Shown here: positions 1 to 64,000 of the stretch, in pieces
Layout of the letters: every line of letters starts with the position of its first letter
Numbering within the stretch: position 1 is the stretch's first letter
Assembly (NCBI GenBank): GCA_963760795.1
Contig: CAVXEP010000032.1
Span: 384,001 to 448,000, forward strand
DNA: 64,000 bases
Source: an uncultured delta proteobacterium
GTDB lineage: Bacteria > Desulfobacterota > Binatia > UBA9968
Direction: 5' to 3'
Position numbers and translations under genes: made by a program
Notes under the pieces: model-generated
Told to the model about the DNA's origin: nothing
Seen by the model: the letters and a program-made list of their open reading frames with translations, nothing else
Databases searched by the model: none

Positions 1-731
1 CGGAACCATTGGCTGATCTTGACGCCGTCGAGATCGCCGGCGGTTTCGATGGCGACGGTCTCGATATCTTCGGTGTGCGCATGGTTGTGGTCGTGCTTGG
101 TAGCTTTGATTTCGAGATCGAGGGCGCGCAGGTCGAGGATCATGCCGATGTCGATGTCGGAATTTCTCGTCTGGCAGACACGCGCGGCGCCGTTGAGATT
201 TCTCAGCTTGAATTCCAGCTCCGGCAGATCTTCCGGATTGATCAGATCGATCTTGTTGAGCAGCACCATGTCGGCGAAGGCGATCTGTTCTTTGGCTTCC
301 GGTGAACTGCTCAGTTGCTGCAAGATATGTTTGGCGTCAACCACCGTCACGACACCGTTCAAGGCATATTCATTCTTGATTCGTTCGTCGATGAAGAAGC
401 TTTGGACCACCGGCGCCGGATCGGCCAATCCCGTGGTCTCGATCATCAGAGTGTCGAACTTTTCCCGGTGTTCGAGCAGTTGAAACAGGCTACGCAGCAA
501 ATCGCCGCGTACGCTGCAGCAGATGCAGCCGTTGCTCATTTCGACCACTTCCTGGTCCGACGAGATCAACAGATGGTGATCGATGCCGACTGCGCCAAAC
601 TCGTTGACAATGACGGCGACACGCCGGCCATGGTCGGCGGTCAGGATGCGATTGAGTAGCGTGGTTTTGCCGGCGCCGAGAAATCCCGTTAAAACGGTTA
701 CCGGTATGCGTCGATCGTTGCTTACTGCCAT
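1..731 (-). CDS. CobW/COG0523-family metal-binding GTPase (runs off the window start)
   Basis: Minus-strand translation from ATG at 731: IPVTVLTGFLGAGKTTLLN (Walker A), NEFG, NGCICC, ETTGLADP, LLNKIDL, His-rich patch. Confidence 0.9.
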   Translation of the reverse strand, partial: MAVSNDRRIPVTVLTGFLGAGKTTLLNRILTADHGRRVAVIVNEFGAVGIDHHLLISSDQEVVEMSNGCICCSVRGDLLRSLFQLLEHREKFDTLMIETTGLADPAPVVQSFFIDERIKNEYALNGVVTVVDAKHILQQLSSSPEAKEQIAFADMVLLNKIDLINPEDLPELEFKLRNLNGAARVCQTRNSDIDIGMILDLRALDLEIKATKHDHNHAHTEDIETVAIETAGDLDGVKISQWF

Positions 732-835
732 AGTGAAATTTCCTCGTAGTCGGCTGGTTAAAAAATAACAACGGCCGATAGTTGAGTCAACCTTGCAGCA
801 ATTGTATACCTTGTGCTGTTACGGAGGGTTTGGCG

Positions 836-1585
836 ATGAAACTCAAAGGCAAGGTCGCATTCGTTACCGGTTTCGGCTCCGGCTTGGGGCAAGCGATCGC
901 GATCATGTTCGCCAAGGAGGGCGCGGCGGTTGCCGGCATTTCCAAAACTGAAGCTAAAGGGTTGGAGACCGTCGCGGCGATCGAGAAGGCCGGCGGCAAG
1001 GCGTTATTTCGCGCCGGCGATATCTGCGATTCGGCGCAAATGAAAGCGCTCATCGACGATACCGTCAAGCGGTTCGGCGGCCTCGATATTCTCGTTAACA
1101 GCGCCGGCGTGCGCACCAATGGCAGTATCACTGAGATCACCGAGGATGATTGGGACCGCACTCTGGATACAAATTTAAGGGCCGTGTTTGTCGCCTCGCG
1201 TTTGGCGGTGCCGGAGATGAAAAAGCGCGGCGGCGGCGTGATCCTGCATATCGCGGCGCGCTCCGGCATGCTCGGCCAAGCCGGCCGGGCGGCGTATTGC
1301 GCCTCCAAGGGCGGCATGGTGACGCTCACCGAAGCGATGGCGATGGATCATGCCCAGGACAAGATTCGCGTGAATTGCATTTGCCCCGGCCCGACACGCA
1401 CGCCGATGGTCGATACCTCGACGCCGGAAAAGCTCGCGCGCTACAAAACCAGAGTGCCGATCGGCCGCATCGGTGAGCCTGAGGATGTCGCTTATGCGGC
1501 CGTGTATCTCGCTTCTGACGACGCTTCGATGGTGACGGCGGCGATTTTGCCGGTGGACGGCGGCATGCGGCTGACTGGGTCGTGA
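836..1585 (+). CDS. SDR family NAD(P)-dependent oxidoreductase
   Basis: TGFGSGLG Rossmann motif, NSAG, YCASK catalytic motif. Confidence 0.9.
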   Translation: MKLKGKVAFVTGFGSGLGQAIAIMFAKEGAAVAGISKTEAKGLETVAAIEKAGGKALFRAGDICDSAQMKALIDDTVKRFGGLDILVNSAGVRTNGSITEITEDDWDRTLDTNLRAVFVASRLAVPEMKKRGGGVILHIAARSGMLGQAGRAAYCASKGGMVTLTEAMAMDHAQDKIRVNCICPGPTRTPMVDTSTPEKLARYKTRVPIGRIGEPEDVAYAAVYLASDDASMVTAAILPVDGGMRLTGS

Positions 1586-1629
1586 ACGTAGTGGCTAGTG
1601 ATTTAGGATGCTCATCAAGGACAGTTTGA

Positions 1630-2265
1630 ATGCTCGATGTTAGGCCCATAGGGATCGAAGATTACGCGGAGCGGTGCAGTAAGCCGTTGTCGGCACTGCA
1701 CGATAAGCTGTGGGTGGAGACTTATTGCCAGACGCGCAATCCGCAGATGATGGTAGGCGCTCTGGAAGGGCAGTTTCTCAAAATGATCGTCGGCCTCACC
1801 GGCGCGCGGCGGATCTTAGAAATTGGCATGTTCACCGGCTACAGCACTTTGGCATTGGCCGAGGCGTTGCCCAAGGGCGGCACCATCGTGGCTTGTGAGA
1901 TCGACCGGGTGGCTGCGGACATCGCCAAGCGTTATTTTGCCGAGAGCGCGCACAATGACAAAATAGAAGTGCGGGTCGGCGCCGCGGCGGAAAGTCTCAA
2001 GCGGGTATGGGGTCCTTTCGATCTCTGCTTCATCGATGCCGACAAGGAAAACTACGGCGCCTACTATGACGCATGCCTAGAATTGACCAGGACGCGCGGG
2101 TTGATCGTTCTCGATAACGTCCTGCGCGACGGCCGCGTGCTCGACCCGCAAGACGACTGCACGAAATCTTTAGACGCGCTCAACAAAAGAATTCGCAGCG
2201 ATCCGCGCGTCGAGAATGTCCTGCTGCCGGTGCGCGATGGCATCATGCTGGTGCGCAAGCTGTAA
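1630..2265 (+). CDS. Class I SAM-dependent O-methyltransferase (CCoAOMT-like)
   Basis: LEIGMFTGYS, FIDADKENY, LDNVL motifs. Confidence 0.9.
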   Translation: MLDVRPIGIEDYAERCSKPLSALHDKLWVETYCQTRNPQMMVGALEGQFLKMIVGLTGARRILEIGMFTGYSTLALAEALPKGGTIVACEIDRVAADIAKRYFAESAHNDKIEVRVGAAAESLKRVWGPFDLCFIDADKENYGAYYDACLELTRTRGLIVLDNVLRDGRVLDPQDDCTKSLDALNKRIRSDPRVENVLLPVRDGIMLVRKL

Positions 2266-2299
2266 GTTGGCAATGCCGATATCGGCGAATGCTTCCACC

Positions 2300-3195
2300 A
2301 GTCAGTGAACTAGAGGTTTTGCTTCGACAGCGATGCGAGAGTTCGTTCGAGATCTTTCGGCAGTTTTGCTTGCCACTGGCAAACTTTGCCGGCGACGTTA
2401 AGGCGCAGCTTTTGCGCGTGTAGGAACTGTCGCTTCAAGCCGTATTCCTTGCGAAAGTGTCTTGTTGAAAGCGAAGTCGCCATGCTGATCGTCCATGACG
2501 ACGGGATGGCCGAGCTGGGCGAAGTGCAGGCGGATTTGATGCAGGCGGCCGGTTTCGATGGCGACCCGGACCAGCGTGACCTCCGAGTGGCGTTTGACTA
2601 CCCAATAGCGCGTCAGGGCGCGCACTGGATTGCCGTCGCGTCCCGGCAACGGCGTGTCGATGACTCCTTGATTGTGCGCTAACCGCCCCGCCACCAAGGC
2701 GAGATACTCTTTATCGACCGCGCCGGTTTCGAAGGCTTGCGCCAATTCCTCGGCGGTCTTTGGATTCTTCGCGACTAGGAGAAGGCCGGAGGTATCCTGG
2801 TCCAGGCGATGGACGAGTTGCGGTTTGCTCTGACTCTCGCGGTATTGCCGTTCTAATATCCCCAGCACCGAGTCGCGCTTGCTGACCGTCTTGCCTTCGT
2901 GCACGGCCAAGCCGGCCGGTTTGTCGACGACCAGCAAGTTGCTGTCCTCAAAAACGATGTCGAGCTTCGGCGCCACAAGTGTCGGTGGGGTACGCGTCCT
3001 TTGCGTGTCGAAGGGAATGTAGAGTTGGATCTTGTCGCCGGCGCGAATTCCATCTGCCGGTTTGGCGCGCTTGCCGTTCAAGCGAATGCCGTTCTTGCGA
3101 AACAGCTTGCGGACATAACCGATTGGGAATTCTTTCTTGAGGTAGTTCTCAAGTTTCTTGCCGCTGTCGTTACTCCCCAGGACAATTTCCCGCAT
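2300..3195 (-). CDS. RluA/RluC-family pseudouridine synthase (frameshift near 2455; 3' end approximate)
   Basis: S4-like N-terminus, VDKPAGLAVH, VHRLDQDTSG, TGRLHQIRLH; RQFLHA continues in another frame. Confidence 0.85.
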
Positions 3196-3339
3196 GGCAC
3201 CGCAGAGTAAACGGTAGAACTCCCGCGGAGTCAAGCTTGGGGTCCAGCAATATTTGCAATTCTCTAATTATTAAGATAGCTTACGTCGCACTGCGCCAAG
3301 GAGATTCTCCTTGTTGGTTGGCGCCGGGTGAGGTCGTCA

Positions 3340-4417
3340 TTGAGTCGAAACGAGTCGGTCGATGTTCTAAGAAAAAAAATCGATCAGATTGATGAAAAAA
3401 TCGTTAACCTTCTAAACGCTCGGGCCGCGCTGGCACAACGTATCGGACACAGCAAGAGCCTATCCAGTCAAGAGGTTTACGTTCCCAATCGCGAGAAGGA
3501 GATTCTGCGACGCGTCTCCGCATCGACTCGCGGCCCACTTTCCGCTGACGCCATCCGTTCGGTATTTCGTGAAATAATTTCGGCCTGCCGGTCGCTTGAA
3601 GCGCCGCTGCGGGTCGCCTACTTCGGTGCCGAGGCGACCTACAGCCATCTGGCGGCGAAAGAAAAATTCGGTTCATCAGCCGAGCTGTGCTCGACGGCGA
3701 CCATCGCCGAGGTCTTTCAAGAGGTCAGCCAGGACCGCGCATCATTGGGCGTGGTACCGATCGAGAACTCGACTGAAGGCGTGGTGGCGCATACCCTCGA
3801 TTGTTTGGTCGAATCGGACCTGCAAATTTGCGCCGAAGTCTATTTGGATATTCATCACCATCTTTTGTCCAAGAGCGGCAATGCCGGCAGATGTCCGGCG
3901 GATCATCTCCCATCCCCAGGCGCTGGCGCAGTGCCGCGGCTGGCTGACGGCGCATTTCCCCAAAATTACCGTGGAAGAAGTGGCGAGCACCGCCCATGGA
4001 GCGATCGCGGCCGCCAATGACGGCGGCATCGCCGCCATCTCCAGCGCTTTGGCCAAAGAGGTTTATAACCTGGTGGCGGTGGCCAGTAATATCGAAGACC
4101 GCAGCAACAACATCACACGCTTTTTGGTCATCGGTAAGATGCTGACCAAGCCCTGCGGTGACGACAAAACTTCGTTGGTATTCTCCGCCAAAGACAAGCC
4201 GGGCGTGCTGTTCCAAATGCTTCAGCCCTTCGCCAAGAGCCGAATCAATTTGTCTAAGATCGAGTCCCGGCCAATCAAGAACAAACCCTGGGAGTACCTG
4301 TTCTTCTTGGATCTCATGGGGCACCGGGAACAGGCTGCGGTGAAAAAAGCCATCGCCGAGCTGGAAAAAAATTGTGTCTTTCTAAAAGTCATGGGTTCCT
4401 ACGCGAGTGGCCGATGA
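3340..4417 (+). CDS. pheA: Chorismate mutase/prephenate dehydratase (frameshift near 3885)
   Basis: [15 protein letters not shown] chorismate mutase domain, VPIENSTEG, then in a second frame [23 protein letters not shown]. Confidence 0.92.
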
Positions 4418-5512
4418 AGATCGTCGAGCAACTACCCGAATATATTCGCAGCTTGATCCCCTACGAGCCGGGTAAGCCGATCGAAGAGGTGGAACGGGAG
4501 TATGGCATCGCCAACTCCACCAAGCTGGCGTCGAACGAAAATCCTTTGGGGCCGTCGCCCAAAGCGCTGGCAGCGATTCGCGCCAAGCTTGACTGAACTT
4601 CATCTCTATCCTGACGGCGATTGCTTCTATCTAAAAAACGGCCTGGCGAAAAAGCTTGGCGTGGCGCCAGACGAGTTGATCTTTGGCAACGGCTCCAACG
4701 AGATCATCGAGTTGGCGGTGCGCGCCTTCATGCGACCGGGAGATCAGGCGGTGATGGCGCGCCAGGCGTTCGTGGTCTACCAGCTGATCGTTCAAGCGGT
4801 GGGCGGCAAGAGCGTGCAAGTGGCGCTGCGCGACTTCACCCATGATCTTAGCGCCATCGCCGCCGCGGTGACAGCCGAGACGAAGATCGTTTTCCTCGCC
4901 AACCCGAATAATCCCACCGGGACGATCTATCGGCGCGCCGAGTGGGAAGCCTTTCTCGCCCAGCTACCCAAGGATTTGCTGCTGATCGTCGACGAGGCTT
5001 ATTTCGAATACGTCCAGGACGCCGGCTACCCGGACTCGCTCAAGTACCATCGCGACGACCGGCCCATGCTCACGCTGCGGACCTTTTCCAAGCTCTACGG
5101 CTTGGCTGGCTTGCGCGTCGGCTATGGTGTCGGGCCGCGGCAAATCATTTCAATGATGCAGCGGGTGCGCCAGCCCTTCAACGTCAACGCGCCGGCCCAG
5201 TGGGCGGCGCTGGCGGCATTGGACGATGGCGATCATGTGCGGCGCAGCTTGGCGCTGAACCGGGAGGGGCTGGAGTTTCTCGGCGCGGAATTCAAAAAGC
5301 TCGGTCTGGAGTTCGTGCCGAGCCATGGCAATTTTATCTTGGTGCGTGTCGGTAAAGGCCAGGAAGTCTATAAGCAGTTGCTCGGCCAAGGTGTAATCGT
5401 CCGGCCCATGGGCGGTTACCAGTTTCCCGAACATATCCGCGTGACGGTCGGCACCATGGATGAGAATCGAAAATTTATCGAGGCATTGAACAAAGTCATC
5501 AAGAGTTTCTAG
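4414..5512 (+). CDS. hisC: Histidinol-phosphate aminotransferase (frameshift near 4590)
   Basis: [46 protein letters not shown]. Confidence 0.92.
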
Positions 5513-5532
5513 CAGCGGGAGTGATCAAGAGC

Positions 5533-6412
5533 GTGGCAGTGCAAGTTTGAAAAATTGGTGTTGGCGGGAGTTGGGCTGATCTGCGGCTCCTTGGCCCTCG
5601 ACATGCGCCGGCGCAAACTGGTCAAAGAAGTGATCGGTTACGGCCGCAGCGAAAGCAATTTGAAGATCGCCAGGAAGAAGGGGCTCATCGACAGTTATTT
5701 TGTCCGCCCAGCCGATTTCCCAGCCGGCGTCGATTTTCTCATGATCGGCACGCCGGTGGAGACCATCGTGCCGCTGACCCAAACGTTTCTGCCCAAGCTG
5801 GAGAAGGGTTGTATCGTCAGCGATGTCGGCAGCGTCAAAGGCGAGATCGTCCGCGGCATGGAGAAGATCCTGCCTAAGCATATATCGTTTGTCGCCGGCC
5901 ATCCGATCGCCGGCAGCGAGCAATGGGGTGCCCAGGCGGCGCGGGAGAATCTGTTTGTGCGCCATCGCTGCGTGCTGACGCCGACCAAGAGGACCGATAA
6001 AAAAGCCTTGAAAAAAGTCGCCGAGCTATGGCGCCAGGTGGGCGCCGATGTCGAGATCATGCATCCCGATACTCACGACCGGGTGTTGGGCGTGATCAGC
6101 CATCTGCCCCATGTGTTAGTCTACGCCCTGGTGAACGCGCTCAACCGGACAAACTTAAAAGGCGTCGATCTTAAAACCTACTGCGCCGGCGGCTTCAAGG
6201 ATTTCACCCGCATCGCCTCGAGCCGGCCGGAACTATGGCGGGATATTTGTTTGATGAACCGGCGCGCCCTGGGCCGCTCTCTCACCGATTACATCAAGTA
6301 TCTCGAACAGCTGAACCGGTGGATTCGTGATCGAAAAAGGCGGCTTGCTAGAGAAGGAGTTTGCCCGCGCCTACGATACCCGCGCGCAAATTCCATAACG
6401 ACGAAATCATGA
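5533..6412 (+). CDS. tyrA: Prephenate/arogenate dehydrogenase (probable indels at both ends)
   Basis: GVGLICGS, DVGSVK, HPIAGSE, SHLPH, DFTRIASS; position in pheA-hisC-tyrA-aroA-cmk. Confidence 0.88.
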
Positions 6413-7698
6413 AGCGACGCATCGAACCGATCGACAGACCTCTCCATGGGGCGATTACCGTCCCAGGCGACAAATCCATCGCCCACCGCGCGGTGATCTT
6501 TGGCAGTATCGCCGAGGGACGCACGCGGATCTTCAACTTGTCCGGGGGCGAAGACAATTCGCGCACGGTGCGGGCGTTCCGCCAGTTGGGTGTGGAGATC
6601 GGCAGGGATGGCGATGCGCTTTGCATCGAGGGCCAGGGCTTCGCTGGCCTGCGCCAGGCAAGCGCTGCGATCGATTGCGGTAACTCCGGGACAACGATCC
6701 GCTTGATGTCAGGGCTGCTTGCCGGTCTGCCGTTTCACAGTGAACTCGATGGCGATGCATCGATCCGCCAGCGGCCCATGCAGCGGGTGATCGATCCGCT
6801 GGTGCAAATGGGCGCGCGGATTCGCAGCAAAGCCGGCAACGGCTTGGCGCCGCTGGAAATCGATGGCGGCGGCCTGCACGGCATGTCTTACCGCATGCCC
6901 ATCGCCAGCGCTCAGGTGAAGTCGGCGATCCTGTTGGCGGCATTGCAAGCCGACGGCGAGACCAGAATCGAAGAGCCGCAGCGTTCGCGCGATCACAGTG
7001 AAGTGATGATTCGCGGTTTCGGCGGCGAGATTAACGTTGATGGCGTTCATATCGGCATTAATGGCGGGCAGTCACTGCGCGGCCAAGATGTGCGCATTCC
7101 GGGTGATATCTCTTCGGCGGCGTTTTTTCTCGTCGCGGCGGCGCTGATTCCCGGCTCGGAGGTGACGATCCGCAATGTCGGCTGCAATCCGACCCGGGAC
7201 GGCGTCGTTGAGATTCTCCGCGCCATGGGCGCGGCCATCGAATTGCTCAATCAACGAACCGAGGCCGGTGAGCGGGTGGTCGACATTCACGTTGCCGGCG
7301 GTCCCTTGCACGGTGTCGATGTCGGTCCCGAGCTGGTGGCGCGCACCATCGATGAATACCCGATCTTGGCCATCGCGGGCGCGGTTGCCCAGGGGGTGAC
7401 GCGCTTCGCCGATATCAAGGAGCTCCGGTTCAAGGAGTCCGACCGCATCGCCGCCATGACCGAGGGGTTGCATACTCTTGGCGTGAAAGTCGATGCGTGC
7501 GATGACGCTATGACGATTTACGGTGGGCAGGAGCTGAAGGGGGGCGCGGTACGCAGTTTCGCCGATCACAGAGTAGCCATGTCCTTCGCGGTAGCCGGCT
7601 TGGTGAGCGGTGGCGGAGTTGAGATCGACGACCCCCGTTGTGCCAGCATATCGTTCCCGACGTTCTTCGATTTGTTGGAGCAAATTTGTTTGCATTAA
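6409..7698 (+). CDS. aroA: 3-phosphoshikimate 1-carboxyvinyltransferase
   Basis: PGDKSIAHR, CGNSGTT, SAQVKSA, KESDRI, DHRVAMS. Confidence 0.95.
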   Translation: MKRRIEPIDRPLHGAITVPGDKSIAHRAVIFGSIAEGRTRIFNLSGGEDNSRTVRAFRQLGVEIGRDGDALCIEGQGFAGLRQASAAIDCGNSGTTIRLMSGLLAGLPFHSELDGDASIRQRPMQRVIDPLVQMGARIRSKAGNGLAPLEIDGGGLHGMSYRMPIASAQVKSAILLAALQADGETRIEEPQRSRDHSEVMIRGFGGEINVDGVHIGINGGQSLRGQDVRIPGDISSAAFFLVAAALIPGSEVTIRNVGCNPTRDGVVEILRAMGAAIELLNQRTEAGERVVDIHVAGGPLHGVDVGPELVARTIDEYPILAIAGAVAQGVTRFADIKELRFKESDRIAAMTEGLHTLGVKVDACDDAMTIYGGQELKGGAVRSFADHRVAMSFAVAGLVSGGGVEIDDPRCASISFPTFFDLLEQICLH

Positions 7699-7742
7699 CC
7701 GCAGGGACAGAGGATAGTCGGCCCAATCCAAAGGGGAATCGG

Positions 7743-8411
7743 TTGATCATCGCCATCGACGGGCCATCGGGCGCCGGTAAGAGCACTTTAGCCAAACGAC
7801 TGGCTAAGGAGCTAGGGTTTATTTACCTCGATACCGGTGCGTTGTACCGCGCCCTGGCCTTGAAGGTCTTGCGCCAAACTGTCGACTTGGCGGATGATGA
7901 CCGTCTTAACCGGCTGGTGGACGATACCGAGATCGACTTACGCCACCGAGATGGTAAGCTTGAGGTGCTGCTCGACGGCGAGGATGTCGGCGCGCAGATC
8001 AGGACACCGGAGGTTAGCCAGATGGCGTCCAAGGTATCGGCGCTGAAAAAAGTTCGTAGCCGGATGCTGGAACTTCAGCGCGAAATGGGCGAGCGCGGCA
8101 GCGTGGTGGCCGAAGGGCGCGATATCGGTACGGTGATTTTCCCCCAGGCTCAAGTGAAGATATATCTCGATGCTTCGCCGGGGGAGCGGGCGCGGCGTCG
8201 TTACGAAGAACTCAAGGCCGCCGGCCGGCCAGTGGATTTACAAGTAACGATGCGCGAGATCGAGGAGCGCGACAAACGCGATAGCGAGCGCGATCTCGCG
8301 CCGTTGTGCAAGGCCGATGACGCGTTGCTGGTCGACTCGTCGTCTGTCGATGCCGAGCAAGTGGCGGCGTTGGTGCTCAATCAAGTAAAGAATAAGGCAA
8401 CGGTAAATTAA
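7743..8411 (+). CDS. cmk: Cytidylate kinase (start uncertain)
   Basis: IAIDGPSGAGKST, LDTGALYR, EGRDIGT, RDKRDSER. Confidence 0.95.
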   Translation: MIIAIDGPSGAGKSTLAKRLAKELGFIYLDTGALYRALALKVLRQTVDLADDDRLNRLVDDTEIDLRHRDGKLEVLLDGEDVGAQIRTPEVSQMASKVSALKKVRSRMLELQREMGERGSVVAEGRDIGTVIFPQAQVKIYLDASPGERARRRYEELKAAGRPVDLQVTMREIEERDKRDSERDLAPLCKADDALLVDSSSVDAEQVAALVLNQVKNKATVN

Positions 8412-8431
8412 ATAGATCGGAGTTGGTTTTC

Positions 8432-10177
8432 ATGGCTGAACAGGAACAACAAAAACCAGGCGCAGCGGCAGGCGGCGCCAGCGAATTCGAAGCGATGTTT
8501 GAAGAGAGCCTGCGCACGGTAAAGCCCGGCGGTATCGTCAAAGGACGGGTGGTTGGTATCACGGCGACTCATGTTTTGATCGATGTCGGTTACAAGTCCG
8601 AGGGGCAAATTCCGATCCACGAGTTCACCGACCGCCAAGGCAACGTCAGCGCCAAGGTCGGCGACGATGTCGATGTTTATTTCGATTCCTCGGAGAACGA
8701 GAGCGGCGGCATTCAACTGTCGCGCTTGCGCGCCGAGAATCTCAAAGTCTGGGATGAAATCGAAAAGGCCTTCAATGAAGGCCAAGGCGTCGAAGGTTTG
8801 ATCGTCGGCAAGGTCAAGGGCGGCTTCAAGGTCGATATCGGCATCGCGGCATTCCTACCGGGCTCCCATGTCGACATCCGGCCCAATCGCAATCTCGACC
8901 GCTTTATCGGCACCCGGGACCGCTTCGCGATTCTGAAATTCAACCGCATGCGCGGCAACGTCGTGTTGTCGCGGCGCGAGCTCTTGGAGAAGGAACGGGG
9001 CGAGCTCAAGCAGGAGATCCTCAAAGTTCTCGAGGAGGGCGTAATCCTTGAGGGTATCATCAAGAATATCACCGGCTACGGCGCCTTCGTCGATCTCGGC
9101 GGCATCGACGGCATCCTGCATATCAGCGATATGTCCTGGGGACGGATCAGCCATCCTTCGGAGATCGTTCAGGTCGGCGAAACCGTCAAGGTGGTGGTGC
9201 TCAAGTTCGATAACGAAAAGGAGCGTATCTCCCTCGGCATGAAGCAGCTCACCCCCGACCCCTGGCAAACCGTGGCGGAGAAATACCGCATCAGCACCAG
9301 GGTGCAAGGTAAAGTCATCAGCATCATGGACTACGGCGCCTTCGTGGAATTAGAGAGCGGCATCGAAGGATTGATCCATATCTCCGAGATGTCGTGGACG
9401 CGCAAAGTCACTCATCCGTCGAAGCTCTTGCAGGTCAATCAGCAAGTCGAAGTCGTGGTTCTCAATGTCGACCCTGGCCACCGGCGGATCTCCCTGGGCT
9501 TGAAGCAAGTGATGGCCAATCCTTGGGAAGCGGCGCGGGATAAATACCCGGTCGGCACCGTGGTCAGCGGCCCGGTGCGCAACATCACCGACTTCGGCAT
9601 CTTTGTCGGAATCGAGGAAGGCATCGACGGTTTGGTCCATATCTCTGATTTGCACTGGACCAAGAAGGTCAAGCATCCGTCCGAACTCTTTAAGAAGGGC
9701 GATGTTGTCGAAGCTAAGGTGTTGGGTGTCAATGTCGAAAACGAACGCTTTTCTTTCGGCATCAAACAGATGGCTCCCGATCCCTGGAAAGCCGTGGCCG
9801 ACAAATATCCGGTCGGTGCCAAACTCAAGGGGCAAGTGACCAGCGTGCCGGATTTCGGCGTGTTTGTGCGCATCGACGAAGGGGTCGAAGGGTTGATTCA
9901 TGTCTCACAGCTGAGCACCGAGCGGGTCGACAAGCCGGCGAGCTTATACAAAGTCGGCGACGAGGTCGAAGCTGAAGTGGTCAGCATCGATCTTAACGAC
10001 CGCAAGATCGGTCTCAGCGTGCGCGCCCTGCGCCGCTCCGAAGAGCGCCAGGAAATGGAAAATTATCTCAAGCGCGAGAAAGAGGGCGGTCGCTTTTCCT
10101 TCGAGTCACTATTGGGCGACGAGCTGCGCTTGGACCGCGACGATGACAGCGCGCGCGGGCGCAAGGGCCGCAACTAA
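8432..10177 (+). CDS. rpsA: 30S ribosomal protein S1
   Basis: Repeated S1 domains (YGAFVDLGGIDGILHISDMSW etc.), located after cmk. Confidence 0.97.
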   Translation: MAEQEQQKPGAAAGGASEFEAMFEESLRTVKPGGIVKGRVVGITATHVLIDVGYKSEGQIPIHEFTDRQGNVSAKVGDDVDVYFDSSENESGGIQLSRLRAENLKVWDEIEKAFNEGQGVEGLIVGKVKGGFKVDIGIAAFLPGSHVDIRPNRNLDRFIGTRDRFAILKFNRMRGNVVLSRRELLEKERGELKQEILKVLEEGVILEGIIKNITGYGAFVDLGGIDGILHISDMSWGRISHPSEIVQVGETVKVVVLKFDNEKERISLGMKQLTPDPWQTVAEKYRISTRVQGKVISIMDYGAFVELESGIEGLIHISEMSWTRKVTHPSKLLQVNQQVEVVVLNVDPGHRRISLGLKQVMANPWEAARDKYPVGTVVSGPVRNITDFGIFVGIEEGIDGLVHISDLHWTKKVKHPSELFKKGDVVEAKVLGVNVENERFSFGIKQMAPDPWKAVADKYPVGAKLKGQVTSVPDFGVFVRIDEGVEGLIHVSQLSTERVDKPASLYKVGDEVEAEVVSIDLNDRKIGLSVRALRRSEERQEMENYLKREKEGGRFSFESLLGDELRLDRDDDSARGRKGRN

Positions 10178-10197
10178 GCGCGGACGCGAACGTAGTC

Positions 10198-11107
10198 ATG
10201 GCAACGCTGACGACCAAGCACTCGATCCTGCGCGGCAATGGGGATTTTGTTCGTATTCATGTTGGTGGTGTTTTGTGGGACATTTTTCTACGCCTATCTG
10301 AGCGGCGGCGATTCCAAAGTTTTGTCGCTATTTTCCGGCGATGGTGTCGGGGTTTTGCAAGTCGAAGGGGCGATCGACGATTCGCGCTCCGTGCTCGCTG
10401 AACTCCAGCGCTTTCGCCAGATGCCATGGATCAAAGCGGTGGTGGTGCGCATCGACAGCCCGGGCGGCGCGGTGGCGCCGACCCAGGAGATCTTCGAGGA
10501 AATTCAAAGAACCAAAAAGAAAAAGCCCTGTATCGCGTCCATGGGCAGCGTCGCGGCGTCCGGCGGATATTATATCGCCAGCGCCTGCGATAAGATCTTG
10601 GCCAATCCCGGCACCATGACCGGTTCCATCGGCGTCATCATGCAGCTCAGCAACCTCGAAGAGCTGATGAAAAAAATCGGCGTCAAGGGCGTCAATATCA
10701 AAAGCGGCGCCAATAAAGACATCGGTTCGCCGTTTCAACCTTTGTCCCAAGAAGGGCGCGAGATCCTGCAAGCGCTGGTCGACAACGTGCATGGTCAATT
10801 CGTCACCGCGGTGGCCAAAGGGCGCGGCATGGACGAGGCCCGCGTACGCAAGCTCGCCGATGGCCGGATCTATTCCGGCGCACAAGCGAAGGAACTCGGT
10901 TTGGTCGATCAATTAGGCACCCTCGAGGATGCCATCGATCTGGCCGCAAAGCAGGCCGGCCTGGACGGCGAGCCGGCGGTTTACTATTCCCGCCCGGAAC
11001 GGGAACGCTGGTGGGACCGGTTATTCATGGGCATCTTCGGTGTGCGCTTGCCTGGTTCCGAGCGCGGTTGGCTGCGCTATGAATGGTCGCTGTCGATGTT
11101 GCAGTGA
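10198..11107 (+). CDS. sppA: Signal peptide peptidase SppA, 36K type (possible indel near the start)
   Basis: RIDSPGG, AASGGYYIA, TGSIGVI, DGRIYSG; between rpsA and ihfB. Confidence 0.92.
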
Positions 11108-11164
11108 GCGTGGTTGCCGGCACTGAACTTAAAAAAATAAAAATGCTGTTGTGAGGGTGATGTT

Positions 11165-11476
11165 ATGACCAAAAGAGACTTGATCGATGAGGTGAATAAG
11201 CGTTTCCCTCATCTCTCACGGCGGGATTCGGAGGTTATTATCAACGCCATCTTCGATTCCATGGTCGATGCCTTAGCGGGCGGCGACCGCATCGAAATCC
11301 GTGGCTTCGGTAGTTTCGTCGTCAAGAACCGCCGCGCGCGCCAGGGACGTAATCCCAAGAGCGGCGCCTTGGTATCGGTGGCCGCCAAGCGGGTGCCGTT
11401 TTTTAAAGTCGGCAAAGAGTTGCGCCTACGGGTCGACGGCAAACCTTATGATCCAGAGATCGACGGAGAAGATTGA
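11165..11476 (+). CDS. ihfB: Integration host factor beta subunit
   Basis: MTKRDLI, RIEIRGFGSF, GRNPKSG, PFFKVGKELR. Confidence 0.9.
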   Translation: MTKRDLIDEVNKRFPHLSRRDSEVIINAIFDSMVDALAGGDRIEIRGFGSFVVKNRRARQGRNPKSGALVSVAAKRVPFFKVGKELRLRVDGKPYDPEIDGED

Positions 11477-11967
11477 TGCAACAGCTCTGGGCGCCCTGGC
11501 GCATGGCCTATATCGATGACGGCGCCAAGGAACCGGGCTGCATTTTTTGCACTAAGTATCGGCAGGAAGACTTGAAAGCGGCTTTGGTGCTGACGCATAG
11601 CCGCCATGCGGTCGTCATGATGAACAAGTATCCCTACAACAACGGCCATCTGCTGATCGCACCCAAGCATCATGAAAGTAGCCTGGCCGGTTTAGCGCCG
11701 GAAGAGTATAGCGATCTGAGCGAGGTATTGCGCCGCGCCGTCGAGATCGTCAAAACCGTATTAAACCCGGGCGGCGTCAATCTCGGAATGAATCTTGGCA
11801 AGTGCGCCGGCGCGGGTATCGAAGACCATCTGCACTGGCATATCGTGCCGCGCTGGGAAGGCGATACTAATTTCATGCCCGTCATCGGCGAAACTCGGGT
11901 AATGCCGCAGCACTTGGCCGACAGCTACGATCGGCTGCAGCCGCATTTTCACAATCTTATGGTTTAA
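11476..11967 (+). CDS. HIT family protein
   Basis: LWAPWR, CIFC, YPYNNGH, HLHWHIVPRW. Confidence 0.9.
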   Translation: MQQLWAPWRMAYIDDGAKEPGCIFCTKYRQEDLKAALVLTHSRHAVVMMNKYPYNNGHLLIAPKHHESSLAGLAPEEYSDLSEVLRRAVEIVKTVLNPGGVNLGMNLGKCAGAGIEDHLHWHIVPRWEGDTNFMPVIGETRVMPQHLADSYDRLQPHFHNLMV

Positions 11968-11988
11968 GTGTGTTAGAGCAACGTGGTA

Positions 11989-12005
11989 GCTTGGCATTGC
12001 CAAGC
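11989..12005. promoter_or_regulatory. Perfect 17-bp palindrome upstream of the AAA+ gene, candidate operator
   Basis: GCTTGGCA-T-TGCCAAGC. Confidence 0.3.
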
Positions 12006-12055
12006 AGCAAATAGGAACGGTCAACAACAACTCTTCCGAGGGGAGGCCAAGTCAA

Positions 12056-13453
12056 GTGAGTGAGGCAAAAACATTAGGGGAACTGAAAAAAAGCGGGGTT
12101 GCGGTGCTGTCTGTGCGCGACGAGATGCGCAAAAACTTAGTGCGCCATCTGGAGAGCGGCGAGCGCATCCTGCCGGGAATCGTCGGTTACGAGGATACGG
12201 TTATTCCGGAAATCGAAAATGCGATTTTGTCCGGCCATCACATGGTGTTTTTGGGCGAACGCGGCCAGGGTAAGTCGCGCATCATCCGCGGCCTGCTGAG
12301 CCTGCTCGATGAACGCATACCCATCGTCGATGGTTGTGAAATCAACGACAGTCCGATGGCGCCGATCTGCAGCGGCTGCCGCAAGAAGGCGGCGGAGTTG
12401 GGCGATGCCTTGCCGCTTCGCTGGGTCGACCGCGACCATCGCTACGGTGAAAAACTCGCCACGCCGGATGTCTCGATCGCCGATCTGGTCGGCGAGATCG
12501 ATCCGATCAAAGTCGCCGAAGGCCGTTATCTCGCCGATGAGGAAACTATCCACTACGGCCTGGTGCCGCGCACCAACCGCGGTATATTCGCCATCAACGA
12601 GCTGCCGGATTTGACCGAGAAAGTTCAAGTCGGTCTGTTCAACTTGATGGAAGAGAAGGACGTCCAGATCAAAGGCTACAAGATTCGCCTGCCCCTCGAC
12701 GTCATCATCGTCGCCAGCGCCAACCCGGAAGACTACACCAGCCGCGGCCGGATCATTACGCCGCTCAAAGACCGTTTCGACGTGCAAATTCGCACCCACT
12801 ATCCGAAAAAGCTCGAAGACGAAATCAGCATCATGGAACAAGAAGCGGTGTGGACCGACAGCCGCAGCCGCAAGGTCGATGTGCCGCATTTCATGAAGGA
12901 AATCCTCGGCAACCTGACCTTCGAAGCGCGCAAGTCCAATGAGATCAACCAGTCCTCCGGCGTCAGCGTGCGCGTCACCATCAACAACTATGAGAGCTTG
13001 ATCAGCAACGCCGAGAAACGCGCGCTGCGCTGCAAGGAAAACGACATCGTGCCGCGGGTCAGCGACATGCATGCACTGATGGCGTCCACGGCGGGCAAGA
13101 TCGAGATGGAATATGTCGGCGAAGAGAAGAAGGAAGACGAGTTGGTCGAGAAATTGCTCAACCGCTCCATCGTCAAAGTCTTCGATCAGCATTTCAGTCT
13201 CAACTCGTTGCAGAAAGTGATCGAGTATTTCAATTCCGGCTGGGGCGTCGAGGTCTCCGACCAGATGGCCTCGCCGGATTATCTCGAAGGCATCAAGGAG
13301 ATTCCCGGACTCAAAGAAGCGATCAAAACCCTGGGTATCCAAGAATCGCCGGCGCTGATGGCATCGGCCACCGAGTTCGTCCTTGAAGGATTGCATCTCC
13401 ATCAAAAGCTCAACAAGGAAATGGAAGGCGGCCGGGTGACCTACGGCAAGTAG
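12056..13453 (+). CDS. AAA+ ATPase (Mg-chelatase-like, Rv0958-type)
   Basis: LGERGQGKS Walker A, FAINELPDL, ASANPEDYTSRGRIITPLKDRF. Confidence 0.85.
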   Translation: MSEAKTLGELKKSGVAVLSVRDEMRKNLVRHLESGERILPGIVGYEDTVIPEIENAILSGHHMVFLGERGQGKSRIIRGLLSLLDERIPIVDGCEINDSPMAPICSGCRKKAAELGDALPLRWVDRDHRYGEKLATPDVSIADLVGEIDPIKVAEGRYLADEETIHYGLVPRTNRGIFAINELPDLTEKVQVGLFNLMEEKDVQIKGYKIRLPLDVIIVASANPEDYTSRGRIITPLKDRFDVQIRTHYPKKLEDEISIMEQEAVWTDSRSRKVDVPHFMKEILGNLTFEARKSNEINQSSGVSVRVTINNYESLISNAEKRALRCKENDIVPRVSDMHALMASTAGKIEMEYVGEEKKEDELVEKLLNRSIVKVFDQHFSLNSLQKVIEYFNSGWGVEVSDQMASPDYLEGIKEIPGLKEAIKTLGIQESPALMASATEFVLEGLHLHQKLNKEMEGGRVTYGK

Positions 13454-13497
13454 GCGCAGGACTATCGCAGCCAAACCGAGCGCTCGAAAGATAACCC

Positions 13498-15090
13498 ATG
13501 GTGCATATCCGCTATAGCCGCTGGGCCGCCAGCGGCGGAGACTCGCTGGACCCGGAGTCGGTGTTCGATCAGTTAAACGAGAACATGAACGACACCGGCG
13601 ATCTGCAGCAGGCGATGCGCCGGCTGATGCAGAAGGGGCTCAAGCAGGGCGAGAAGCAGACCAAGGGCATCGAAGATCTGTTGTCGCAAGTGGCGCGCGA
13701 GATGCGCAAGCTCTACGACGAGTACAAGCTGCAATCGGCCATGGACGAGGTCCAGGAGAAGCTCGACTCGGTGGTCGACCAAGAGCAGCAGACTCTCGAA
13801 CAGATGGACCAGTCGGGCCAGGACGTCCAGGAAAATAAGCAGTTCTTGAACGATCTGCCGGGCAAGACCAGCGAGGCGATCGACAAGCTGACTTCCTACC
13901 GTTTCGAAAATTCCAACGCCGAAAAAGACTTCGAGCAGCTGGTGATGCAGCTCGAGCAGATCCGCAAGCTCGAGAACTGGCTGCGCCGCGAGGGCAGCTT
14001 ATTTCGCGGCCAAACGCCGATGGACTTCCAGCAGTCGCAGGAGCTGATGGAGCGCATGGAGGATCTGCGCAAGCTCGAGTCCCAGCTGTCGAGCATGCAG
14101 TTGAAGGACGTCGACAAGGAGTTGTTGGAAAAACTTCTCGGCGGCGATCCCAAGCAGGACTTCGAAGGCATCATGCGCATGCAGTCGCTGCTCGAAGAGG
14201 GCGGCTACGTGCTCGAGAGCGGCGATCGTTTCGAGTTGACGCCCAAGGGCGTGCGCCGCATCGGCCAGTTGGCGCTGCGCGATATTTATCAACAATTGCG
14301 CCGCGACGGCATGGGCCGCCACTCGACGCGCAACCGCGGCAGCCAAGAAGTTGTTCTCGAAAGCAACAAACCCTATGTGCAGGGCGATCCGCTGCATATC
14401 AACATGATCCAGACCTTGAAGAACGCGCTGGTGCGCGGCGGCGGCGTGCCGGTGCGGATCGGGCCCAAGGACTTTTCGGTTTACGAAACCGAGCTCAATA
14501 CCCGCGCCGCCACCGTGCTGTTGTTGGACATGAGTTGGTCGATGAGCTGGGAAGGGCGCTTCGCCGCGGCGAAAAAAGTCGCCCTGGCGATGGAGAGTCT
14601 GGTGCGCGCGCTGTACCCGCGCGATTACTTCGGCATTGTCGGTTTCTTTACCCGCGCCGTCGAGCTCAAAGCCAAGGACTTGCCGCAGGCGACCTGGAAC
14701 ATGGGCGATCCGTTCACCAACTTGCAGGACGGCTTGCATCTGGCGTCGACCATGCTCGACCGCAAACCGAGCGCGAACCAGCAGATCATCGTCATCACCG
14801 ACGGCCAGCCGACGGCTTACTGCCGCCAGGGACGGCTTTACTGCGAATGGCCGCTCAGTTTCGGCGGCATCAGCCAGCGCGCCGCCGAAGAGACTTTGAA
14901 AGAAGCCGAGCGCGTCACCCGCAAAGGCATCACCATCAACACCTTCATGCTCGACGACAGCCCGGTGCTGCGCGGCTTCGTCGACGATCTCACCCGCATC
15001 AATAAAGGCCGCGCCTTCTACAGCCGCCCCGACCGCTTGGGCGAGTACCTGCTCGTCGACTATCTGACGCATCAACGCAAAAAGGTTTAA
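13498..15090 (+). CDS. VWA domain protein, partner of the upstream AAA+ ATPase
   Basis: LLDMSWSM MIDAS motif, TNLQDGL, VITDGQPT. Confidence 0.85.
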   Translation: MVHIRYSRWAASGGDSLDPESVFDQLNENMNDTGDLQQAMRRLMQKGLKQGEKQTKGIEDLLSQVAREMRKLYDEYKLQSAMDEVQEKLDSVVDQEQQTLEQMDQSGQDVQENKQFLNDLPGKTSEAIDKLTSYRFENSNAEKDFEQLVMQLEQIRKLENWLRREGSLFRGQTPMDFQQSQELMERMEDLRKLESQLSSMQLKDVDKELLEKLLGGDPKQDFEGIMRMQSLLEEGGYVLESGDRFELTPKGVRRIGQLALRDIYQQLRRDGMGRHSTRNRGSQEVVLESNKPYVQGDPLHINMIQTLKNALVRGGGVPVRIGPKDFSVYETELNTRAATVLLLDMSWSMSWEGRFAAAKKVALAMESLVRALYPRDYFGIVGFFTRAVELKAKDLPQATWNMGDPFTNLQDGLHLASTMLDRKPSANQQIIVITDGQPTAYCRQGRLYCEWPLSFGGISQRAAEETLKEAERVTRKGITINTFMLDDSPVLRGFVDDLTRINKGRAFYSRPDRLGEYLLVDYLTHQRKKV

Positions 15091-15112
15091 TGCGCTTGCG
15101 CATTAAACCTTT
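15081..15112 (+). terminator. Perfect hairpin overlapping the VWA gene stop codon
   Basis: AAAGGTTTAATGCGC-TT-GCGCATTAAACCTTT. Confidence 0.55.
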
Positions 15113-15118
15113 CCATTT

Positions 15119-15160
15119 GTTCCAATAGTTCCAGACGTTCCATTCGTTCAGGGTTCAAGT
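15119..15160 (+). repeat. Short tandem GTTCCA/GTTCA repeats
   Basis: gttccaata gttccagac gttccattc gttcagg gttcaagt. Confidence 0.6.
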
Positions 15161-15205
15161 CAATCCTGGCCTGGCCTTTTCGTCCGTTCAGATTTTTCAA
15201 AACTT

Positions 15206-15334
15206 ACAGCGCGGTCAAGAAGGTTTTAGCTGCGAGGCGCGCGAAGTTCGATGAGCGGAGGCGTACGTTTGTAGTACGTTGGAGCGAGTCGGGCGAGCGC
15301 AACGAAGCAGATGAAGCCTTCTTGACCGCGCTGT
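15206..15334. mobile_element. MITE-like 129-bp element with 18-bp terminal inverted repeats
   Basis: ACAGCGCGGTCAAGAAGG ... CCTTCTTGACCGCGCTGT; no credible ORF inside. Confidence 0.7.
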
Positions 15335-15362
15335 TGACTACTGAAATTATTTTCAGTATACA
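15334..15362 (+). promoter_or_regulatory. lexA sigma-70 promoter with an overlapping palindromic operator (candidate SOS box)
   Basis: TTGACT-N17-TATACA; TACTGAAATTATTTTCAGTA (CTG-N10-CAG) at 15339-15358; ATG follows 6 nt after the -10 hexamer. Confidence 0.75.
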
Positions 15363-15368
15363 GCTCTC

Positions 15369-15977
15369 ATGCTTCCTGCACTGACCGACCGGCAAAAGGC
15401 GATCTACGATTTTCTCTTAAAGAGTATTCGCGAGAAAGGCTTTGCGCCGTCGATCCACGAGATCGGCCGGCAGTTTAAGATCGCCTCGACCAACGGGGTT
15501 TCCGATCATCTGAAAGCGCTGGAAAAAAAAGGCTATATCCGCCGGGTCGGCAAGCGCGCCATCGAAGTCGTCAATGCTCTCGGCAAGGCGGCTATCAACG
15601 TTACCCGCGAAGTGCCGATTCTCGGCCGGGTCGCCGCCGGCAAGCCGTTTTTGAGCGAGGAAAATACCGAAGGGTTCTTAGCGATTCCCAGCGACATGGG
15701 CGGCGGTAAACAGTTCGCCCTGCAAGTCCAAGGCGACAGCATGATCGGCGCCGGCATCATGGACGGCGACCGGGTGATCGTCAAGCAGCAGACCACGGCG
15801 GAGAACGGCGAGATCGTCTGCGCCTTGATCGACGGCGAAGCGACGCTCAAGCGGTTCTACAAAAAAGACGGCGTGGTCACGCTCAAAGCGGAAAATGACA
15901 AGTACGCGCCGATCGTCGTCGCCGAAGGCGAGTTCCGCATCGCCGGAAAAATTGTCGGGCTGCTTAGGAAATTCTAA
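15369..15977 (+). CDS. lexA: SOS repressor LexA
   Basis: LTDRQKAIY..PSIHEI..HLKALEKKGYI wHTH, VAAG cleavage site, GDSM, TLKR. Confidence 0.95.
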   Translation: MLPALTDRQKAIYDFLLKSIREKGFAPSIHEIGRQFKIASTNGVSDHLKALEKKGYIRRVGKRAIEVVNALGKAAINVTREVPILGRVAAGKPFLSEENTEGFLAIPSDMGGGKQFALQVQGDSMIGAGIMDGDRVIVKQQTTAENGEIVCALIDGEATLKRFYKKDGVVTLKAENDKYAPIVVAEGEFRIAGKIVGLLRKF

Positions 15978-15981
15978 CAGC

Positions 15982-16079
15982 CGTTCACGGGTTCAAGGTT
16001 CAAAAATTCAATCGCTGCAGATGATTCAATGCGGCGGCATGCTCTGGCGTTGAACCTTGAACCCTTGAACTTTGAACCG
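15982..16079. repeat. Empty GTTCAA/TTGAAC inverted-repeat hairpin element
   Basis: Left arm cgttcacgggttcaaggttcaaaaattcaatcgc, right arm gcgttgaaccttgaacccttgaactttgaaccg, about 30 bp spacer. Confidence 0.7.
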
Positions 16080-16167
16080 CGCACGCAGATGCGTGCGCTT
16101 CTGGCGGAAGCCTACCCACCCGTCGCGCCTTGCAAGTAGGGTCATCAACCAACCGTACGTACTCTAT

Positions 16168-16571
16168 TCGCGTCACCGGTGAACAGCGCCGGCATCATCT
16201 TCACGAGTCTGTTTTGCAACGCGCATTCAGGGATGCACGTATTAAAGCTGGTGTGTTTAAACATGCCGGGTGCCACACATTGCGCCATTCCTTTGCCACG
16301 CACCTATTAGAGAATGGCTACGATATCAGAACAGTTCAAGAACTATTGGGCCACAGATTGCCTTTACAACTTGTCTATTGGGAGGGCTGCCTCAACCAGA
16401 CAGACGCAACGCATCGAGAGAAATACTTAAGACCGCATGGGGAAAGCGATACGTGAAAACGAGGCTCAGGAATTATCTCACAGGGTAAACGACGTAAGCA
16501 CCACGATGATTTACACCCATGTGCTGAATCGAGGCGGCAAAGGCGTGCGCAGTCCCGCGGATGGGCTGTGA
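16168..16571 (+). pseudogene. intI: Integron integrase C-terminal fragment (platform 1), interrupted by a GIY-YIG fragment
   Basis: [13 protein letters not shown] (IntI-specific region), [28 protein letters not shown] | [27 protein letters not shown]. Confidence 0.92.
16355..16488 (+). pseudogene. GIY-YIG (UPF0213-like) nuclease C-terminal fragment
   Basis: [44 protein letters not shown] across one frameshift. Confidence 0.7.
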
Positions 16572-16644
16572 ATCACGGTTCCACGCTGCACGTATATTGA
16601 ATATACGAGACCAGCAATATTGGATATACGAGCGGCAGTGACAA

Positions 16645-16732
16645 TTGACAACCTGTTGATTGCAGGAGTAAATTTCGAATTGATGATTGTTGGATATCCA
16701 ATATACGAGATCAGTTCACTCAATAGTTAGGC
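16645..16732 (+). promoter_or_regulatory. Candidate Pc promoter and attI site (platform 1)
   Basis: TTGACA at 16645; ATATACGAG repeated three times nearby; TTCACTCAATA-GTTAGGC directly before the first cassette. Confidence 0.65.
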
Positions 16733-16764
16733 ACGTTGGCGTTGCCCGGAAGCAGTTTTCTGGC

Positions 16765-17568
16765 ATGACAAAGAGTAAGGTGAAAAGGATGCACCGTGAA
16801 ACGACGCCTATCGGAAATTGGCTCGCGATCGCCATGATTGCAACGAGCGCTGCGACTAACGTTACCATGGTGGCGGCTGCCGAGGTCGCGGTCCTGAGTC
16901 CAAACACAGTGAGGTCAGTCGTCACCGACGTTGCGGAGGCCTTTCAGCGAGAGACCGGGCACTCGGTTCGCTTCACGTTTCTTTCGACAGGAGCGGTGGA
17001 AAAACGAGCGAGGGTTGGAGAAGCTACCGACATCATTATCGCGACTGACGAGGCCATGGATCAGATGGCGAGTCAGAGTTTGGTTTTGCGTGACGCCCGC
17101 AGCGTTATTGGCCGAGTGGGTGTCGGGGTGGGCATTCGTGAAGGTACACCGAAGCCGGACATATCGAGCACGGATACCTTTAAGCAGACTCTGTTGTCCG
17201 CGAAATCCGTCACTTACTCGAACCCTGCGGGAGGAGGCGCGTCCGCAATCCATTTCTCCCGGGTCATCGAACGCTTGGGGATCTCACAGGCAATCAAGGA
17301 AAAGGCAGTGGTAGGTGGTTCAAACGTATGCGAACGTGTAGCGAAAGGTGAAGTCGACCTTTGCGTAACGCAGATCAGTGAAATTCTGCCAGTCAAGGGC
17401 GTTACTCTGGTCGGGCCCTTACCGCCGGACGTCCAGAACGTGACGACGCTTGTTGCAGCAATCTCCACTCGGTCCAGCGCCGTCGAAGCGGCAATGGAAT
17501 TCCTCACATTCTTGGTTCGCCCGTCGTCCAGAGCAAAGTTCGCCGAAGGTGGACTCGAATTTCGCTAG
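16765..17568 (+). CDS. Cassette: ModA-like ABC substrate-binding protein
   Basis: Signal-like N-terminus, GRVGVGVGIREGTPKPDISS, QISEILPVKGV..GPLP. Confidence 0.75.
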   Translation: MTKSKVKRMHRETTPIGNWLAIAMIATSAATNVTMVAAAEVAVLSPNTVRSVVTDVAEAFQRETGHSVRFTFLSTGAVEKRARVGEATDIIIATDEAMDQMASQSLVLRDARSVIGRVGVGVGIREGTPKPDISSTDTFKQTLLSAKSVTYSNPAGGGASAIHFSRVIERLGISQAIKEKAVVGGSNVCERVAKGEVDLCVTQISEILPVKGVTLVGPLPPDVQNVTTLVAAISTRSSAVEAAMEFLTFLVRPSSRAKFAEGGLEFR

Positions 17569-17612
17569 CAGCATAGACAGCGCTTGAGTCGGCGTGCTGA
17601 ACGTCGCGATCC

Positions 17613-17666
17613 GTCTAACCATCGGGTTGAGACGGACGAGTACGCCGCTCACCTAAAACGTTAGGC
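17613..17666 (+). mobile_element. attC site
   Basis: GTCTAAC..GTTGAG..CTCAC..GTTAGGC. Confidence 0.8.
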
Positions 17667-17794
17667 GGTACTGTGGGACGCGAACGAGGGAGTCACTTTA
17701 TGGTGGCCACGCTTCATGGCGGCACCATGAACCTCGCCATGCATCGGGCGAGCATTCCGACCACCTTGTGGTCATCCCGGCAAAGCGCCAGCAA

Positions 17795-18550
17795 ATGAGA
17801 AATCTTTTCGTAGACTCCTGGGGTACCGGCACGCTGGTGGTGCTGGTGCATGGCTCGCTCGCGACCGGCGCTGAGGAGTGGCAAGCGCAACGGCCGCTTG
17901 CCGATGAGGGGTTTCGCCTGTTGGTGTTTGACCGGCGCGGATATGGCCAGAGCCCTGTGGCGGAAGGTGAGGATTTCCTGCGCGATGCCCACGACATCGC
18001 CGCGCTTATGGGCGATGGTGCGCATCTCGTCGGTCACTCTTACGGGGGCCTCGGCGCACTGTTCGCAGCTGCCCGCCGTCCGGATGCGACGCTATCTCTG
18101 GCGTTGCTGGAGCCAGCTGTATTCGCGTTAGGCCTGCACCATCTAGCCGCGCGGGCCCTGGTGCATGAAGTTCGCGCCCTCTGGGATCAGGATCTCCCCA
18201 ATGAAGACTGGGTCATCCGCTTCTTGAAGGCGGTGGGGAGTGATCCTGATGTGCTGACCCCCGAGCTGATCGCCGCCGCCGTGCCGTTGGTGCCCGTGCT
18301 GCGCCGGGGGCGGCCTTTCTGGGACAGCGACCTGCCGCTGGCGGAGCTGGCGGCGGCGCCCTTTCCCAAGCTTGTCATATCAGGTGGACACAGCGCAGGG
18401 TTCGACGCGATGTGCGACGATCTCGCTGAACGCATCGGTGCATCTCGCGCGGTGGCGGCCGGTGCCGGCCATGAGATCCAGTTCACCGGGCGGCCTCTAA
18501 ACGAGTTGCTGCTCGCGCTGTGGCGCGGAGCGAACCCGCGGGCATGTTGA
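17795..18550 (+). CDS. Cassette: alpha/beta hydrolase
   Basis: LVHGS, DRRGYG, GHSYGG, GAGHE. Confidence 0.85.
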   Translation: MRNLFVDSWGTGTLVVLVHGSLATGAEEWQAQRPLADEGFRLLVFDRRGYGQSPVAEGEDFLRDAHDIAALMGDGAHLVGHSYGGLGALFAAARRPDATLSLALLEPAVFALGLHHLAARALVHEVRALWDQDLPNEDWVIRFLKAVGSDPDVLTPELIAAAVPLVPVLRRGRPFWDSDLPLAELAAAPFPKLVISGGHSAGFDAMCDDLAERIGASRAVAAGAGHEIQFTGRPLNELLLALWRGANPRAC

Positions 18551-18553
18551 ACC

Positions 18554-18621
18554 GCCTAACTTCCGGTTTCAGCCGACCGCCGCTCCTTCGCTCGCTTCGG
18601 CGGCTGAACCGTTCGTTAGAT
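18554..18621 (+). mobile_element. attC site
   Basis: GCCTAAC..TTCAGCCG..CGGCTGAA..GTTAGAT. Confidence 0.9.
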
Positions 18622-18638
18622 CGGCTAAGAACAGGAGA

Positions 18639-19013
18639 GTGACAATGCTTAATTACGAATTAAATCGCGCGGAGAGCATATTGATTGTTAAACCTATTGG
18701 CCCCTTGGAATCAACGGATTTCGAGAAACTAGTCCAAGAAGTGGATCCCTATATCAGAGAAAAGGGCAAACTTAATGGCTTGATGATTTACGCCAAATCC
18801 TTCCCGGGATGGGATAATTTCGCAGCCTTCCTGTCCCATATAAAATTTGTCAGAAACCATCATCAGAAAATCAAGAAGATTGCGGCCGTAACGGGCAGCA
18901 GTTTTCTATCGATCATGCCGCAGGTTGCCAATCATTTTGTAGAGGCCGAAGTAAGGCACTTTGACTACGATGACAAGGATGCAGCACTAAATTGGCTTAA
19001 GGCTGACAAATGA
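18639..19013 (+). CDS. Cassette: STAS/SEC14 (SpoIIAA-like) protein
   Basis: FPGWDNFAAFLSHIKFVRNHHQKIKKIAAV. Confidence 0.8.
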   Translation: MTMLNYELNRAESILIVKPIGPLESTDFEKLVQEVDPYIREKGKLNGLMIYAKSFPGWDNFAAFLSHIKFVRNHHQKIKKIAAVTGSSFLSIMPQVANHFVEAEVRHFDYDDKDAALNWLKADK

Positions 19014-19040
19014 GAATGATGAAGTATCATTTCTAAGCCG

Positions 19041-19127
19041 GTCTAACTTCAGCTGGTGCGGACGGCCCACGAGCGCGGTGCCATTTCAATCGCCTGTGCT
19101 GGCCCGTCGCACAGCACAACGTTGGGC
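19041..19127 (+). mobile_element. attC site
   Basis: GTCTAAC..GTGCGGACGG..CCGTCGCAC..GTTGGGC. Confidence 0.85.
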
Positions 19128-19277
19128 GTCCGGAGCAAAGGGCCGACGTGTTAGTGACGTGGATCCAGCCTTGGCCGTTAATAGACGACGGGCGAGCATC
19201 CGACTAGCTCTGACGCTTCGCTCTCAATAGGTTATGGTTTTCGGCTCTTCTTAGGCTGTCTAAGGGAGGTATATGCG

Positions 19278-20312
19278 ATGACTACGCCTTTGACGATCCT
19301 GTTAGCAGACGACCAAGTGCCTTGGGATACCAACGCTGAGAACGACAGAACCAAGGCAGAGATCCGTCGCGAGTTTGCCATTGCCAAGCCACACGTTGAT
19401 GTCGATACAGCATTTGCTGACGACTACGCCTGGTTCACTGGTCTATTGGCTTATCTTGAGCACACCAAAGATGAGACGGTCATTCGTGCGCGTACGTTCG
19501 ACGAGGCAAAGCAACACCTCGAGAACCCTCGCGGCCTAGATGTCGCAATCATCGATCTTTCCTGGTGGGGAGATTACCTACTTCCGCAGGGAGCCTCTCA
19601 CCGTAATAACCGAGGGCTCAAGCTTCTTCCGGCCGCGGGAGGCGCGATCCGCTCCAAGGTTCCGATCATCTCTCTATCACAGAACTTCAGCGATGACTTC
19701 GAACTGATAAGCACCGTCTTAGAACGTGGCGCTCTTCCCGTGCCCAAGAACTATAAAGATCGAGAACTGGGTTACAGGGCGCTCTATGCAGCGGTTCAGT
19801 ATCTGACACGGGAACGCAGGCGCGGTCGCTCGAAGGTGGAAGTCTTTGTTAGTCACGCCCATGAAGACAAAGACCTCGCGCAACGATTGGTGAGAGCCAT
19901 TGAATTGGGCCTACACGTTCCCTCTGATGCTATCCGATGTACGTCGGTCCCAGGCTACGATTTCACACCTGGCACCGATTTCGTCGAGGCGCTGAAGGAG
20001 GAGCTCACAGGAGCTTCATGCGTTGTAGGCCTTTGGACTCAGCGCGGTATGAAAAGTCAGTGGTGTCTTTTTGAGCTCGGAGCGGCGTGGGGTCTGGCCC
20101 ATAAGACCTTGTTCCTGTCGCTAGGCACTGAGGCTTTGCGAGATCCACCCGCAGGGTTTCGGTCAATCCACGCCTCGCAGCTAAGCGACGCTGGGCAGCT
20201 TCGAAGGTTTCTTGAGGAGCTGGGGCGCATTACTGCTTGGCCGAATAAAAATCGCCCCGCTGCGGAAAATGAGCTTGAAGATCTGGCCCAATTCGCTAGA
20301 ACATTGCCTTGA
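19278..20312 (+). CDS. Cassette: receiver-like N-terminal domain fused to a TIR domain
   Basis: ILLADD, DVAIID, PIISLS, PK (REC-like); VFVSHAHED, SQWCLFELGAAW (TIR_2). Confidence 0.7.
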   Translation: MTTPLTILLADDQVPWDTNAENDRTKAEIRREFAIAKPHVDVDTAFADDYAWFTGLLAYLEHTKDETVIRARTFDEAKQHLENPRGLDVAIIDLSWWGDYLLPQGASHRNNRGLKLLPAAGGAIRSKVPIISLSQNFSDDFELISTVLERGALPVPKNYKDRELGYRALYAAVQYLTRERRRGRSKVEVFVSHAHEDKDLAQRLVRAIELGLHVPSDAIRCTSVPGYDFTPGTDFVEALKEELTGASCVVGLWTQRGMKSQWCLFELGAAWGLAHKTLFLSLGTEALRDPPAGFRSIHASQLSDAGQLRRFLEELGRITAWPNKNRPAAENELEDLAQFARTLP

Positions 20313-20327
20313 ACCTTAAGGGCAGCC

Positions 20328-20419
20328 GCCCAACACGGCGATGCAGGGGACGCGCCGAACAGCGTAATCTAGCTTCCCAGAGACGTAGCGGCGCGCGCCC
20401 CTGATCTTATTCGTTAGGC
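20328..20419 (+). mobile_element. attC site
   Basis: GCCCAAC..ATGCAGGGGACGCG..CGCGCCCCTGAT..GTTAGGC. Confidence 0.88.
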
Positions 20420-20448
20420 CGCCCTATGGCGATCGGGATTCCTACGTA

Positions 20449-21009
<561 letters not shown>

Positions 21010-21146
21010 ACATCCGTCGAAGCGCAGCCCCAGACAGTCTGGTGGGTCAAGGTCAGGAACGACGCTGGCCTCGTTGGCTGGACTCTTGTTGACGAGAATG
21101 TCGGCGGTGCGGATATGGACGCGTGCTCGTGAACTGTTGGCGGGCG

Positions 21147-21236
21147 GCCTAACAAGCGCTTGAAGCTGCCGGTGCGCGTAGATTAGGGAATGAATCTTTC
21201 TTCAGCGCGCCGCAGCTTAAGCGCGGTCCGTTAGGC
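21147..21236 (+). mobile_element. attC site
   Basis: GCCTAACAAGCGCTTGAAGCTG..CAGCTTAAGCGC..GTTAGGC. Confidence 0.9.
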
Positions 21237-21254
21237 GTCAATCGAAAGGAAGGC

Positions 21255-21923
21255 ATGAAAATGACACGCGTCCGAGTTGAGGGCTTTACCATCTCGCTTG
21301 ACGGATACGGAGCTGGTCCGAATCAGGACATCAGGAATCCGCTCGGCGTGGGCGGGACAGATTTGCACCAGTGGTTAGTCCCGACACGCACGTTGCAACG
21401 GACCCTATTTGGCGCCGACGGTGGCACAACGGGGATCGATGACGACTTCGCTGCGCGGGGCTTCAAGAATGTTGGCGCCTGGATTCTCGGAAGAAACATG
21501 TTCGGACCGATTCGCGGTTCCTGGCCCGACATGAACTGGAAAGGCTGGTGGGGGGACAACCCACCCTATCACGTTCCAACTTTCATCTTGACTCATCACG
21601 CGCGCCCGCCCATCCAGATGGAAGGCGGAACGACATTCTACTTCGTCACGGGCGGTATTCACGAGGCGCTTGACCGGGCGCGCGACGCAGCCAACGGAAT
21701 GGATGTGCGCATTGGCGGCGGACCTAACACTATCCAGCAATATCTTCGTACGGGCCTCATCGATGAGCTGCACGTCGCTATCTCGCCGGTCCTGCTGGGC
21801 GGGGGAGAGCGACTGTTCGAGGGGATTGACGTGCGCGCTCTGGGATACGAATGCGTTCAGTTCGTTGCGTCGGAGAAAGCCACCCATGTTGTACTCCGGC
21901 GCCAAGGGCACAATGACGCCTAA
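21255..21923 (+). CDS. Cassette: RibD C-terminal/dihydrofolate reductase family protein
   Basis: ISLDGY, ILGRNMFGP, WWGDNPPYH, GLIDELH. Confidence 0.85.
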   Translation: MKMTRVRVEGFTISLDGYGAGPNQDIRNPLGVGGTDLHQWLVPTRTLQRTLFGADGGTTGIDDDFAARGFKNVGAWILGRNMFGPIRGSWPDMNWKGWWGDNPPYHVPTFILTHHARPPIQMEGGTTFYFVTGGIHEALDRARDAANGMDVRIGGGPNTIQQYLRTGLIDELHVAISPVLLGGGERLFEGIDVRALGYECVQFVASEKATHVVLRRQGHNDA

Positions 21924-21978
21924 CAACCGGTTGCAGCGGACGGCGCTGCCGCGCCGCCGCTGAACCGGAACGTTAGGC
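21918..21978 (+). mobile_element. attC site
   Basis: GCCTAACAACCGGTTGCAGCGG..CCGCTGAACCGGAACGTTAGGC. Confidence 0.92.
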
Positions 21979-22062
21979 GCCTTAGCATGTCTCCCGTAGA
22001 GTGAGAGTCTTCTTTAACACTGCTGGCATCGGTCACACCGAGCCCAGCCCGGAGGAGAACAA

Positions 22063-22422
22063 ATGAACCTGCAGAAAATTTACACCGCATTGCTCACCGC
22101 AGATCTTGCTGCGGCCGAGGGCTGGTATACGAAGCTGCTCGGTCGTGGACCGGACAACCGGCCGATGGACACGCTGGTGCAGTGGGAGCTCTTCGACCAG
22201 GGCGGATTGGCGCTTTCAAGCGACGACAAAATCGCCGGCAGGGGCGTGATGTTCCTTTACGTCGACGATGTCGCGGCCGAGCGCCGCAGGCTGCAGGGCC
22301 TGGGCATCGTGCTTGGCAACGACATTGAGGGTGACTACTCGACGCTGGCTCAGGTGCATGATCCCGACGGAAACCTGCTCACGCTGGCGACGCCGCCCTC
22401 GCGGCCCTTTCCACCTGCATGA
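22063..22422 (+). CDS. Cassette: VOC/glyoxalase family protein
   Basis: DLAAAEGWYTKLLG, YVDDV, DPDGN. Confidence 0.8.
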   Translation: MNLQKIYTALLTADLAAAEGWYTKLLGRGPDNRPMDTLVQWELFDQGGLALSSDDKIAGRGVMFLYVDDVAAERRRLQGLGIVLGNDIEGDYSTLAQVHDPDGNLLTLATPPSRPFPPA

Positions 22423-22454
22423 CCGCGCCAGAAGAGCGAAATCCGCGGCATGGC

Positions 22455-22513
22455 GCCTATCAACAGCATGCAGTGGACGGCGCTCGCGCCGCCGCTGATG
22501 CTGAGCGTTAGGC
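22455..22513 (+). mobile_element. attC site (left core site mutated to GCCTATC)
   Basis: CAGCATGCAGTGG..CCGCTGATGCTG..GTTAGGC. Confidence 0.85.
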
Positions 22514-22628
22514 GCAGCCGGTGAGCGCCGTTTTCCAAATGCAAGAATATGGAGTCAGAGAAGCTTTTTTGACGAGGGCTGATCCGGTGATCCGCTGCCG
22601 ACAGAATTTGTAGGACTAAAGTTACCGC

Positions 22629-22752
22629 ACGGCACGAGCCGTGAATCACGATTCCAGCTTATCCTCATCCTATTGTCCAGCGCGGCAACAATCGAACCGC
22701 GACCTTCTTTGTCGACGGTGATATGGCTTCTTCTTAGAATGTTTGCATCGGA
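22629..22752 (+). pseudogene. REP-associated/Y1 (RAYT-like) transposase N-terminal fragment
   Basis: ITIPAYPHPIVQRGNNRTATFFVDGD/GFFLECL resembles the RAYT N-terminus (PHHIVQRGNNR); degraded. Confidence 0.7.
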
Positions 22753-22771
22753 CCTTTTGGTTCAACCGGCT

Positions 22772-22864
22772 GAAGTAAGCACCACGATGATCTATACTCA
22801 TGTCTTGAATCGGAATGGAAAAGAAGTCCGAAGTCCGGCAGACGGATTGACGCAGGTATATTGA
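22772..22864 (+). pseudogene. intI: Integron integrase 3' tail (platform 2)
   Basis: [26 protein letters not shown]; the downstream non-coding DNA resembles platform 1 (GTATATTGA, TACGAG, ATTGACA..CTGTTG). Confidence 0.85.
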
Positions 22865-23045
22865 TACTAAGCTGACCAAGGATATAGGAAAAAGTACGAG
22901 TTAAACTGATTGACAGGCTGTTGTTCGAAAAGATAAAAGTTTGCGCACTGTGATTTTTGCAATCCGTAATGTATTGGTCAGGCGGCTAAGCACTTTTTTT
23001 GACCGGCGAGGGATAGATCGCCCTGCAAGTCACAGTGCGCAACGG

Positions 23046-24020
23046 GTGCGCTATATCGTCTACGGTGCAGGTTCGATCGGCGGCGTAATCGCGGGTCGGC
23101 TTTTCGAGCAGGGCGCAGACGTGGTACTTATCGCACGGGGAGATCATCTCGCCGCGATTAAGCACTCTGGCCTCACGATTGAATCACCGCTCGGGTCGGT
23201 GACACTGCCGGTGCTCGCGGTTGGACATCCGTCCGAGATCGACTTTCAACCGGCCGAAGACATCGTCCTTCTTGCTACGAAGACCCAGGACAGTGCACAG
23301 GCTCTCGACGACCTGCGGTGCGCCGCGGGTCCCGAAATCCCGGTGGTCTGTCTACAGAATGGAGTCGAGAGCGCACGGATTGCTCTCCGGCGTTTCGAAC
23401 ACGTAGCTGGCGCGATGATGATCTTCGGCAGCGCGCATCTGCAAGCGGGGATCGTTCAATCGTTCTCCGCGCCGGTCCCCGGCGTCGTCGACCTGGGTCA
23501 GTTCCCCGCCGGAGAAGACCCTTTTGTCGGTCGGGTCGCCCTCGATCTGCGTCGGGCTGGCTTCCACTCGGAGGTACGCCGGGATATCCTTCGTTGGCAA
23601 TACGGGAAGCTTCTGACAAACCTGAAGAATGTCCTACAGGCGCTTTGCGGCCCTGACGCAGAGTACAGGGACCTGTTCATGGATCTCCGCATGGAAGCCG
23701 AGTCCTGCTATCGAGCAGCGGGGATTGCCTACGCTTCGGAGTCGGAACTGAGCAGTCGTGCGCGCGGCCTATTGTACGGAGGTAGTCGGCTCGGAGATTC
23801 GTCTTGGCAGAGTCTGGCCCGCGCCACAGGCTCGATTGAAACCGACTTCCTTAACGGTGAGATTGTCTTGCTGGGCCGATTGCACGACGTCCCGGCACCC
23901 CTCAACTCGCAGCTCCAAGACTTGGCGAACCGATTTGCCCGCGAGCGTCGGCCGCCAGCTAGCCTGTCAGTTAACGACCTGCGCCAACTGTTGCGGGCGT
24001 CCCGTTCAAATTGCGGGTGA
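23046..24020 (+). CDS. 2-dehydropantoate 2-reductase (ApbA/PanE) family protein
   Basis: YGAGSIGG, LATKTQD, LQNGV, KLLTN, SSWQS..E.DFLNGEI. Confidence 0.85.
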   Translation: MRYIVYGAGSIGGVIAGRLFEQGADVVLIARGDHLAAIKHSGLTIESPLGSVTLPVLAVGHPSEIDFQPAEDIVLLATKTQDSAQALDDLRCAAGPEIPVVCLQNGVESARIALRRFEHVAGAMMIFGSAHLQAGIVQSFSAPVPGVVDLGQFPAGEDPFVGRVALDLRRAGFHSEVRRDILRWQYGKLLTNLKNVLQALCGPDAEYRDLFMDLRMEAESCYRAAGIAYASESELSSRARGLLYGGSRLGDSSWQSLARATGSIETDFLNGEIVLLGRLHDVPAPLNSQLQDLANRFARERRPPASLSVNDLRQLLRASRSNCG

Positions 24021-24023
24021 GAG

Positions 24024-24296
24024 AATTTCACCACAGGACATAGCCACTCTTTCGGAGGAAAGTATCTCGAACTGGTGCCGCACGAACGCATTCGCTACAC
24101 GGACAAATTTGACGACCCGAACCTGCCGGGGGAACTTCAGGTGACGGTAACCTTGAAGAAGGTATCCGTAGGGACTGAGGTGAACATCGTCCAAGAGGGG
24201 GTGCCCGATGTCATTCCTGCCGAGGCTTGCTATCTGGGCTGGCAGGAATCGCTCACTCTTTTGGCGAAACTTGTCGAGGCCGAGATTCCAGATTAG
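24024..24296 (+). pseudogene. 5'-truncated SRPBCC/AHSA1 family gene
   Basis: NFTTGHSHSFGGKYLELVPHERIRYTDKFDDPNLPGE..CYLGWQESL; no start, abuts the panE-like stop. Confidence 0.8.
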
Positions 24297-24349
24297 CGTG
24301 GGAGGAGGATTGGCCGCAGTCTTCGTTAAAGGTTGATCCAAAGGGGAGC

Positions 24350-24422
24350 GCCTAACAATGCGCTGCAGTGGACGCCCACAGGCGCAAACCGCGTGCGGGC
24401 GCCGCTGAACTTTACGTTAGAC
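24350..24422 (+). mobile_element. attC site
   Basis: GCCTAAC..CTGCAGTGGACGCCC..GGGCGCCGCTGAAC..GTTAGAC. Confidence 0.9.
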
Positions 24423-24465
24423 GTCACATTACGGGTCCTCCCACTCCGAAGCCCAGAACCCGCTC

Positions 24466-25272
24466 ATGAGCATCAGCAGCGAGATTCGAGAGGAAATACT
24501 CAAGCGGCTACATCGAGCCGAAGTAGAACATGAGGTTCGAATCTTGTACGCTTGCGAATCAGGTAGCCGTGCCTGGAACTTTGCATCGCCAGACTCCGAC
24601 TATGACGTCCGCTTTATTTACGTTAGACCTCAAGAGTGGTATCTCTCTTTCGATATTGAGCGCCGAAGAGACGTAATCGAGTATTCAATCGTCGACGACA
24701 TTGACTGCAACGGATGGGATATCAGAAAAGCCTTGTACTTGTTCACCAGAACAAACGGGGCTCTTCTCGAATGGCTTCGCAGCCCGATCAAGTACATTGA
24801 AATCAGTTCGTTCGCTCAGCGCTTGCGAGAGCTGGCCGCCCGCGCCTTCGACGCAAAGGCGCTGTGTTACCACTACAGTCACATTGCGCGAGGAAATGCC
24901 AGAGAGTATCTGTTCGCTGATCAGGCTCAAGAAGTATTTTTATGTTTTGCGGCCGCTGTTTGCCATTATCCATATCGAACAGGGCCTCGGCATACCGCCT
25001 GTTCCCTTTGAGGAACTTGTCGATGCCGTCGCTCCAGAGCCGATTCGAGCACCGGTCGCTGAGCTTCTGACTCTAAAGCGCACACAGGGGAATTGGGGCT
25101 GGGAGCGTCCGTTCCAGCAATCGACGATTTCATCGAGCGCGAACTCGAACGCCACGGTCTTCAGTTCTCAGGTCAGGGAAGACCCGAGTTATTTGACGCA
25201 GGTGAGATTCGGCGCGAGTTGAACGAGATCTTCCGAGCCGCCGTGCGCCAAGGGAACCAAGGTGACGTCTAA
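24466..25272 (+). CDS. Cassette: Pol-beta-like nucleotidyltransferase (YcgL/RlaP-like), two frameshifts
   Basis: [47 protein letters not shown]. Confidence 0.8.
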
Positions 25273-25323
25273 CTTTAGTTCGAGCGGACGCGCTGAAGCG
25301 CGCCGCTCAACATGTTGTTAGGC
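25267..25323 (+). mobile_element. attC site
   Basis: GTCTAAC..TTCGAGCGGACGCG..CGCGCCGCTCAA..GTTAGGC. Confidence 0.88.
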
Positions 25324-25334
25324 CTTCTATTCAC

Positions 25335-25688
25335 ATGACAACAAAACATCGAATTTTTACGACGAGCTTCGCGAGCGTCTATCCTCACTATGTCGCAAAG
25401 GCAGAAAAAAAGGGGCGTAAAAAGTCAGAAGTTGATGCCGTTATTTGCTGGCTGACAGGCTACAATCAGCGGGAGTTAGAAGGACAATTGAAAAAGCAGA
25501 AAGACTTTGAAACCTTCTTCAAGGAAGCTCCCAAGCTGAATCCTTCACGAACTTTGATCAAAGGTGTAATTTGCGGCGTCCGAGTGGAAGACATTCAAGA
25601 GCCGACGATGCGGGAAATACGCTATCTAGATAAATTGGTCGATGAATTAGCAAAGGGGAAGGCGATGGACAAGATTTTGAGGGCCTAA
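25335..25688 (+). CDS. Cassette: DUF2200 family protein
   Basis: [43 protein letters not shown]. Confidence 0.85.
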
Positions 25689-25776
25689 CCATGCGCTGCA
25701 GCGAACCGGGGCGGGAGCGTCCAGGTTGCAATCGGTGCGTCTCGTGGGCCAGGTCGCTGAGCTTGGGTCGTTAGAC
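25683..25776 (+). mobile_element. attC site
   Basis: GCCTAACCATGCGCTGCAGCGA..TCGCTGAGCTTGGGTCGTTAGAC. Confidence 0.9.
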
Positions 25777-25795
25777 CGACAGAGATACTTGGAAG

Positions 25796-26197
25796 ATGCA
25801 ACATCAAGGTACTGAAATCGGAAGAGCATGGTTCGCGATATGTTGGTTCGCCACTTGGGGATTGTTTCAGGGATTTGCAGTCCTCTCGGTGCTCAATGGA
25901 ACCTGGGAGCGACCAGCCGCATTTCCGGCCGGCGCATACGAGTCGCTGATCTATCCAGATATGTTCTTCATTCCTCTCTATTTTTTGGCGGCCACTCTGC
26001 TGTTTCGGCGCCACTGGCTCGGGAGCGCCCTGGCCTTTGTGGCGGGCGGTGGAATCGTCTACGCCATGATCTATCTCTTAGCTCTTTCTGATTTCTCAGG
26101 CGCGGTCAACCTGACCGCTGACGGGATATTCCTGGCCTGCACGTTTGTCTCGCTGTGGCAGGTGGGTTACCGCACCAGTCTGCGGCATGCGGTCTAA
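25796..26197 (+). CDS. Cassette: hypothetical membrane protein (about 4 TM segments)
   Basis: Hydrophobic segments; bounded by GTTAGACCG/CGGTCTAAC. Confidence 0.65.
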   Translation: MQHQGTEIGRAWFAICWFATWGLFQGFAVLSVLNGTWERPAAFPAGAYESLIYPDMFFIPLYFLAATLLFRRHWLGSALAFVAGGGIVYAMIYLLALSDFSGAVNLTADGIFLACTFVSLWQVGYRTSLRHAV

Positions 26198-26294
26198 CAC
26201 GCCGCTGCAGTCGACGAGCGGCGCGGCTGGGTATCAGGCTGATTCAAGGGTCTTGGGTGATCGCCGCTCGCGGCTGAGCGGCATGTCGTTAGCT
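26192..26294 (+). mobile_element. attC site
   Basis: GTCTAACACGCCGCTGCAG..CGAGCGGCG..CGCCGCTCG..CTGAGCGGCATGTCGTTAGCT. Confidence 0.9.
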
Positions 26295-26311
26295 GGCAAA
26301 AAACGACCGCA

Positions 26312-27097
26312 ATGAAGCTACCGCTCTACCAGATTGATGCCTTTACGGGTCGAATGTTCGGCGGGAATCCCGCGGCAGTGGTGCTGCTGGATGCCTGGCT
26401 GCCTGACGACGCACTGAGGGCGATCGCCGCGGAGAACAATCTTGCCGAAACCGCATTTGTGATCCCGCATGGGGAGATCATGCCGCTACGGTGGTTCACA
26501 CCAACGGTGGAGGTCGATCTGTGTGGACATGCAACCTTGGCGACCGCAGACGTGCTCTTCCGGAATACCTTGCCCTCGGCGAAACGCCTTACATTCAGCA
26601 CGCGCAGCGGAAATCTCACGGTTACTCGGGATGGCGATCTTCTCAGCATGGATTTTCCTTCCCGTCCCGGGAAGCCAGTGGAGATAGAAGATACCGTTGT
26701 TGCGGCCTTGGGCATTCGCCCCAGAGAGTTATATCGAGCGCGCGACTTGCTTGCGATCTACGAGTCGGAGTCTCAAATACACGACTTTCGCCCGGATTTC
26801 GGGCGCATCGCTTCTCTCGATGCCTTTGCGGTCATCATCTCCGCGCCCGGTGGAGCGGTGGACTACGTTTATCGGTTTTTCGCGCCGCGCCAAGGAATCC
26901 CCGAGGATCCTGTAACCGGGTCTGCGAATTGCACGCTCGTGCCGTATTGGGCGGCGCGCCTTGGCCGCTCCGAGCTGGTTGCAAAGCAGCTTTCAGCTCG
27001 CGGCGGCGACCTTCGTTGCGCGTTGCGCGGTGATCGCGTTTTGATCGCAGGACAAGCTGTCGAGTACTTGCGCGGAGAAATTACAGTTGCTGCTTGA
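26312..27097 (+). CDS. Cassette: PhzF family isomerase
   Basis: QIDAFT..GNPAAV, ETAF, EVDLCGHATLA, EDPVTGSA. Confidence 0.9.
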   Translation: MKLPLYQIDAFTGRMFGGNPAAVVLLDAWLPDDALRAIAAENNLAETAFVIPHGEIMPLRWFTPTVEVDLCGHATLATADVLFRNTLPSAKRLTFSTRSGNLTVTRDGDLLSMDFPSRPGKPVEIEDTVVAALGIRPRELYRARDLLAIYESESQIHDFRPDFGRIASLDAFAVIISAPGGAVDYVYRFFAPRQGIPEDPVTGSANCTLVPYWAARLGRSELVAKQLSARGGDLRCALRGDRVLIAGQAVEYLRGEITVAA

Positions 27098-27106
27098 TCA
27101 TTTGCC

Positions 27107-27171
27107 AGCTAACCCCTCGCTTCAGAACGGATCAGCCGCAGGCGGCCGGCCGCTGAGCTAGTATGTTATGC
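27107..27171 (+). mobile_element. attC site
   Basis: AGCTAAC..GCTTCAG..CTGAGC..GTTATGC. Confidence 0.8.
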
Positions 27172-27250
27172 GGCGTCGTTCTGAAGTCTTACATGACTAT
27201 CCTCCACTGTCTTGCAAATGAAATATATCTGGAACTTCTAGGATGAGAAC

Positions 27251-27670
27251 ATGAAAAAGTCGGGCGCGAGCCAAGGCCAGTCGGCATCGGAGCTCATCTC
27301 GAAAAGAATCGCCGAACTCGGGGACTGGCGCGGGGAAACCCTCAGCAGAATGCGCAAGCTCATCAAGGAAGCAGACCCGGACGTCGTCGAGGAGTGGAAG
27401 TGGATGGGCACTCCGGTTTGGTCGCACGACGGCATCATCTGCACTGGCGAATCCTACAAGAATGTCGTGAAGCTTACCTTCGCCAAGGGCGCGTCTCTGA
27501 AGGATCCGGCCCGTCTCTTCAACTCGAGTCTCGACGGAAACGTACGCCGCGCGATCGACATCCACGAAGGAGAAGAAGTTGACGAGTCCGCCTTCAAGGC
27601 GCTCGTTCGCCAAGCGGTCGCCCTCAACAGTTCTGGCAAGTCGAAACCTTCGAAGAAAGCGAAGTCCTAA
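27251..27670 (+). CDS. Cassette: DUF1801 (YdhG-like) protein
   Basis: [32 protein letters not shown]. Confidence 0.85.
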
Positions 27671-27731
27671 GGGATTCCGCCCCTGAACAGGTCCGACATC
27701 GGGCGAATTCCGTGAAACTCAGGCAATTGCC

Positions 27732-27791
27732 GCATAACAATTCATTCAAGCCGAACCCGCTTCGCGGGTCGGCTTAATTCAGGCGTTAGAC
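27732..27791 (+). mobile_element. attC site (classical 60-bp type)
   Basis: GCATAACAATTCATTCAAGCCGAACCCGCTTCGCGGGTCGGCTTAATTCAGGCGTTAGAC. Confidence 0.95.
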
Positions 27792-27802
27792 GGCACACGA
27801 GG

Positions 27803-28428
27803 ATGGGATCATTGCTCACATTGACTATTGTCTTCGTATTCGACGCTCGCGACGAGCGACCTGCTGGGTGCGGCTCGTGCCGAGGTGCCGGCGGGCACGC
27901 TTGAGATCCGTCTGGCCTCTGGGACTGCTTTGGAGCAAAGGGGACGGGAGCAGCTGGAACGCCTCCTGGCGACCCACGACCTCTCACGCTGGCTGTTCAC
28001 GCGGACCGTACAAATCCAATCACGGGTGATTCCGCACAGCCACCCGGTTCTCACACTGAACACGCAGTACCTCGACAACGACGCGGCGCAGCTAGCGAGC
28101 TTCCTTCATGAGCAACTGCATTGGTTTCTCGTTCAGAACCAGGCGAAGTTGGCGTCCGCGGTTACGGCACTGGAACGTCTGTATCCCAAGGTTCCAGAGG
28201 CGGCACGCCGAAGGGGCCAACGGCCGAGGCAGCACGTACCTCCACCTGCTCGTTTGTCTCCTCGAGTTTGACGCCGTGCGTGACGTCCTCGGGGAGACAA
28301 CGGCACGCGCTACACTCGGGGCCTTCGGGTACTACACGTGGGTGTATCGCGAGGTGCTCGAACGGCCCGAGGCAATCCGGCAGATCCTCCGCACACAGGG
28401 TCTTGACGTGCCAGACGCACGCCGTTGA
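27803..28428 (+). CDS. Cassette: hypothetical protein with an HExxH motif (frameshifted)
   Basis: IPHSHPVLTLN..FLHEQLHW, then STYLHLLVC..YTWVY in a second frame. Confidence 0.6.
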
Positions 28429-28431
28429 ATC

Positions 28432-28463
28432 GTCTAACAAGGCGACGGACGCCGACGTTGGGC
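28432..28463 (+). mobile_element. Internally deleted attC (32 bp)
   Basis: GTCTAAC and GTTGGGC cores kept, inner arms lost. Confidence 0.65.
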
Positions 28464-28488
28464 GGCGAGTTAGGAAGTGAGTGGAAGG

Positions 28489-29112
28489 ATGGAAGCTGAA
28501 GAATCAGAAGACGTTCTCAGGTTTTGGTTTCCCGAGCTCTCGGGCGCCGACCACGCGAGGATGGTCCGCCAATTTGAGTGGTGGTTTCGCGGTGGCGCGG
28601 ATTCTGCCATTGTTGAACGGTTTGCCCAGCTGCTGGAGCGTGCGACGCGCGGCGAACTCGATCACTGGTCTCAGTGGCCACGACCGCGGCTGGCGCTGAT
28701 CATCGTTCTGGACCAGTTCTCCCGCTCCCTGTTTCGGGACACGGCGCGGGCGTTCGCACAAGATCCGAAAGCCCTCGCGCTCGCGCTTGAAGGAATTGAA
28801 ATCGGTCACTATGCGGCTCTAAACACTCCTTGGGAGAAGACCTTCTTCTTCCTCCCATTGGGGCATTCCGAGCAGCTCTACCATCTGGAGCGGGCCGTCA
28901 CACTTGCCGAGGAGCTTGCGGGAAGTGCACCACCGGAACTGCGCAAGATTTTGGAGCACTCCGCGTCGCAGGCGCGTGGACATCGAGATGTAATCGCCCG
29001 CTTCGGTCGCCAGCCTCATCGCAATGCGATCCTCGGACGGCAATCGACCCCCGAGGAACTCGACTACCTGGCTAGCGAGAAACTCGTGCACACGCGTGCG
29101 CCACCCCAATAG
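28489..29112 (+). CDS. Cassette: DUF924 family protein
   Basis: VLRFWF, LIIVLDQFSR, LPLGHSE, RFGRQPHRN. Confidence 0.85.
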   Translation: MEAEESEDVLRFWFPELSGADHARMVRQFEWWFRGGADSAIVERFAQLLERATRGELDHWSQWPRPRLALIIVLDQFSRSLFRDTARAFAQDPKALALALEGIEIGHYAALNTPWEKTFFFLPLGHSEQLYHLERAVTLAEELAGSAPPELRKILEHSASQARGHRDVIARFGRQPHRNAILGRQSTPEELDYLASEKLVHTRAPPQ

Positions 29113-29159
29113 TCATGCGAGCAGCGCCGCCCAACCGATGCAGCGGACCGCTTCGAAGC

Positions 29160-29291
29160 AGGCTTTTTGCCCCCGAAATGATTGACAAGATGAAGCGAGT
29201 TGATTGATATGCAGCCGATATGAGTCCTAAATATTTACGAGGTTCGGGATATCCCGCCGGACGAACCGGCGGTTCACTTTAATAGTTCGGC
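29160..29291 (+). promoter_or_regulatory. Candidate Pc promoter and attI (platform 3), replacing the right half of the preceding attC (GCCCAAC at 29129)
   Basis: TTGACA-N17-TGATAT at 29182; TTCACTTTAATA-GTTCGGC; the next cassette ends in the complementary GCCGAAC; resembles 33299-33442. Confidence 0.65.
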
Positions 29292-29329
29292 GACACTCAC
29301 GCGTTGCTCAACTCATGGAGGATCAAGCA

Positions 29330-29728
29330 ATGCTCAAGACTTATGCCGGGGGCTGTCACTGTGGTGCTGTCAGATTCGAAGCCGAACTCGACCTATCGCA
29401 AAGCAGCTACCGATGTAACTGCTCGATCTGCCGTCGAAACCGATTCTGGGTGGCGGTCGCTAAGCCCGAGGGCTTTCGGTTGGTGAAGGGCGAAGGAGAG
29501 CTGACGGAGTACCTGTTCAATACTCGAAAGAATCAACATCTCTTCTGCAAGCACTGCGGTGTCCGTGCTTTCGGAGTCGGAAACGATACGCCAATCGGCA
29601 AGATGTACGGGATCAACATCGGGTGCCTTGAGGGCGTCTCTGAAGAGGAATTGTCGAAGATTCCTATCACCTATGTGGACGGCCGAAATAACAGGCAAGA
29701 GTCCCCCGAGTTTGTTGCGCATCTATGA
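29330..29728 (+). CDS. Cassette: GFA (CENP-V-like) protein
   Basis: GGCHCGAVRF, CNCSIC, FCKHCG. Confidence 0.9.
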   Translation: MLKTYAGGCHCGAVRFEAELDLSQSSYRCNCSICRRNRFWVAVAKPEGFRLVKGEGELTEYLFNTRKNQHLFCKHCGVRAFGVGNDTPIGKMYGINIGCLEGVSEEELSKIPITYVDGRNNRQESPEFVAHL

Positions 29729-29750
29729 ACGAGAATGGCTCGCGTAAGTT

Positions 29751-29840
29751 GCCGAACACCGGTTGCAGCGGACGGAGATAGATAAAGAGCCAAGGCACGT
29801 ACGTTGGCGCGCGCCGCCCCCTGAACCGGGACATTTAAAT
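29751..29840 (+). mobile_element. attC with a degenerate right core site; end of array 1
   Basis: GCCGAACACCGGTTGCAG..CTGAACCGG, no GTT core. Confidence 0.7.
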
Positions 29841-29996
29841 AAAGCTCCCCCTTTCTAGCATTTTCTACATCCTACGAACGCAGCGTGACTTTTCTGTCGC
29901 AGCTCGATCCTGCCGTTCTGAAGCTGTTGTCGATTGCTGATCTCGTCGTTTGTGTCCCGCTCTGGTGCCAGAGCAATTTTCCCGGAGTGCCCATTC

Positions 29997-30593
29997 ATGG
30001 CTTTATCTCCCGCGCAAAAACTTCGTCCCGCTATTCCATCGACGCCGTGGACGCTTGACGAGGTCGCCGGGCGATTCGTCGAGATCTCCGGAGCGGCGGC
30101 TTCGGCGGCGCTGACGCTGACGTTTACTTTGATTCGCGAGGCGCAGGCGCGCGGCGAGCCGGTGGGCTGGATCACCTTGGCGGAACATTCTTTTTATCCG
30201 CCGGATGTCGCTCAAGGCGGCACCGATCTGGCGGCGTTGGTGGTGGTGCGTTTAGCGCGCGCCGACAGCATCGCCCGCGCCGGCGAGAAGCTGCTGCGCT
30301 CCGGCGCTTTCGGCGTCGTCGTGCTCGATCTCGGCGCCGCCGATATGCCGATGCCGCTGCAGACGCGCTTGACCGGCCTGGCCCATCACCATCACACGGC
30401 GCTGATTTGTTTGACGGAAAAAACTCACGGCGCCTTTTCTCTCGGTTCGCTGGTTTCCTTGCGCGCCCATGCCGAGAAGAAGCGCTTAACAGACAATCGC
30501 TTCGCCTGCGCTCTGCGCGTGCTCAAGGACAAACGGCGCGGCCCCACCTGGACTTATGAAGAGCTCTATACCGGGCCGGCTGGCCTGTGTTGA
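29997..30593 (+). CDS. imuA: ImuA (RecA-like translesion synthesis accessory protein)
   Basis: GRFVEISG, FYPPD, KLLRSGAFGVVVLDL; overlaps the imuB start. Confidence 0.8.
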   Translation: MALSPAQKLRPAIPSTPWTLDEVAGRFVEISGAAASAALTLTFTLIREAQARGEPVGWITLAEHSFYPPDVAQGGTDLAALVVVRLARADSIARAGEKLLRSGAFGVVVLDLGAADMPMPLQTRLTGLAHHHHTALICLTEKTHGAFSLGSLVSLRAHAEKKRLTDNRFACALRVLKDKRRGPTWTYEELYTGPAGLC

Positions 30594-32100
30594 TCTGCCG
30601 GCGTTTCCATTGCAACTCTTGCTCCGGCGCCATCCCGACTGGGCCGGTCATCCGGCGGCGGTGGTGGCGCAGGACAAGCCGCAGGGGTTGGTCCTCTGGG
30701 TCAATGACAGCGCGCGCCGGCAGGGCGTGCTGCCCGGTCTGCGCTACGCCGCAGCGTTTGCGCTCGCGTCGACGTTGCGCGCCGGCGAAGTTTCTCCGGC
30801 TGAGAATGAAAAGGCGCTTGGCGATTTAACTCAGCGGCTGATGCGTTTTACTCCCGAGGTCGAGCCGGCGGCGCAAGAGCCCGGCGTTTTTTGGTTGAAC
30901 GGTGCTGGGCTGCAAGGTCTCTATGCTTCGCCCAAGCAATGGGCCAGCGCCATGCAACAAGATCTCTCCGCTCAGGGTTTTAGCGCCAATCTCGCCGTCG
31001 GTTTCAGCCGCTTCGGCAGTTATGCGGTCGCCAAGACGAAAGCGGGAATCACCATCTTTCGCGATGCTGTCGAGGAAAAGCAGGCGGCGAGCGCTGTGCC
31101 GCTCAACCGTTTGAACCTCGAGCCCAAGTTTCGCGATGCGCTGTTCAAGCTCGGCGTCAAAACTGTCGGCGCGCTGTTGTCCCTGCCGCCGGGCGGGCTG
31201 CGCGAGCGCTTCGGCAAACAAGCCCATCGTCTGCACCGCATGGCCGCCGGCGATCTGTGGACGCCGCTGGCGCCGAGCGTGACGGTGGAACCGGCGCGGC
31301 AGACGGCTATTCTCGATGACGCTGAGAGCGACAGCACCCGGCTGCTGTTTCTGATCAAACAACTGCTCCATCCATTGTTAACAACCCTCGCCGCGCGCCA
31401 TCAGGCGCTGGTCGCGCTCTGGTTATCTTTGCGGATCGATCACGGCGACTGCTTCAAAGAATCGCTGCGCCCAGCCGTGCCGACACTCGATGCCGTGCAG
31501 ATTCTCGATCTCGTCCGGCTGCGCTTGGAATCTCTTCAGCTTGCCGCCGGCGCGATCGAAATCGAGCTCTGCGCCGAAGCCTGCGCCGCCACCAGCGAGC
31601 AGTTGCGCTTATTTAACGAAAAACCAACCCGGGACCTCGAAGCCGCCAACCGCGCGCTGGCGCGTCTGCGCGCCGAGTTCGGCGACGACGCGGTGGTCTG
31701 CGCCAAGCTCACCGACGGCCATCTGCCCGAAGCAAGATTTACCTGGGAGCCGCTCACTCAAGTCAAACTTCCGACAAACGTTTTGAACGAAGCGAAGCGG
31801 TTGAACGATTTGAACGGCTTGAACCTCTCCACTCCAAATATGCTGATCCGCCGCGTCAACCAAAAGCCGATGCCCTTGGCCGGCGGCCCGTATCACAGCC
31901 ACGAAGACGGCTGGCTCGTCTTGGGCCCCAAGCATGGCACCATCGACAAACTCGCCGGCCCCTACGTCTTCGCCGGCGGCTGGTGGAACCGCGAGATCCA
32001 GCGCGAATACTACTACGCCGAAACCCGCCGCGGCGATTTGCTGTGGCTCTACTATGACCGGGTGAGAAGGAGATGGTTTCTTCAGGGCGCGGTCGAATGA
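30556..32100 (+). CDS. imuB: ImuB (inactive Y-family polymerase)
   Basis: ACVDLPAFPLQ, FTPEVE, GPYVFAGGWW..REYY..LWLYYD..WFLQG. Confidence 0.88.
   Translation: MKSSIPGRLACVDLPAFPLQLLLRRHPDWAGHPAAVVAQDKPQGLVLWVNDSARRQGVLPGLRYAAAFALASTLRAGEVSPAENEKALGDLTQRLMRFTPEVEPAAQEPGVFWLNGAGLQGLYASPKQWASAMQQDLSAQGFSANLAVGFSRFGSYAVAKTKAGITIFRDAVEEKQAASAVPLNRLNLEPKFRDALFKLGVKTVGALLSLPPGGLRERFGKQAHRLHRMAAGDLWTPLAPSVTVEPARQTAILDDAESDSTRLLFLIKQLLHPLLTTLAARHQALVALWLSLRIDHGDCFKESLRPAVPTLDAVQILDLVRLRLESLQLAAGAIEIELCAEACAATSEQLRLFNEKPTRDLEAANRALARLRAEFGDDAVVCAKLTDGHLPEARFTWEPLTQVKLPTNVLNEAKRLNDLNGLNLSTPNMLIRRVNQKPMPLAGGPYHSHEDGWLVLGPKHGTIDKLAGPYVFAGGWWNREIQREYYYAETRRGDLLWLYYDRVRRRWFLQGAVE
31777..31825 (+). repeat. 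TTGAAC tandem repeat lying in frame inside imuB
   Basis: aacgttttgaacgaagcgaagcggttgaacgatttgaacggcttgaac encoding NVLNEAKRLNDLNGLN. Confidence 0.7.
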
Positions 32101-32106
32101 TCGCTC

Positions 32107-32638
32107 CGTTCAAAAGTTCAACAGTTCAAAGGTTCAACGTATTTCGGAGCAGAGTTCTAAGAAGTAATTGGAGGTTTGTATGGCTGTGAAAGTGTTTGAA
32201 GACCTTGAGGTATGGAAAGAGGCTCGTCGGCTAACTCAAAGAATTTATCAGCTGACGAAAGATGAAAGCTTCGCAAAGGATTTCGGTCTACGTGACCAAA
32301 TTCGGCGGGCAGCTGTGTCGATCATGTCGAATATTGCCGAAGGATTTGAGCGGGGCGGTAATCAGGAATTCGTTCAATTTCTTTACGTCGCCAAAGCTTC
32401 GTGTGGTGAAGTGAGATCCCAGGTCTATGTGGCTTTCGACCAGAGTTACGTGGCGAACACAGCAGTCGACGAGCTGACAAACTCTTTCAAACGATTGTCG
32501 AGCATGATCAGCAATCTCATAACCTATCTCAGGAAAAGCGGCATGAAGGGTGAGAAGTTCAGAAAAACTGAATCGCCACCAAGCCGTCAGTAATTCCGAT
32601 TCTGGTCGTTGAACTTTTGAACGTTGAACGTTTAAACG
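32107..32638. mobile_element. GTTCAA/TTGAAC inverted-repeat element enclosing a four-helix-bundle gene
   Basis: Arms at 32107-32139 and 32607-32638 are near-perfect reverse complements. Confidence 0.7.
32180..32593 (+). CDS. Four helix bundle protein (23S rRNA-IVP-like, TIGR02436)
   Basis: FEDLEVWK, DQIRRAAVSIMSNIAEGFER, FLYVAKASCGEVRSQ. Confidence 0.92.
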   Translation: MAVKVFEDLEVWKEARRLTQRIYQLTKDESFAKDFGLRDQIRRAAVSIMSNIAEGFERGGNQEFVQFLYVAKASCGEVRSQVYVAFDQSYVANTAVDELTNSFKRLSSMISNLITYLRKSGMKGEKFRKTESPPSRQ

Positions 32639-32654
32639 AAATTAAGGAGTAACC

Positions 32655-32954
32655 ATGAACACCAATCGTTTTTTAAAAGTACATCCCGGCAGAATATTGT
32701 TAGAAGAATTCCTCGCCCCGCGAGGAGTGAGCGTCTGGCATCTTGCCCGCGACATCGGCGTGCCGACGCGGCGCGTTTATGACATCGTCCAGGGCCAGCG
32801 CGCCATCGACACCGACATCGCCCATCGGCTGGCGCATTACTTCGGTATGTCGGAGCGCTACTGGCTCGATCTTCAGGCGCGGTATGACGAGAATCAGAAG
32901 GATGACGTTTATCGAAGACGTGTTGCTCGTCATTGTCTAGCCGTAGCGAAGTAG
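32655..32954 (+). CDS. higA: HigA family antitoxin (no adjacent toxin)
   Basis: HPGRILLEEFL, LARDIGV, RLAHYFGMSERYWLDLQ. Confidence 0.85.
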   Translation: MNTNRFLKVHPGRILLEEFLAPRGVSVWHLARDIGVPTRRVYDIVQGQRAIDTDIAHRLAHYFGMSERYWLDLQARYDENQKDDVYRRRVARHCLAVAK

Positions 32955-33104
32955 GCTATGACCTGGTCATTTAACTGGATCTCTAATGTAGCTTAATCTT
33001 CCGCTGAACACGGAGTGATAAATGGCGCAGGACAACAATCCAAACTACTACACCAATCTCCAGCTCGTTCTTGAGGAACGTCGATGATCCGAGAAGTAAT
33101 TCGA

Positions 33105-33137
33105 AACGATTTGAACGGCTGGAACGTTTTGAACCTC
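33105..33137 (+). repeat. TTGAAC/TGGAAC tandem repeat
   Basis: aacgatttgaacggctggaacgttttgaacctc; shares a 16-bp exact match with the imuB internal repeat. Confidence 0.7.
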
Positions 33138-33155
33138 GATTTCAATTTGGTTTTG

Positions 33156-33229
33156 ACCAGCACGTTGATTTAAACGCACTATTGAACCGTGGCGGCAGAG
33201 GCGTGAACAGCCCAGCTGATCATCTATGA
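33156..33229 (+). pseudogene. intI: Degenerate integron integrase 3' tail (platform 4)
   Basis: TSTLI*TH/LNRGGRGVNSPADHL*. Confidence 0.8.
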
Positions 33230-33320
33230 TCTATAATAGTGGAAGCGTTGGCTGGAATAACCCGGCAATCGCTAGGGAGAGAGGCCGCCGGCCCAGCGGC
33301 TTTTGGCGGAGATTTTCACG

Positions 33321-33442
33321 TTGACAAGTTGGGGTAGCTGTTTGATATTGCAACCGATTTGGATTTTGGTGTCAGAGGCGTCGCCGGAGCTAAGCCGACC
33401 GGCTTTTGTCGCCGGCTACGGCGGCTCACTTAATAGTTGGGC
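33321..33442 (+). promoter_or_regulatory. Candidate Pc promoter and attI (platform 4)
   Basis: TTGACA-N17-GATATT; CTCACTTAATA-GTTGGGC; the first cassette ends in the complementary GCCCAAC. Confidence 0.7.
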
Positions 33443-33446
33443 CTGC

Positions 33447-34025
33447 ATGAAACGAGTGGCAATATTTGGGAACGCTGGTGGCGGCAAGTCAACGCTTGCC
33501 CGTGAGTTGGCGGCAATCACTGGATTGCCGCTTCACGTGCTCGATAAACTTCATGGTGAAGTTCCGTACGAAGAATATCTTCAGGCACACACGGCTCTCG
33601 TAAACAGAGATGAGTGGATCATCGACGGCTTTGGCTGTATCAAGTCAGTTTGGGAGCGGTTCGAGGCCGCAGACACTTTGATACATGTCGATCTACCTCT
33701 GGCAGCGCATTTTCTGTGGGTAACAAAACGGCTGATAACAGGGATGTTCGTCACTCCAGAAGGCTGGCCCGAAAAAAGTCCGATTATCAGCAGTTCAATT
33801 CAGAGTTACCGGGTACTCTGGCCTTGTCACAGCCGCCTGACGCCAAAGTACAGGTCGTACACTTCAGAAGCGGCACAACGAAAAAGGGTTTTTCATTTGC
33901 GTTCCAAGCAAGAGTTGAAGCAGTTTCTACAAGCCATCAAGCGGGAAGTCGGCTCTTTCCAGAGCCATGCGGCCCAACCAGTGGTTCACACCGACGTGCC
34001 CGCCTCCGGCGGGCCCGCGGGTTAA
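33447..34025 (+). CDS. Cassette: adenylate kinase/FlaR-like P-loop protein
   Basis: IFGNAGGGKSTLA, WIIDG, ADTLIHVD; the ORF reads into its attC. Confidence 0.8.
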   Translation: MKRVAIFGNAGGGKSTLARELAAITGLPLHVLDKLHGEVPYEEYLQAHTALVNRDEWIIDGFGCIKSVWERFEAADTLIHVDLPLAAHFLWVTKRLITGMFVTPEGWPEKSPIISSSIQSYRVLWPCHSRLTPKYRSYTSEAAQRKRVFHLRSKQELKQFLQAIKREVGSFQSHAAQPVVHTDVPASGGPAG

Positions 34026-34039
34026 CCGGAGCGTTCTGG
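33972..34039 (+). mobile_element. attC site
   Basis: GCCCAAC..GGTTCACACCG..CGGGTTAACC..GTTCTGG. Confidence 0.75.
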
Positions 34040-34043
34040 CTGT

Positions 34044-34790
34044 ATGAAAGGGGCAAGACGTGCGGTGCAGCGGCGGATAGCGCGAGCGATCACCGCGGCG
34101 CTGCTAGCGACTGCGGTAGTCGACGCCTCCGCCGAGCCGGAGATGACGTTTAAGTTCTCCGGTGTTCGCTCTACCGCGGCGGCGGCGTTTCAAAGCGAGA
34201 TGCAGCGGGCGCGCGCGAAGGTGCGCGAGTGGTGGGGTGCCACTTTCGAGGGCTTGATCTCTATCCAGACGAACACTGAGCGAGTGCTGTCGATGGCGTT
34301 AATTCCCGCTTGGCGTGGCGAGCGTGGCCAGATGATCTTCGGCGCGAAGCGCGTCGACGCGGGCGAGGCTGCGACCGTGCACGAGATGATCCATGTTTAT
34401 GCGCCCAATGCCAACCGGTTTCTCGCGGAAGGCCTCGCCGTGTATGGTCACGATCTCTTGGGCGGTCCGCCCGCCTACCCCAATTTCGGGAAAAGCCTCG
34501 ACGACATTGCCGGCCGTAGCGCGAACCGGGAGCTTGCGATGGCGCTTGAGCGCACACCTACGCCGAACCCTTTGGAAAGCGTAAGCAAGGAAGGCGAAGC
34601 GATTGCGGGCTCGTTCGTCAAATTCCTGATCGAGCGGCACGGCATGGACAAGTTCCGCGCGCTCTATGCGCTCACGCCACTCGCTCGGATGCAACGCGAT
34701 CCAGGCGGACCCACGCGCTGGCAGCAGGTCTACGGCGAGAGCTTCGAGGTGATCGTGGACGCTTGGCTCACTATACTGCCGAGAAGTTAG
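34044..34790 (+). CDS. Cassette: secreted protein with HExxH...EG motif (gluzincin-like)
   Basis: Signal peptide, VHEMIH, AEGLAV, SFVKFLIERHG. Confidence 0.6.
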   Translation: MKGARRAVQRRIARAITAALLATAVVDASAEPEMTFKFSGVRSTAAAAFQSEMQRARAKVREWWGATFEGLISIQTNTERVLSMALIPAWRGERGQMIFGAKRVDAGEAATVHEMIHVYAPNANRFLAEGLAVYGHDLLGGPPAYPNFGKSLDDIAGRSANRELAMALERTPTPNPLESVSKEGEAIAGSFVKFLIERHGMDKFRALYALTPLARMQRDPGGPTRWQQVYGESFEVIVDAWLTILPRS

Positions 34791-34823
34791 AGCAGAAAGA
34801 AAGGGGACATTGTGAATTTTTAG

Positions 34824-34881
34824 GCCTAACTCTCTGCTTCAGACCGACGCCGAATGCGCGCGGCTGAGCGTCACGTTCTAC
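34824..34881 (+). mobile_element. attC site
   Basis: GCCTAAC..GCTTCAGACCGACGC..GCGCGGCTGAGC..GTTCTAC. Confidence 0.8.
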
Positions 34882-35493
34882 TTCAAAGAAATGATTATCG
34901 TCCTGGACAGGGTCAACTGCCTCTGGAAAAACTGATACGGCGTGGGCTTTGGTCTCTCTCCAGGAACGTATCGTTTTTCTTGAAAACGACTGTTTCGCGT
35001 TGCGCAAACCATTTGATTCGAGCAATCAGAGAAGATTTAGTCACGCTGTACGATCAGCTACTTTTGAACGTTCAATTTCACCGTAAACGTGGCAATCCAG
35101 ATTTCGTCATTACTCTGTCACCGCCGATGGCAATTATATTTCCCGAAATGAAGTTCCGGTTCGAAGCCTTGGATCCCCAAATCTTTCCTTTCCTGCTGAC
35201 TCTGCACGCGTAGCGAGGCGGCGAGACGAATAGTTGAGCGTAGTCCGAGGGGAGCACCAGAAAGTGAGAGAACGGCGATGGCTAGGTGAAGATATCCAGA
35301 GTCTCAACTGTAGCTTTCCAGATGAGTCGGTCTTTATCAGAATTGACACGACGGAGATAGATGAGCTTGCAGTTGCCGAGCAGATCCGTAACAGAATTAA
35401 AAGCAGACCCAGGGCTTAACCGCACCGCCATCCCGCAAGGCGGGTTAGCGGACGGTTGGCCCAATTAGACAGCCGAAAGTCAGGAGGACGCCG

Positions 35494-36354
35494 ATGATCG
35501 ATCCGATCAGACGCAAAATACTGAAAGCGGGCGCCGCGGCGACGGTGATCGCCGCAGCGCCGCGCGTGTTTGCTCAGCAGGCTGGGCAGGGAGGCGCTGC
35601 CATGTCCTTCTACGAAAAAGGCCCCGTTCGCATCCGCTATCAGGAGGCCGGTTCCGGCTTCCCGTTGTTGCTCATCGCTGGCGGGGGACTAAACTCGGCG
35701 ATCTCCGGCTTGACCACCGCTCCTTTCAATCCGATCGAGGAATTCAAGGGAGAGTACCGTTGCATCGCGTCGGACCTGCGCAACGCGAATACCGGCCAGT
35801 CCTCCGGCCCGCTCGAAATCGACCGGACGTGGGATTCATTTACCGATGACCAGCTCGGTCTGATGGATCACTTGGGCGTCGACAAGTTCATGGTGCTGGG
35901 TTTCTGCATTGGTGGCCCCTTCATCTGGAACCTCATCAAGAGGGCACCCGATCGTGTTGTCGCCGCCGTGCTGGCACAGCCCGTCGGGTTCCGGCCGGAG
36001 ATGCCCAACGTCATGTACGACAGCGGCATGACCGGCTGGGGTCCGGCGCTGATCAAGCGCCGGACCGAGATTACGATGGAGATGGTCGAAAAATTTCTGA
36101 CCAAGATGTACCGCACGAATCCCGACTTCGTCTACACCGTGACACGCGATTTCGTGCGTCAGTGCCAGACGCCTATCCTGATCCTGCCGGACGATATCCC
36201 GGCGCATCCGTACGCCGTCGCCATGGAGGTTGCGATGCTCGCGCCGAAGGCCGAAGTGAGCCTGTACCCATGGAAAGAGCCCAAGGAACGGATTCCCCTG
36301 GCGGTGCGCCATATACGTTCCTTCCTGCGGGCGCATCGGCCTGCTTCTGTTTAG
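35494..36354 (+). CDS. Alpha/beta hydrolase with a Tat-like signal (probable cassette)
   Basis: IRRKILK twin-arginine leader, GFCIGG nucleophile elbow with Cys. Confidence 0.8.
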   Translation: MIDPIRRKILKAGAAATVIAAAPRVFAQQAGQGGAAMSFYEKGPVRIRYQEAGSGFPLLLIAGGGLNSAISGLTTAPFNPIEEFKGEYRCIASDLRNANTGQSSGPLEIDRTWDSFTDDQLGLMDHLGVDKFMVLGFCIGGPFIWNLIKRAPDRVVAAVLAQPVGFRPEMPNVMYDSGMTGWGPALIKRRTEITMEMVEKFLTKMYRTNPDFVYTVTRDFVRQCQTPILILPDDIPAHPYAVAMEVAMLAPKAEVSLYPWKEPKERIPLAVRHIRSFLRAHRPASV

Positions 36355-36936
36355 ACGGCGGTGTCTATACGACAAGAGGCTGACGCCCGGTCCGCGTTAC
36401 ACCTTGCTCATGCCGTCTAACCTTGCATGCCCACGGTGACAGCACCTACCGCCATGACGGCTAACCAATAAAGATTGAGACGACTTCAGAAGTCGTTTCG
36501 GTGTTCAAGAGGCTCGTGATCAAGGCAATAGCAATCAATAAGGGTAATGATGCGGCGTGTTGATTTTCGCCGAGGGTTGAAAGTCAGTTTGGCTGCGTAA
36601 AAGGGCGCGCAGTGAATTTGCAGTGATAGTTTTTGGTCATGCTCAGCATTGTTTCAAGCCGACACCTGGGAATTGTGAGCGTCGGGAGCGACATAGTTGG
36701 GGACGTGGGCGCACCTCGGCGCATCCCCTCAATCACCGCGTCGGACCTGCACAATCCATTATCTTGTGATATAAGATCGCGAAAAATGGCTTGCTCGGGT
36801 GCTTAGCCGAAGCTTTATTCAGCTGAAACAAACGTTCAAGGTGCTGCGAGGCGATCGCTGGTCAAGAGCATCGCGGCCGCGTTACTCGGCCGCAGCCGCT
36901 GAACCTGGTGTTGAGCGTCAAAGCGAAAGATTGCAT

Positions 36937-37332
36937 ATGCAGAACGATGAACAGGAAATTCGGCAGCTCGTTTCCACTTGGATGGCTGCGAGCAAGGCGG
37001 GAGATGTTGAGAAAGTCTTATCGCTGATGGCGGATGATGTTGTCTTTCTCGTACCTGGCCAACCGGTCATGCGCAAAGCCGACTTCGCGGCCGCGGCGCG
37101 AGCTCAATCAGGCCAAGACGCTCCGCAATTTGACGGCTCAAGTGAGATTCAAGAGATCAAGATTCTCGGTGACTGGGCCTTTATGTGGACCAAGCTTACC
37201 GTCGTCGTGACTCCGCCCGGTGGCGCTCAAACCATGACGCGTGCAGGTCATACATTGACTATCCTAAAGAAGCAAAGTGGCAAATGGGTGCTTGCGCGTG
37301 ATGCCAATATGCTCGCTCCGGTGTCGAAATGA
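36937..37332 (+). CDS. Cassette: SgcJ/EcaC (SnoaL/NTF2-like) protein
   Basis: DEQEIRQLV..WMAASKAGD, GKWVLARDAN. Confidence 0.85.
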   Translation: MQNDEQEIRQLVSTWMAASKAGDVEKVLSLMADDVVFLVPGQPVMRKADFAAAARAQSGQDAPQFDGSSEIQEIKILGDWAFMWTKLTVVVTPPGGAQTMTRAGHTLTILKKQSGKWVLARDANMLAPVSK

Positions 37333-37449
37333 CGCCTAATCCATCATTCTAGTCGCGCGTCTCTCGCAAGATCAACGAGCACGTTGCTTCAGACCGACGC
37401 GGAATGCGCGCGGCTGAGGTCTGGGTTAGGCCACTGACATACGCACTTT

Positions 37450-38010
37450 ATGAAGACCGAAAAGCAAAAGATGCTTGCGGGAGAGCTCTACGATCCTCTC
37501 GATCCGGAGCTCTGTCAGGAGCGCCAGCGATGCCGCGACCTATGCAAGTTGCTTAATGATTCACGGGAAGAGCAACAGGAGGAGCGGAAGGGCATTATAG
37601 CCGACCTTCTCGGAAGCCCCACCGATGCTTGGATCCAGCCGCCCTTCTTTTGTGATTACGGCACGAACATCTCGCTAGGTGCTAAGGTTTTTTTCAACTT
37701 CAACTGTGTGGTGCTCGATGTGATGCAAGTCACGATCGGCAGCAACGTTCTCTTTGGTCCATCTGTGCAGATTTACACGGCGACTCATCCGATCAACGCC
37801 GTAGAACGACGCAAGTGGTTGGAGTCCGCAAAGCCGATCACCATTGGATCAGACGTTTGGGTGGGCGGTGGTGCGATCATCTGCCCTGGTGTCACGATCG
37901 GTGATCGCACCGTCATTGGTGCAGGCAGCGTGGTTACGCGAAATATTCCCTCAGACGTGTTTGCCGCGGGGAATCCGTGCCGTGTTATTCGTCCCCTTGA
38001 CGAACAATAG
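37450..38010 (+). CDS. maa: Cassette: maltose/sugar O-acetyltransferase
   Basis: EKQKMLAGELY, PPFFCDYG, hexapeptide repeats, AGNPCRV. Confidence 0.88.
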   Translation: MKTEKQKMLAGELYDPLDPELCQERQRCRDLCKLLNDSREEQQEERKGIIADLLGSPTDAWIQPPFFCDYGTNISLGAKVFFNFNCVVLDVMQVTIGSNVLFGPSVQIYTATHPINAVERRKWLESAKPITIGSDVWVGGGAIICPGVTIGDRTVIGAGSVVTRNIPSDVFAAGNPCRVIRPLDEQ

Positions 38011-38197
38011 TATTTACAAACTCCACCGAACGTGGCCTAACCATGCGCTGCAGTGAACCCGGCCATCACGATCTGATTGCAATCGTGCCCGATCTACTGA
38101 CAACAGTTAGCCCAATTGAACAACGGTTTTTAAGATCGTCTTATTCGTTACGCGCAGCGAGCATTTCGCGGTCAACAAAACAAAGAAAGGACATTTT

Positions 38198-38875
38198 ATG
38201 ACTATGACGCCACGCCTCCGCAAATTCGCGCTCACTGCGCACATCACTTTCTCCGTCGGCTGGCTTGGCGCCGTCGTTCCTTACCTGGCGCTCGCCATCG
38301 TCGGTCTGACCAGTCACGATGCGCAGATGGTGCGCGCCGCGTATCTCTCGATGGAGTTGATTGGCTGGTTTGTCATCGTCCCATTGAGCCTCGCCGCACT
38401 GTTGAGCGGGCTTGTCCAGTCATTGGGCACCCCATGGGGCTTGTTCCGACACTGGTGGATAGTGGCAAAGTTCCTGCTGACGACGGGTGCCACTATCGTC
38501 TTGCTGGGGCACATGGAGGCAGTGAGCCGCATGTCAGGCATAGCGGCAAAGACGACATTGTCCAGTGCTGATTTCCGCAGCCTGCGGGTTCAGCTCGTGG
38601 TCCACGCTGCGGGCGGATTGCTGGTGTTGCTTGCGGTCACGGGATTATCGTTGTTCAAGCCGTGGGGCATGACCACTTACGGCCGGCGTCAGGTATCGCA
38701 GGCTGATTTGCCATCGCGTCCCAGGGGCGACCCCAGGTTGGTGCGCGAACCGGTCATTGCCACCGGCACCCCACGCTGGCTGCGCGTAGTGGGTATTCAC
38801 GCCATCGGTCTCGTCCTGCTGTTTGTCATACTGCACCTCACCGGTGTGCATGGCGGCGACCTGGGGAGCCATTGA
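38198..38875 (+). CDS. DUF2269-like membrane protein
   Basis: LTAHITFSVGWLG, LGTPWGLFRHWW..K, KPWG. Confidence 0.65.
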   Translation: MTMTPRLRKFALTAHITFSVGWLGAVVPYLALAIVGLTSHDAQMVRAAYLSMELIGWFVIVPLSLAALLSGLVQSLGTPWGLFRHWWIVAKFLLTTGATIVLLGHMEAVSRMSGIAAKTTLSSADFRSLRVQLVVHAAGGLLVLLAVTGLSLFKPWGMTTYGRRQVSQADLPSRPRGDPRLVREPVIATGTPRWLRVVGIHAIGLVLLFVILHLTGVHGGDLGSH

Positions 38876-39192
38876 GCATCGCATGAAGCTTCGCGAGCTT
38901 GGTCGGGTGCTGTCGCAAGACGCCGAGACAGTTTAAGTTTCACGTTCGACGGATGGTAGAGCATGAACCTGCTGGCCAACAAGCCGATGAATCTGACGGT
39001 TGTGGCGTTAAAGAGGTATCTCTCGCCGCCCAAAATGGCCGCTCAGGCGCTTAGGAGAGTCGTTTATTGTATAAAGAAATGTCTGATCAGGTACAGCAGG
39101 TGATCATAGATATCGTTTTGGATGTGTTACATGGCCACAGGGATTCGGCCTCGCAGTGCTTCTTACCGATTTCGTTTACACGGGGGTGATCT

Positions 39193-39492
39193 ATGGCAAG
39201 TGAAGCTGTGAGAGTAGTCGCGAAAGTTACCGCGCAACATGGCAAAGTTGAGGATCTCAAAGCGATTTTGCTGGGTCTCATAGGGCCGACACGCACGGAA
39301 AAGGGTTGCGTCAGCTATCAGTTATTGCAAAACAAAACCGACGAGAGCGATTTTGTTTTCGTTGAAGAATGGACGAGCGATGCCGCCATTGATAACCACA
39401 TGACAACCTCTCATGTGCAAGACGCCTTGGCCAAGATTGAGTCGATGCTCGCCCAGGAGCCTGATATCCGCAGGTACGTGATTATTGGGTAA
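39193..39492 (+). CDS. Antibiotic biosynthesis monooxygenase (quinol monooxygenase-like)
   Basis: PTRTEKGCVSYQL, FVFVEEW..H. Confidence 0.85.
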   Translation: MASEAVRVVAKVTAQHGKVEDLKAILLGLIGPTRTEKGCVSYQLLQNKTDESDFVFVEEWTSDAAIDNHMTTSHVQDALAKIESMLAQEPDIRRYVIIG

Positions 39493-39533
39493 ATATTTGC
39501 TGTATTCGACCTCATAGCGTACTGATACGATGA

Positions 39534-40817
39534 ATGAATCATTCAATTCAGGACGAGTTGACCATTGTTATGGCAGTGGTGTTTATTTGTGGCATTTTGC
39601 TGCTATCGATCGTCATTTGGTCGATCAGACGTCACCGCGATCCCAAACTGCACATTGAATGTGGTTCGCCGATCGATGAGCTGATTCCTTCCCTCGCCGG
39701 CCTGACGCTCAGCACAGCCGTTGCTGGCAATTCCGTCGAAGTCTTGGAGAACGGCGCTTTTTTCGAAGTGCTGCTGCAGCGAATTCGATCAGCTCAACAC
39801 TCAGTGCATTTCGAAACCTTTCTTTGGAAGGAAGGGGTGCTCGGTCAGCGCGTGGCGGACGCGCTGTCGGAGCGGGCTCGCGCAGGCAAGCAGGTGCGTG
39901 TAATGCTTGACGCAACGGGTTCGAATAAAGTAGGCAAGGCAGCTCGGCGACAGATGGAAGAAGCCGGATGCCGATTCGTGCTTTTCCATGAAAAGACTTT
40001 ACGCAACATCGGCGTGCTGAACGACCGCGACCATCGCAAGCTCGTCGTCATCGACGGTCGCGAAGCATTCGTGGGTGGTCATTGCATCGTCGACAGTTGG
40101 CTCGGCGATGCCCAAGACAGCGAACACTTCGGCGACATCAGCCTTAGGTTGCGCGGCCCGATTGTGAACAGCGTGCAGTCCGCGTTCAGCGAGAACTGGG
40201 CTGGGGAAACGGGGGAGTTGTTCGTCGGCGACGATGTGTTTCCGACCCTGGAACCTGCAGGCGACGTGTTGATCCATGCGGCGTACGCGAAGCCGGAAGG
40301 CTCGGCGCCTGCCGTGAAGATTCTTCACCATACGGCGATATGCCTCGCCCACAAGCGAATCTGGATTCAGAATCCTTATTTCATTCCCGAGCCGGAAGCG
40401 ATCGACGCGTTCGGGGAAGCCGTCTCCCGCGGCGTTGACGTGCGCGTGATCATGCCTTCGACTGGGGGATCCGATAACCCCATGGTGCAACACGCCGGGC
40501 ACCGCAACTTCGAAAAGCTTCTGCGCTGCGGCGTGCGTCTGTTCGAGTATCCCCACACGCTGCTGCATCAGAAAGTGATGACCATCGATGGTGTTTGGAG
40601 TGCGATCGGTTCAAGCAATTTCGACGACCGGTCTTTCGAGACCAACGACGAAATCACGCTCGGGATCCGGGACGCAGCAACGGCACAAAGGCTCGATGCC
40701 GTGTTCGAGAAGTACGCACCCCATTGCAAGGAAATCGAGCTTGAGGCGTGGCGCAAGCGCGGCCTGTGGCACAAGCTGATAGACAACGCTTTCTACCTGC
40801 TCAACGAAATCCTCTGA
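39534..40817 (+). CDS. Cardiolipin synthase-like phospholipase D
   Basis: Two HKD motifs (HRKLVVID, HQKVMTID), GSSNFD. Confidence 0.88.
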   Translation: MNHSIQDELTIVMAVVFICGILLLSIVIWSIRRHRDPKLHIECGSPIDELIPSLAGLTLSTAVAGNSVEVLENGAFFEVLLQRIRSAQHSVHFETFLWKEGVLGQRVADALSERARAGKQVRVMLDATGSNKVGKAARRQMEEAGCRFVLFHEKTLRNIGVLNDRDHRKLVVIDGREAFVGGHCIVDSWLGDAQDSEHFGDISLRLRGPIVNSVQSAFSENWAGETGELFVGDDVFPTLEPAGDVLIHAAYAKPEGSAPAVKILHHTAICLAHKRIWIQNPYFIPEPEAIDAFGEAVSRGVDVRVIMPSTGGSDNPMVQHAGHRNFEKLLRCGVRLFEYPHTLLHQKVMTIDGVWSAIGSSNFDDRSFETNDEITLGIRDAATAQRLDAVFEKYAPHCKEIELEAWRKRGLWHKLIDNAFYLLNEIL

Positions 40818-40862
40818 CCTAATACCGGCTCGCTTTAAGTAGGACTCCGCACCCTCATCCTA

Positions 40863-40958
40863 GCTTTGTGTTTCAAGCAACAGCGCACTGTAGCCCAGGA
40901 CAACACGATTACTTTCGAAGGGACGGTCTTACAGATCCCCAAGACTTCTCCCTTGTAG
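40863..40958 (+). pseudogene. ISNCY/IS1202-like transposase internal fragment
   Basis: LCFKQQRTVAQDNTITFEGTVLQIP resembles the C-terminal R.V..DN.I motif of this group. Confidence 0.5.
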
Positions 40959-41179
40959 GCCGCATATAACGTTCTAAGTGATGCGAGAATATCCTTCGTC
41001 AAGAGCGATCGCGATTGGGTCTCGTTGCCAATGTGAGAAACGAGCTCGTATGTCATTATCCCATAGCAGCTACACAGCGGCTCCTCGGTTCAGTCCACCT
41101 CATTTTACGGTGCCTTCAATTAACTTGATTGCCACCAAACTTTAGGGATAAAACGCTATACGTTAGAGCACGGAAAAAT

Positions 41180-41623
41180 ATGTCGGACGTTACAGAGTTC
41201 CATCAGGCAGTAAAGCACGGTGATGTGACAGCAATGAAGGCTTTGCTTGGCACAAATCGTGGGCTCGCTAACTCAAGAAGTGACACAGACCCACGTGGCA
41301 CCTATCCGCTTCATGTTGCCGCCGAATTCGGTCAGCCCGAAGCTGCTCAAGTTCTACTGGACTTTGGTGCAGATGTATCGCTTTTGGATTCTGAGAATGA
41401 CGCTATTGCTCTTGGCTGGGCAGCCTTCTTTGGGCGGCCCCAAGTTGTAGCGGTCCTGCTAGCCGCGGGCTCCGAACCAAGCCAACGCAACAAGAATGGT
41501 TTGACTCCATTAGGGTGTGCCGTGGGCGGGACGCAAGGTAGGTGGCAAAAGTTTTCTAACGCCACCCTTGACGATTGGCGAAAATCTTCTGAGATTATTC
41601 TTTCTCATGGCGGTGTCGAATGA
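41180..41623 (+). CDS. Cassette: ankyrin repeat protein
   Basis: PLHVAAEFG, WAAFFG, TPLGCA; bounded by GTTAGAGC/GCTCTAAT. Confidence 0.8.
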   Translation: MSDVTEFHQAVKHGDVTAMKALLGTNRGLANSRSDTDPRGTYPLHVAAEFGQPEAAQVLLDFGADVSLLDSENDAIALGWAAFFGRPQVVAVLLAAGSEPSQRNKNGLTPLGCAVGGTQGRWQKFSNATLDDWRKSSEIILSHGGVE

Positions 41624-41726
41624 TCTCTCTCTGCATCCGCGCTCTAATCGTAGATTTTAGCGCCAACGCGCCCCAAGCAGCGCGCGTCTAAACCGGAACG
41701 TTAGCTGCTCCGGAAGGGAGGCCTCT

Positions 41727-42137
41727 ATGCCAACTACATCGAAAACGTCGCTGTGCGGCGCCGCAACTGTGTTTGTTGTGCGGGATGTGATCCGAAGTGT
41801 GGAACATTACCGCGAGGTACTCGGTTTCGATATCGAGTTTACATATGGCCAGCCGACGTTTTACGCTGGAGTCGAACGCGACGGCGTCGTCATTCATCTG
41901 CAAGCCGCGAGCGAAACCAAACGACAACCCGGCCAAGGCGCAGTAAACGTATTTGTGACTGACGTGGATGACTTTTATCGGGAGTTGAGATCTCGCGGCG
42001 CCGAAACATTGAACGAGCCCAAGGATTACCCCTATGGTATGCGTGACTTCGACGTCAACGACATCGACGGAAATCAACTGTGCTTCGGCATGGCAGTGGC
42101 GCAGCAGCTAACTCCAGGTGGGACAGACAAGCTATGA
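41727..42137 (+). CDS. Cassette: VOC/bleomycin resistance family protein
   Basis: VRDVIRSVEHY..LGF, YGMRDF..DIDGN. Confidence 0.8.
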   Translation: MPTTSKTSLCGAATVFVVRDVIRSVEHYREVLGFDIEFTYGQPTFYAGVERDGVVIHLQAASETKRQPGQGAVNVFVTDVDDFYRELRSRGAETLNEPKDYPYGMRDFDVNDIDGNQLCFGMAVAQQLTPGGTDKL

Positions 42138-42271
42138 GCCGCCATGGCTCGTTGTCCTAGAGTCGGCCTGCGGATCATATTGAACCAGCAACGTATGATC
42201 GCAAAATAGCGTTAATCCAAATGCTTAAAATGATTTTTCCCAGGTAAAACTTACGATTTAAGAGTCAAGCG

Positions 42272-42360
42272 ATGCCGCGCGCCGATCGCCATTTTCTGCC
42301 CGGTTACATTTGGCCCATCACCGCTGTCATCAAAAGTCTCTGTTGAAGTTTGCCCGTGAG
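42272..42360 (+). pseudogene. RAYT-like Y1 transposase N-terminal fragment joined to the right half of an attC
   Basis: MPRADRHFLPGYIW/HRCHQK.LLKFARE, then TGAGCTTGGGCGTTAGGC. Confidence 0.7.
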
Positions 42361-42399
42361 CTTGGGCGTTAGGCCGTGCAGTTTTGAAAGGAAGCCGAC

Positions 42400-42786
42400 A
42401 TGAAGCGCGTTATCAAGACAACCCACGCTGCCGCGATGTACAACCCGGTCTCACAAGCGACTGTTGCGCCCAACGGAATGTTGTACACGCCCGGTATGGT
42501 CGGACGGTCGCCAGAAAGTGGCGACATGCTGCAAACCTTTGACGAGCAGGCCCATCAGGCTCTGCGAAATCTAGGAGCTCTGCTAAAGGAAGAGGGGGGC
42601 GACTACCGCGATGTCATGTTCGTGCAGCTCTATTTGCTCGACATGGCAAAGATCGAGCAGTTCAACGAGATCTTCAAGAGCTACTTCCCCACCGAACCTC
42701 CGGCGCGCGCGGTGTGTCAACCACTGAAACTCTATCCGGGCACGCAGGTCATGTTTGCCGCGGTCGCCTGTGTGGCCACATCCTAA
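42400..42786 (+). CDS. Cassette: RidA (YjgF/UK114) family protein
   Basis: EQAHQALRNL, FNEIFKSYF..PPAR. Confidence 0.8.
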   Translation: MKRVIKTTHAAAMYNPVSQATVAPNGMLYTPGMVGRSPESGDMLQTFDEQAHQALRNLGALLKEEGGDYRDVMFVQLYLLDMAKIEQFNEIFKSYFPTEPPARAVCQPLKLYPGTQVMFAAVACVATS

Positions 42787-42831
42787 CCCTAGCCGCTGAA
42801 TTCAAAAATTAGCGGACAAGTAGGAGGAACT

Positions 42832-43143
42832 ATGCTCGAACTCAGACCGACCTGTGAGCATTGCAACAAGGCATTGCCGCCGAACTCGCTCGAGGCACGC
42901 GTCTGTAGCTATGAATGCACCTTCTGTGTCACTTGTGTAGATAGCATTTTGAGTAACAATATTTGTCCGAATTGCGGTGGTGGTTTTGTCCCGAGACCGA
43001 TCAGGCCGGCGATAAACTGGAAAGACGACAACTATCTTGGCAAGGACCCGGCAAGCACGAAAGTCAAACATCGGCCGGTGGATCTGGAAGCCTATGCAAA
43101 ACTTGTGGCGGCAATCGGCAGCTTGCCTGCGGAAAAGCGATAA
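42832..43143 (+). CDS. Cassette: DUF1272 protein
   Basis: MLELRPTCEHC, CSYECTFC, CPNCGG. Confidence 0.88.
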   Translation: MLELRPTCEHCNKALPPNSLEARVCSYECTFCVTCVDSILSNNICPNCGGGFVPRPIRPAINWKDDNYLGKDPASTKVKHRPVDLEAYAKLVAAIGSLPAEKR

Positions 43144-43215
43144 CGCATTTTGAGCGAACGGCCACAGCAGTGTTGCCCTAACCTAAACCGCCTGCTCTTT
43201 TTGGCGTCATTGATT

Positions 43216-43464
43216 ATGGCTGCGAGAACCTCTGCAGCTAAACCGCATACCGTGCACCACCGGGACGGAAGTGTTTGGACAAAGGGGCAAACGATCGACG
43301 GGGTGCCAACGGGGTATTGGGAGTGGTTTCGCAAGGATGGAACACAGCTGCGTTCCGGCAACTTTGAAAAAGGGCAGCAAGTCGGACAGTGGACTACCTA
43401 CGACCGGAAAGGCCAGGTCTACAAAGTGACAACCATCAGGCCCAAGCTAGCGCGTCGCCGATAA
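43216..43464 (+). CDS. MORN-variant repeat (YwqK-like) protein
   Basis: GYWEWFRKDG..RSG.F..G.QVGQWTTYD. Confidence 0.65.
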   Translation: MAARTSAAKPHTVHHRDGSVWTKGQTIDGVPTGYWEWFRKDGTQLRSGNFEKGQQVGQWTTYDRKGQVYKVTTIRPKLARRR

Positions 43465-43638
43465 TGCTTTTTCGGCGTAAAAACGTGTCAATCGGGGAAG
43501 GCTTACGCCATGCGTTCAAAAGCCAACAAACATCGATGAGTGACTGGCATTCTCATCAAGAAGATCCGCAGGCGCTTGAGAGTCTGCACAAGACGACCCA
43601 GCTGCGCGAACGATCCTAATTTACTTGAAGAGGAAGTC

Positions 43639-44283
43639 ATGGCCAAACTGCGCTTTAAAATCTCAATGTCGCTCGACGGTTTTGTTGCCGGTCCGAGCCA
43701 GAGCGTGGAGAACCCGCTCGGAATCGGCGGCGGGCGTCTGCACGAGTGGGTCTTTCAGCTTGCGGTGTTTCGCGAGCTGCTTAGCCTCGAAGGCGGGGAG
43801 GTTAACGAAAGCACCGCGGTCGTCGAAGAATCCCTCGCCAACATCGGCGCCACGGTGATGGGGCGCAACATGTTTGGCGGGCATCCCGGCCCTTGGGATG
43901 CCACAAGTCCATGGAACGGCTGGTGGGGAATTAATCCGCCTTTCCATCACCCAGTATTTGTGCTTACGCATCACGCCCGTGAACCACTCGAACTTGAAGG
44001 AGGGACGACCTTCACGTTTGTCACCAGCGGCATTGAGACAGCGCTTGAACTGGCGCTGCGCGCCGCCGGCGGTCAAGACGTATCTCTCGGCGGCGGCGCA
44101 AGTGCCGCACAGCAGTATCTCGCTGCCGGCCTAGTGGACGAGATGGAGATCAATCTCGTGCCGACGCTCCTCGGCAGCGGGGAGCGGTTGTTCGATGGTG
44201 TCGGCGACAACCGGCACGGACTCGATCTGGTGCGGACCGTCGCCGCGCCAAGGGTGACCCACCTCAAGTTCGCCAAGCGCTGA
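43639..44283 (+). CDS. RibD C-terminal/dihydrofolate reductase family protein
   Basis: SMSLDGF, MGRNMF, WWGINPPFH, GLVDEM. Confidence 0.85.
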   Translation: MAKLRFKISMSLDGFVAGPSQSVENPLGIGGGRLHEWVFQLAVFRELLSLEGGEVNESTAVVEESLANIGATVMGRNMFGGHPGPWDATSPWNGWWGINPPFHHPVFVLTHHAREPLELEGGTTFTFVTSGIETALELALRAAGGQDVSLGGGASAAQQYLAAGLVDEMEINLVPTLLGSGERLFDGVGDNRHGLDLVRTVAAPRVTHLKFAKR

Positions 44284-44339
44284 GAAAACTTAGGCTGCGC
44301 TTGGAATGTTCGTTAATCCAAATACGAAGGAGTAAGACA

Positions 44340-44711
44340 ATGGCAAATAATCCAGTCGGCTGGTTTGAAATCTATGTGCAAGACATGGATCGTGCGAAGC
44401 AGTTTTACCAATCGGTCTTCCAGCTTAAGTTGGAGCGGCTCAACAGCCCAGGCCTGGAAATGTGGAGCTTCCCGATGGCTATGGATAACACGGGCGCCTC
44501 TGGTGCCTTAGTCAAAATGGACGGTTTCCCGTCCGGCGGCAATAGCACTCTGGTTTACTTCACTTGCACGGATTGCGCCGTGGAAGCGGGGCGGGTCACG
44601 GCGTCCGGCGGTCGTATGCAACGAGAAAAGATGTCCATTGGCCAGTACGGCTTCATTGCCTTGGCCTTCGACACGGAAGGCAATATGTTTGGTTTGCACT
44701 CAATGCAATAG
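44340..44711 (+). CDS. VOC family protein
   Basis: NPVGWFEIYVQDMDRA, DTEGNMFGLHS. Confidence 0.85.
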   Translation: MANNPVGWFEIYVQDMDRAKQFYQSVFQLKLERLNSPGLEMWSFPMAMDNTGASGALVKMDGFPSGGNSTLVYFTCTDCAVEAGRVTASGGRMQREKMSIGQYGFIALAFDTEGNMFGLHSMQ

Positions 44712-44736
44712 CTGCCATCAACAACCAGGAGGCTTT

Positions 44737-45219
44737 ATGCCAAATGCCCAGTCCCCAACCGCAATCGTTGCCTCGGACGCGGCACCGCGAGCCAAGCCGA
44801 CAAATTATCCAGAGCCATTTGCCTCCCGCATGGCAGGGCGAGAAAAGCGTCCGCTGGGCGACCTGTTCGGCCTGGCGAATTTCGGTGTCAATCTAACGCG
44901 CCTTCGTCCGGGCGGCGCCTCTGCGCTGCGCCATGCCCACTCAAAGCAAGATGAATTCGTCTACATCTTGGCGGGGCACCCGGTACTCATCACGGATGAC
45001 GGCGAGACGCCGCTTGCGCCAGGAATGTGCGCGGGTTTCAAAGCCGGTACGGGCAACGGTCATCATCTGGTCAATCGAGCGGGCGAAGACGTTGTTTATC
45101 TCGAAGTCGGCGACCGGAGCGCCGGCGATGCCGGGACTTATCCAGACGACGACTTACAAGCTGTGTTGGACAAGGACGGGAAATGGCGGTTCTTACATAA
45201 GAATGGCGCGCCCTATTGA
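44737..45219 (+). CDS. Cupin domain protein
   Basis: FGVNLTRL.PG..SALRHAH..QDEF, GHHLVN. Confidence 0.85.
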   Translation: MPNAQSPTAIVASDAAPRAKPTNYPEPFASRMAGREKRPLGDLFGLANFGVNLTRLRPGGASALRHAHSKQDEFVYILAGHPVLITDDGETPLAPGMCAGFKAGTGNGHHLVNRAGEDVVYLEVGDRSAGDAGTYPDDDLQAVLDKDGKWRFLHKNGAPY

Positions 45220-45382
45220 AACGCGGGCGCTGGACGGTGGCGCGGCGGCGCGCCAGGCTGGCCTGGCTTGCGCGGCACGCTACGCATCGAAGCCCGATCG
45301 TGGCGCTGAGCAGCCGAAGAGTTGAGCCGTTTTTGTTCGCAGTCATGGCGCCATTTTTCATGATGCAGTGGTACGCAACGGG

Positions 45383-45447
45383 GCCTAACAAATGATTCAA
45401 CTCGGACAGTCTTTTCCGCTGGCGCGCCGGTTAAGCTCACGTTGAGG
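45383..45447 (+). mobile_element. attC site
   Basis: GCCTAAC..TTCAACTCGG..CCGGTTAA..GTTGAGG. Confidence 0.7.
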
Positions 45448-45472
45448 CAGCGAGTTAGGTAAGGGGTGTCCC

Positions 45473-46423
45473 ATGCGGAGGTTTTTTGCAGTTTTCCTGG
45501 CGATTTTTATTTTTCGGTCCGTGGCCCCTGCGGCAGATAAGATTAGGATTGGTTTTGCTCCTGGAGCCAGTTCTACCCCTTTCCCTCTGGCGCAGAAGAA
45601 AGGATTCTTGAAAGAGGAGGGATTTGAAGCCGAGATCATTCGCATGTCCAGCACTGTAGCAGTGGCGGCGCTGACCAGCGGAGAAGCCGATTATATTACC
45701 GGCATCAGTGCTATACGGGGAGCGATTCAAGGGCTACCGCTTAAAGTCGTTGCCTCCTATATACAAGGCAGCTCGCAGACGCTCGTGGCCCGTGCTGACA
45801 TCAAAACCGTTAGAGAGCTTAAGGGAAAAACAATTGTGATCGGGACTCCTGGGGGCAGTCCTGATCGCCATGCGCGATTGATGGTCAAGCATTTTGGCCT
45901 AGAGCCGGAGAAAGATGTAAAGTTCGCTTCGGGAGGCCTTACCGAAGGCCGTCTTGCCCGTCTGCAGCAGGGGTTAATCGACGCAACGGTAGTTCCGGTC
46001 CCCCTGGATCTTCAAGCAAGAAAGTTGGGATTGAATGTCCTCGCGCGAGCCTATGAGATATTCACCTATCCCGAGGGTGGTCTGATAACGACGACAACGA
46101 AAATCAGAGGGAAGCCCGACGAAGTCAAGCGAGTTATCAGAGCAGGTATTAAGGCCAGCCGTTATATCAGGACAAATCGCGACGGAACGATTCAGTTTCT
46201 GATGGAGTGGCAGAGGACCGATCGAGAGATAGCCACAGGAACTTACGAATATTTATCGAAAGCCACTAATGACAGTGGCAGCCTGTCGGAAAACGGTTTT
46301 CGACTGATAATCGAGGAGATTAAAGAGCTAGCTAGGGTAAGCCGCGAGGTTGCATTAAGCGAAGTTGCCGATCTTTCGATACTCAGAGAGGCACAGAAGG
46401 AGCTTGGGATTAAAGGAAATTAA
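45473..46423 (+). CDS. Cassette: NMT1/THI5-like ABC substrate-binding protein
   Basis: Signal peptide, AQKKGFLKEEG, ELKGKTI..PGG. Confidence 0.8.
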   Translation: MRRFFAVFLAIFIFRSVAPAADKIRIGFAPGASSTPFPLAQKKGFLKEEGFEAEIIRMSSTVAVAALTSGEADYITGISAIRGAIQGLPLKVVASYIQGSSQTLVARADIKTVRELKGKTIVIGTPGGSPDRHARLMVKHFGLEPEKDVKFASGGLTEGRLARLQQGLIDATVVPVPLDLQARKLGLNVLARAYEIFTYPEGGLITTTTKIRGKPDEVKRVIRAGIKASRYIRTNRDGTIQFLMEWQRTDREIATGTYEYLSKATNDSGSLSENGFRLIIEEIKELARVSREVALSEVADLSILREAQKELGIKGN

Positions 46424-46467
46424 GTCTTTTTAAGCTTGTGCGGGCGCTGTCTGAACGTCGTCACATT

Positions 46468-46527
46468 GTCTAACCATCGGTTTGTCAAGGACGCGACGGA
46501 CCGCGCCTCTTACCCAAACCGTTAGCG
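46468..46527 (+). mobile_element. attC site, related to the one at 17613
   Basis: GTCTAACCATCGG..GTTAGCG. Confidence 0.65.
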
Positions 46528-46657
46528 CAGCGCCGAAACGGATGACGACAGAACAGCACAACAGAAAACACCAAGCTATGACTCTGAGCGCGTTCCAGGA
46601 AAAGATTCGCGCCGCCCTGACTGTCGAGGCGGCGAAACGAAAGGGTTTCGCTTCCCA

Positions 46658-47806
46658 ATGAGCGTGCCTTTAGAAACCCAAACTCCGCCGCTCGCTGCCA
46701 ACTGCGCCGTCTGCGGCATTCCACTCTTGGGCTTGGCCGCCGTTTTCTTGAGGTGGCGAGGCATTCGCCGGAGCCCGCGCAACCCGAATTGCTGCACACA
46801 GTGCGGCGCCCACCTGGAGGAGGGCCGCCTCGTGGAGATGACGGTGGTCTTCGCCGATATCTCCTCTTTCACAGAGATGACGGGCCGTCTGGGGGCAAAC
46901 GCCACTTACTCAGTGGTCGATGAGTTTCTGCGCCTGGCTTCGACAACACTGATGAGCCACGGGGCCTTCATCGACAAATACATCGGCGATGCGGTGATGG
47001 CCTTCTTCAACGTTCCGATAAAACGCGCCGACCATGCGGCGGCCGCGGTGGCAGCTGCGGCCAAGCTCCAAGCTCTCCTTCCCGGACTTTCCGAACGTCT
47101 GGGCGTGCCCCTGCGGGCGTCGATCGGCATAGCCTCGGGCTTTGCCCGCGTCGGACGTCTGGGCTCAGACGACATCAAGGATTACACGGCCATCGGTGAT
47201 GCCGTTAACCAGGCGGCGCGCCTGCAGGCGCAAGCCCGGGCCACCGAAATCGTCGTGTCGCAGGACGTTTATCAAGAGGTCGCCTCGGCCTATCCCGGCG
47301 TCCCAGCCGAGTCGTTCGCCCTCAAGGGATTCCCGCAGCGCAGCGTGGCCTACCGTTTGAACGGCAAGCCGGAGGGGCCGCTCTCCGCTGCCTGGTCGCA
47401 GCTTGAAGATCGGCCGGCGATGAACTGGAGCGCGATGACGCTCGCCTTACTCGGCAGCGGCTGCCTTGGCAGTAATCTTGCCGCCGCGCTGGTGCTGGCC
47501 TTCGGCGGCGGTGCGGCGGGGGCGCTTCTTGCGCTCGCGACCTGGTTCGACAAGGGCCCCGCCCGCGTGCCCCTCCTTATGGCGTCGACCCTGATTGCTT
47601 CAATCGTGCTGGTCTCGCTCGAGCGTCAACGCCGCATGCGCCGCGACTGCATAGCCCGACGCTCCTGTCTGGAGATGACGGCCCAGGAAAGGCGCCAGGT
47701 TCGGCTTGCGGCCGGCTTGGCAGCGGCGTCCGTGGCGCTCATCGCGTTAGAACTTTTGATGCACTACGTGATCGGCCATCCGCTCGTTCGCCGGCCTACC
47801 TTATGA
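46658..47806 (+). CDS. Class III adenylate/guanylate cyclase with an N-terminal Cys cluster and C-terminal TM helices
   Basis: CAVC..CCTQC, FADISSFT, DKYIGDAVMA, GDAVNQAARLQ. Confidence 0.85.
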   Translation: MSVPLETQTPPLAANCAVCGIPLLGLAAVFLRWRGIRRSPRNPNCCTQCGAHLEEGRLVEMTVVFADISSFTEMTGRLGANATYSVVDEFLRLASTTLMSHGAFIDKYIGDAVMAFFNVPIKRADHAAAAVAAAAKLQALLPGLSERLGVPLRASIGIASGFARVGRLGSDDIKDYTAIGDAVNQAARLQAQARATEIVVSQDVYQEVASAYPGVPAESFALKGFPQRSVAYRLNGKPEGPLSAAWSQLEDRPAMNWSAMTLALLGSGCLGSNLAAALVLAFGGGAAGALLALATWFDKGPARVPLLMASTLIASIVLVSLERQRRMRRDCIARRSCLEMTAQERRQVRLAAGLAAASVALIALELLMHYVIGHPLVRRPTL

Positions 47807-47969
47807 AAAGTTTGAATTTCCTGTCGCCCGAAAACATCGGCGTACTTGAAGAGACCACGGTTTCAGAGGGACAGCGTGTGTGCTTCGACGACGGACCGGA
47901 TAGAGTCAGGTTGAGTTTATTGAGATGAAGTCGTAAGGCTAAAAACCACTTAACCAGAAGAGGAAAACC

Positions 47970-49271
47970 ATGACGCAATTAAGTCCATTACGGGTGGGTC
48001 TCATCGGCGCAGGCGGCAGATGGGGGCCGCGCGCGCATGTGCCGGCGCTGAAGGGTGTGTCCGAGGCCGAGCTCTATGCCGTGTGCACGGCCCATGCGGA
48101 AACCGCCCAGGCAGCGGCCGATAAGTTCGGCGTGACACGCGCCTACGGCAGCGACAGTGCTTTACACGCCGACCCGCAGGTCGAAGCCGTGGCGGTGGCG
48201 GTGCGCGTGCCGGCGCACTATGGGCTTAGCAAAAACGCCCTCGAAGCGGGCAAGCATGTCTTCTGCGAATGGCCCCTCGGCGCGAATACCAAAGAGGCCG
48301 AAGAGCTCGCAGCGTTGGCGCGCCAGAAAAACCTCCGCACCATGGTCGGCTTGCAGCGCCGGGCGTCGCCCGCTTATCTGTACATGCGCGAGCTCATCCA
48401 GCAAGGTTACGTCGGCCAGGTGCTATCGGTGAACATGATGCTGATCAACAGCGGCGTGTTGACCCGTCCCTCGGATCGGACCTGGCAGCGCGATGTGACG
48501 CTGGGCGCGAACACGCTGACGATTACCTTCGGCCATGTGCTTGACGCCATGTGCATGGTGGTCGGCGAGATCACCGAACTGTCCGCCATCGTCGGCACCC
48601 AGGTGCCGCAGTGGTTCGAGACCGACACGAAGAAATACGTCGACGTCACCTCACCCGATAACATTGTGGTTCAGGGCCGGCTCGAAAACGGTGCCATCGT
48701 CAATGCCTGCTGCGGCGTGCAGCCGTACCACGGCAGCGGCCACCGCTTGGAGATTTACGGCAGGGACGGCATGCTGGCGATGATCGGCGGCGGTGAGGGC
48801 GGCGAGGAGCGCCGGCGCAAGCTCATGGGCGGACACAAAGACGACAAGGCGCCGCAGGAGTTGCCAGTGCCGGAGCGCTTCACCTGGGTGCCGGAAGCCG
48901 TGCGCGACGGCGGTCCGGCGTACGATGTGGGCCAGATGTGGGTCAAGTTTGCCGAAGCGATCCGCACCGGCTCGAACATCGGGTCTGACTTCGATCACGC
49001 GGTGCGCCGCCACCGAATGTTGGACACCATCGTGCGCGCTTCACAGACCGGGCAACGGCAGAAAGTTGAGTTGGATCATGGCCGGATAAGCCGGACAGAA
49101 GATTCTGCCGCCAGGCGCAGTCGCCAGTCAGAGTTTGTCATCGACCAGGGAGAACTTGATCTCGCTTGCTCGGCTACTATGACAGAACTGATTGCTCGCA
49201 GGCTATGCTGCGCGAGAGGCAAGCGCAATGAACGCCGCCAACGGGCAATTGAAAAGATAAAAAACCCATGA
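47970..49271 (+). CDS. Gfo/Idh/MocA oxidoreductase (homology ends near 49075; the extension may be an artefact)
   Basis: GLIGAGG, GKHVFCEWP, GLQRR, GHVLD. Confidence 0.85.
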   Translation: MTQLSPLRVGLIGAGGRWGPRAHVPALKGVSEAELYAVCTAHAETAQAAADKFGVTRAYGSDSALHADPQVEAVAVAVRVPAHYGLSKNALEAGKHVFCEWPLGANTKEAEELAALARQKNLRTMVGLQRRASPAYLYMRELIQQGYVGQVLSVNMMLINSGVLTRPSDRTWQRDVTLGANTLTITFGHVLDAMCMVVGEITELSAIVGTQVPQWFETDTKKYVDVTSPDNIVVQGRLENGAIVNACCGVQPYHGSGHRLEIYGRDGMLAMIGGGEGGEERRRKLMGGHKDDKAPQELPVPERFTWVPEAVRDGGPAYDVGQMWVKFAEAIRTGSNIGSDFDHAVRRHRMLDTIVRASQTGQRQKVELDHGRISRTEDSAARRSRQSEFVIDQGELDLACSATMTELIARRLCCARGKRNERRQRAIEKIKNP

Positions 49272-49991
49272 CGACTACGACCCATGAGATTAAGGTGATG
49301 ACCTCGGGGGCTTTTACCGCGGCGTATCTTGAGCTCATTCCCCAACTCGAAGCGTTGACGCAGAAAAAAATCGTTACCGCGGCAACCTCCATCGGCACGG
49401 GAGAGAGTTCTATCCCTAAGCCGGCTTAAGCGCGGCGAGGCCGTCGACGTTATCATCGTCGCGGACGGCGTGCTGACGGGATTCATCAAGGACGGTTTGG
49501 TTTTGCCTGAAAGCTATACGCCGCTGGTACGCTCCGCCATCGGCATGGCCGTGCGCGCCGGAGCCGCCAAGCCGGACATTGGCTCCGTCGACGCCTTGAA
49601 GCGCACGCTTTTGCAAGCAAAGTCTATCGCATATTCGGCCAGCGTAAGCGGCGAATATTTGACCAAGGAGCTTTATCAGCGCTTGGGCATCGTCGACCAA
49701 GTGATGAGTAAGAGCCGGCTCATCGGCGGCGGTGAGCGCGTCGGCGCGGTGATCGCGCGCGGTGAGGCGGAGATCGGTTTCCAGCAGATGAGTGAGCTGA
49801 TGCCGGTGGCTGGCATAGCGCATGTGACGCCGCTGCCGGCGGAAGTGCAGAAGGTTTCGGTGTTCTCGGCCGGCATCGCTAAAAGCACGACAGATGCGGC
49901 CACGGCTCGGGCGGTGATTAAATTCCTCGCGTCGCCTGAGGCGGCCAGCGCCATCACAAAGAGCGGCTTGGAGCCGATTGCAAAGCCTTGA
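49268..49991 (+). CDS. ModA-like ABC substrate-binding protein (frameshift near 49420)
   Basis: VMTSGAF, RSAIGMAV..KPDI, SASVSG, QQMSEL. Confidence 0.75.
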
Positions 49992-50074
49992 TGTCGAGCC
50001 GCAATGGCCGGTTACGTGTTAGTGGGCTTCGTTAGCGGCACGAACCAGACCCTATCCGCTTTGCCTGACCGTCA

Positions 50075-50560
50075 TTAATGCGCGCTTGCCGGCGCCCGGC
50101 CGCTGGCTACTTCAACAATTTCACTTAAACTCTTGTCCAAATCGAGTGGGCGATTTTCCCGCGCGGCGTCGCGCTCGGCAACCAGGGCGTAGACTTCGAG
50201 GCGATTGCCTTCGGGGTCGAGGAAGTAGCAGGAGACCGTGTTGCCCATCTCGGCGTAGGCATGGCTGACGCAATGGTCGATGGGAACGCCGTGGGCTTTG
50301 AAGCGTTCGTAGAACTCTTTGATCTCCGCCGGAGTTTCGACTTTCCAGGCGATATGGGCGATCAGCTTGGCGTCGCCTTCGCGACCCTTGACCAGGGCAA
50401 GTTGGTGGTCATCGAGTTCCGGATCGGGAGTTAAAAACACCATGCGGTTGGCGTTCTCGCGGTATTTAACCAAGCCCAACATGTTGGTGTAGAAGTCGAC
50501 CATCTTGTCGAGGTCGTTAACATAAAGCACGATATGGCTGATGCTGGTGATCTTCGGCAT
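50075..50560 (-). CDS. VOC family (extradiol dioxygenase-like) protein
   Basis: SHIVLYV, HQLAL, HIAW, YFLDPEGNRLE. Confidence 0.85.
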   Translation of the reverse strand: MPKITSISHIVLYVNDLDKMVDFYTNMLGLVKYRENANRMVFLTPDPELDDHQLALVKGREGDAKLIAHIAWKVETPAEIKEFYERFKAHGVPIDHCVSHAYAEMGNTVSCYFLDPEGNRLEVYALVAERDAARENRPLDLDKSLSEIVEVASGRAPASAH

Positions 50561-50924
50561 AGGAACCTCCTTGGTTTACAGCGCGATTGGTTTTGTCACT
50601 GCTCTGGCTTCGCTAGGGACAGTATCCAACCCGGTCCGCCGATGTCAACTTAAACTATCGCTATGCTCGACAGCCGGACGGCATGTCATTAGGATACCCC
50701 GATCATCTATGACGAAACCACGATCGATCTTTGCATCTCAATGCCCATCCGGATCTCAAGAACGAGATCATCCAGGCAGCTCAGGAGCCACCGGCCGGGG
50801 TGAACTATTTTTCCGTTGCGCGACCTTTGCTGTGGCGTGATACGCTGAATAAATTTTTAATGGCTAAACGGCTATTTCATTGACCGTTCACAGCGAAACC
50901 TCGTATATAGGCGCAGATTGACCG

Positions 50925-52004
50925 ATGGATCGGGAGTCCCTCATGTCTTGGATCTTTTCTCCCCTGGCGAAATGTCTTGTCGCGGCTTTTGCGATTGCCG
51001 GCCTAGCGTCCATCGAGACCGCCCACGCCAATCCCTATCTCGCCAAGCCAGGGGAGCCGCTGATGCGGGCGCGTATCGGCACCTGCGCCATTACCGGCGG
51101 GTTCATTCATCTCTATACCGCCCTCGATAACAAGATATTCGAGAAGTATGGCGTCCATGCCGAGCATATCGTTGTGCGCGGTGGCAGCGTGGCCGCGGCG
51201 GCGTTGGCCGCCGATGAGATTAATTTTCTCTACTGTAACGCCGACGCCAATATCGCGCGCATCGCCACCGGCATGGACGGCAAGCTGGTCGCCTCGCCGC
51301 TGGTGGGTTTGCCGTACGTCGTGTTGGCGCGCAAGGACATCAAGCGGCCCGCCGATCTGAAGGGCAAGACGATCGGCGTCACCCGGCCGGGCGACTTTAC
51401 TTACAAACTCGCCAAGGATTTTCTCAAGAAGCATAACCTGGGCGACAAGGATGTTACGCTTGCGCCGGTTGGCGGCACGCCGACTGAGCGTTACACCGCG
51501 CTAGCGCAAGATATGTTTCAGGCGATCCTGATTCAACCGCCGCTCGACGCCCGCGGCAAAAAGGACGGCTTCAACGTCATCTACCATCTCAGCGATCTCG
51601 GGCTCCCGTTCATCTATAGTTCGTTGTTCAGCAACAATAAGACCTATAAGGAAAAGCCCGCGTTGATTCAGAAGATGGTGGCGGCGTTGGCTGAGTCGGT
51701 CTATCTCGTCGAGAAAAAGCCGGAGATCGGCATGGCGTCGGTGGGGAAAACGCTACGCATAAGCGACGCCGATACCCTGCAATCGGCCTACGATGCCTAC
51801 GCCAAACGGTTGATCAACCGGCGCATGATCGTGCCAGGCAAAATGGTCGCGGAAACCATCGAAAACGCCCGTGAAGAGGGCACGGTGATTCGCCGCAAAG
51901 CGAGCGAAGTCTTCGACAATACTTTCGTCGAGAATCTCGACAAGAGCGGCTTCATGAAAGAGCTGTGGGGCGGCGCGTTGCCGGACGATAAAAAGAGACC
52001 CTAA
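50925..52004 (+). CDS. NMT1/THI5-like ABC substrate-binding protein
   Basis: Signal peptide, FEKYG, DLKGKTIGVTRPG. Confidence 0.8.
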   Translation: MDRESLMSWIFSPLAKCLVAAFAIAGLASIETAHANPYLAKPGEPLMRARIGTCAITGGFIHLYTALDNKIFEKYGVHAEHIVVRGGSVAAAALAADEINFLYCNADANIARIATGMDGKLVASPLVGLPYVVLARKDIKRPADLKGKTIGVTRPGDFTYKLAKDFLKKHNLGDKDVTLAPVGGTPTERYTALAQDMFQAILIQPPLDARGKKDGFNVIYHLSDLGLPFIYSSLFSNNKTYKEKPALIQKMVAALAESVYLVEKKPEIGMASVGKTLRISDADTLQSAYDAYAKRLINRRMIVPGKMVAETIENAREEGTVIRRKASEVFDNTFVENLDKSGFMKELWGGALPDDKKRP

Positions 52005-52033
52005 ACAAATCATCGGTTGAGAAGGAGATTGAA

Positions 52034-53215
52034 ATGTTGTTGGTTAAAATGATTCTTGCTCTGGTCTTTAACTTTGTTGTGGTGACGACTTCTGTCCATG
52101 GCGCGGATGAAGCGCCGATGGTTCTAGTGCGCGACGGATTTTTCTATGTCGGCGGACGGCTGAACACCGTCAACGGCAAGCAATACATGACCGGTCAAAT
52201 GTATGTGGAGTACCGCATCCCGGCGCGCAAGAGCCATCCTTATCCGATTATTATGGTGCACGGCGGTACGATGTCGGGGACTAATTATACGGGTACTCCG
52301 GACGGGCGCGAGGGCTGGGCGCAAAACTTTGTCCGCCTAGGTTATGCTGTTTACGTTGTCGATCAAGTCGGCAAGGGGCGGTCGTCCTACATGGAACAAA
52401 CCTATGGCCCGACGGAGATGGCCGACAGCCAAAATTCCCAGCGCCGTTACATCGCCCAGGGAAAATACAAACTCTGGCCGCAGGCACATTTGCACACCCA
52501 ATGGCCGGGCAGCGGGGAAATGGAAGACAGCAATGTGCAGCAATTGCTATCGAGTCAGATCCCGTCGATCCGTGATTTTACCAAGCAGCAACATTTGAAC
52601 CGCGATGCGCTGATCGCTCTGCTAGATAAAATTGGACCGGCGATCTTGCTGGTGCATTCACAAGCGGGAACCTTTGGCTGGCCGGTGGCCGACGCGCGTC
52701 CCCAACTTGTGAAAGCGATACTCGCGATCGAGCCCAACGGCCCGCCGGCCTATGGTGTCGAGTTCGTCGGCGCGCCTGACTATTTCAAGCTCGGCCGGCT
52801 CGGTTTGACTTACGGCATCACGGCTGTGCCACTGACTTACGCGCCAGCGGTATCGAGCCCGGCGGAACTCAGTTTCGTCGAGCAGGACAAGGCCGATGGG
52901 CCGGATCTAGTGAAGTGTTGGCTGCAAGCGGCGCCGGCGCGGCAGTTGCCGAACCTGCAAAAAATTCCGACGTTGGTGCTCACCGCTGAAGCCTCATATC
53001 ATGCGCCTTACGATCACTGTACGGTGAAGTATCTGGAGCAGGCCGGCATGCGGGCGAGCTGGATCAAGCTCGTCGATGTCGGCATCCGCGGCAACAGCCA
53101 TGTCATGATGATGGAGAAAAACAGTAAACAAATCGCCGGCACGATCGCCGGCTGGCTCGCCAAGACGTTTCCGGCGGCGAAGAACACAAAACCTGTGGCA
53201 GGAAGGTCGAGGTGA
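52034..53215 (+). CDS. Secreted alpha/beta hydrolase (esterase-like)
   Basis: MVHGG, TPDGREGW, VHSQAG, GNSH. Confidence 0.8.
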   Translation: MLLVKMILALVFNFVVVTTSVHGADEAPMVLVRDGFFYVGGRLNTVNGKQYMTGQMYVEYRIPARKSHPYPIIMVHGGTMSGTNYTGTPDGREGWAQNFVRLGYAVYVVDQVGKGRSSYMEQTYGPTEMADSQNSQRRYIAQGKYKLWPQAHLHTQWPGSGEMEDSNVQQLLSSQIPSIRDFTKQQHLNRDALIALLDKIGPAILLVHSQAGTFGWPVADARPQLVKAILAIEPNGPPAYGVEFVGAPDYFKLGRLGLTYGITAVPLTYAPAVSSPAELSFVEQDKADGPDLVKCWLQAAPARQLPNLQKIPTLVLTAEASYHAPYDHCTVKYLEQAGMRASWIKLVDVGIRGNSHVMMMEKNSKQIAGTIAGWLAKTFPAAKNTKPVAGRSR

Positions 53216-53320
53216 TTAAGAATATTGCGCTTTGACATCTATGCCTGTGTTCCTATGTGAAGCCTTCAAGCGTTGCCAAATTACTGTTGTTCCACAGCGC
53301 TAGTGTTACAGCACGATTGA

Positions 53321-53570
53321 ATGAAGCGTTTTCTTCTGCTGAGCGTTTCCGCCGGCGCTGGGCATGGCCGCGCCGCCGAGGCGGTGGCGAGTTTTCCTGG
53401 CGTTGAGGCGAAGCATATTGACGTCATGAACTTGGTGCCGCGGGTTTCCGCGCGCTCTACGCCGACTACTACATCAAGATTGTCGAGCATCATTCGTCGG
53501 TGTGGGCGTATATGTACAACGCCAGCGACAAGATGCCGCGCGATGCCTGGTTCGCCAAGGTGCGCTGTGC
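53321..53570 (+). pseudogene. MGDG synthase/UgtP-like glycosyltransferase N-terminal fragment
   Basis: SVSAGAGHGRAAEA, then in another frame YIKIVEH..WAYMY; truncated. Confidence 0.55.
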
Positions 53571-53612
53571 TCTTACTGGTTTGCTCCTATCGAGTGAAAA
53601 GTTAGGGAGGTC

Positions 53613-54799
53613 ATGAAAATCTTTCTCAGTTACGCCTCCCAAGATGCCGAGCCGGCGAAGTCGATTTATTTCGCGCTACGGGATCAGGGCCACACGGTGT
53701 TCTATGACCGCGCCGATCTGCCGGCGGGTGACGAATTCCATAACCGCATACGAGCGGCCATCGAAGCTTCGCAACTCTTCATATTTTTGATCAGTGCCAA
53801 TGCCGTGGACGCCGGCAGCTATACTTTGACTGAACTCGACATCGCCGAGAAAGCCAGCGTCAAGCTGCTGCCAGTAGCCCTCGGCAAATTGGCTGTAGAG
53901 CAGTTGCCCGCCGCACTCAAGGCCGTGACGTTTCTCGAAACCGACGGCAACTTGCCCGCTACTGTCGCTGCTGGCAGTGTATCGCATCGCCGCCGATTGG
54001 CGGCGCCGGCGGCTCAAACGCATGATCGCTACCGCGGCAGCCGTCGTCGCGGTCTGCGCGGCGCTTTACTATGGGTTAATAGGTCAGGCGAAAAGCCAGC
54101 TAGTCGGTAAAGATGGCGCACCGGCGGTTATGATTCCAGCGGGGACTTTTATCTGGGGTGATGATTCAGAGTCGCCTCGCCGTGAGCTGTTTGTCGATGC
54201 ATTCTACCTGGACAAGCACGAAGTGACCGTGGCTCGTTACGGCGGCTTCTTGAAGGCGACTGGCAGCGTCAAACCGCCTGAAGAATGGGAGACTGCGGAT
54301 CTCGAAGATTCACGCCGGTCTGCCGGTTGTCGGTGTCGATTGGCAAGACGCCAACAGTTATTGCCAGTGGGCGGGCCGGCGTTTGCCGACCGATGCGGAG
54401 TGGGAGCGGGCAGCCCGCGGCACAGACGAACGGAAATATCCCTGGGGCAATGAGCCGCCTAGCGCCGAGCGCGCGCGTTTCGCAAAGAATTACCAGAATC
54501 CGGTTTACCGAGACGGCGTCGCCGCCGTCGGAGCCCATCCCAAAGGGGCGAGCCCGTTTGGTATCGATGATCTTTCCGGCAACGCTTGGGAGTGGGTGGC
54601 CGATTGGTTCACGGAAAGTTTTCCGCGCACCGACAGGCGCAACCCCAAGGGGCCGGCGAGCGGTACCGACAAAGTGCTGCGCGGCGGCGGCTGGTACGAT
54701 CCCCCCGAACGGCTGACCAGCACGAAGCGGATGCATGCGCCGCCCGAGCATCGTGATGATAGCATCGGCTTTCGTTGCGCCAGCGATGTGAAAAAGTAA
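53613..54799 (+). CDS. TIR domain - TM - FGE-sulfatase (SUMF1) domain fusion, two frameshifts
   Basis: IFLSYASQD..YTLTEL (TIR); TM helix; IPAGTF.WG, EVTV, RLPTDAEWERAARG, SGNAWEW, RGGGW, GFRC. Confidence 0.75.
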
Positions 54800-54823
54800 T
54801 CCCGTTCGCGAGGTCGCTACTCC

Positions 54824-55246
54824 ATGGCTCGATTCGAAATCCATCCCCAGCTGCTCGCTGACTGTCATCGGCTGGGAAAGTTCGCCTTCTGCCATGTGCT
54901 GCTCAACAAGAATGCCGTGTTGCCCTGGTTCATTCTCGTTCCGCAAACTGCGACTACTGACCTGCTCGATCTTGCCGATGAGCAGAGAACTACCGCAATA
55001 AACGAGGCCGCGGTGATTGGGCAATTCATTAAACGCCATCTCGGCTACGGCAAAATAAACTTTGCCGCCATCGGCAACGTCGTGCCGCAGCTGCATCTGC
55101 ATGTCGTTGGCAGAAAACCGGACGATCCCTGCTGGCCGGCGCCGGTGTGGGGCCATCTTACCGAATCGCGAGAATTATCGATCCAACGTGTCGCAGAGAT
55201 TCGTGAATTACTGGTGCGCTACTGTTCGCTCAAAGTAGAATCTTGA
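54824..55246 (+). CDS. HIT family protein
   Basis: IGNVVPQLHLHVVGR..DPCWP. Confidence 0.85.
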   Translation: MARFEIHPQLLADCHRLGKFAFCHVLLNKNAVLPWFILVPQTATTDLLDLADEQRTTAINEAAVIGQFIKRHLGYGKINFAAIGNVVPQLHLHVVGRKPDDPCWPAPVWGHLTESRELSIQRVAEIRELLVRYCSLKVES

Positions 55247-55343
55247 TGACGCTTCAGAGTCTCGCCGAAAATAGCTAGAGATATTGCCGGAAGTTCTGCT
55301 TGATTCCGAGCGGGATCAGATGGGCACTAATTCCAATAGTGAA

Positions 55344-55931
55344 TCATTGCGCGCCAATAATGGCAGTGGTGACAAAGGCTTCGATCAAAGCAGCGATGAG
55401 CAACATCGGCACGATGACGATGGCGAAAAAGCGCATGGCCCGGGCCAATTCGGTTTTGATTTTCGCTTCGGATTTTTGCAGTATTCGTTTCAGCACGTGA
55501 TCGCCGAGCATGAGGCCGATGGCCGTGCCGAGAAATACCGCGGCGAGTTCGATGACACCGTGGGGCAAGATGCCCAATAGCGACGGCCAAATCCCACGGC
55601 TGTGGGATGACAGAAAAAAGACGACGCCGAGGACGACGCCGTTGACGATCAGAAACAACGCCGGCACGATGCCAACGGCCAAGCCTAACAAGATCGCGGC
55701 CAATGTCTTTACGGTATTGTTGAGAAAGATCGCTACGGCGAGTTGTGGCTTCGGTAGGCCGCGAAAGGTTTTGAGAAAGCCGGTGATGGAATCGCCGAAA
55801 TGATCGGCCAGCCCTGGATAACGGCTCGCGATCGCCACACCGAAAGCTAACCCGATAACAAAGAAGATTAGGCTAGAGATCAAGAAGGGACGCAGTTCGC
55901 GAAAATAAGCGCGTCGTTCGTCGCGATTCAT
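55344..55931 (-). CDS. Stage II sporulation protein M (SpoIIM)-like membrane protein
   Basis: IFLNN, NGVVLG, ILPHGVIEL, AALIEAFVT. Confidence 0.85.
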   Translation of the reverse strand: MNRDERRAYFRELRPFLISSLIFFVIGLAFGVAIASRYPGLADHFGDSITGFLKTFRGLPKPQLAVAIFLNNTVKTLAAILLGLAVGIVPALFLIVNGVVLGVVFFLSSHSRGIWPSLLGILPHGVIELAAVFLGTAIGLMLGDHVLKRILQKSEAKIKTELARAMRFFAIVIVPMLLIAALIEAFVTTAIIGAQ

Positions 55932-56228
55932 GAAAGGTAGTTTTAACAGAAACAGCGCGTGCTAGATACCGATCTACAAGGGAAGGGATGCAATTTGCGG
56001 AGTTTCTGATCGAGTGCGGTGCGCTGGCTGCATTCCACTGAGCCTGGCGTACTTTTATCTCAATGCCGCTTTGCTGGCTCGAGTGAACTACGGAATCGAG
56101 TCGGTCGGTCATTCGGGCCGGCGGAGTGGTGCTACGTGGGTGTACGGGATTTTGAATCTTCTAGTATTTGCCACGCTGTGGTATCGCTGGAGGATCGCTA
56201 ACCTAGCGCAAGGAACCAGGAGGTAACC

Positions 56229-57320
56229 ATGAAAATCAAAAGCATCCGTTCCCAAGTCATTCGCCTACCGGTCGATGAACCGTTGGCCGATGGCCCGCCG
56301 TCGGGACGGGCGCATAACATGTTCGTCACAGTTCGGATTGAGACGGTCGACGGCATCGAAGGCGTCGGCGCGACGTTCTTTGGCGGCGTGCTCAGTGCGA
56401 CGCTCAAGCAGGCGATCGATCAGTTAGGCGCCATGATCGTTGGCGATGATCCGCTGCGCATCGACGCGCTGACGCAGAAATTACGCACGGCGGCAGCGAG
56501 CGCCGGGCCCGGCGGCATTCTCACCTTGGCGATCTCGGCCATCGATATGGCTCTATGGGATATCAAAGGCAAAGTTCTCGGCCAATCCCTTGGCGCCATG
56601 CTTGGCGGCCTGCGCGAGCGCGTGCCGACCTACGCCAGCGGCGCGCTGGTGCGCAGCTATCCGCTCGATCATCTGCTTAAAGCTTGTCGGACACTCGTCG
56701 AGCGCGGTTTCACGCAAATGAAAACCCAGATGGCGTTGCCCGGTGACGTAACCCCGGCGCAGGAAGCCGAGCGCGCGCGCTTGACCCGCGCAGCGGTGGG
56801 GCCGGATATCGACCTCATGTGCGACATCAATCAGCGCTGGTCGGTCAATCAGGCCATCGACATCGGCAAGCGTGTCGAGGACGTGCATTTCTTTTGGCTC
56901 GAAGACGTGACCGTGCATGACGATTATACCGGCTTGGCGCGGGTGGCTGATGCCTTGGCCACGCCGTTGGCGAGCGGTGAATGCTTGTACGGCATCACGC
57001 CGTTTCGCCATACCATCGAAGCGCACGCCGCCGATGTCATCATGATCGATCTGAACCGCGTCGGTGGTATTTCCAACTGGATGAAAGTGGCGGCCATGGC
57101 GGAAGCGTTCAATCTGCCGGTGGTCAGCCATCTGTTTCCGGAGATTCACGTCCATCTGGTCTCGGCGATTCCCAATGGTTTGACGGTAGAATACATGCCG
57201 TGGTCGTTCCGCTTGTGGCAGGATGTACCGGCGCCGGTAAAAGGTGAACTGGTCGTTCCGACCAAACCGGGATTAGGATTAGATTTTAACCGGGAGCTAG
57301 ATCGATATGTCGTGGATTAA
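56229..57320 (+). CDS. Mandelate racemase/muconate lactonizing enzyme family protein
   Basis: IDMALWDIKGK, DINQ, WLED, SGE, PGLG. Confidence 0.9.
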   Translation: MKIKSIRSQVIRLPVDEPLADGPPSGRAHNMFVTVRIETVDGIEGVGATFFGGVLSATLKQAIDQLGAMIVGDDPLRIDALTQKLRTAAASAGPGGILTLAISAIDMALWDIKGKVLGQSLGAMLGGLRERVPTYASGALVRSYPLDHLLKACRTLVERGFTQMKTQMALPGDVTPAQEAERARLTRAAVGPDIDLMCDINQRWSVNQAIDIGKRVEDVHFFWLEDVTVHDDYTGLARVADALATPLASGECLYGITPFRHTIEAHAADVIMIDLNRVGGISNWMKVAAMAEAFNLPVVSHLFPEIHVHLVSAIPNGLTVEYMPWSFRLWQDVPAPVKGELVVPTKPGLGLDFNRELDRYVVD

Positions 57321-57341
57321 GTTTGGATCATCGAGGTCAGT

Positions 57342-58418
57342 GTGAAACTTGGTTATTCGCGTATAAGAAAATCCCCCTCGATTCCCCTGTTCCAAAGCGG
57401 GAAGTTGTGGAGCGAAAAATTGTCCCCCTCCTTGAAAAAGCGGGGCCAGCGGAGATTTTGGACGACGGCGGCACTATTCGTCAGTTTGTTAGGCAGTGGG
57501 TTGCATGATCGAGCTGCGGCCGCCGATCCCACGAAAATTTACGCCGGCTACGGCGGTATTGCCGGGTACCAGATGCCGCTGTGGGTGATGAAAGAAGCGG
57601 AGATCGGCAAAAAATACGGCGTCGATCTCGAACCACTGTTGATCAGCGGCGGCGCGCTGGGCATGCAGGCACTGCTCGCCAACAGCATTCAGCTGAGTCA
57701 GAACTCGGCGTCGGCGGCGATCGGGGCGGCGTTGCGCGGCGCACCGATCGCACTCGTCTCCACCTCGGAAAATCGCATGTCGGCCGAAATCGTCGCGCGT
57801 GCGGAAATCAAAACACCGCAGCAGTTGATCGGCAAGAAGATCGGCATTCTGCGCTTCGGCGGCTCCAACGACACCGGCATCCAGTGGGCGCTACGCGCCT
57901 GGAAGATCGATCCGCGCCAGGTGACGATTCTCCAGTCGGGGGCGACCAATGCGCGTTTATTGGCGTTGACCTTGGGACAGATCGACGCGACGATTCTTTC
58001 CTACCCGGAGATTCATATCGCGCGCAAGCGCGGCATGAACGTGCTCGCCGATATCGGCGAATTCAGCGCCTATCCGAATACGTCGTGGATGCTCACGCGC
58101 GCGTTCATCGAAAAGCAGCGGCCGCTGGCGAAAAACCTGCTGCGGGCGCAGATCGAGGCGATTCATTACATACGCACCAATCGGGAAGGCAGCATCAAGA
58201 TTCTCAAGAAATATCTTCGTGTCGACGATGCCGAAGCGACCGATGCCACCTATGAATTCTTCGCTCGCCGTACCGACGCCTTGCCACGGACCAATTTGGA
58301 AGGATTGAAAAATATCCTGCGGGAAATGAACGCGCCGCAGCGCAATCCCGCCGAGTTCGTCGATATGAGCCTGCTCGACGAGATCGAAAAAGAAGGGTTT
58401 ATGCAGCGCTTGCGCTAA
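57342..58418 (+). CDS. NMT1/THI5-like ABC substrate-binding protein (N-terminus contains a REP-like insert)
   Basis: [23 protein letters not shown]. Confidence 0.8.
57368..57459. repeat. REP-like palindromic element
   Basis: AAAATCCCCCTCGATTCCCCTGTTCCAAAGCGGGAAG ... CCCCCTCCTTGAAAAAGCGGGGCCAGCGGAGATTTT. Confidence 0.65.
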
Positions 58419-58428
58419 TCAGCCGCCC

Positions 58429-58974
58429 ATGAAGGATATTTTGAGATTACCTAAAGTAAAACTTCACACGGTTGTTGCCGGTGATATTTTGACTCCGAGC
58501 ATCGCTAATGTGGCAGCGATCTGGATCAAGCGCGCTCATCGCGGGCCGATGGACGCGGTGCCAGCTGCAAAGCTGGTCGCTGGAGAGGGCATCGCTGGGA
58601 GCGCTGACCGAGGCGGTTCGCGCCAGGTAACCTTGTTGGAAAAAGATGTCTGGGATGATGTGATGAAGCTGCTCGGCGGTTCAAAAGAGCCCAGCGCGCG
58701 CCGGGCAAACCTATTGGTGCGCGGCATCTCATTGGCCAATAGCCGCGGCAAAGTTTTGCGCATCGGCTCGGCTCGGCTGCAAATCGGCGGCGCGACCAAA
58801 CCTTGCGAACGAATGGACGAAGTCTTGCCCGGATTGCAGGCCGCGATGTACGAGGGTTGGCGCGGCGGCGCCTATGCACGAGTCCTCATCGATGGCGAAA
58901 TTGTTGTCGGCGATGCGGTTCAATGGGAAGAAGCCGGTGGCGAGCATACGTCTGGCGTGTCAGCCGAACGATGA
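58429..58974 (+). CDS. MOSC domain protein
   Basis: RQVTL, RRANL, PCERMD, GG..ARV..G.I.VGD. Confidence 0.85.
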
Positions 58975-58990
58975 GAATCAGATTCGGCTT

Positions 58991-59401
58991 ATGAAAAGCC
59001 GCAAGCAGAAGAGCGTTGAGATTAAGGCCGAACGAAAGCACAAAGTGGCCAAGATTCAGTTGCGCAACAAACACCAGGAGCGGCAACTTCGTCCCGTGCT
59101 CGGGCCGCCGGTGAATGAAGCCCTGCTGGCGCCGAACAACAGTTACGGCGCGCCCGACTTTGTCTATCGCGGTCACTACGTCGATCGGCCGTTTCGCTGC
59201 GTTGAATGTGGTAAAGAAGAAGTGTGGACCGGGACGCAGCAGAAGTGGTGGTATGAAGTGGCGAAGGGGTTTGTCTATACCACGGCGGTGCGCTGCCGGC
59301 TCTGCCGGCGCAAGAAGCGACAACAGAGCGATGAGTCACGGCGCGTTCACCTGGAAGGTCTCGAACGAAAAGCACGGCGCGCTCGGGAAGGATCAAAATA
59401 A
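58991..59401 (+). CDS. Zinc-ribbon domain protein
   Basis: YVDRPFRCVECG..WT..QQKWWYE..RCRLC. Confidence 0.75.
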   Translation: MKSRKQKSVEIKAERKHKVAKIQLRNKHQERQLRPVLGPPVNEALLAPNNSYGAPDFVYRGHYVDRPFRCVECGKEEVWTGTQQKWWYEVAKGFVYTTAVRCRLCRRKKRQQSDESRRVHLEGLERKARRAREGSK

Positions 59402-59570
59402 CGGCAGTTGCATCAATGCGGTCATGGTTAGACGCTAATCCGATTATCGAAGGACTGACAATGGCGGAGTGGGCTCAGAACTTGCCCCTTCTATGTTGCG
59501 GCTATGCTGTGACCTGGGATAGTATTTGATCGTCGGCATATTTTAAAGTAAACCGTGGAAGGAGAATTTC

Positions 59571-60053
59571 ATGGGACTATTAGATGGCCTACTCGGAAAC
59601 GTACTTGGCTCCGCCCTAGGTGGCAATCGAGAGCAGTCACAAGCTCAAGATCCGTTGAGCGCAATCTTGGGCGGCCTTACCGGCGGCAGAGGCGGTAGCA
59701 CAGGAAATGTTTTGTTGCAGCTCGGTCTTTCGATGTTGCAGCAACAGGGCGGGCTCGGCGGTGTGCTCGGCAAGTTCCGCGAAAACGGTATGGGGGCGCA
59801 GGCCGACTCCTGGGTGAGCACAGGGCAGAACATGAACATCTCGCCGGATCAGTTACAGCAAGTGTTCGGCTCCGGGGCGCTTGGCGATATCGCTGCGAAG
59901 CTCGGCATGTCGCAAGAGCAAGCCGGCTCGGCCATGTCGCAGGTATTGCCCGAGTTGGTCAATCAGCTGACGCCGCAAGGCCAGGTGACGCCGGATTCCG
60001 AAAATTCCGTCGCCGAGGGCTTGGATGCGTTGGCTCGCAGTTTGGACCGGTAG
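59571..60053 (+). CDS. YidB/DUF937 family protein
   Basis: GGLGG..KF..G...ADSWVSTG.N, LPELVNQLTPQG. Confidence 0.85.
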   Translation: MGLLDGLLGNVLGSALGGNREQSQAQDPLSAILGGLTGGRGGSTGNVLLQLGLSMLQQQGGLGGVLGKFRENGMGAQADSWVSTGQNMNISPDQLQQVFGSGALGDIAAKLGMSQEQAGSAMSQVLPELVNQLTPQGQVTPDSENSVAEGLDALARSLDR

Positions 60054-60082
60054 GTCGTTTCGTCTACTATCCCCGTTTTTCC

Positions 60083-60580
60083 GTGTTGCTGCTGCTCTCA
60101 GCTCTACTATCGGTGTTGCTGCAATTCGATAGCATCGCTGCCGATGAGATCGATTTCGAAACGCTGTCGAGCCTGCCGCCCGAGGTGCGCATCGATTTCG
60201 CGAACAGTCCGCTGGCTAAGCGTTATCAATTGTCGGCGCATATCAATCCATTTTATCTGCACCGCGACGGCGACGGCCAGCAGGACACCGCGATTCTGCT
60301 CAAAAAACGGGCGACGGGAAAAAACGGCATCGCGATCTATCGTGGCAAAGCGAATCGGCTGGTCATCATCGGCGCCGGCCGTGACTGGTGCGACGGTGGC
60401 GACGACTTTCCGGGGTTGAATGCCCGGTATGTTTTCCAGCGCGCCGGTGGGGGAGGGCGCCATGGGAAAAAGCCGCCGAAGCTGCGCGGCGATGCGCTCA
60501 TGGTCAACCAGACCGATTCAGCCAGCGCGCTGATCTATTGGGATGGCAAACGATATGGCTGGTATCAGCAAGGAGACTAG
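60083..60580 (+). CDS. Hypothetical secreted protein
   Basis: Signal peptide, NPFYL..DGDG..D, LIYWDGKRY.W.QQGD. Confidence 0.55.
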   Translation: MLLLLSALLSVLLQFDSIAADEIDFETLSSLPPEVRIDFANSPLAKRYQLSAHINPFYLHRDGDGQQDTAILLKKRATGKNGIAIYRGKANRLVIIGAGRDWCDGGDDFPGLNARYVFQRAGGGGRHGKKPPKLRGDALMVNQTDSASALIYWDGKRYGWYQQGD

Positions 60581-61091
60581 CGTGCGGCGTGAAGATGGCG
60601 CGGGCGCGTTGGTGAGTTTGATCTGTCTGACGGTGTTTGCGGTGGTGTTCATTATTTATACGACGCGCTACCTGCCCGACTCGGTGGCGACTCATTTTGC
60701 CGCGGACAATCAGGCCAACGGCTGGATGAGCCGCAATGGTTATCTGCTGTTCGTACTGGCGTTCTTGATCGGCATTTCGGCGTTCGTCAGCTTCGCAGTC
60801 GGCACTTTGCCACGCAAGTTGCCGCACTGGACCAACGTGCCCAACCGTGATTACTGGTTGGTCCCGGCGCGCCGAGAAGAGTCGCTGCGCTACTTGTCAG
60901 CCCATGGCAAGCGACTTGGCTGTTTGATCGTGATGATGATGCTCGGCATGCACTACGTCATTCTCAAGGCCAATTCGGTTCAGCCGCCGGCGTTGCCGAT
61001 ATCGACTTTCTCGGCGATTTTGTTAGGCTTCGCCTTGGCGCTAATCTGGTGGATCGTGCGTCTGTATCGCAGGTTTCCCAAGCAGATGTAA
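60543..61091 (+). CDS. DUF1648 membrane protein
   Basis: LPDSVATHF...ANGW, NVPNRDYW. Confidence 0.8.
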   Translation: MANDMAGISKETSVRREDGAGALVSLICLTVFAVVFIIYTTRYLPDSVATHFAADNQANGWMSRNGYLLFVLAFLIGISAFVSFAVGTLPRKLPHWTNVPNRDYWLVPARREESLRYLSAHGKRLGCLIVMMMLGMHYVILKANSVQPPALPISTFSAILLGFALALIWWIVRLYRRFPKQM

Positions 61092-61125
61092 CCGCAAAGA
61101 CAAGGGAAAAAAAATCGGAACATAT

Positions 61126-61152
61126 AAGGGGCGGGTTTGAAACCCGCCCTCT
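61126..61152. repeat. REP-type hairpin
   Basis: AGGGGCGGGTTTGAAACCCGCCCTCT. Confidence 0.7.
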
Positions 61153-61201
61153 TTGGCTTTGGCAAGTTATTCCAAAGTGCCTTTTCGGGAGCCGGTGAAT
61201 T

Positions 61202-61846
61202 ATGAAAGGTTATGACAACAAAGACCGCTGCCCTTGGGTCGACATGAGCAAACCGGATTATGTCGAGTATCACGACCGCGAGTGGGGCGTGCCGGTGCAT
61301 GACGATCGCGTGATCTTTGAGTTTCTCACTTTGGAAGCCGCGCAGGCGGGATTGAGCTGGTACACCGTGCTGCGCAAGCGGGAAGCTTACCGCGCGGCGT
61401 TTGTCGGCTTCGATCCGGAAAAAGTCGCGCGTTACGGCAAGAAACAGATCGAAGCGTTGCTGAATAATCCTGGTATCATTCGCAATCGCTTGAAAATCCA
61501 CGCCGCGGTGAACAACGCTGGCAAGTTTTTACAGGTTCAAGATGAGTTCGGCAGCTTCGACGCGTACATCTGGCGCTTCGTCGACGGCAATCCGATCGTC
61601 AATCGTTTTAAAACCTTGAAAGATTATCCGGCCACCAGCCGCGAGTCTGACGCCTTGAGTAAAGATCTCAAACAGCGTGGCTTCAAATTCGTCGGATCGA
61701 CGATTATCTACGCCCATATGCAAGCCACCGGCATGGTCAACGACCATGCGGAGGGTTGCTTTCGTAGTCAACCCGTTTTGGCAAACCGTGACACTTTCGG
61801 TAGCGCTAATCTCCGCCGTCGTGACTTACCAAAGCTGCCACGGTAA
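61202..61846 (+). CDS. tag: DNA-3-methyladenine glycosylase I
   Basis: RCPW, YHDREWG, LEAAQAGLSW, IIRNRLKI, GMVNDH..C. Confidence 0.93.
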   Translation: MKGYDNKDRCPWVDMSKPDYVEYHDREWGVPVHDDRVIFEFLTLEAAQAGLSWYTVLRKREAYRAAFVGFDPEKVARYGKKQIEALLNNPGIIRNRLKIHAAVNNAGKFLQVQDEFGSFDAYIWRFVDGNPIVNRFKTLKDYPATSRESDALSKDLKQRGFKFVGSTIIYAHMQATGMVNDHAEGCFRSQPVLANRDTFGSANLRRRDLPKLPR

Positions 61847-62066
61847 TTCGTCGAATTTGCCTGTAGTCATCCCTCGGTTCTCCAGTCGTTTGCCAGGAAG
61901 GTCCCGCCCTTCGTCCGTCGTACTTGCTGCCTGGCCAATTTTGTTCGGTGAATGGGTTGGTGGAAAGTGTACGGCAAGGGGCGCCGAATTTGGCAGACTG
62001 GCACTCGACAAACGCCCTATCTATCAACGCATGACCAAGGAGTGCGCTCAGGTGCTTTGTCAAAAA

Positions 62067-62082
62067 TGGCATCGGAGTTGCT
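62067..62082 (+). promoter_or_regulatory. Sigma-54 (-24/-12) promoter upstream of the tad genes
   Basis: TGGCAT-CGGAG-TTGCT (GG-N10-GC). Confidence 0.55.
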
Positions 62083-62190
62083 CTTTCTCCTCCACAACAA
62101 CGCCAATTGCGGTTCAAAGCCCTTACATTTGACTTAGCATCCGGGTTCGAATGATCCGTGCTGGCGGAGACCCGCAGAGGAGGAGTCCAT

Positions 62191-62669
62191 ATGCTAGGCG
62201 CGTCACATATCCCGACGAGACGGCCAAGCCGTCGTCGAGCTGACTTTCGGTTTTTTGATATTTTTTTCCTTGTTCATGGCGATCGTGGAGTTTTCCCATT
62301 TGCTGTACTCCAAGGTCACATTGCAGCACGCGCTGCGGACCGCCGGCAGGTACATGGTCACCGGTAAGACGGGAACCGACGGCGCCGGTGTTGCTATCCC
62401 TCGCGATCAGATGATTCACGACGTTTTCTGCGCCAACGTTATTGCCGCGGGGGTTCAATGCCCCAATTTAGGAACGAGTAATTTTCAGTTCGTCTGTCTG
62501 GGCGCTAGCTTGCTCCCAACCGGGCGGAGGGTCAAACCAAACCGTTGTGGTTACGGTCAGTCTGACTAAACCCTCTTTGATGCCGTTTTTCTCGCGGTTC
62601 TTCCCGACCGGTGGCGTCCCGTTCCAGCTGAGCACAACTTGGAAAAACGAGCCGTTTCCAACGATATAG
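62191..62669 (+). CDS. TadE family pseudopilin (frameshifted)
   Basis: GQAVVE..F.IFF..MAIVEF..L.HA.R..GR; ends WKNEPF. Confidence 0.7.
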
Positions 62670-62677
62670 GAGGTTTA

Positions 62678-63261
62678 ATGGCACGATCACTAAAATCAGC
62701 GCTCCGTTCACAGAAGGGACAGTCTCTCATTGAGCTGTCACTGATCGCACCACTTATGATATTTCTCGCCTACGGCGCCATCGAAGTAGGCCAGGTTATC
62801 AGCACTCACTTAACGATGACCCATACTTCCCGCGAAGGCGCTAACTTGGTTTCCCGCGGGACCACAGCCAGTGATGCTCTCGATGCCATCGATCGCGGCG
62901 TCGTCGAATACGTTCAAGATCGATCCAATGAAGCCAACTGGAAAATCATTTATTCCAAGGTGACTCAGGATATTACTGTCCCTTGTCCCAATCCGCCGAC
63001 TACTCCCTGTACCTACCGACATTGAGAGTCAACAGACACACTCGCGGGCTGCTGGTCAAAAACAGCAAGCTGAGCGCCACCGGCGCGGTTAACGAGATCG
63101 TTACGATTCCGGGAATCAACGGCGTTATAGCGGGGCAGACCTTCCACGTCATCGAAGTGTTTTATAACTACGCACCGTACATCGTTACTTACGTCGGCAA
63201 GGGAATTAATACTGATTTTTACGATAGGACTATTTTTACCAATGTCAGCGGCTCGGTGTAG
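62678..63261 (+). CDS. TadE family pseudopilin (frameshifted)
   Basis: KGQSLIELSLIAP..GAIEVG..SREGA. Confidence 0.75.
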
Positions 63262-63286
63262 CCTAAAAGCAGAGGGGGAGTGAATT

Positions 63287-64000
63287 ATGCGCAAGCTAAA
63301 CCAAAGAGGCTCATTCCTTGTCTTTCTCACCCTGGGGTTTGCCCTCCTGGGAACATTTATCGGCTTTGCCGTGGACTTTGGCCGCGCCTATCTGGAGAAG
63401 GCGCGTGTCTCCCGTCTGATAGACGGCGCGGCGTTGGCCGCGGCAAAAGTCCTGAAAGGACAAGTCGGATTCGAGAACGACGCTACCCGAGCGGCATGCG
63501 ACTCCATGCTGATGAATGGCGCGCAAGTCACGATGAGCAGCGCAACGACTTGCTCGACCACCAGTGGCGCACCGATCACTGCCACGATATCATTTTTCGA
63601 CGCGGCCGTGGCTGGCGGCCCGGATTTGCGTCATGTTCGCGTCATTGGCAGCGAGCCGGTACCGACGACATTTCTGAGATTTCTCGGCTGGATGGCTCCT
63701 GGTGACTATTCAACTATTAATGTCGTCGCCCAAGCCGAGGCGGGGCCGGAGAGACCGATCGACCTGGTGCTCGTGCTCGATCGCTCCGGTTCGATGTCGG
63801 GCGCGAAGATCGCTGCGCTAAAGACCACAGTCAATGAATTCTTAAGCAACAACTTCACGGGGAATGACCGTATCGGCATGGTCAGCTTCGCTTGGCGCGG
63901 CTGCGGTGATGCTGCCGGCTTGGATGACTGGGCCGCGAACATCTGCCAACCCGATGTGCCGATGGCCGATGCCACCAGTGCTAATATCAATACACTAAAA
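63287..64000 (+). CDS. TadG-like pilus protein with a VWA domain (runs off the window end)
   Basis: QRGSFLV..GFAVDFGR..DGAALAAA; LVLDRSGSM MIDAS motif. Confidence 0.8.
   Translation, partial: MRKLNQRGSFLVFLTLGFALLGTFIGFAVDFGRAYLEKARVSRLIDGAALAAAKVLKGQVGFENDATRAACDSMLMNGAQVTMSSATTCSTTSGAPITATISFFDAAVAGGPDLRHVRVIGSEPVPTTFLRFLGWMAPGDYSTINVVAQAEAGPERPIDLVLVLDRSGSMSGAKIAALKTTVNEFLSNNFTGNDRIGMVSFAWRGCGDAAGLDDWAANICQPDVPMADATSANINTLK

Follow-up and report, generated by a model that had tools for sequence, protein, structure and literature searches.

Probable relics of tandem integrons within a putative SOS-mutagenesis gene cluster of an uncultured delta proteobacterium

How does an integron cassette array come to hold several integrase gene tails and promoter/attI blocks and no intact integrase? 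The question is raised by the window analyzed here (the whole stretch of 64,000 nucleotides), in which the interval 16.1-46.5 kb is a cassette array of the inverted-integrase type on the plus strand, holding three intI 3' stubs and four promoter/attI blocks (platforms), every one on that strand. The original prediction had named four blocks, all aimed toward the cassettes; each is present in its place with that orientation, and they are remnants of differing subtypes. As had also been predicted, no intact intI was found in a TIGR02249 profile search of the source genome (best match 94 bits against a cut-off of 265), although with the genome 89% complete (6% contamination) an integrase could lie elsewhere in it. 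We consider, with a probability of roughly 0.78 for the explanation as a whole, that this is a sedentary integron locus of the chromosome, whose intI, promoter, attI and cassettes share one strand and whose two tandem integrons split an SOS-mutagenesis gene cluster. The intI stubs are probably the wreckage of whole integrons, since relatives retain two of the platforms intact.

Layout of the locus and its gene cluster

The gene order is lexA, integron A, imuA-like, imuB-like, IVP, higA-like and integron B, followed after ~20 kb by dnaE2, which lies 3.3 kb beyond the window end on the same strand (NF004225, 1238 bits).

15339-15358, plus strand: perfect palindrome TACTG-N10-CAGTA, overlapping the lexA promoter
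15369-15977, plus strand: lexA (TIGR00498, 213 bits, cut-off 111; Pfam LexA_DNA_bind and Peptidase_S24)
15990-16078, no strand: pair of inverted 8-mer arrays, (GTTCAAnn)n and (TTGAACnn)n, with nothing in between
16729-22513, plus strand: array A, proximal part, 7 cassettes, each closing with an attC site (Pfam)
22982-29128, plus strand: array A, middle part (attC model and Pfam)
29289-29839, plus strand: final array A cassette, GFA family (Pfam; attC at 29751-29839, E 0.065)
29934-32100, plus strand: imuA-like gene (219 aa, RecA fold) overlapping an imuB-like gene (514 aa, Y-family polymerase fold)
32168-32593, plus strand: IVP four-helix-bundle gene (PF05635, 125 bits), inverted 8-mer arrays on both sides
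32655-32954, plus strand: HigA-family HTH gene (TIGR02436; TIGR02607, 77.7 bits, cut-off 47.7)
33439-46527, plus strand: array B (attC model and Pfam)

The lexA-imuA-imuB-dnaE2 cassette is LexA-regulated. The window's cluster is like it in placing a LexA gene, a RecA-fold gene, a Y-family-like gene and an error-prone DnaE2 gene on one strand, and unlike it in being interrupted twice by integrons, an arrangement of which literature searches found no report. The lexA product is 93.6% identical in amino acids to that of the relative G013, and the palindrome, which also lies upstream of G013 lexA, is the sole match without mismatch in the window (15 occur at ≤2 mismatches, 8.8 being expected); from the box consensus, we take it to be a LexA-box candidate. 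A palindrome scan of the window found nothing LexA-box-like upstream of imuA. The imuA and imuB assignments remain "-like", drawn from gene order and weak domain matches (Pfam RecA, 33.8 bits; IMS, 39 bits; NF033429 ImuA, 29 bits only, cut-off 150); the two products are 72-87% identical to those of the same pair in five relatives. Where the window has the empty pair of 8-mer arrays, G013 and G009 have an IVP gene.

Seeded with 7 sites of the window, an attC covariance model returned 17 plus-strand sites at E ≤ 0.1, of which the 7 seeds match by construction; all lie within 17613-46527, and outside the array the window has none at this threshold (best E 2.3). The proximal cassettes of array A (attC at 17613, 18554, 19041, 20328, 21147, 21918 and 22455) comprise a solute-binding protein, an alpha/beta hydrolase, SpoIIAA-like, TIR, two RibD_C and a glyoxalase, and those of the middle part (24350, 25267, 25683, 26192, 27108 and 27732; weak, 28432) are ApbA/PanE, a frameshifted RlaP, DUF2200 and an ORF without Pfam match, then PhzF, DUF1801, a second ORF without Pfam match and DUF924. 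The GFA cassette attC has the right-hand core CATTTAAAT where G013 and G014 have GCGTTAAAT; the junction ..GTTAAATAAAGCT.. upstream of imuA is conserved in both. Array B (33972, 45383 and 46468; weak, 34824, 38035 and 41642) includes hydrolase, SnoaL-like, acetyltransferase, PLD, ankyrin, glyoxalase, RidA, RibD_C, cupin and NMT1-like cassettes, three of its cassettes having homologues (80-85% amino acid identity) at the same position in the G044 array. One RibD_C cassette is 97.8% identical in nucleotides to a G014 copy, and cassettes have thus moved recently. Across the loci examined in five relatives, every one of the 46 attC hits is on the same strand as intI.

Blocks 1 and 4 and the integrons of relatives

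16100-16571, plus strand: intI-A relic (stub 1; TIGR02249, tblastn, nucleotide comparison with G013)
16356-16487, plus strand: small GIY-YIG nuclease gene remnant (3' part), 133 nt, in intI after the codons for ..ELLGH
16572-16732, plus strand: platform A (block 1; identity to G013 and G005 platforms, promoter scan)
33147-33229, plus strand: intI-B stub (stub 3), ~27 codons, with premature stop and frameshift
33230-33442, plus strand: platform B (block 4), −35/−10 candidate at 33321-33349, promoter-likeness 10/12

Three intI tails had been predicted, and tblastn with seven full-length IntI proteins from relatives confirmed them, the stubs matching IntI C-termini at up to 88-90% amino acid identity. 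The first tail is there (last 26-27 codons, 16488-16571) as part of a longer relic, which keeps at its 5' end a conserved leader (GGCGGAAGCCTA..) and the first codons, has an internal deletion of about residues 20-262, and retains residues about 263-331 (16160-16357) and, after the 133-nt insert, residues 332-357. Its two pieces were matched by tblastn (16154/16160-16357, 66-68 aa, 70-89% identity; 16473/16488-16568) and by TIGR02249 (94.1 and 33.8 bits), and nucleotide comparison gave 96% and 90% identity to the G013 intI 3' end and its platform. The insert, missing at the exact same point of G013 intI and single copy in its own genome, matches at 93% identity, over 168 nt, the 3' part of an insertion of 277 nt that interrupts a G043 intI (L112) at the same codon and encodes an 87-aa ORF (PF01541 GIY-YIG, 50 bits). 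Platform A resembles the platforms that follow the intact intI of G013 (86% identity) and the intI of G005 (73%); it has three ATATACGAG repeats, a −35/−10 candidate at 16645-16674 (promoter-likeness 10/12) and the attI core CACTCAATAGTT^AGGC (the caret marks the division of a core). The stub 3 tail is likewise present, in a form degraded by the stop and frameshift (tblastn 33179-33226/33259, 16-27 aa, E 2e-4 to 0.26); the attI core of platform B is CTCACTTAATAGTT^GGGC.

The locus of the genus reads lexA-[intI-attI-cassettes]-imuA-imuB-IVP-higA-like-[intI-attI-cassettes]...dnaE2. G013, whose flanking genes are 87-96% identical in amino acids to the window's, has lexA-IVP-intI(intact)-attI-14 kb of cassettes-imuA-imuB and, after imuB, IVP-HTH-intI(intact)-attI-cassettes. 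G005 and G014 have imuA-imuB-IVP-HTH-intI, and G018 and G044 have imuA-imuB-IVP-HTH and then a platform that lacks intI; all four have attC sites upstream of imuA. In G013, G014, G018 and G044, dnaE2 is again found downstream and on the same strand. The HTH gene that precedes stub 3 is followed by an intact intI in G013, G014 and G005. The tandem arrangement of two integrons is probably ancestral, and because G013 has both integrases intact at these positions, blocks 1 and 4 appear to be two tandem integrons that decayed in place; for block 1, the intI leader and first codons still present in stub 1 and the likeness of its platform to that of G013 point the same way.

Loss of intI with retention of the platform seems to be recurrent in the genus; platforms without complete intI stand at position B in G044 and G018 and at position A in G009. 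Only 9 of the genus's 31 genomes have an intI match above the cut-off, and full-length intI is confined to 6 genomes (eleven genes, three in the unpublished G004). Literature searches found no report of platforms kept genus-wide after integrase loss. Elsewhere in relatives, five of six integrase-less platform blocks have a same-strand attC 0.3-2.3 kb downstream (E ≤ 0.1). The position at which a given platform subtype stands varies from genome to genome, and platforms therefore move or get swapped, by a route that this does not indicate.

TTGACA starts at 16645, 22910, 29182 and 33321 in blocks 1-4, which in blocks 1, 2 and 4 is 74, 46 and 92 nt downstream of the stop codons of stubs 1, 2 and 3, much as predicted (about 45-90 bp past each tail); it is exact in 10 of 13 aligned platforms. 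AATAGTTVGGC is exact at 16722, 29281 and 33432 (blocks 1, 3 and 4), and at ≤1 mismatch has 5 matches against 1.76 expected, a number reached in 5 of 100 shuffles. Internal promoters within the array are plausible; among the four blocks, a simple promoter scan made calls in 1 and 4 only. The blocks had been described as resembling each other in pairs, and they do, to a modest degree: 51% (69/136) for 1 and 2, and 60% (90/150) for 3 and 4. That 51%, together with a regional promoter count at chance level (7 sites, 6.4 expected), is what one would see if the blocks were generic promoter or regulatory repeats and the stubs chance matches. However, the blocks align with the stretch from the intI stop codon to the first cassette in five intI-bearing relatives, and these alignments and the IntI C-terminal matches contradict such a reading, to which we give almost no credence.

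Blocks 2 and 3 and their upstream junctions

22514-22745, plus strand: transposase cassette, 5' part, IS200/RAYT-like on a reading of its translation, cut off after ~35 codons
22757-22864, plus strand: intI-X stub (stub 2), last 26-31 codons (tblastn, TIGR02249)
22865-22981, plus strand: platform X (block 2), −35 TTGACA at 22910, TGGTCAG-type repeats
29129-29160, plus strand: attC left half (GCCCAAC CGATGCAGCGGACCGC), no right half, fused to platform Y
29161-29291, plus strand: platform Y (block 3), −35 TTGACA at 29182, GGATATCCCGCCG repeat

Stub 2 (tblastn 22757/22772-22849/22858, 26-31 aa, up to 88% identity; TIGR02249, 24.8 bits) begins after 245 nt of another cassette, off any recombination crossover point. 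Positions 22643-22742 of the transposase fragment match, at 82% nucleotide identity over 101 nt, the beginning of a full-length G014 gene that sits between two attC-like sites; the junction upstream of block 2, which joins part of a transposase cassette to stub 2, thus appears to be illegitimate. Platform X diverges from its two closest relatives, the platforms of G009 (65% identity) and G044 (68%), just before their ..TATACTCA(A/T)TGGTT^AG core, and has lost its attI crossover site; the several insertion points predicted for the array would therefore be confined to three blocks at most. In G009, lexA and IVP are followed by an intI stub and a platform of subtype X, and this stub is 93% identical in nucleotides to stub 2 over 72 nt. 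On this layout and likeness, X probably once sat next to lexA.

Platform Y has no intI stub; it is 82% identical to an integrase-less platform in G044 and has the attI core TTCACTTTAATAGTT^CGGC. The half site before it was judged by eye against the attC consensus GCCTAACnATCGGTTGCAGCGGACG, and the covariance model finds no full attC at 29129-29160. This junction, too, is probably illegitimate, a half attC fused to a promoter block off the crossover point. Blocks 2 and 3 would thus be what remains of two more platforms within array A. An attI-core motif scan found no internal platforms in the G005, G013, G014, G018 and G044 loci (its pattern misses block 3 and the G013 position-B core), and no ancestor carrying three or four complete integrons was seen.

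X and Y were seen in the source genome only, and given its contamination one could envision that the internal relics are artefacts of a chimeric assembly, or of mixed strains, in this metagenome-assembled genome. This is very improbable: the A...imuAB...B structure recurs in separately assembled genomes of other species in the genus, the X and Y junctions join unrelated sequences rather than the repeats where mis-joins are expected, and the stubs are only 76% alike (stubs 1 and 2, over 74 nt). The same figure and the differing platform subtypes rule out that the tails are local duplications of one gene.

The original prediction was that the array grew by capture of stub, promoter, attI and cassette segments, which was not borne out, blocks 1 and 4 having apparently decayed in place and 2 and 3 starting at seemingly illegitimate junctions. 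On that model, an integrase would have inserted already-truncated segments of this kind from other integrons as oversized cassettes. X lies in an attC-bounded unit (22510-24422), as does Y (about 27788-29839), and an integrase could in principle mobilise such units; relatives have, at scattered places, integrase-less platform blocks with one or two attC sites after them, the RibD_C cassette attests recent movement, and PMC12901181 describes Delta-attI-type cassettes of mobile integrons, with a partial attI inside cassette arrays that can be recombined by IntI1. However, those are clinical class 1/2 elements of divergent layout, whereas the array of the window buries whole platforms, co-oriented with it and comprising promoters as well as intI 3' ends, with junctions off crossover points. 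The model fails for blocks 1 and 4, because these positions hold whole integrases in G013; X and Y start off-crossover, after 245 nt of another cassette or half an attC; and a donor with cassettes upstream of intI, itself a stack, would still be required. We therefore regard it as unlikely.

Origin of the stack and its consequences

We favor instead decay of whole integrons, in which every integrase of the source genome would have been destroyed and the promoter block downstream of intI left each time, the attI site surviving in three of four platforms. The retention of promoters after every deletion may be ascertainment bias, because the relics were recognised by their platforms. Integrase A would have been lost by internal deletion, after an earlier insertion of the GIY-YIG gene, and integrase B by near-total deletion and a frameshift. 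X and Y would formerly have been complete intI-Pc-attI units, each upstream of its own cassettes, and each would have lost its integrase by non-homologous joining, the left end falling within a cassette for X and within an attC for Y. From junction anatomy alone, we infer that new platforms and their cassettes arrive at the lexA-proximal end. The route that we prefer is homologous recombination on one side only, anchored in lexA/IVP, while on the other side an illegitimate join cuts into the resident integrase; older platforms would thereby be pushed distally.

The locus is not the undescribed system that had been suggested, because its inverted layout is already published: PMC3607928 and PMC13323075 describe inverted-integrase integrons with a one-strand layout and sedentary chromosomal location. 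As in these (the Treponema type; "inverted integrase integron" of IntegronFinder 2.0), intI, attI and cassettes share one strand; unlike them, the window has two in tandem inside a lexA-imuA-imuB...dnaE2 cluster, with further platform relics in the array and all of the genome's integrases broken. The present state is probably an integrase-less array, comparable to a CALIN with nearby intI pseudogenes in having an attC array and no functional intI. For 15 of 279 CALINs, Cury et al. found intI pseudogenes no more than 10 kb away, and they named intI loss among the possible origins (PMC4889954). Unlike CALINs, this locus has three stubs and four retained promoter/attI blocks, and relatives still show the intact states ancestral to it. 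Up to four relic promoters, ~4-6 kb apart, would serve to express its cassettes. Rearrangement of the array would require an integrase provided in trans, which would act at attC sites and on the attI cores of platforms A, Y and B.

Cassette array and integrase remnants

Between about 16.7 and 46.5 kb of the window, nearly all long open reading frames (ORFs) lie on the + strand, with imperfect palindromes ending in GCCTAAC...GTTAGGC between them. We seeded an attC covariance model with seven window sites and ran it with filters off, in place of home-made finders that were too strict or too noisy; an initial 12-sequence attC alignment was too gappy to be usable. The model gave 35 window matches at E ≤ 10. 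Tightening to E ≤ 0.1 left 17 separate + strand sites, none of which falls outside 17613-46527 (seven of these are the seeds, which match by construction). On the − strand, the matches within the array mirror sites already found on the + strand and score lower. No window match outside the array reached E ≤ 0.1 (best, 2.3), and Rfam, run over the whole window at gathering thresholds, gave no match. The ORF products are the customary assortment, small enzymes together with unknowns, among them a solute-binding protein, hydrolases, a TIR protein, RibD_C, glyoxalases, PhzF, DUF families, PLD and an ankyrin protein. The region is an integron cassette array, its sites bounding cassettes in a single orientation, and, with no intI over the family cut-off in the genome (6.58 Mb on 35 contigs, 89% complete, 6% contaminated), it is a CALIN.

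Several cassettes deserve separate mention. In the cassette at 24466-25222 the gene for RlaP, an RNA-repair nucleotidyltransferase, is split into two overlapping frames, through either a frameshift or a sequencing error. Two others encode proteins whose domains are common in defence systems: a TIR-domain protein (19278-20312) and a PLD-like protein with two HKD motifs (39534-40817). Together with its attC (21208-21930), the RibD_C cassette is 97.8% identical over 723 nt to a copy in the relative G014, whereas the adjacent imuB-like protein is only ~80% identical in amino acids, which suggests recent cassette exchange between lineages.

The original prediction of three different intI 3′ tails was borne out by tblastn with seven full-length integron integrases of relatives (L009-L015; TIGR02249 445-471 bits, two of them 471 and 468), which found matches at the three places named. 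These stubs are as follows, alternative ends being separated by a slash:

16154/16160-16357 and 16473/16488-16568, + strand: stub 1, ahead of block 1, by tblastn and TIGR02249
22757/22772-22849/22858, + strand: stub 2, ahead of block 2, by tblastn and TIGR02249
33179-33226/33259, + strand: stub 3, ahead of block 4, by tblastn only, with a stop and a frameshift

The remaining window matches had E values of 0.004 or worse, save one to non-integrase sequence (32755-32889, the HTH gene, which in G014 lies in frame upstream of intI). The stubs cover TIGR02249 model positions 227-315, 289-315 and ~300-315, respectively, and none reaches the family cut-off; they are pseudogene pieces of IntI family members, not members themselves. 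In a search of the genome (89% complete) for an intact IntI, the best TIGR02249 score was that of stub 1 (94.1 bits against a cut-off of 265). A possible fifth stub at 22637-22660, resembling the end of stub 1, was rejected as the start of an IS200/RAYT-like transposase gene. Two regions of relatives that were stub-like by open-frame length (G003:C7 and G013:C15:28.7 kb) were dropped, since no attC-like cores are present around them and they resemble other tyrosine recombinases.

Platform blocks and their recurrence

As predicted, the stubs are followed by TTGACA (at 16645, 22910 and 33321), and a further TTGACA block without a stub stands at 29182 (block 3). In five relatives the stretch from the intI stop to the first cassette, or platform, holds short direct repeats, TTGACA, a −10-like hexamer and ..CACTYAATRGTT, after which the genomes diverge. 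Of 13 aligned platforms, 10 have an exact TTGACA, and in all four window blocks it is followed, 16-18 nt on, by a −10-like hexamer; a simple promoter scan called only blocks 1 and 4, its total count being at chance level. AATAGTT(A/C/G)GGC closes blocks 1, 3 and 4, which carry a putative attI core, (T)CACTYAATAGTT followed by RRRC, in the same place as in the platforms behind relatives' intI genes; the sequence past the core differs between genomes. Block 2 is without this core. The prediction of several usable insertion points thus holds for at most three putative attI sites, the crossover site of block 2 being lost.

The platforms fall into subtypes, and the resemblance within the pairs named in the original prediction is modest: blocks 1 and 2 are 51% identical, and blocks 3 and 4 are 60% identical. 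Block 1 groups with G013 position A (after lexA) and G005 (73-86%), block 2 with G009 and G044 (65-80%), and blocks 3 and 4 with two integrase-less blocks of G044 and G013 (54-82%). All window stubs and attC sites lie on the + strand, and in the loci fetched from five relatives every one of the 46 attC matches is on the same strand as intI. The layout is the inverted-integrase one, already described in passages of PMC13323075 and PMC3607928, so that this part of the claim to an undescribed system falls away.

Loss of the integrase recurs in the genus, where intI matches exceed the cut-off in only 9 of 31 genomes. Six genomes together have eleven full-length intI genes (three of the genes in the unpublished G004), and many have fragments or frameshifted copies. 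Integrase-less blocks like blocks 2 or 3 stand at other loci of relatives, and in five of the six fetched an attC (E ≤ 0.1) follows downstream at a distance of 0.3-2.3 kb, on the same strand. Such Pc-attI blocks, of the block 2 or block 3 subtype and followed by one or two attC, were seen at other chromosomal places in L085, L087, L088, L090 and L091; two G044 copies are 90% identical over 540 nt, of which ~435 nt precede the block. Seven loci with intI fragments or broken copies (L106-L112) gave no tblastn match at E ≤ 1e-3 to lexA, imuA, imuB, IVP, HTH or dnaE2; they are therefore separate integron loci and uninformative on stacking here.

A tandem locus among lexA, imuA-like, imuB-like and dnaE2 genes

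The origin of blocks 1 and 4 becomes apparent from G013, whose flanking genes are 87-96% identical to those of the window in amino acids. Its order is lexA, the four-helix-bundle gene IVP, an intact intI, attI, 14 kb of cassettes, imuA-like and imuB-like genes, a further IVP, a HigA-family HTH gene, a second intact intI, attI and cassettes. The window has the same gene order, with stubs replacing both integrases. The prediction that all blocks were captured segments accordingly does not apply to blocks 1 and 4, which are relics of two ancestral integrons that decayed in situ, at position A and, after imuA-imuB-IVP-HTH, at position B.

Other relatives share parts of this arrangement. In G005 and G014 the order is imuA-imuB-IVP-HTH-intI, in G018 and G044 the HTH gene is followed by a platform without integrase, and all four have attC sites upstream of imuA. 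The last attC before imuA has an identical junction (GTTAAATAAAGCT..) in G013 and G014, its left parts being unrelated; the core is mutated in the window, and a more distant form is found in G018. This common junction fits a single founding of the array between lexA and imuA (array A). The more distant L032, L033 and L035 have lexA, imuA, imuB and intI as direct neighbours, so that no array separates lexA from imuA. A stretch upstream of imuA (window 29840-29935, ..TTTTCTACAT..CGAACGC..), common to four relatives and with a 14-nt unit in four repeats in G014, may be a regulatory site, although it is not a CTG-N10-CAG box.

The gene for an error-prone DnaE2 lies 3.3 kb past the end of the window, which is G000:C32:384001-448000, at G000:C32:451295-454483, on the same strand as array B, the cassettes 3′ of the HTH gene (NF004225, 1238 bits against a cut-off of 939), in one cluster with lexA (TIGR00498, 213 bits). 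In G013, G014, G018 and G044, too, dnaE2 comes after position B, on the same strand; the G013 counterpart has three in-frame stops. The imuA-like product scores 29.3 bits against NF033429 (cut-off 150), too low for an ImuA equivalog, with a RecA fold detected; the imuB-like product matches PF00817 (IMS) at 39 bits (cut-off 23.2) and no NCBIfam model at cut-off, the best being DNA polymerase IV models. The names imuA and imuB stand on RecA-fold and IMS-domain matches and gene order, imuA-like on gene order only. The species collection yielded 44 IntI-relative loci, of which 22 had at least 3.3 kb of upstream flank; in six of the 22, that flank has imuA-like plus imuB-like genes on the same strand. 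L040, among these six, is labelled Thermoanaerobaculia (IntI 56% identical); at 6741-11191 it has a RecA-fold gene, an IMS-domain gene, a weak match to a ParE-like toxin (22.3 bits, narrowly short of the 23-bit cut-off) and an integron integrase, all in one direction.

Decay took different forms at the two positions. At position A the conserved intI leader (GGCGGAAGCCTA..) and first codons are kept, followed by a jump to residue ~263 and, at the ..ELLGH codons, a 133-nt insert (16356-16487) that is absent from G013. This insert, rejected as a repeat since it is unique in its own genome, matches, at 93% identity, the 3′ part of an insertion of 277 nt that interrupts a G043 intI at the same codon, exactly after ..ELLGH (L112 10725-11001), and encodes an 87-aa GIY-YIG protein (PF01541, 50 bits). 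The window keeps only the 3′ 133 nt, with a frameshift, and the flanking intI sequence is only ~75% alike by eye; the GIY-YIG gene looks like a site-specific (homing-like) invader of intI genes. At position B the HTH gene is complete and, ~190 nt on, only some 27 damaged intI codons are left.

Two sequence elements accompany these genes. A candidate intI operator or promoter element is the near-palindrome GGCGGAAGC(C/T)TATCC (16100-16135), which lies immediately ahead of the intI start at position A and is kept in four genomes (the window, G009, G013 and G018). Tandem 8-mers, (TTGAACnn)n, are a dispersed repeat, often in inverted pairs (104 genome matches against 0 for the reversed control), and flank IVP genes (15990-16078, 32100-32140, 32608-32640 and 33102-33134); at 15990-16078 both arms are left and the IVP gene is gone.

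The window thus holds tandem, stacked and decayed inverted-integrase integrons nested in a lexA-imuA-imuB-dnaE2 cluster for SOS-induced mutagenesis, an arrangement of which we found no description in the literature searched: titles and abstracts found, with subscription journals and supplements outside the search, mention neither integrons inside an imuA-imuB-dnaE2 cluster nor tandem chromosomal integrons.

Proposed origin of the stack and its possible place in the SOS response

Blocks 2 and 3, both within array A, are remains of further whole platforms, and to this extent the original prediction stands. At block 2, an attC (22455-22513) is followed by the normal start of a transposase cassette, whose full gene lies between attC-like sites in G014; here it stops after ~35 codons, running into the last 26-31 intI codons. 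In G009, a stub 93% identical in nucleotides to stub 2, with the same platform subtype, lies directly after lexA-IVP. At block 3, the left half of an attC (by comparison with the attC consensus) is joined ~20 nt upstream of the −35 hexamer. Each thus looks like one non-homologous join. None of the junctions described at positions A and B and at blocks 2 and 3 is at an integron crossover point, and capture of ready-truncated segments, the other part of the prediction, is not supported. The junctions at blocks 2 and 3 require that cassettes once stood upstream of an intI, itself a stack.

One could envision lexA-IVP-intI-attI-cassettes DNA recombining homologously at the lexA side and illegitimately at the other, an event that would in a single step add a new proximal platform and cut the resident integrase. 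Two other routes are possible: whole integrons may have been inserted first and later deleted, or attC-bounded composite units may have been moved by integrase. We prefer one-sided recombination. Blocks 2 and 3 are found only in this genome as compared with relatives' genomes and five relatives' loci; a motif scan of the arrays of five relatives found no internal platforms, a weak negative because the motif also misses block 3 and the core at G013 position B.

The only perfect CTG-N10-CAG palindrome in the window is in the lexA promoter, and a window motif scan found none resembling a LexA box at the platforms or ahead of imuA. Integrase expression could be tied to DNA damage through operon position, by read-through from the LexA-controlled lexA or imuA promoters and not by a LexA box at a promoter dedicated to intI. 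The lexA/IVP anchor would then serve as a landing pad for whole foreign platforms, and repeated one-sided recombination would stack them, so that the promoters and attI sites of older platforms end up buried, as internal points of expression and insertion. That integrons co-oriented in the lexA-imuA-imuB-dnaE2 operon have a damage-tied integrase, with lexA/IVP as landing pad and platforms stacked by one-sided recombination, is a tentative joint reading, to which we give about three chances in ten. The recurrence of the imuA-imuB-intI linkage in L040 hints that this linkage is selected rather than accidental.

The usual picture of an integron is of one integrase, one attI and one promoter, with distal cassettes silent. 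Here, co-oriented integrons can stand in tandem, and decayed integrases leave promoter and attI relics that are predicted to be capable of keeping distal cassettes expressed; across the genus, integrases have been lost repeatedly and platforms persist. Annotation that does not look for short intI stubs and platform blocks will list loci of this kind as arrays lacking an integrase. Error-prone synthesis and cassette shuffling, two stress-induced routes to variation, lie in one co-directional string adjoining lexA, which raises the testable question of whether an inverted-integron integrase may be SOS-controlled through co-transcription.
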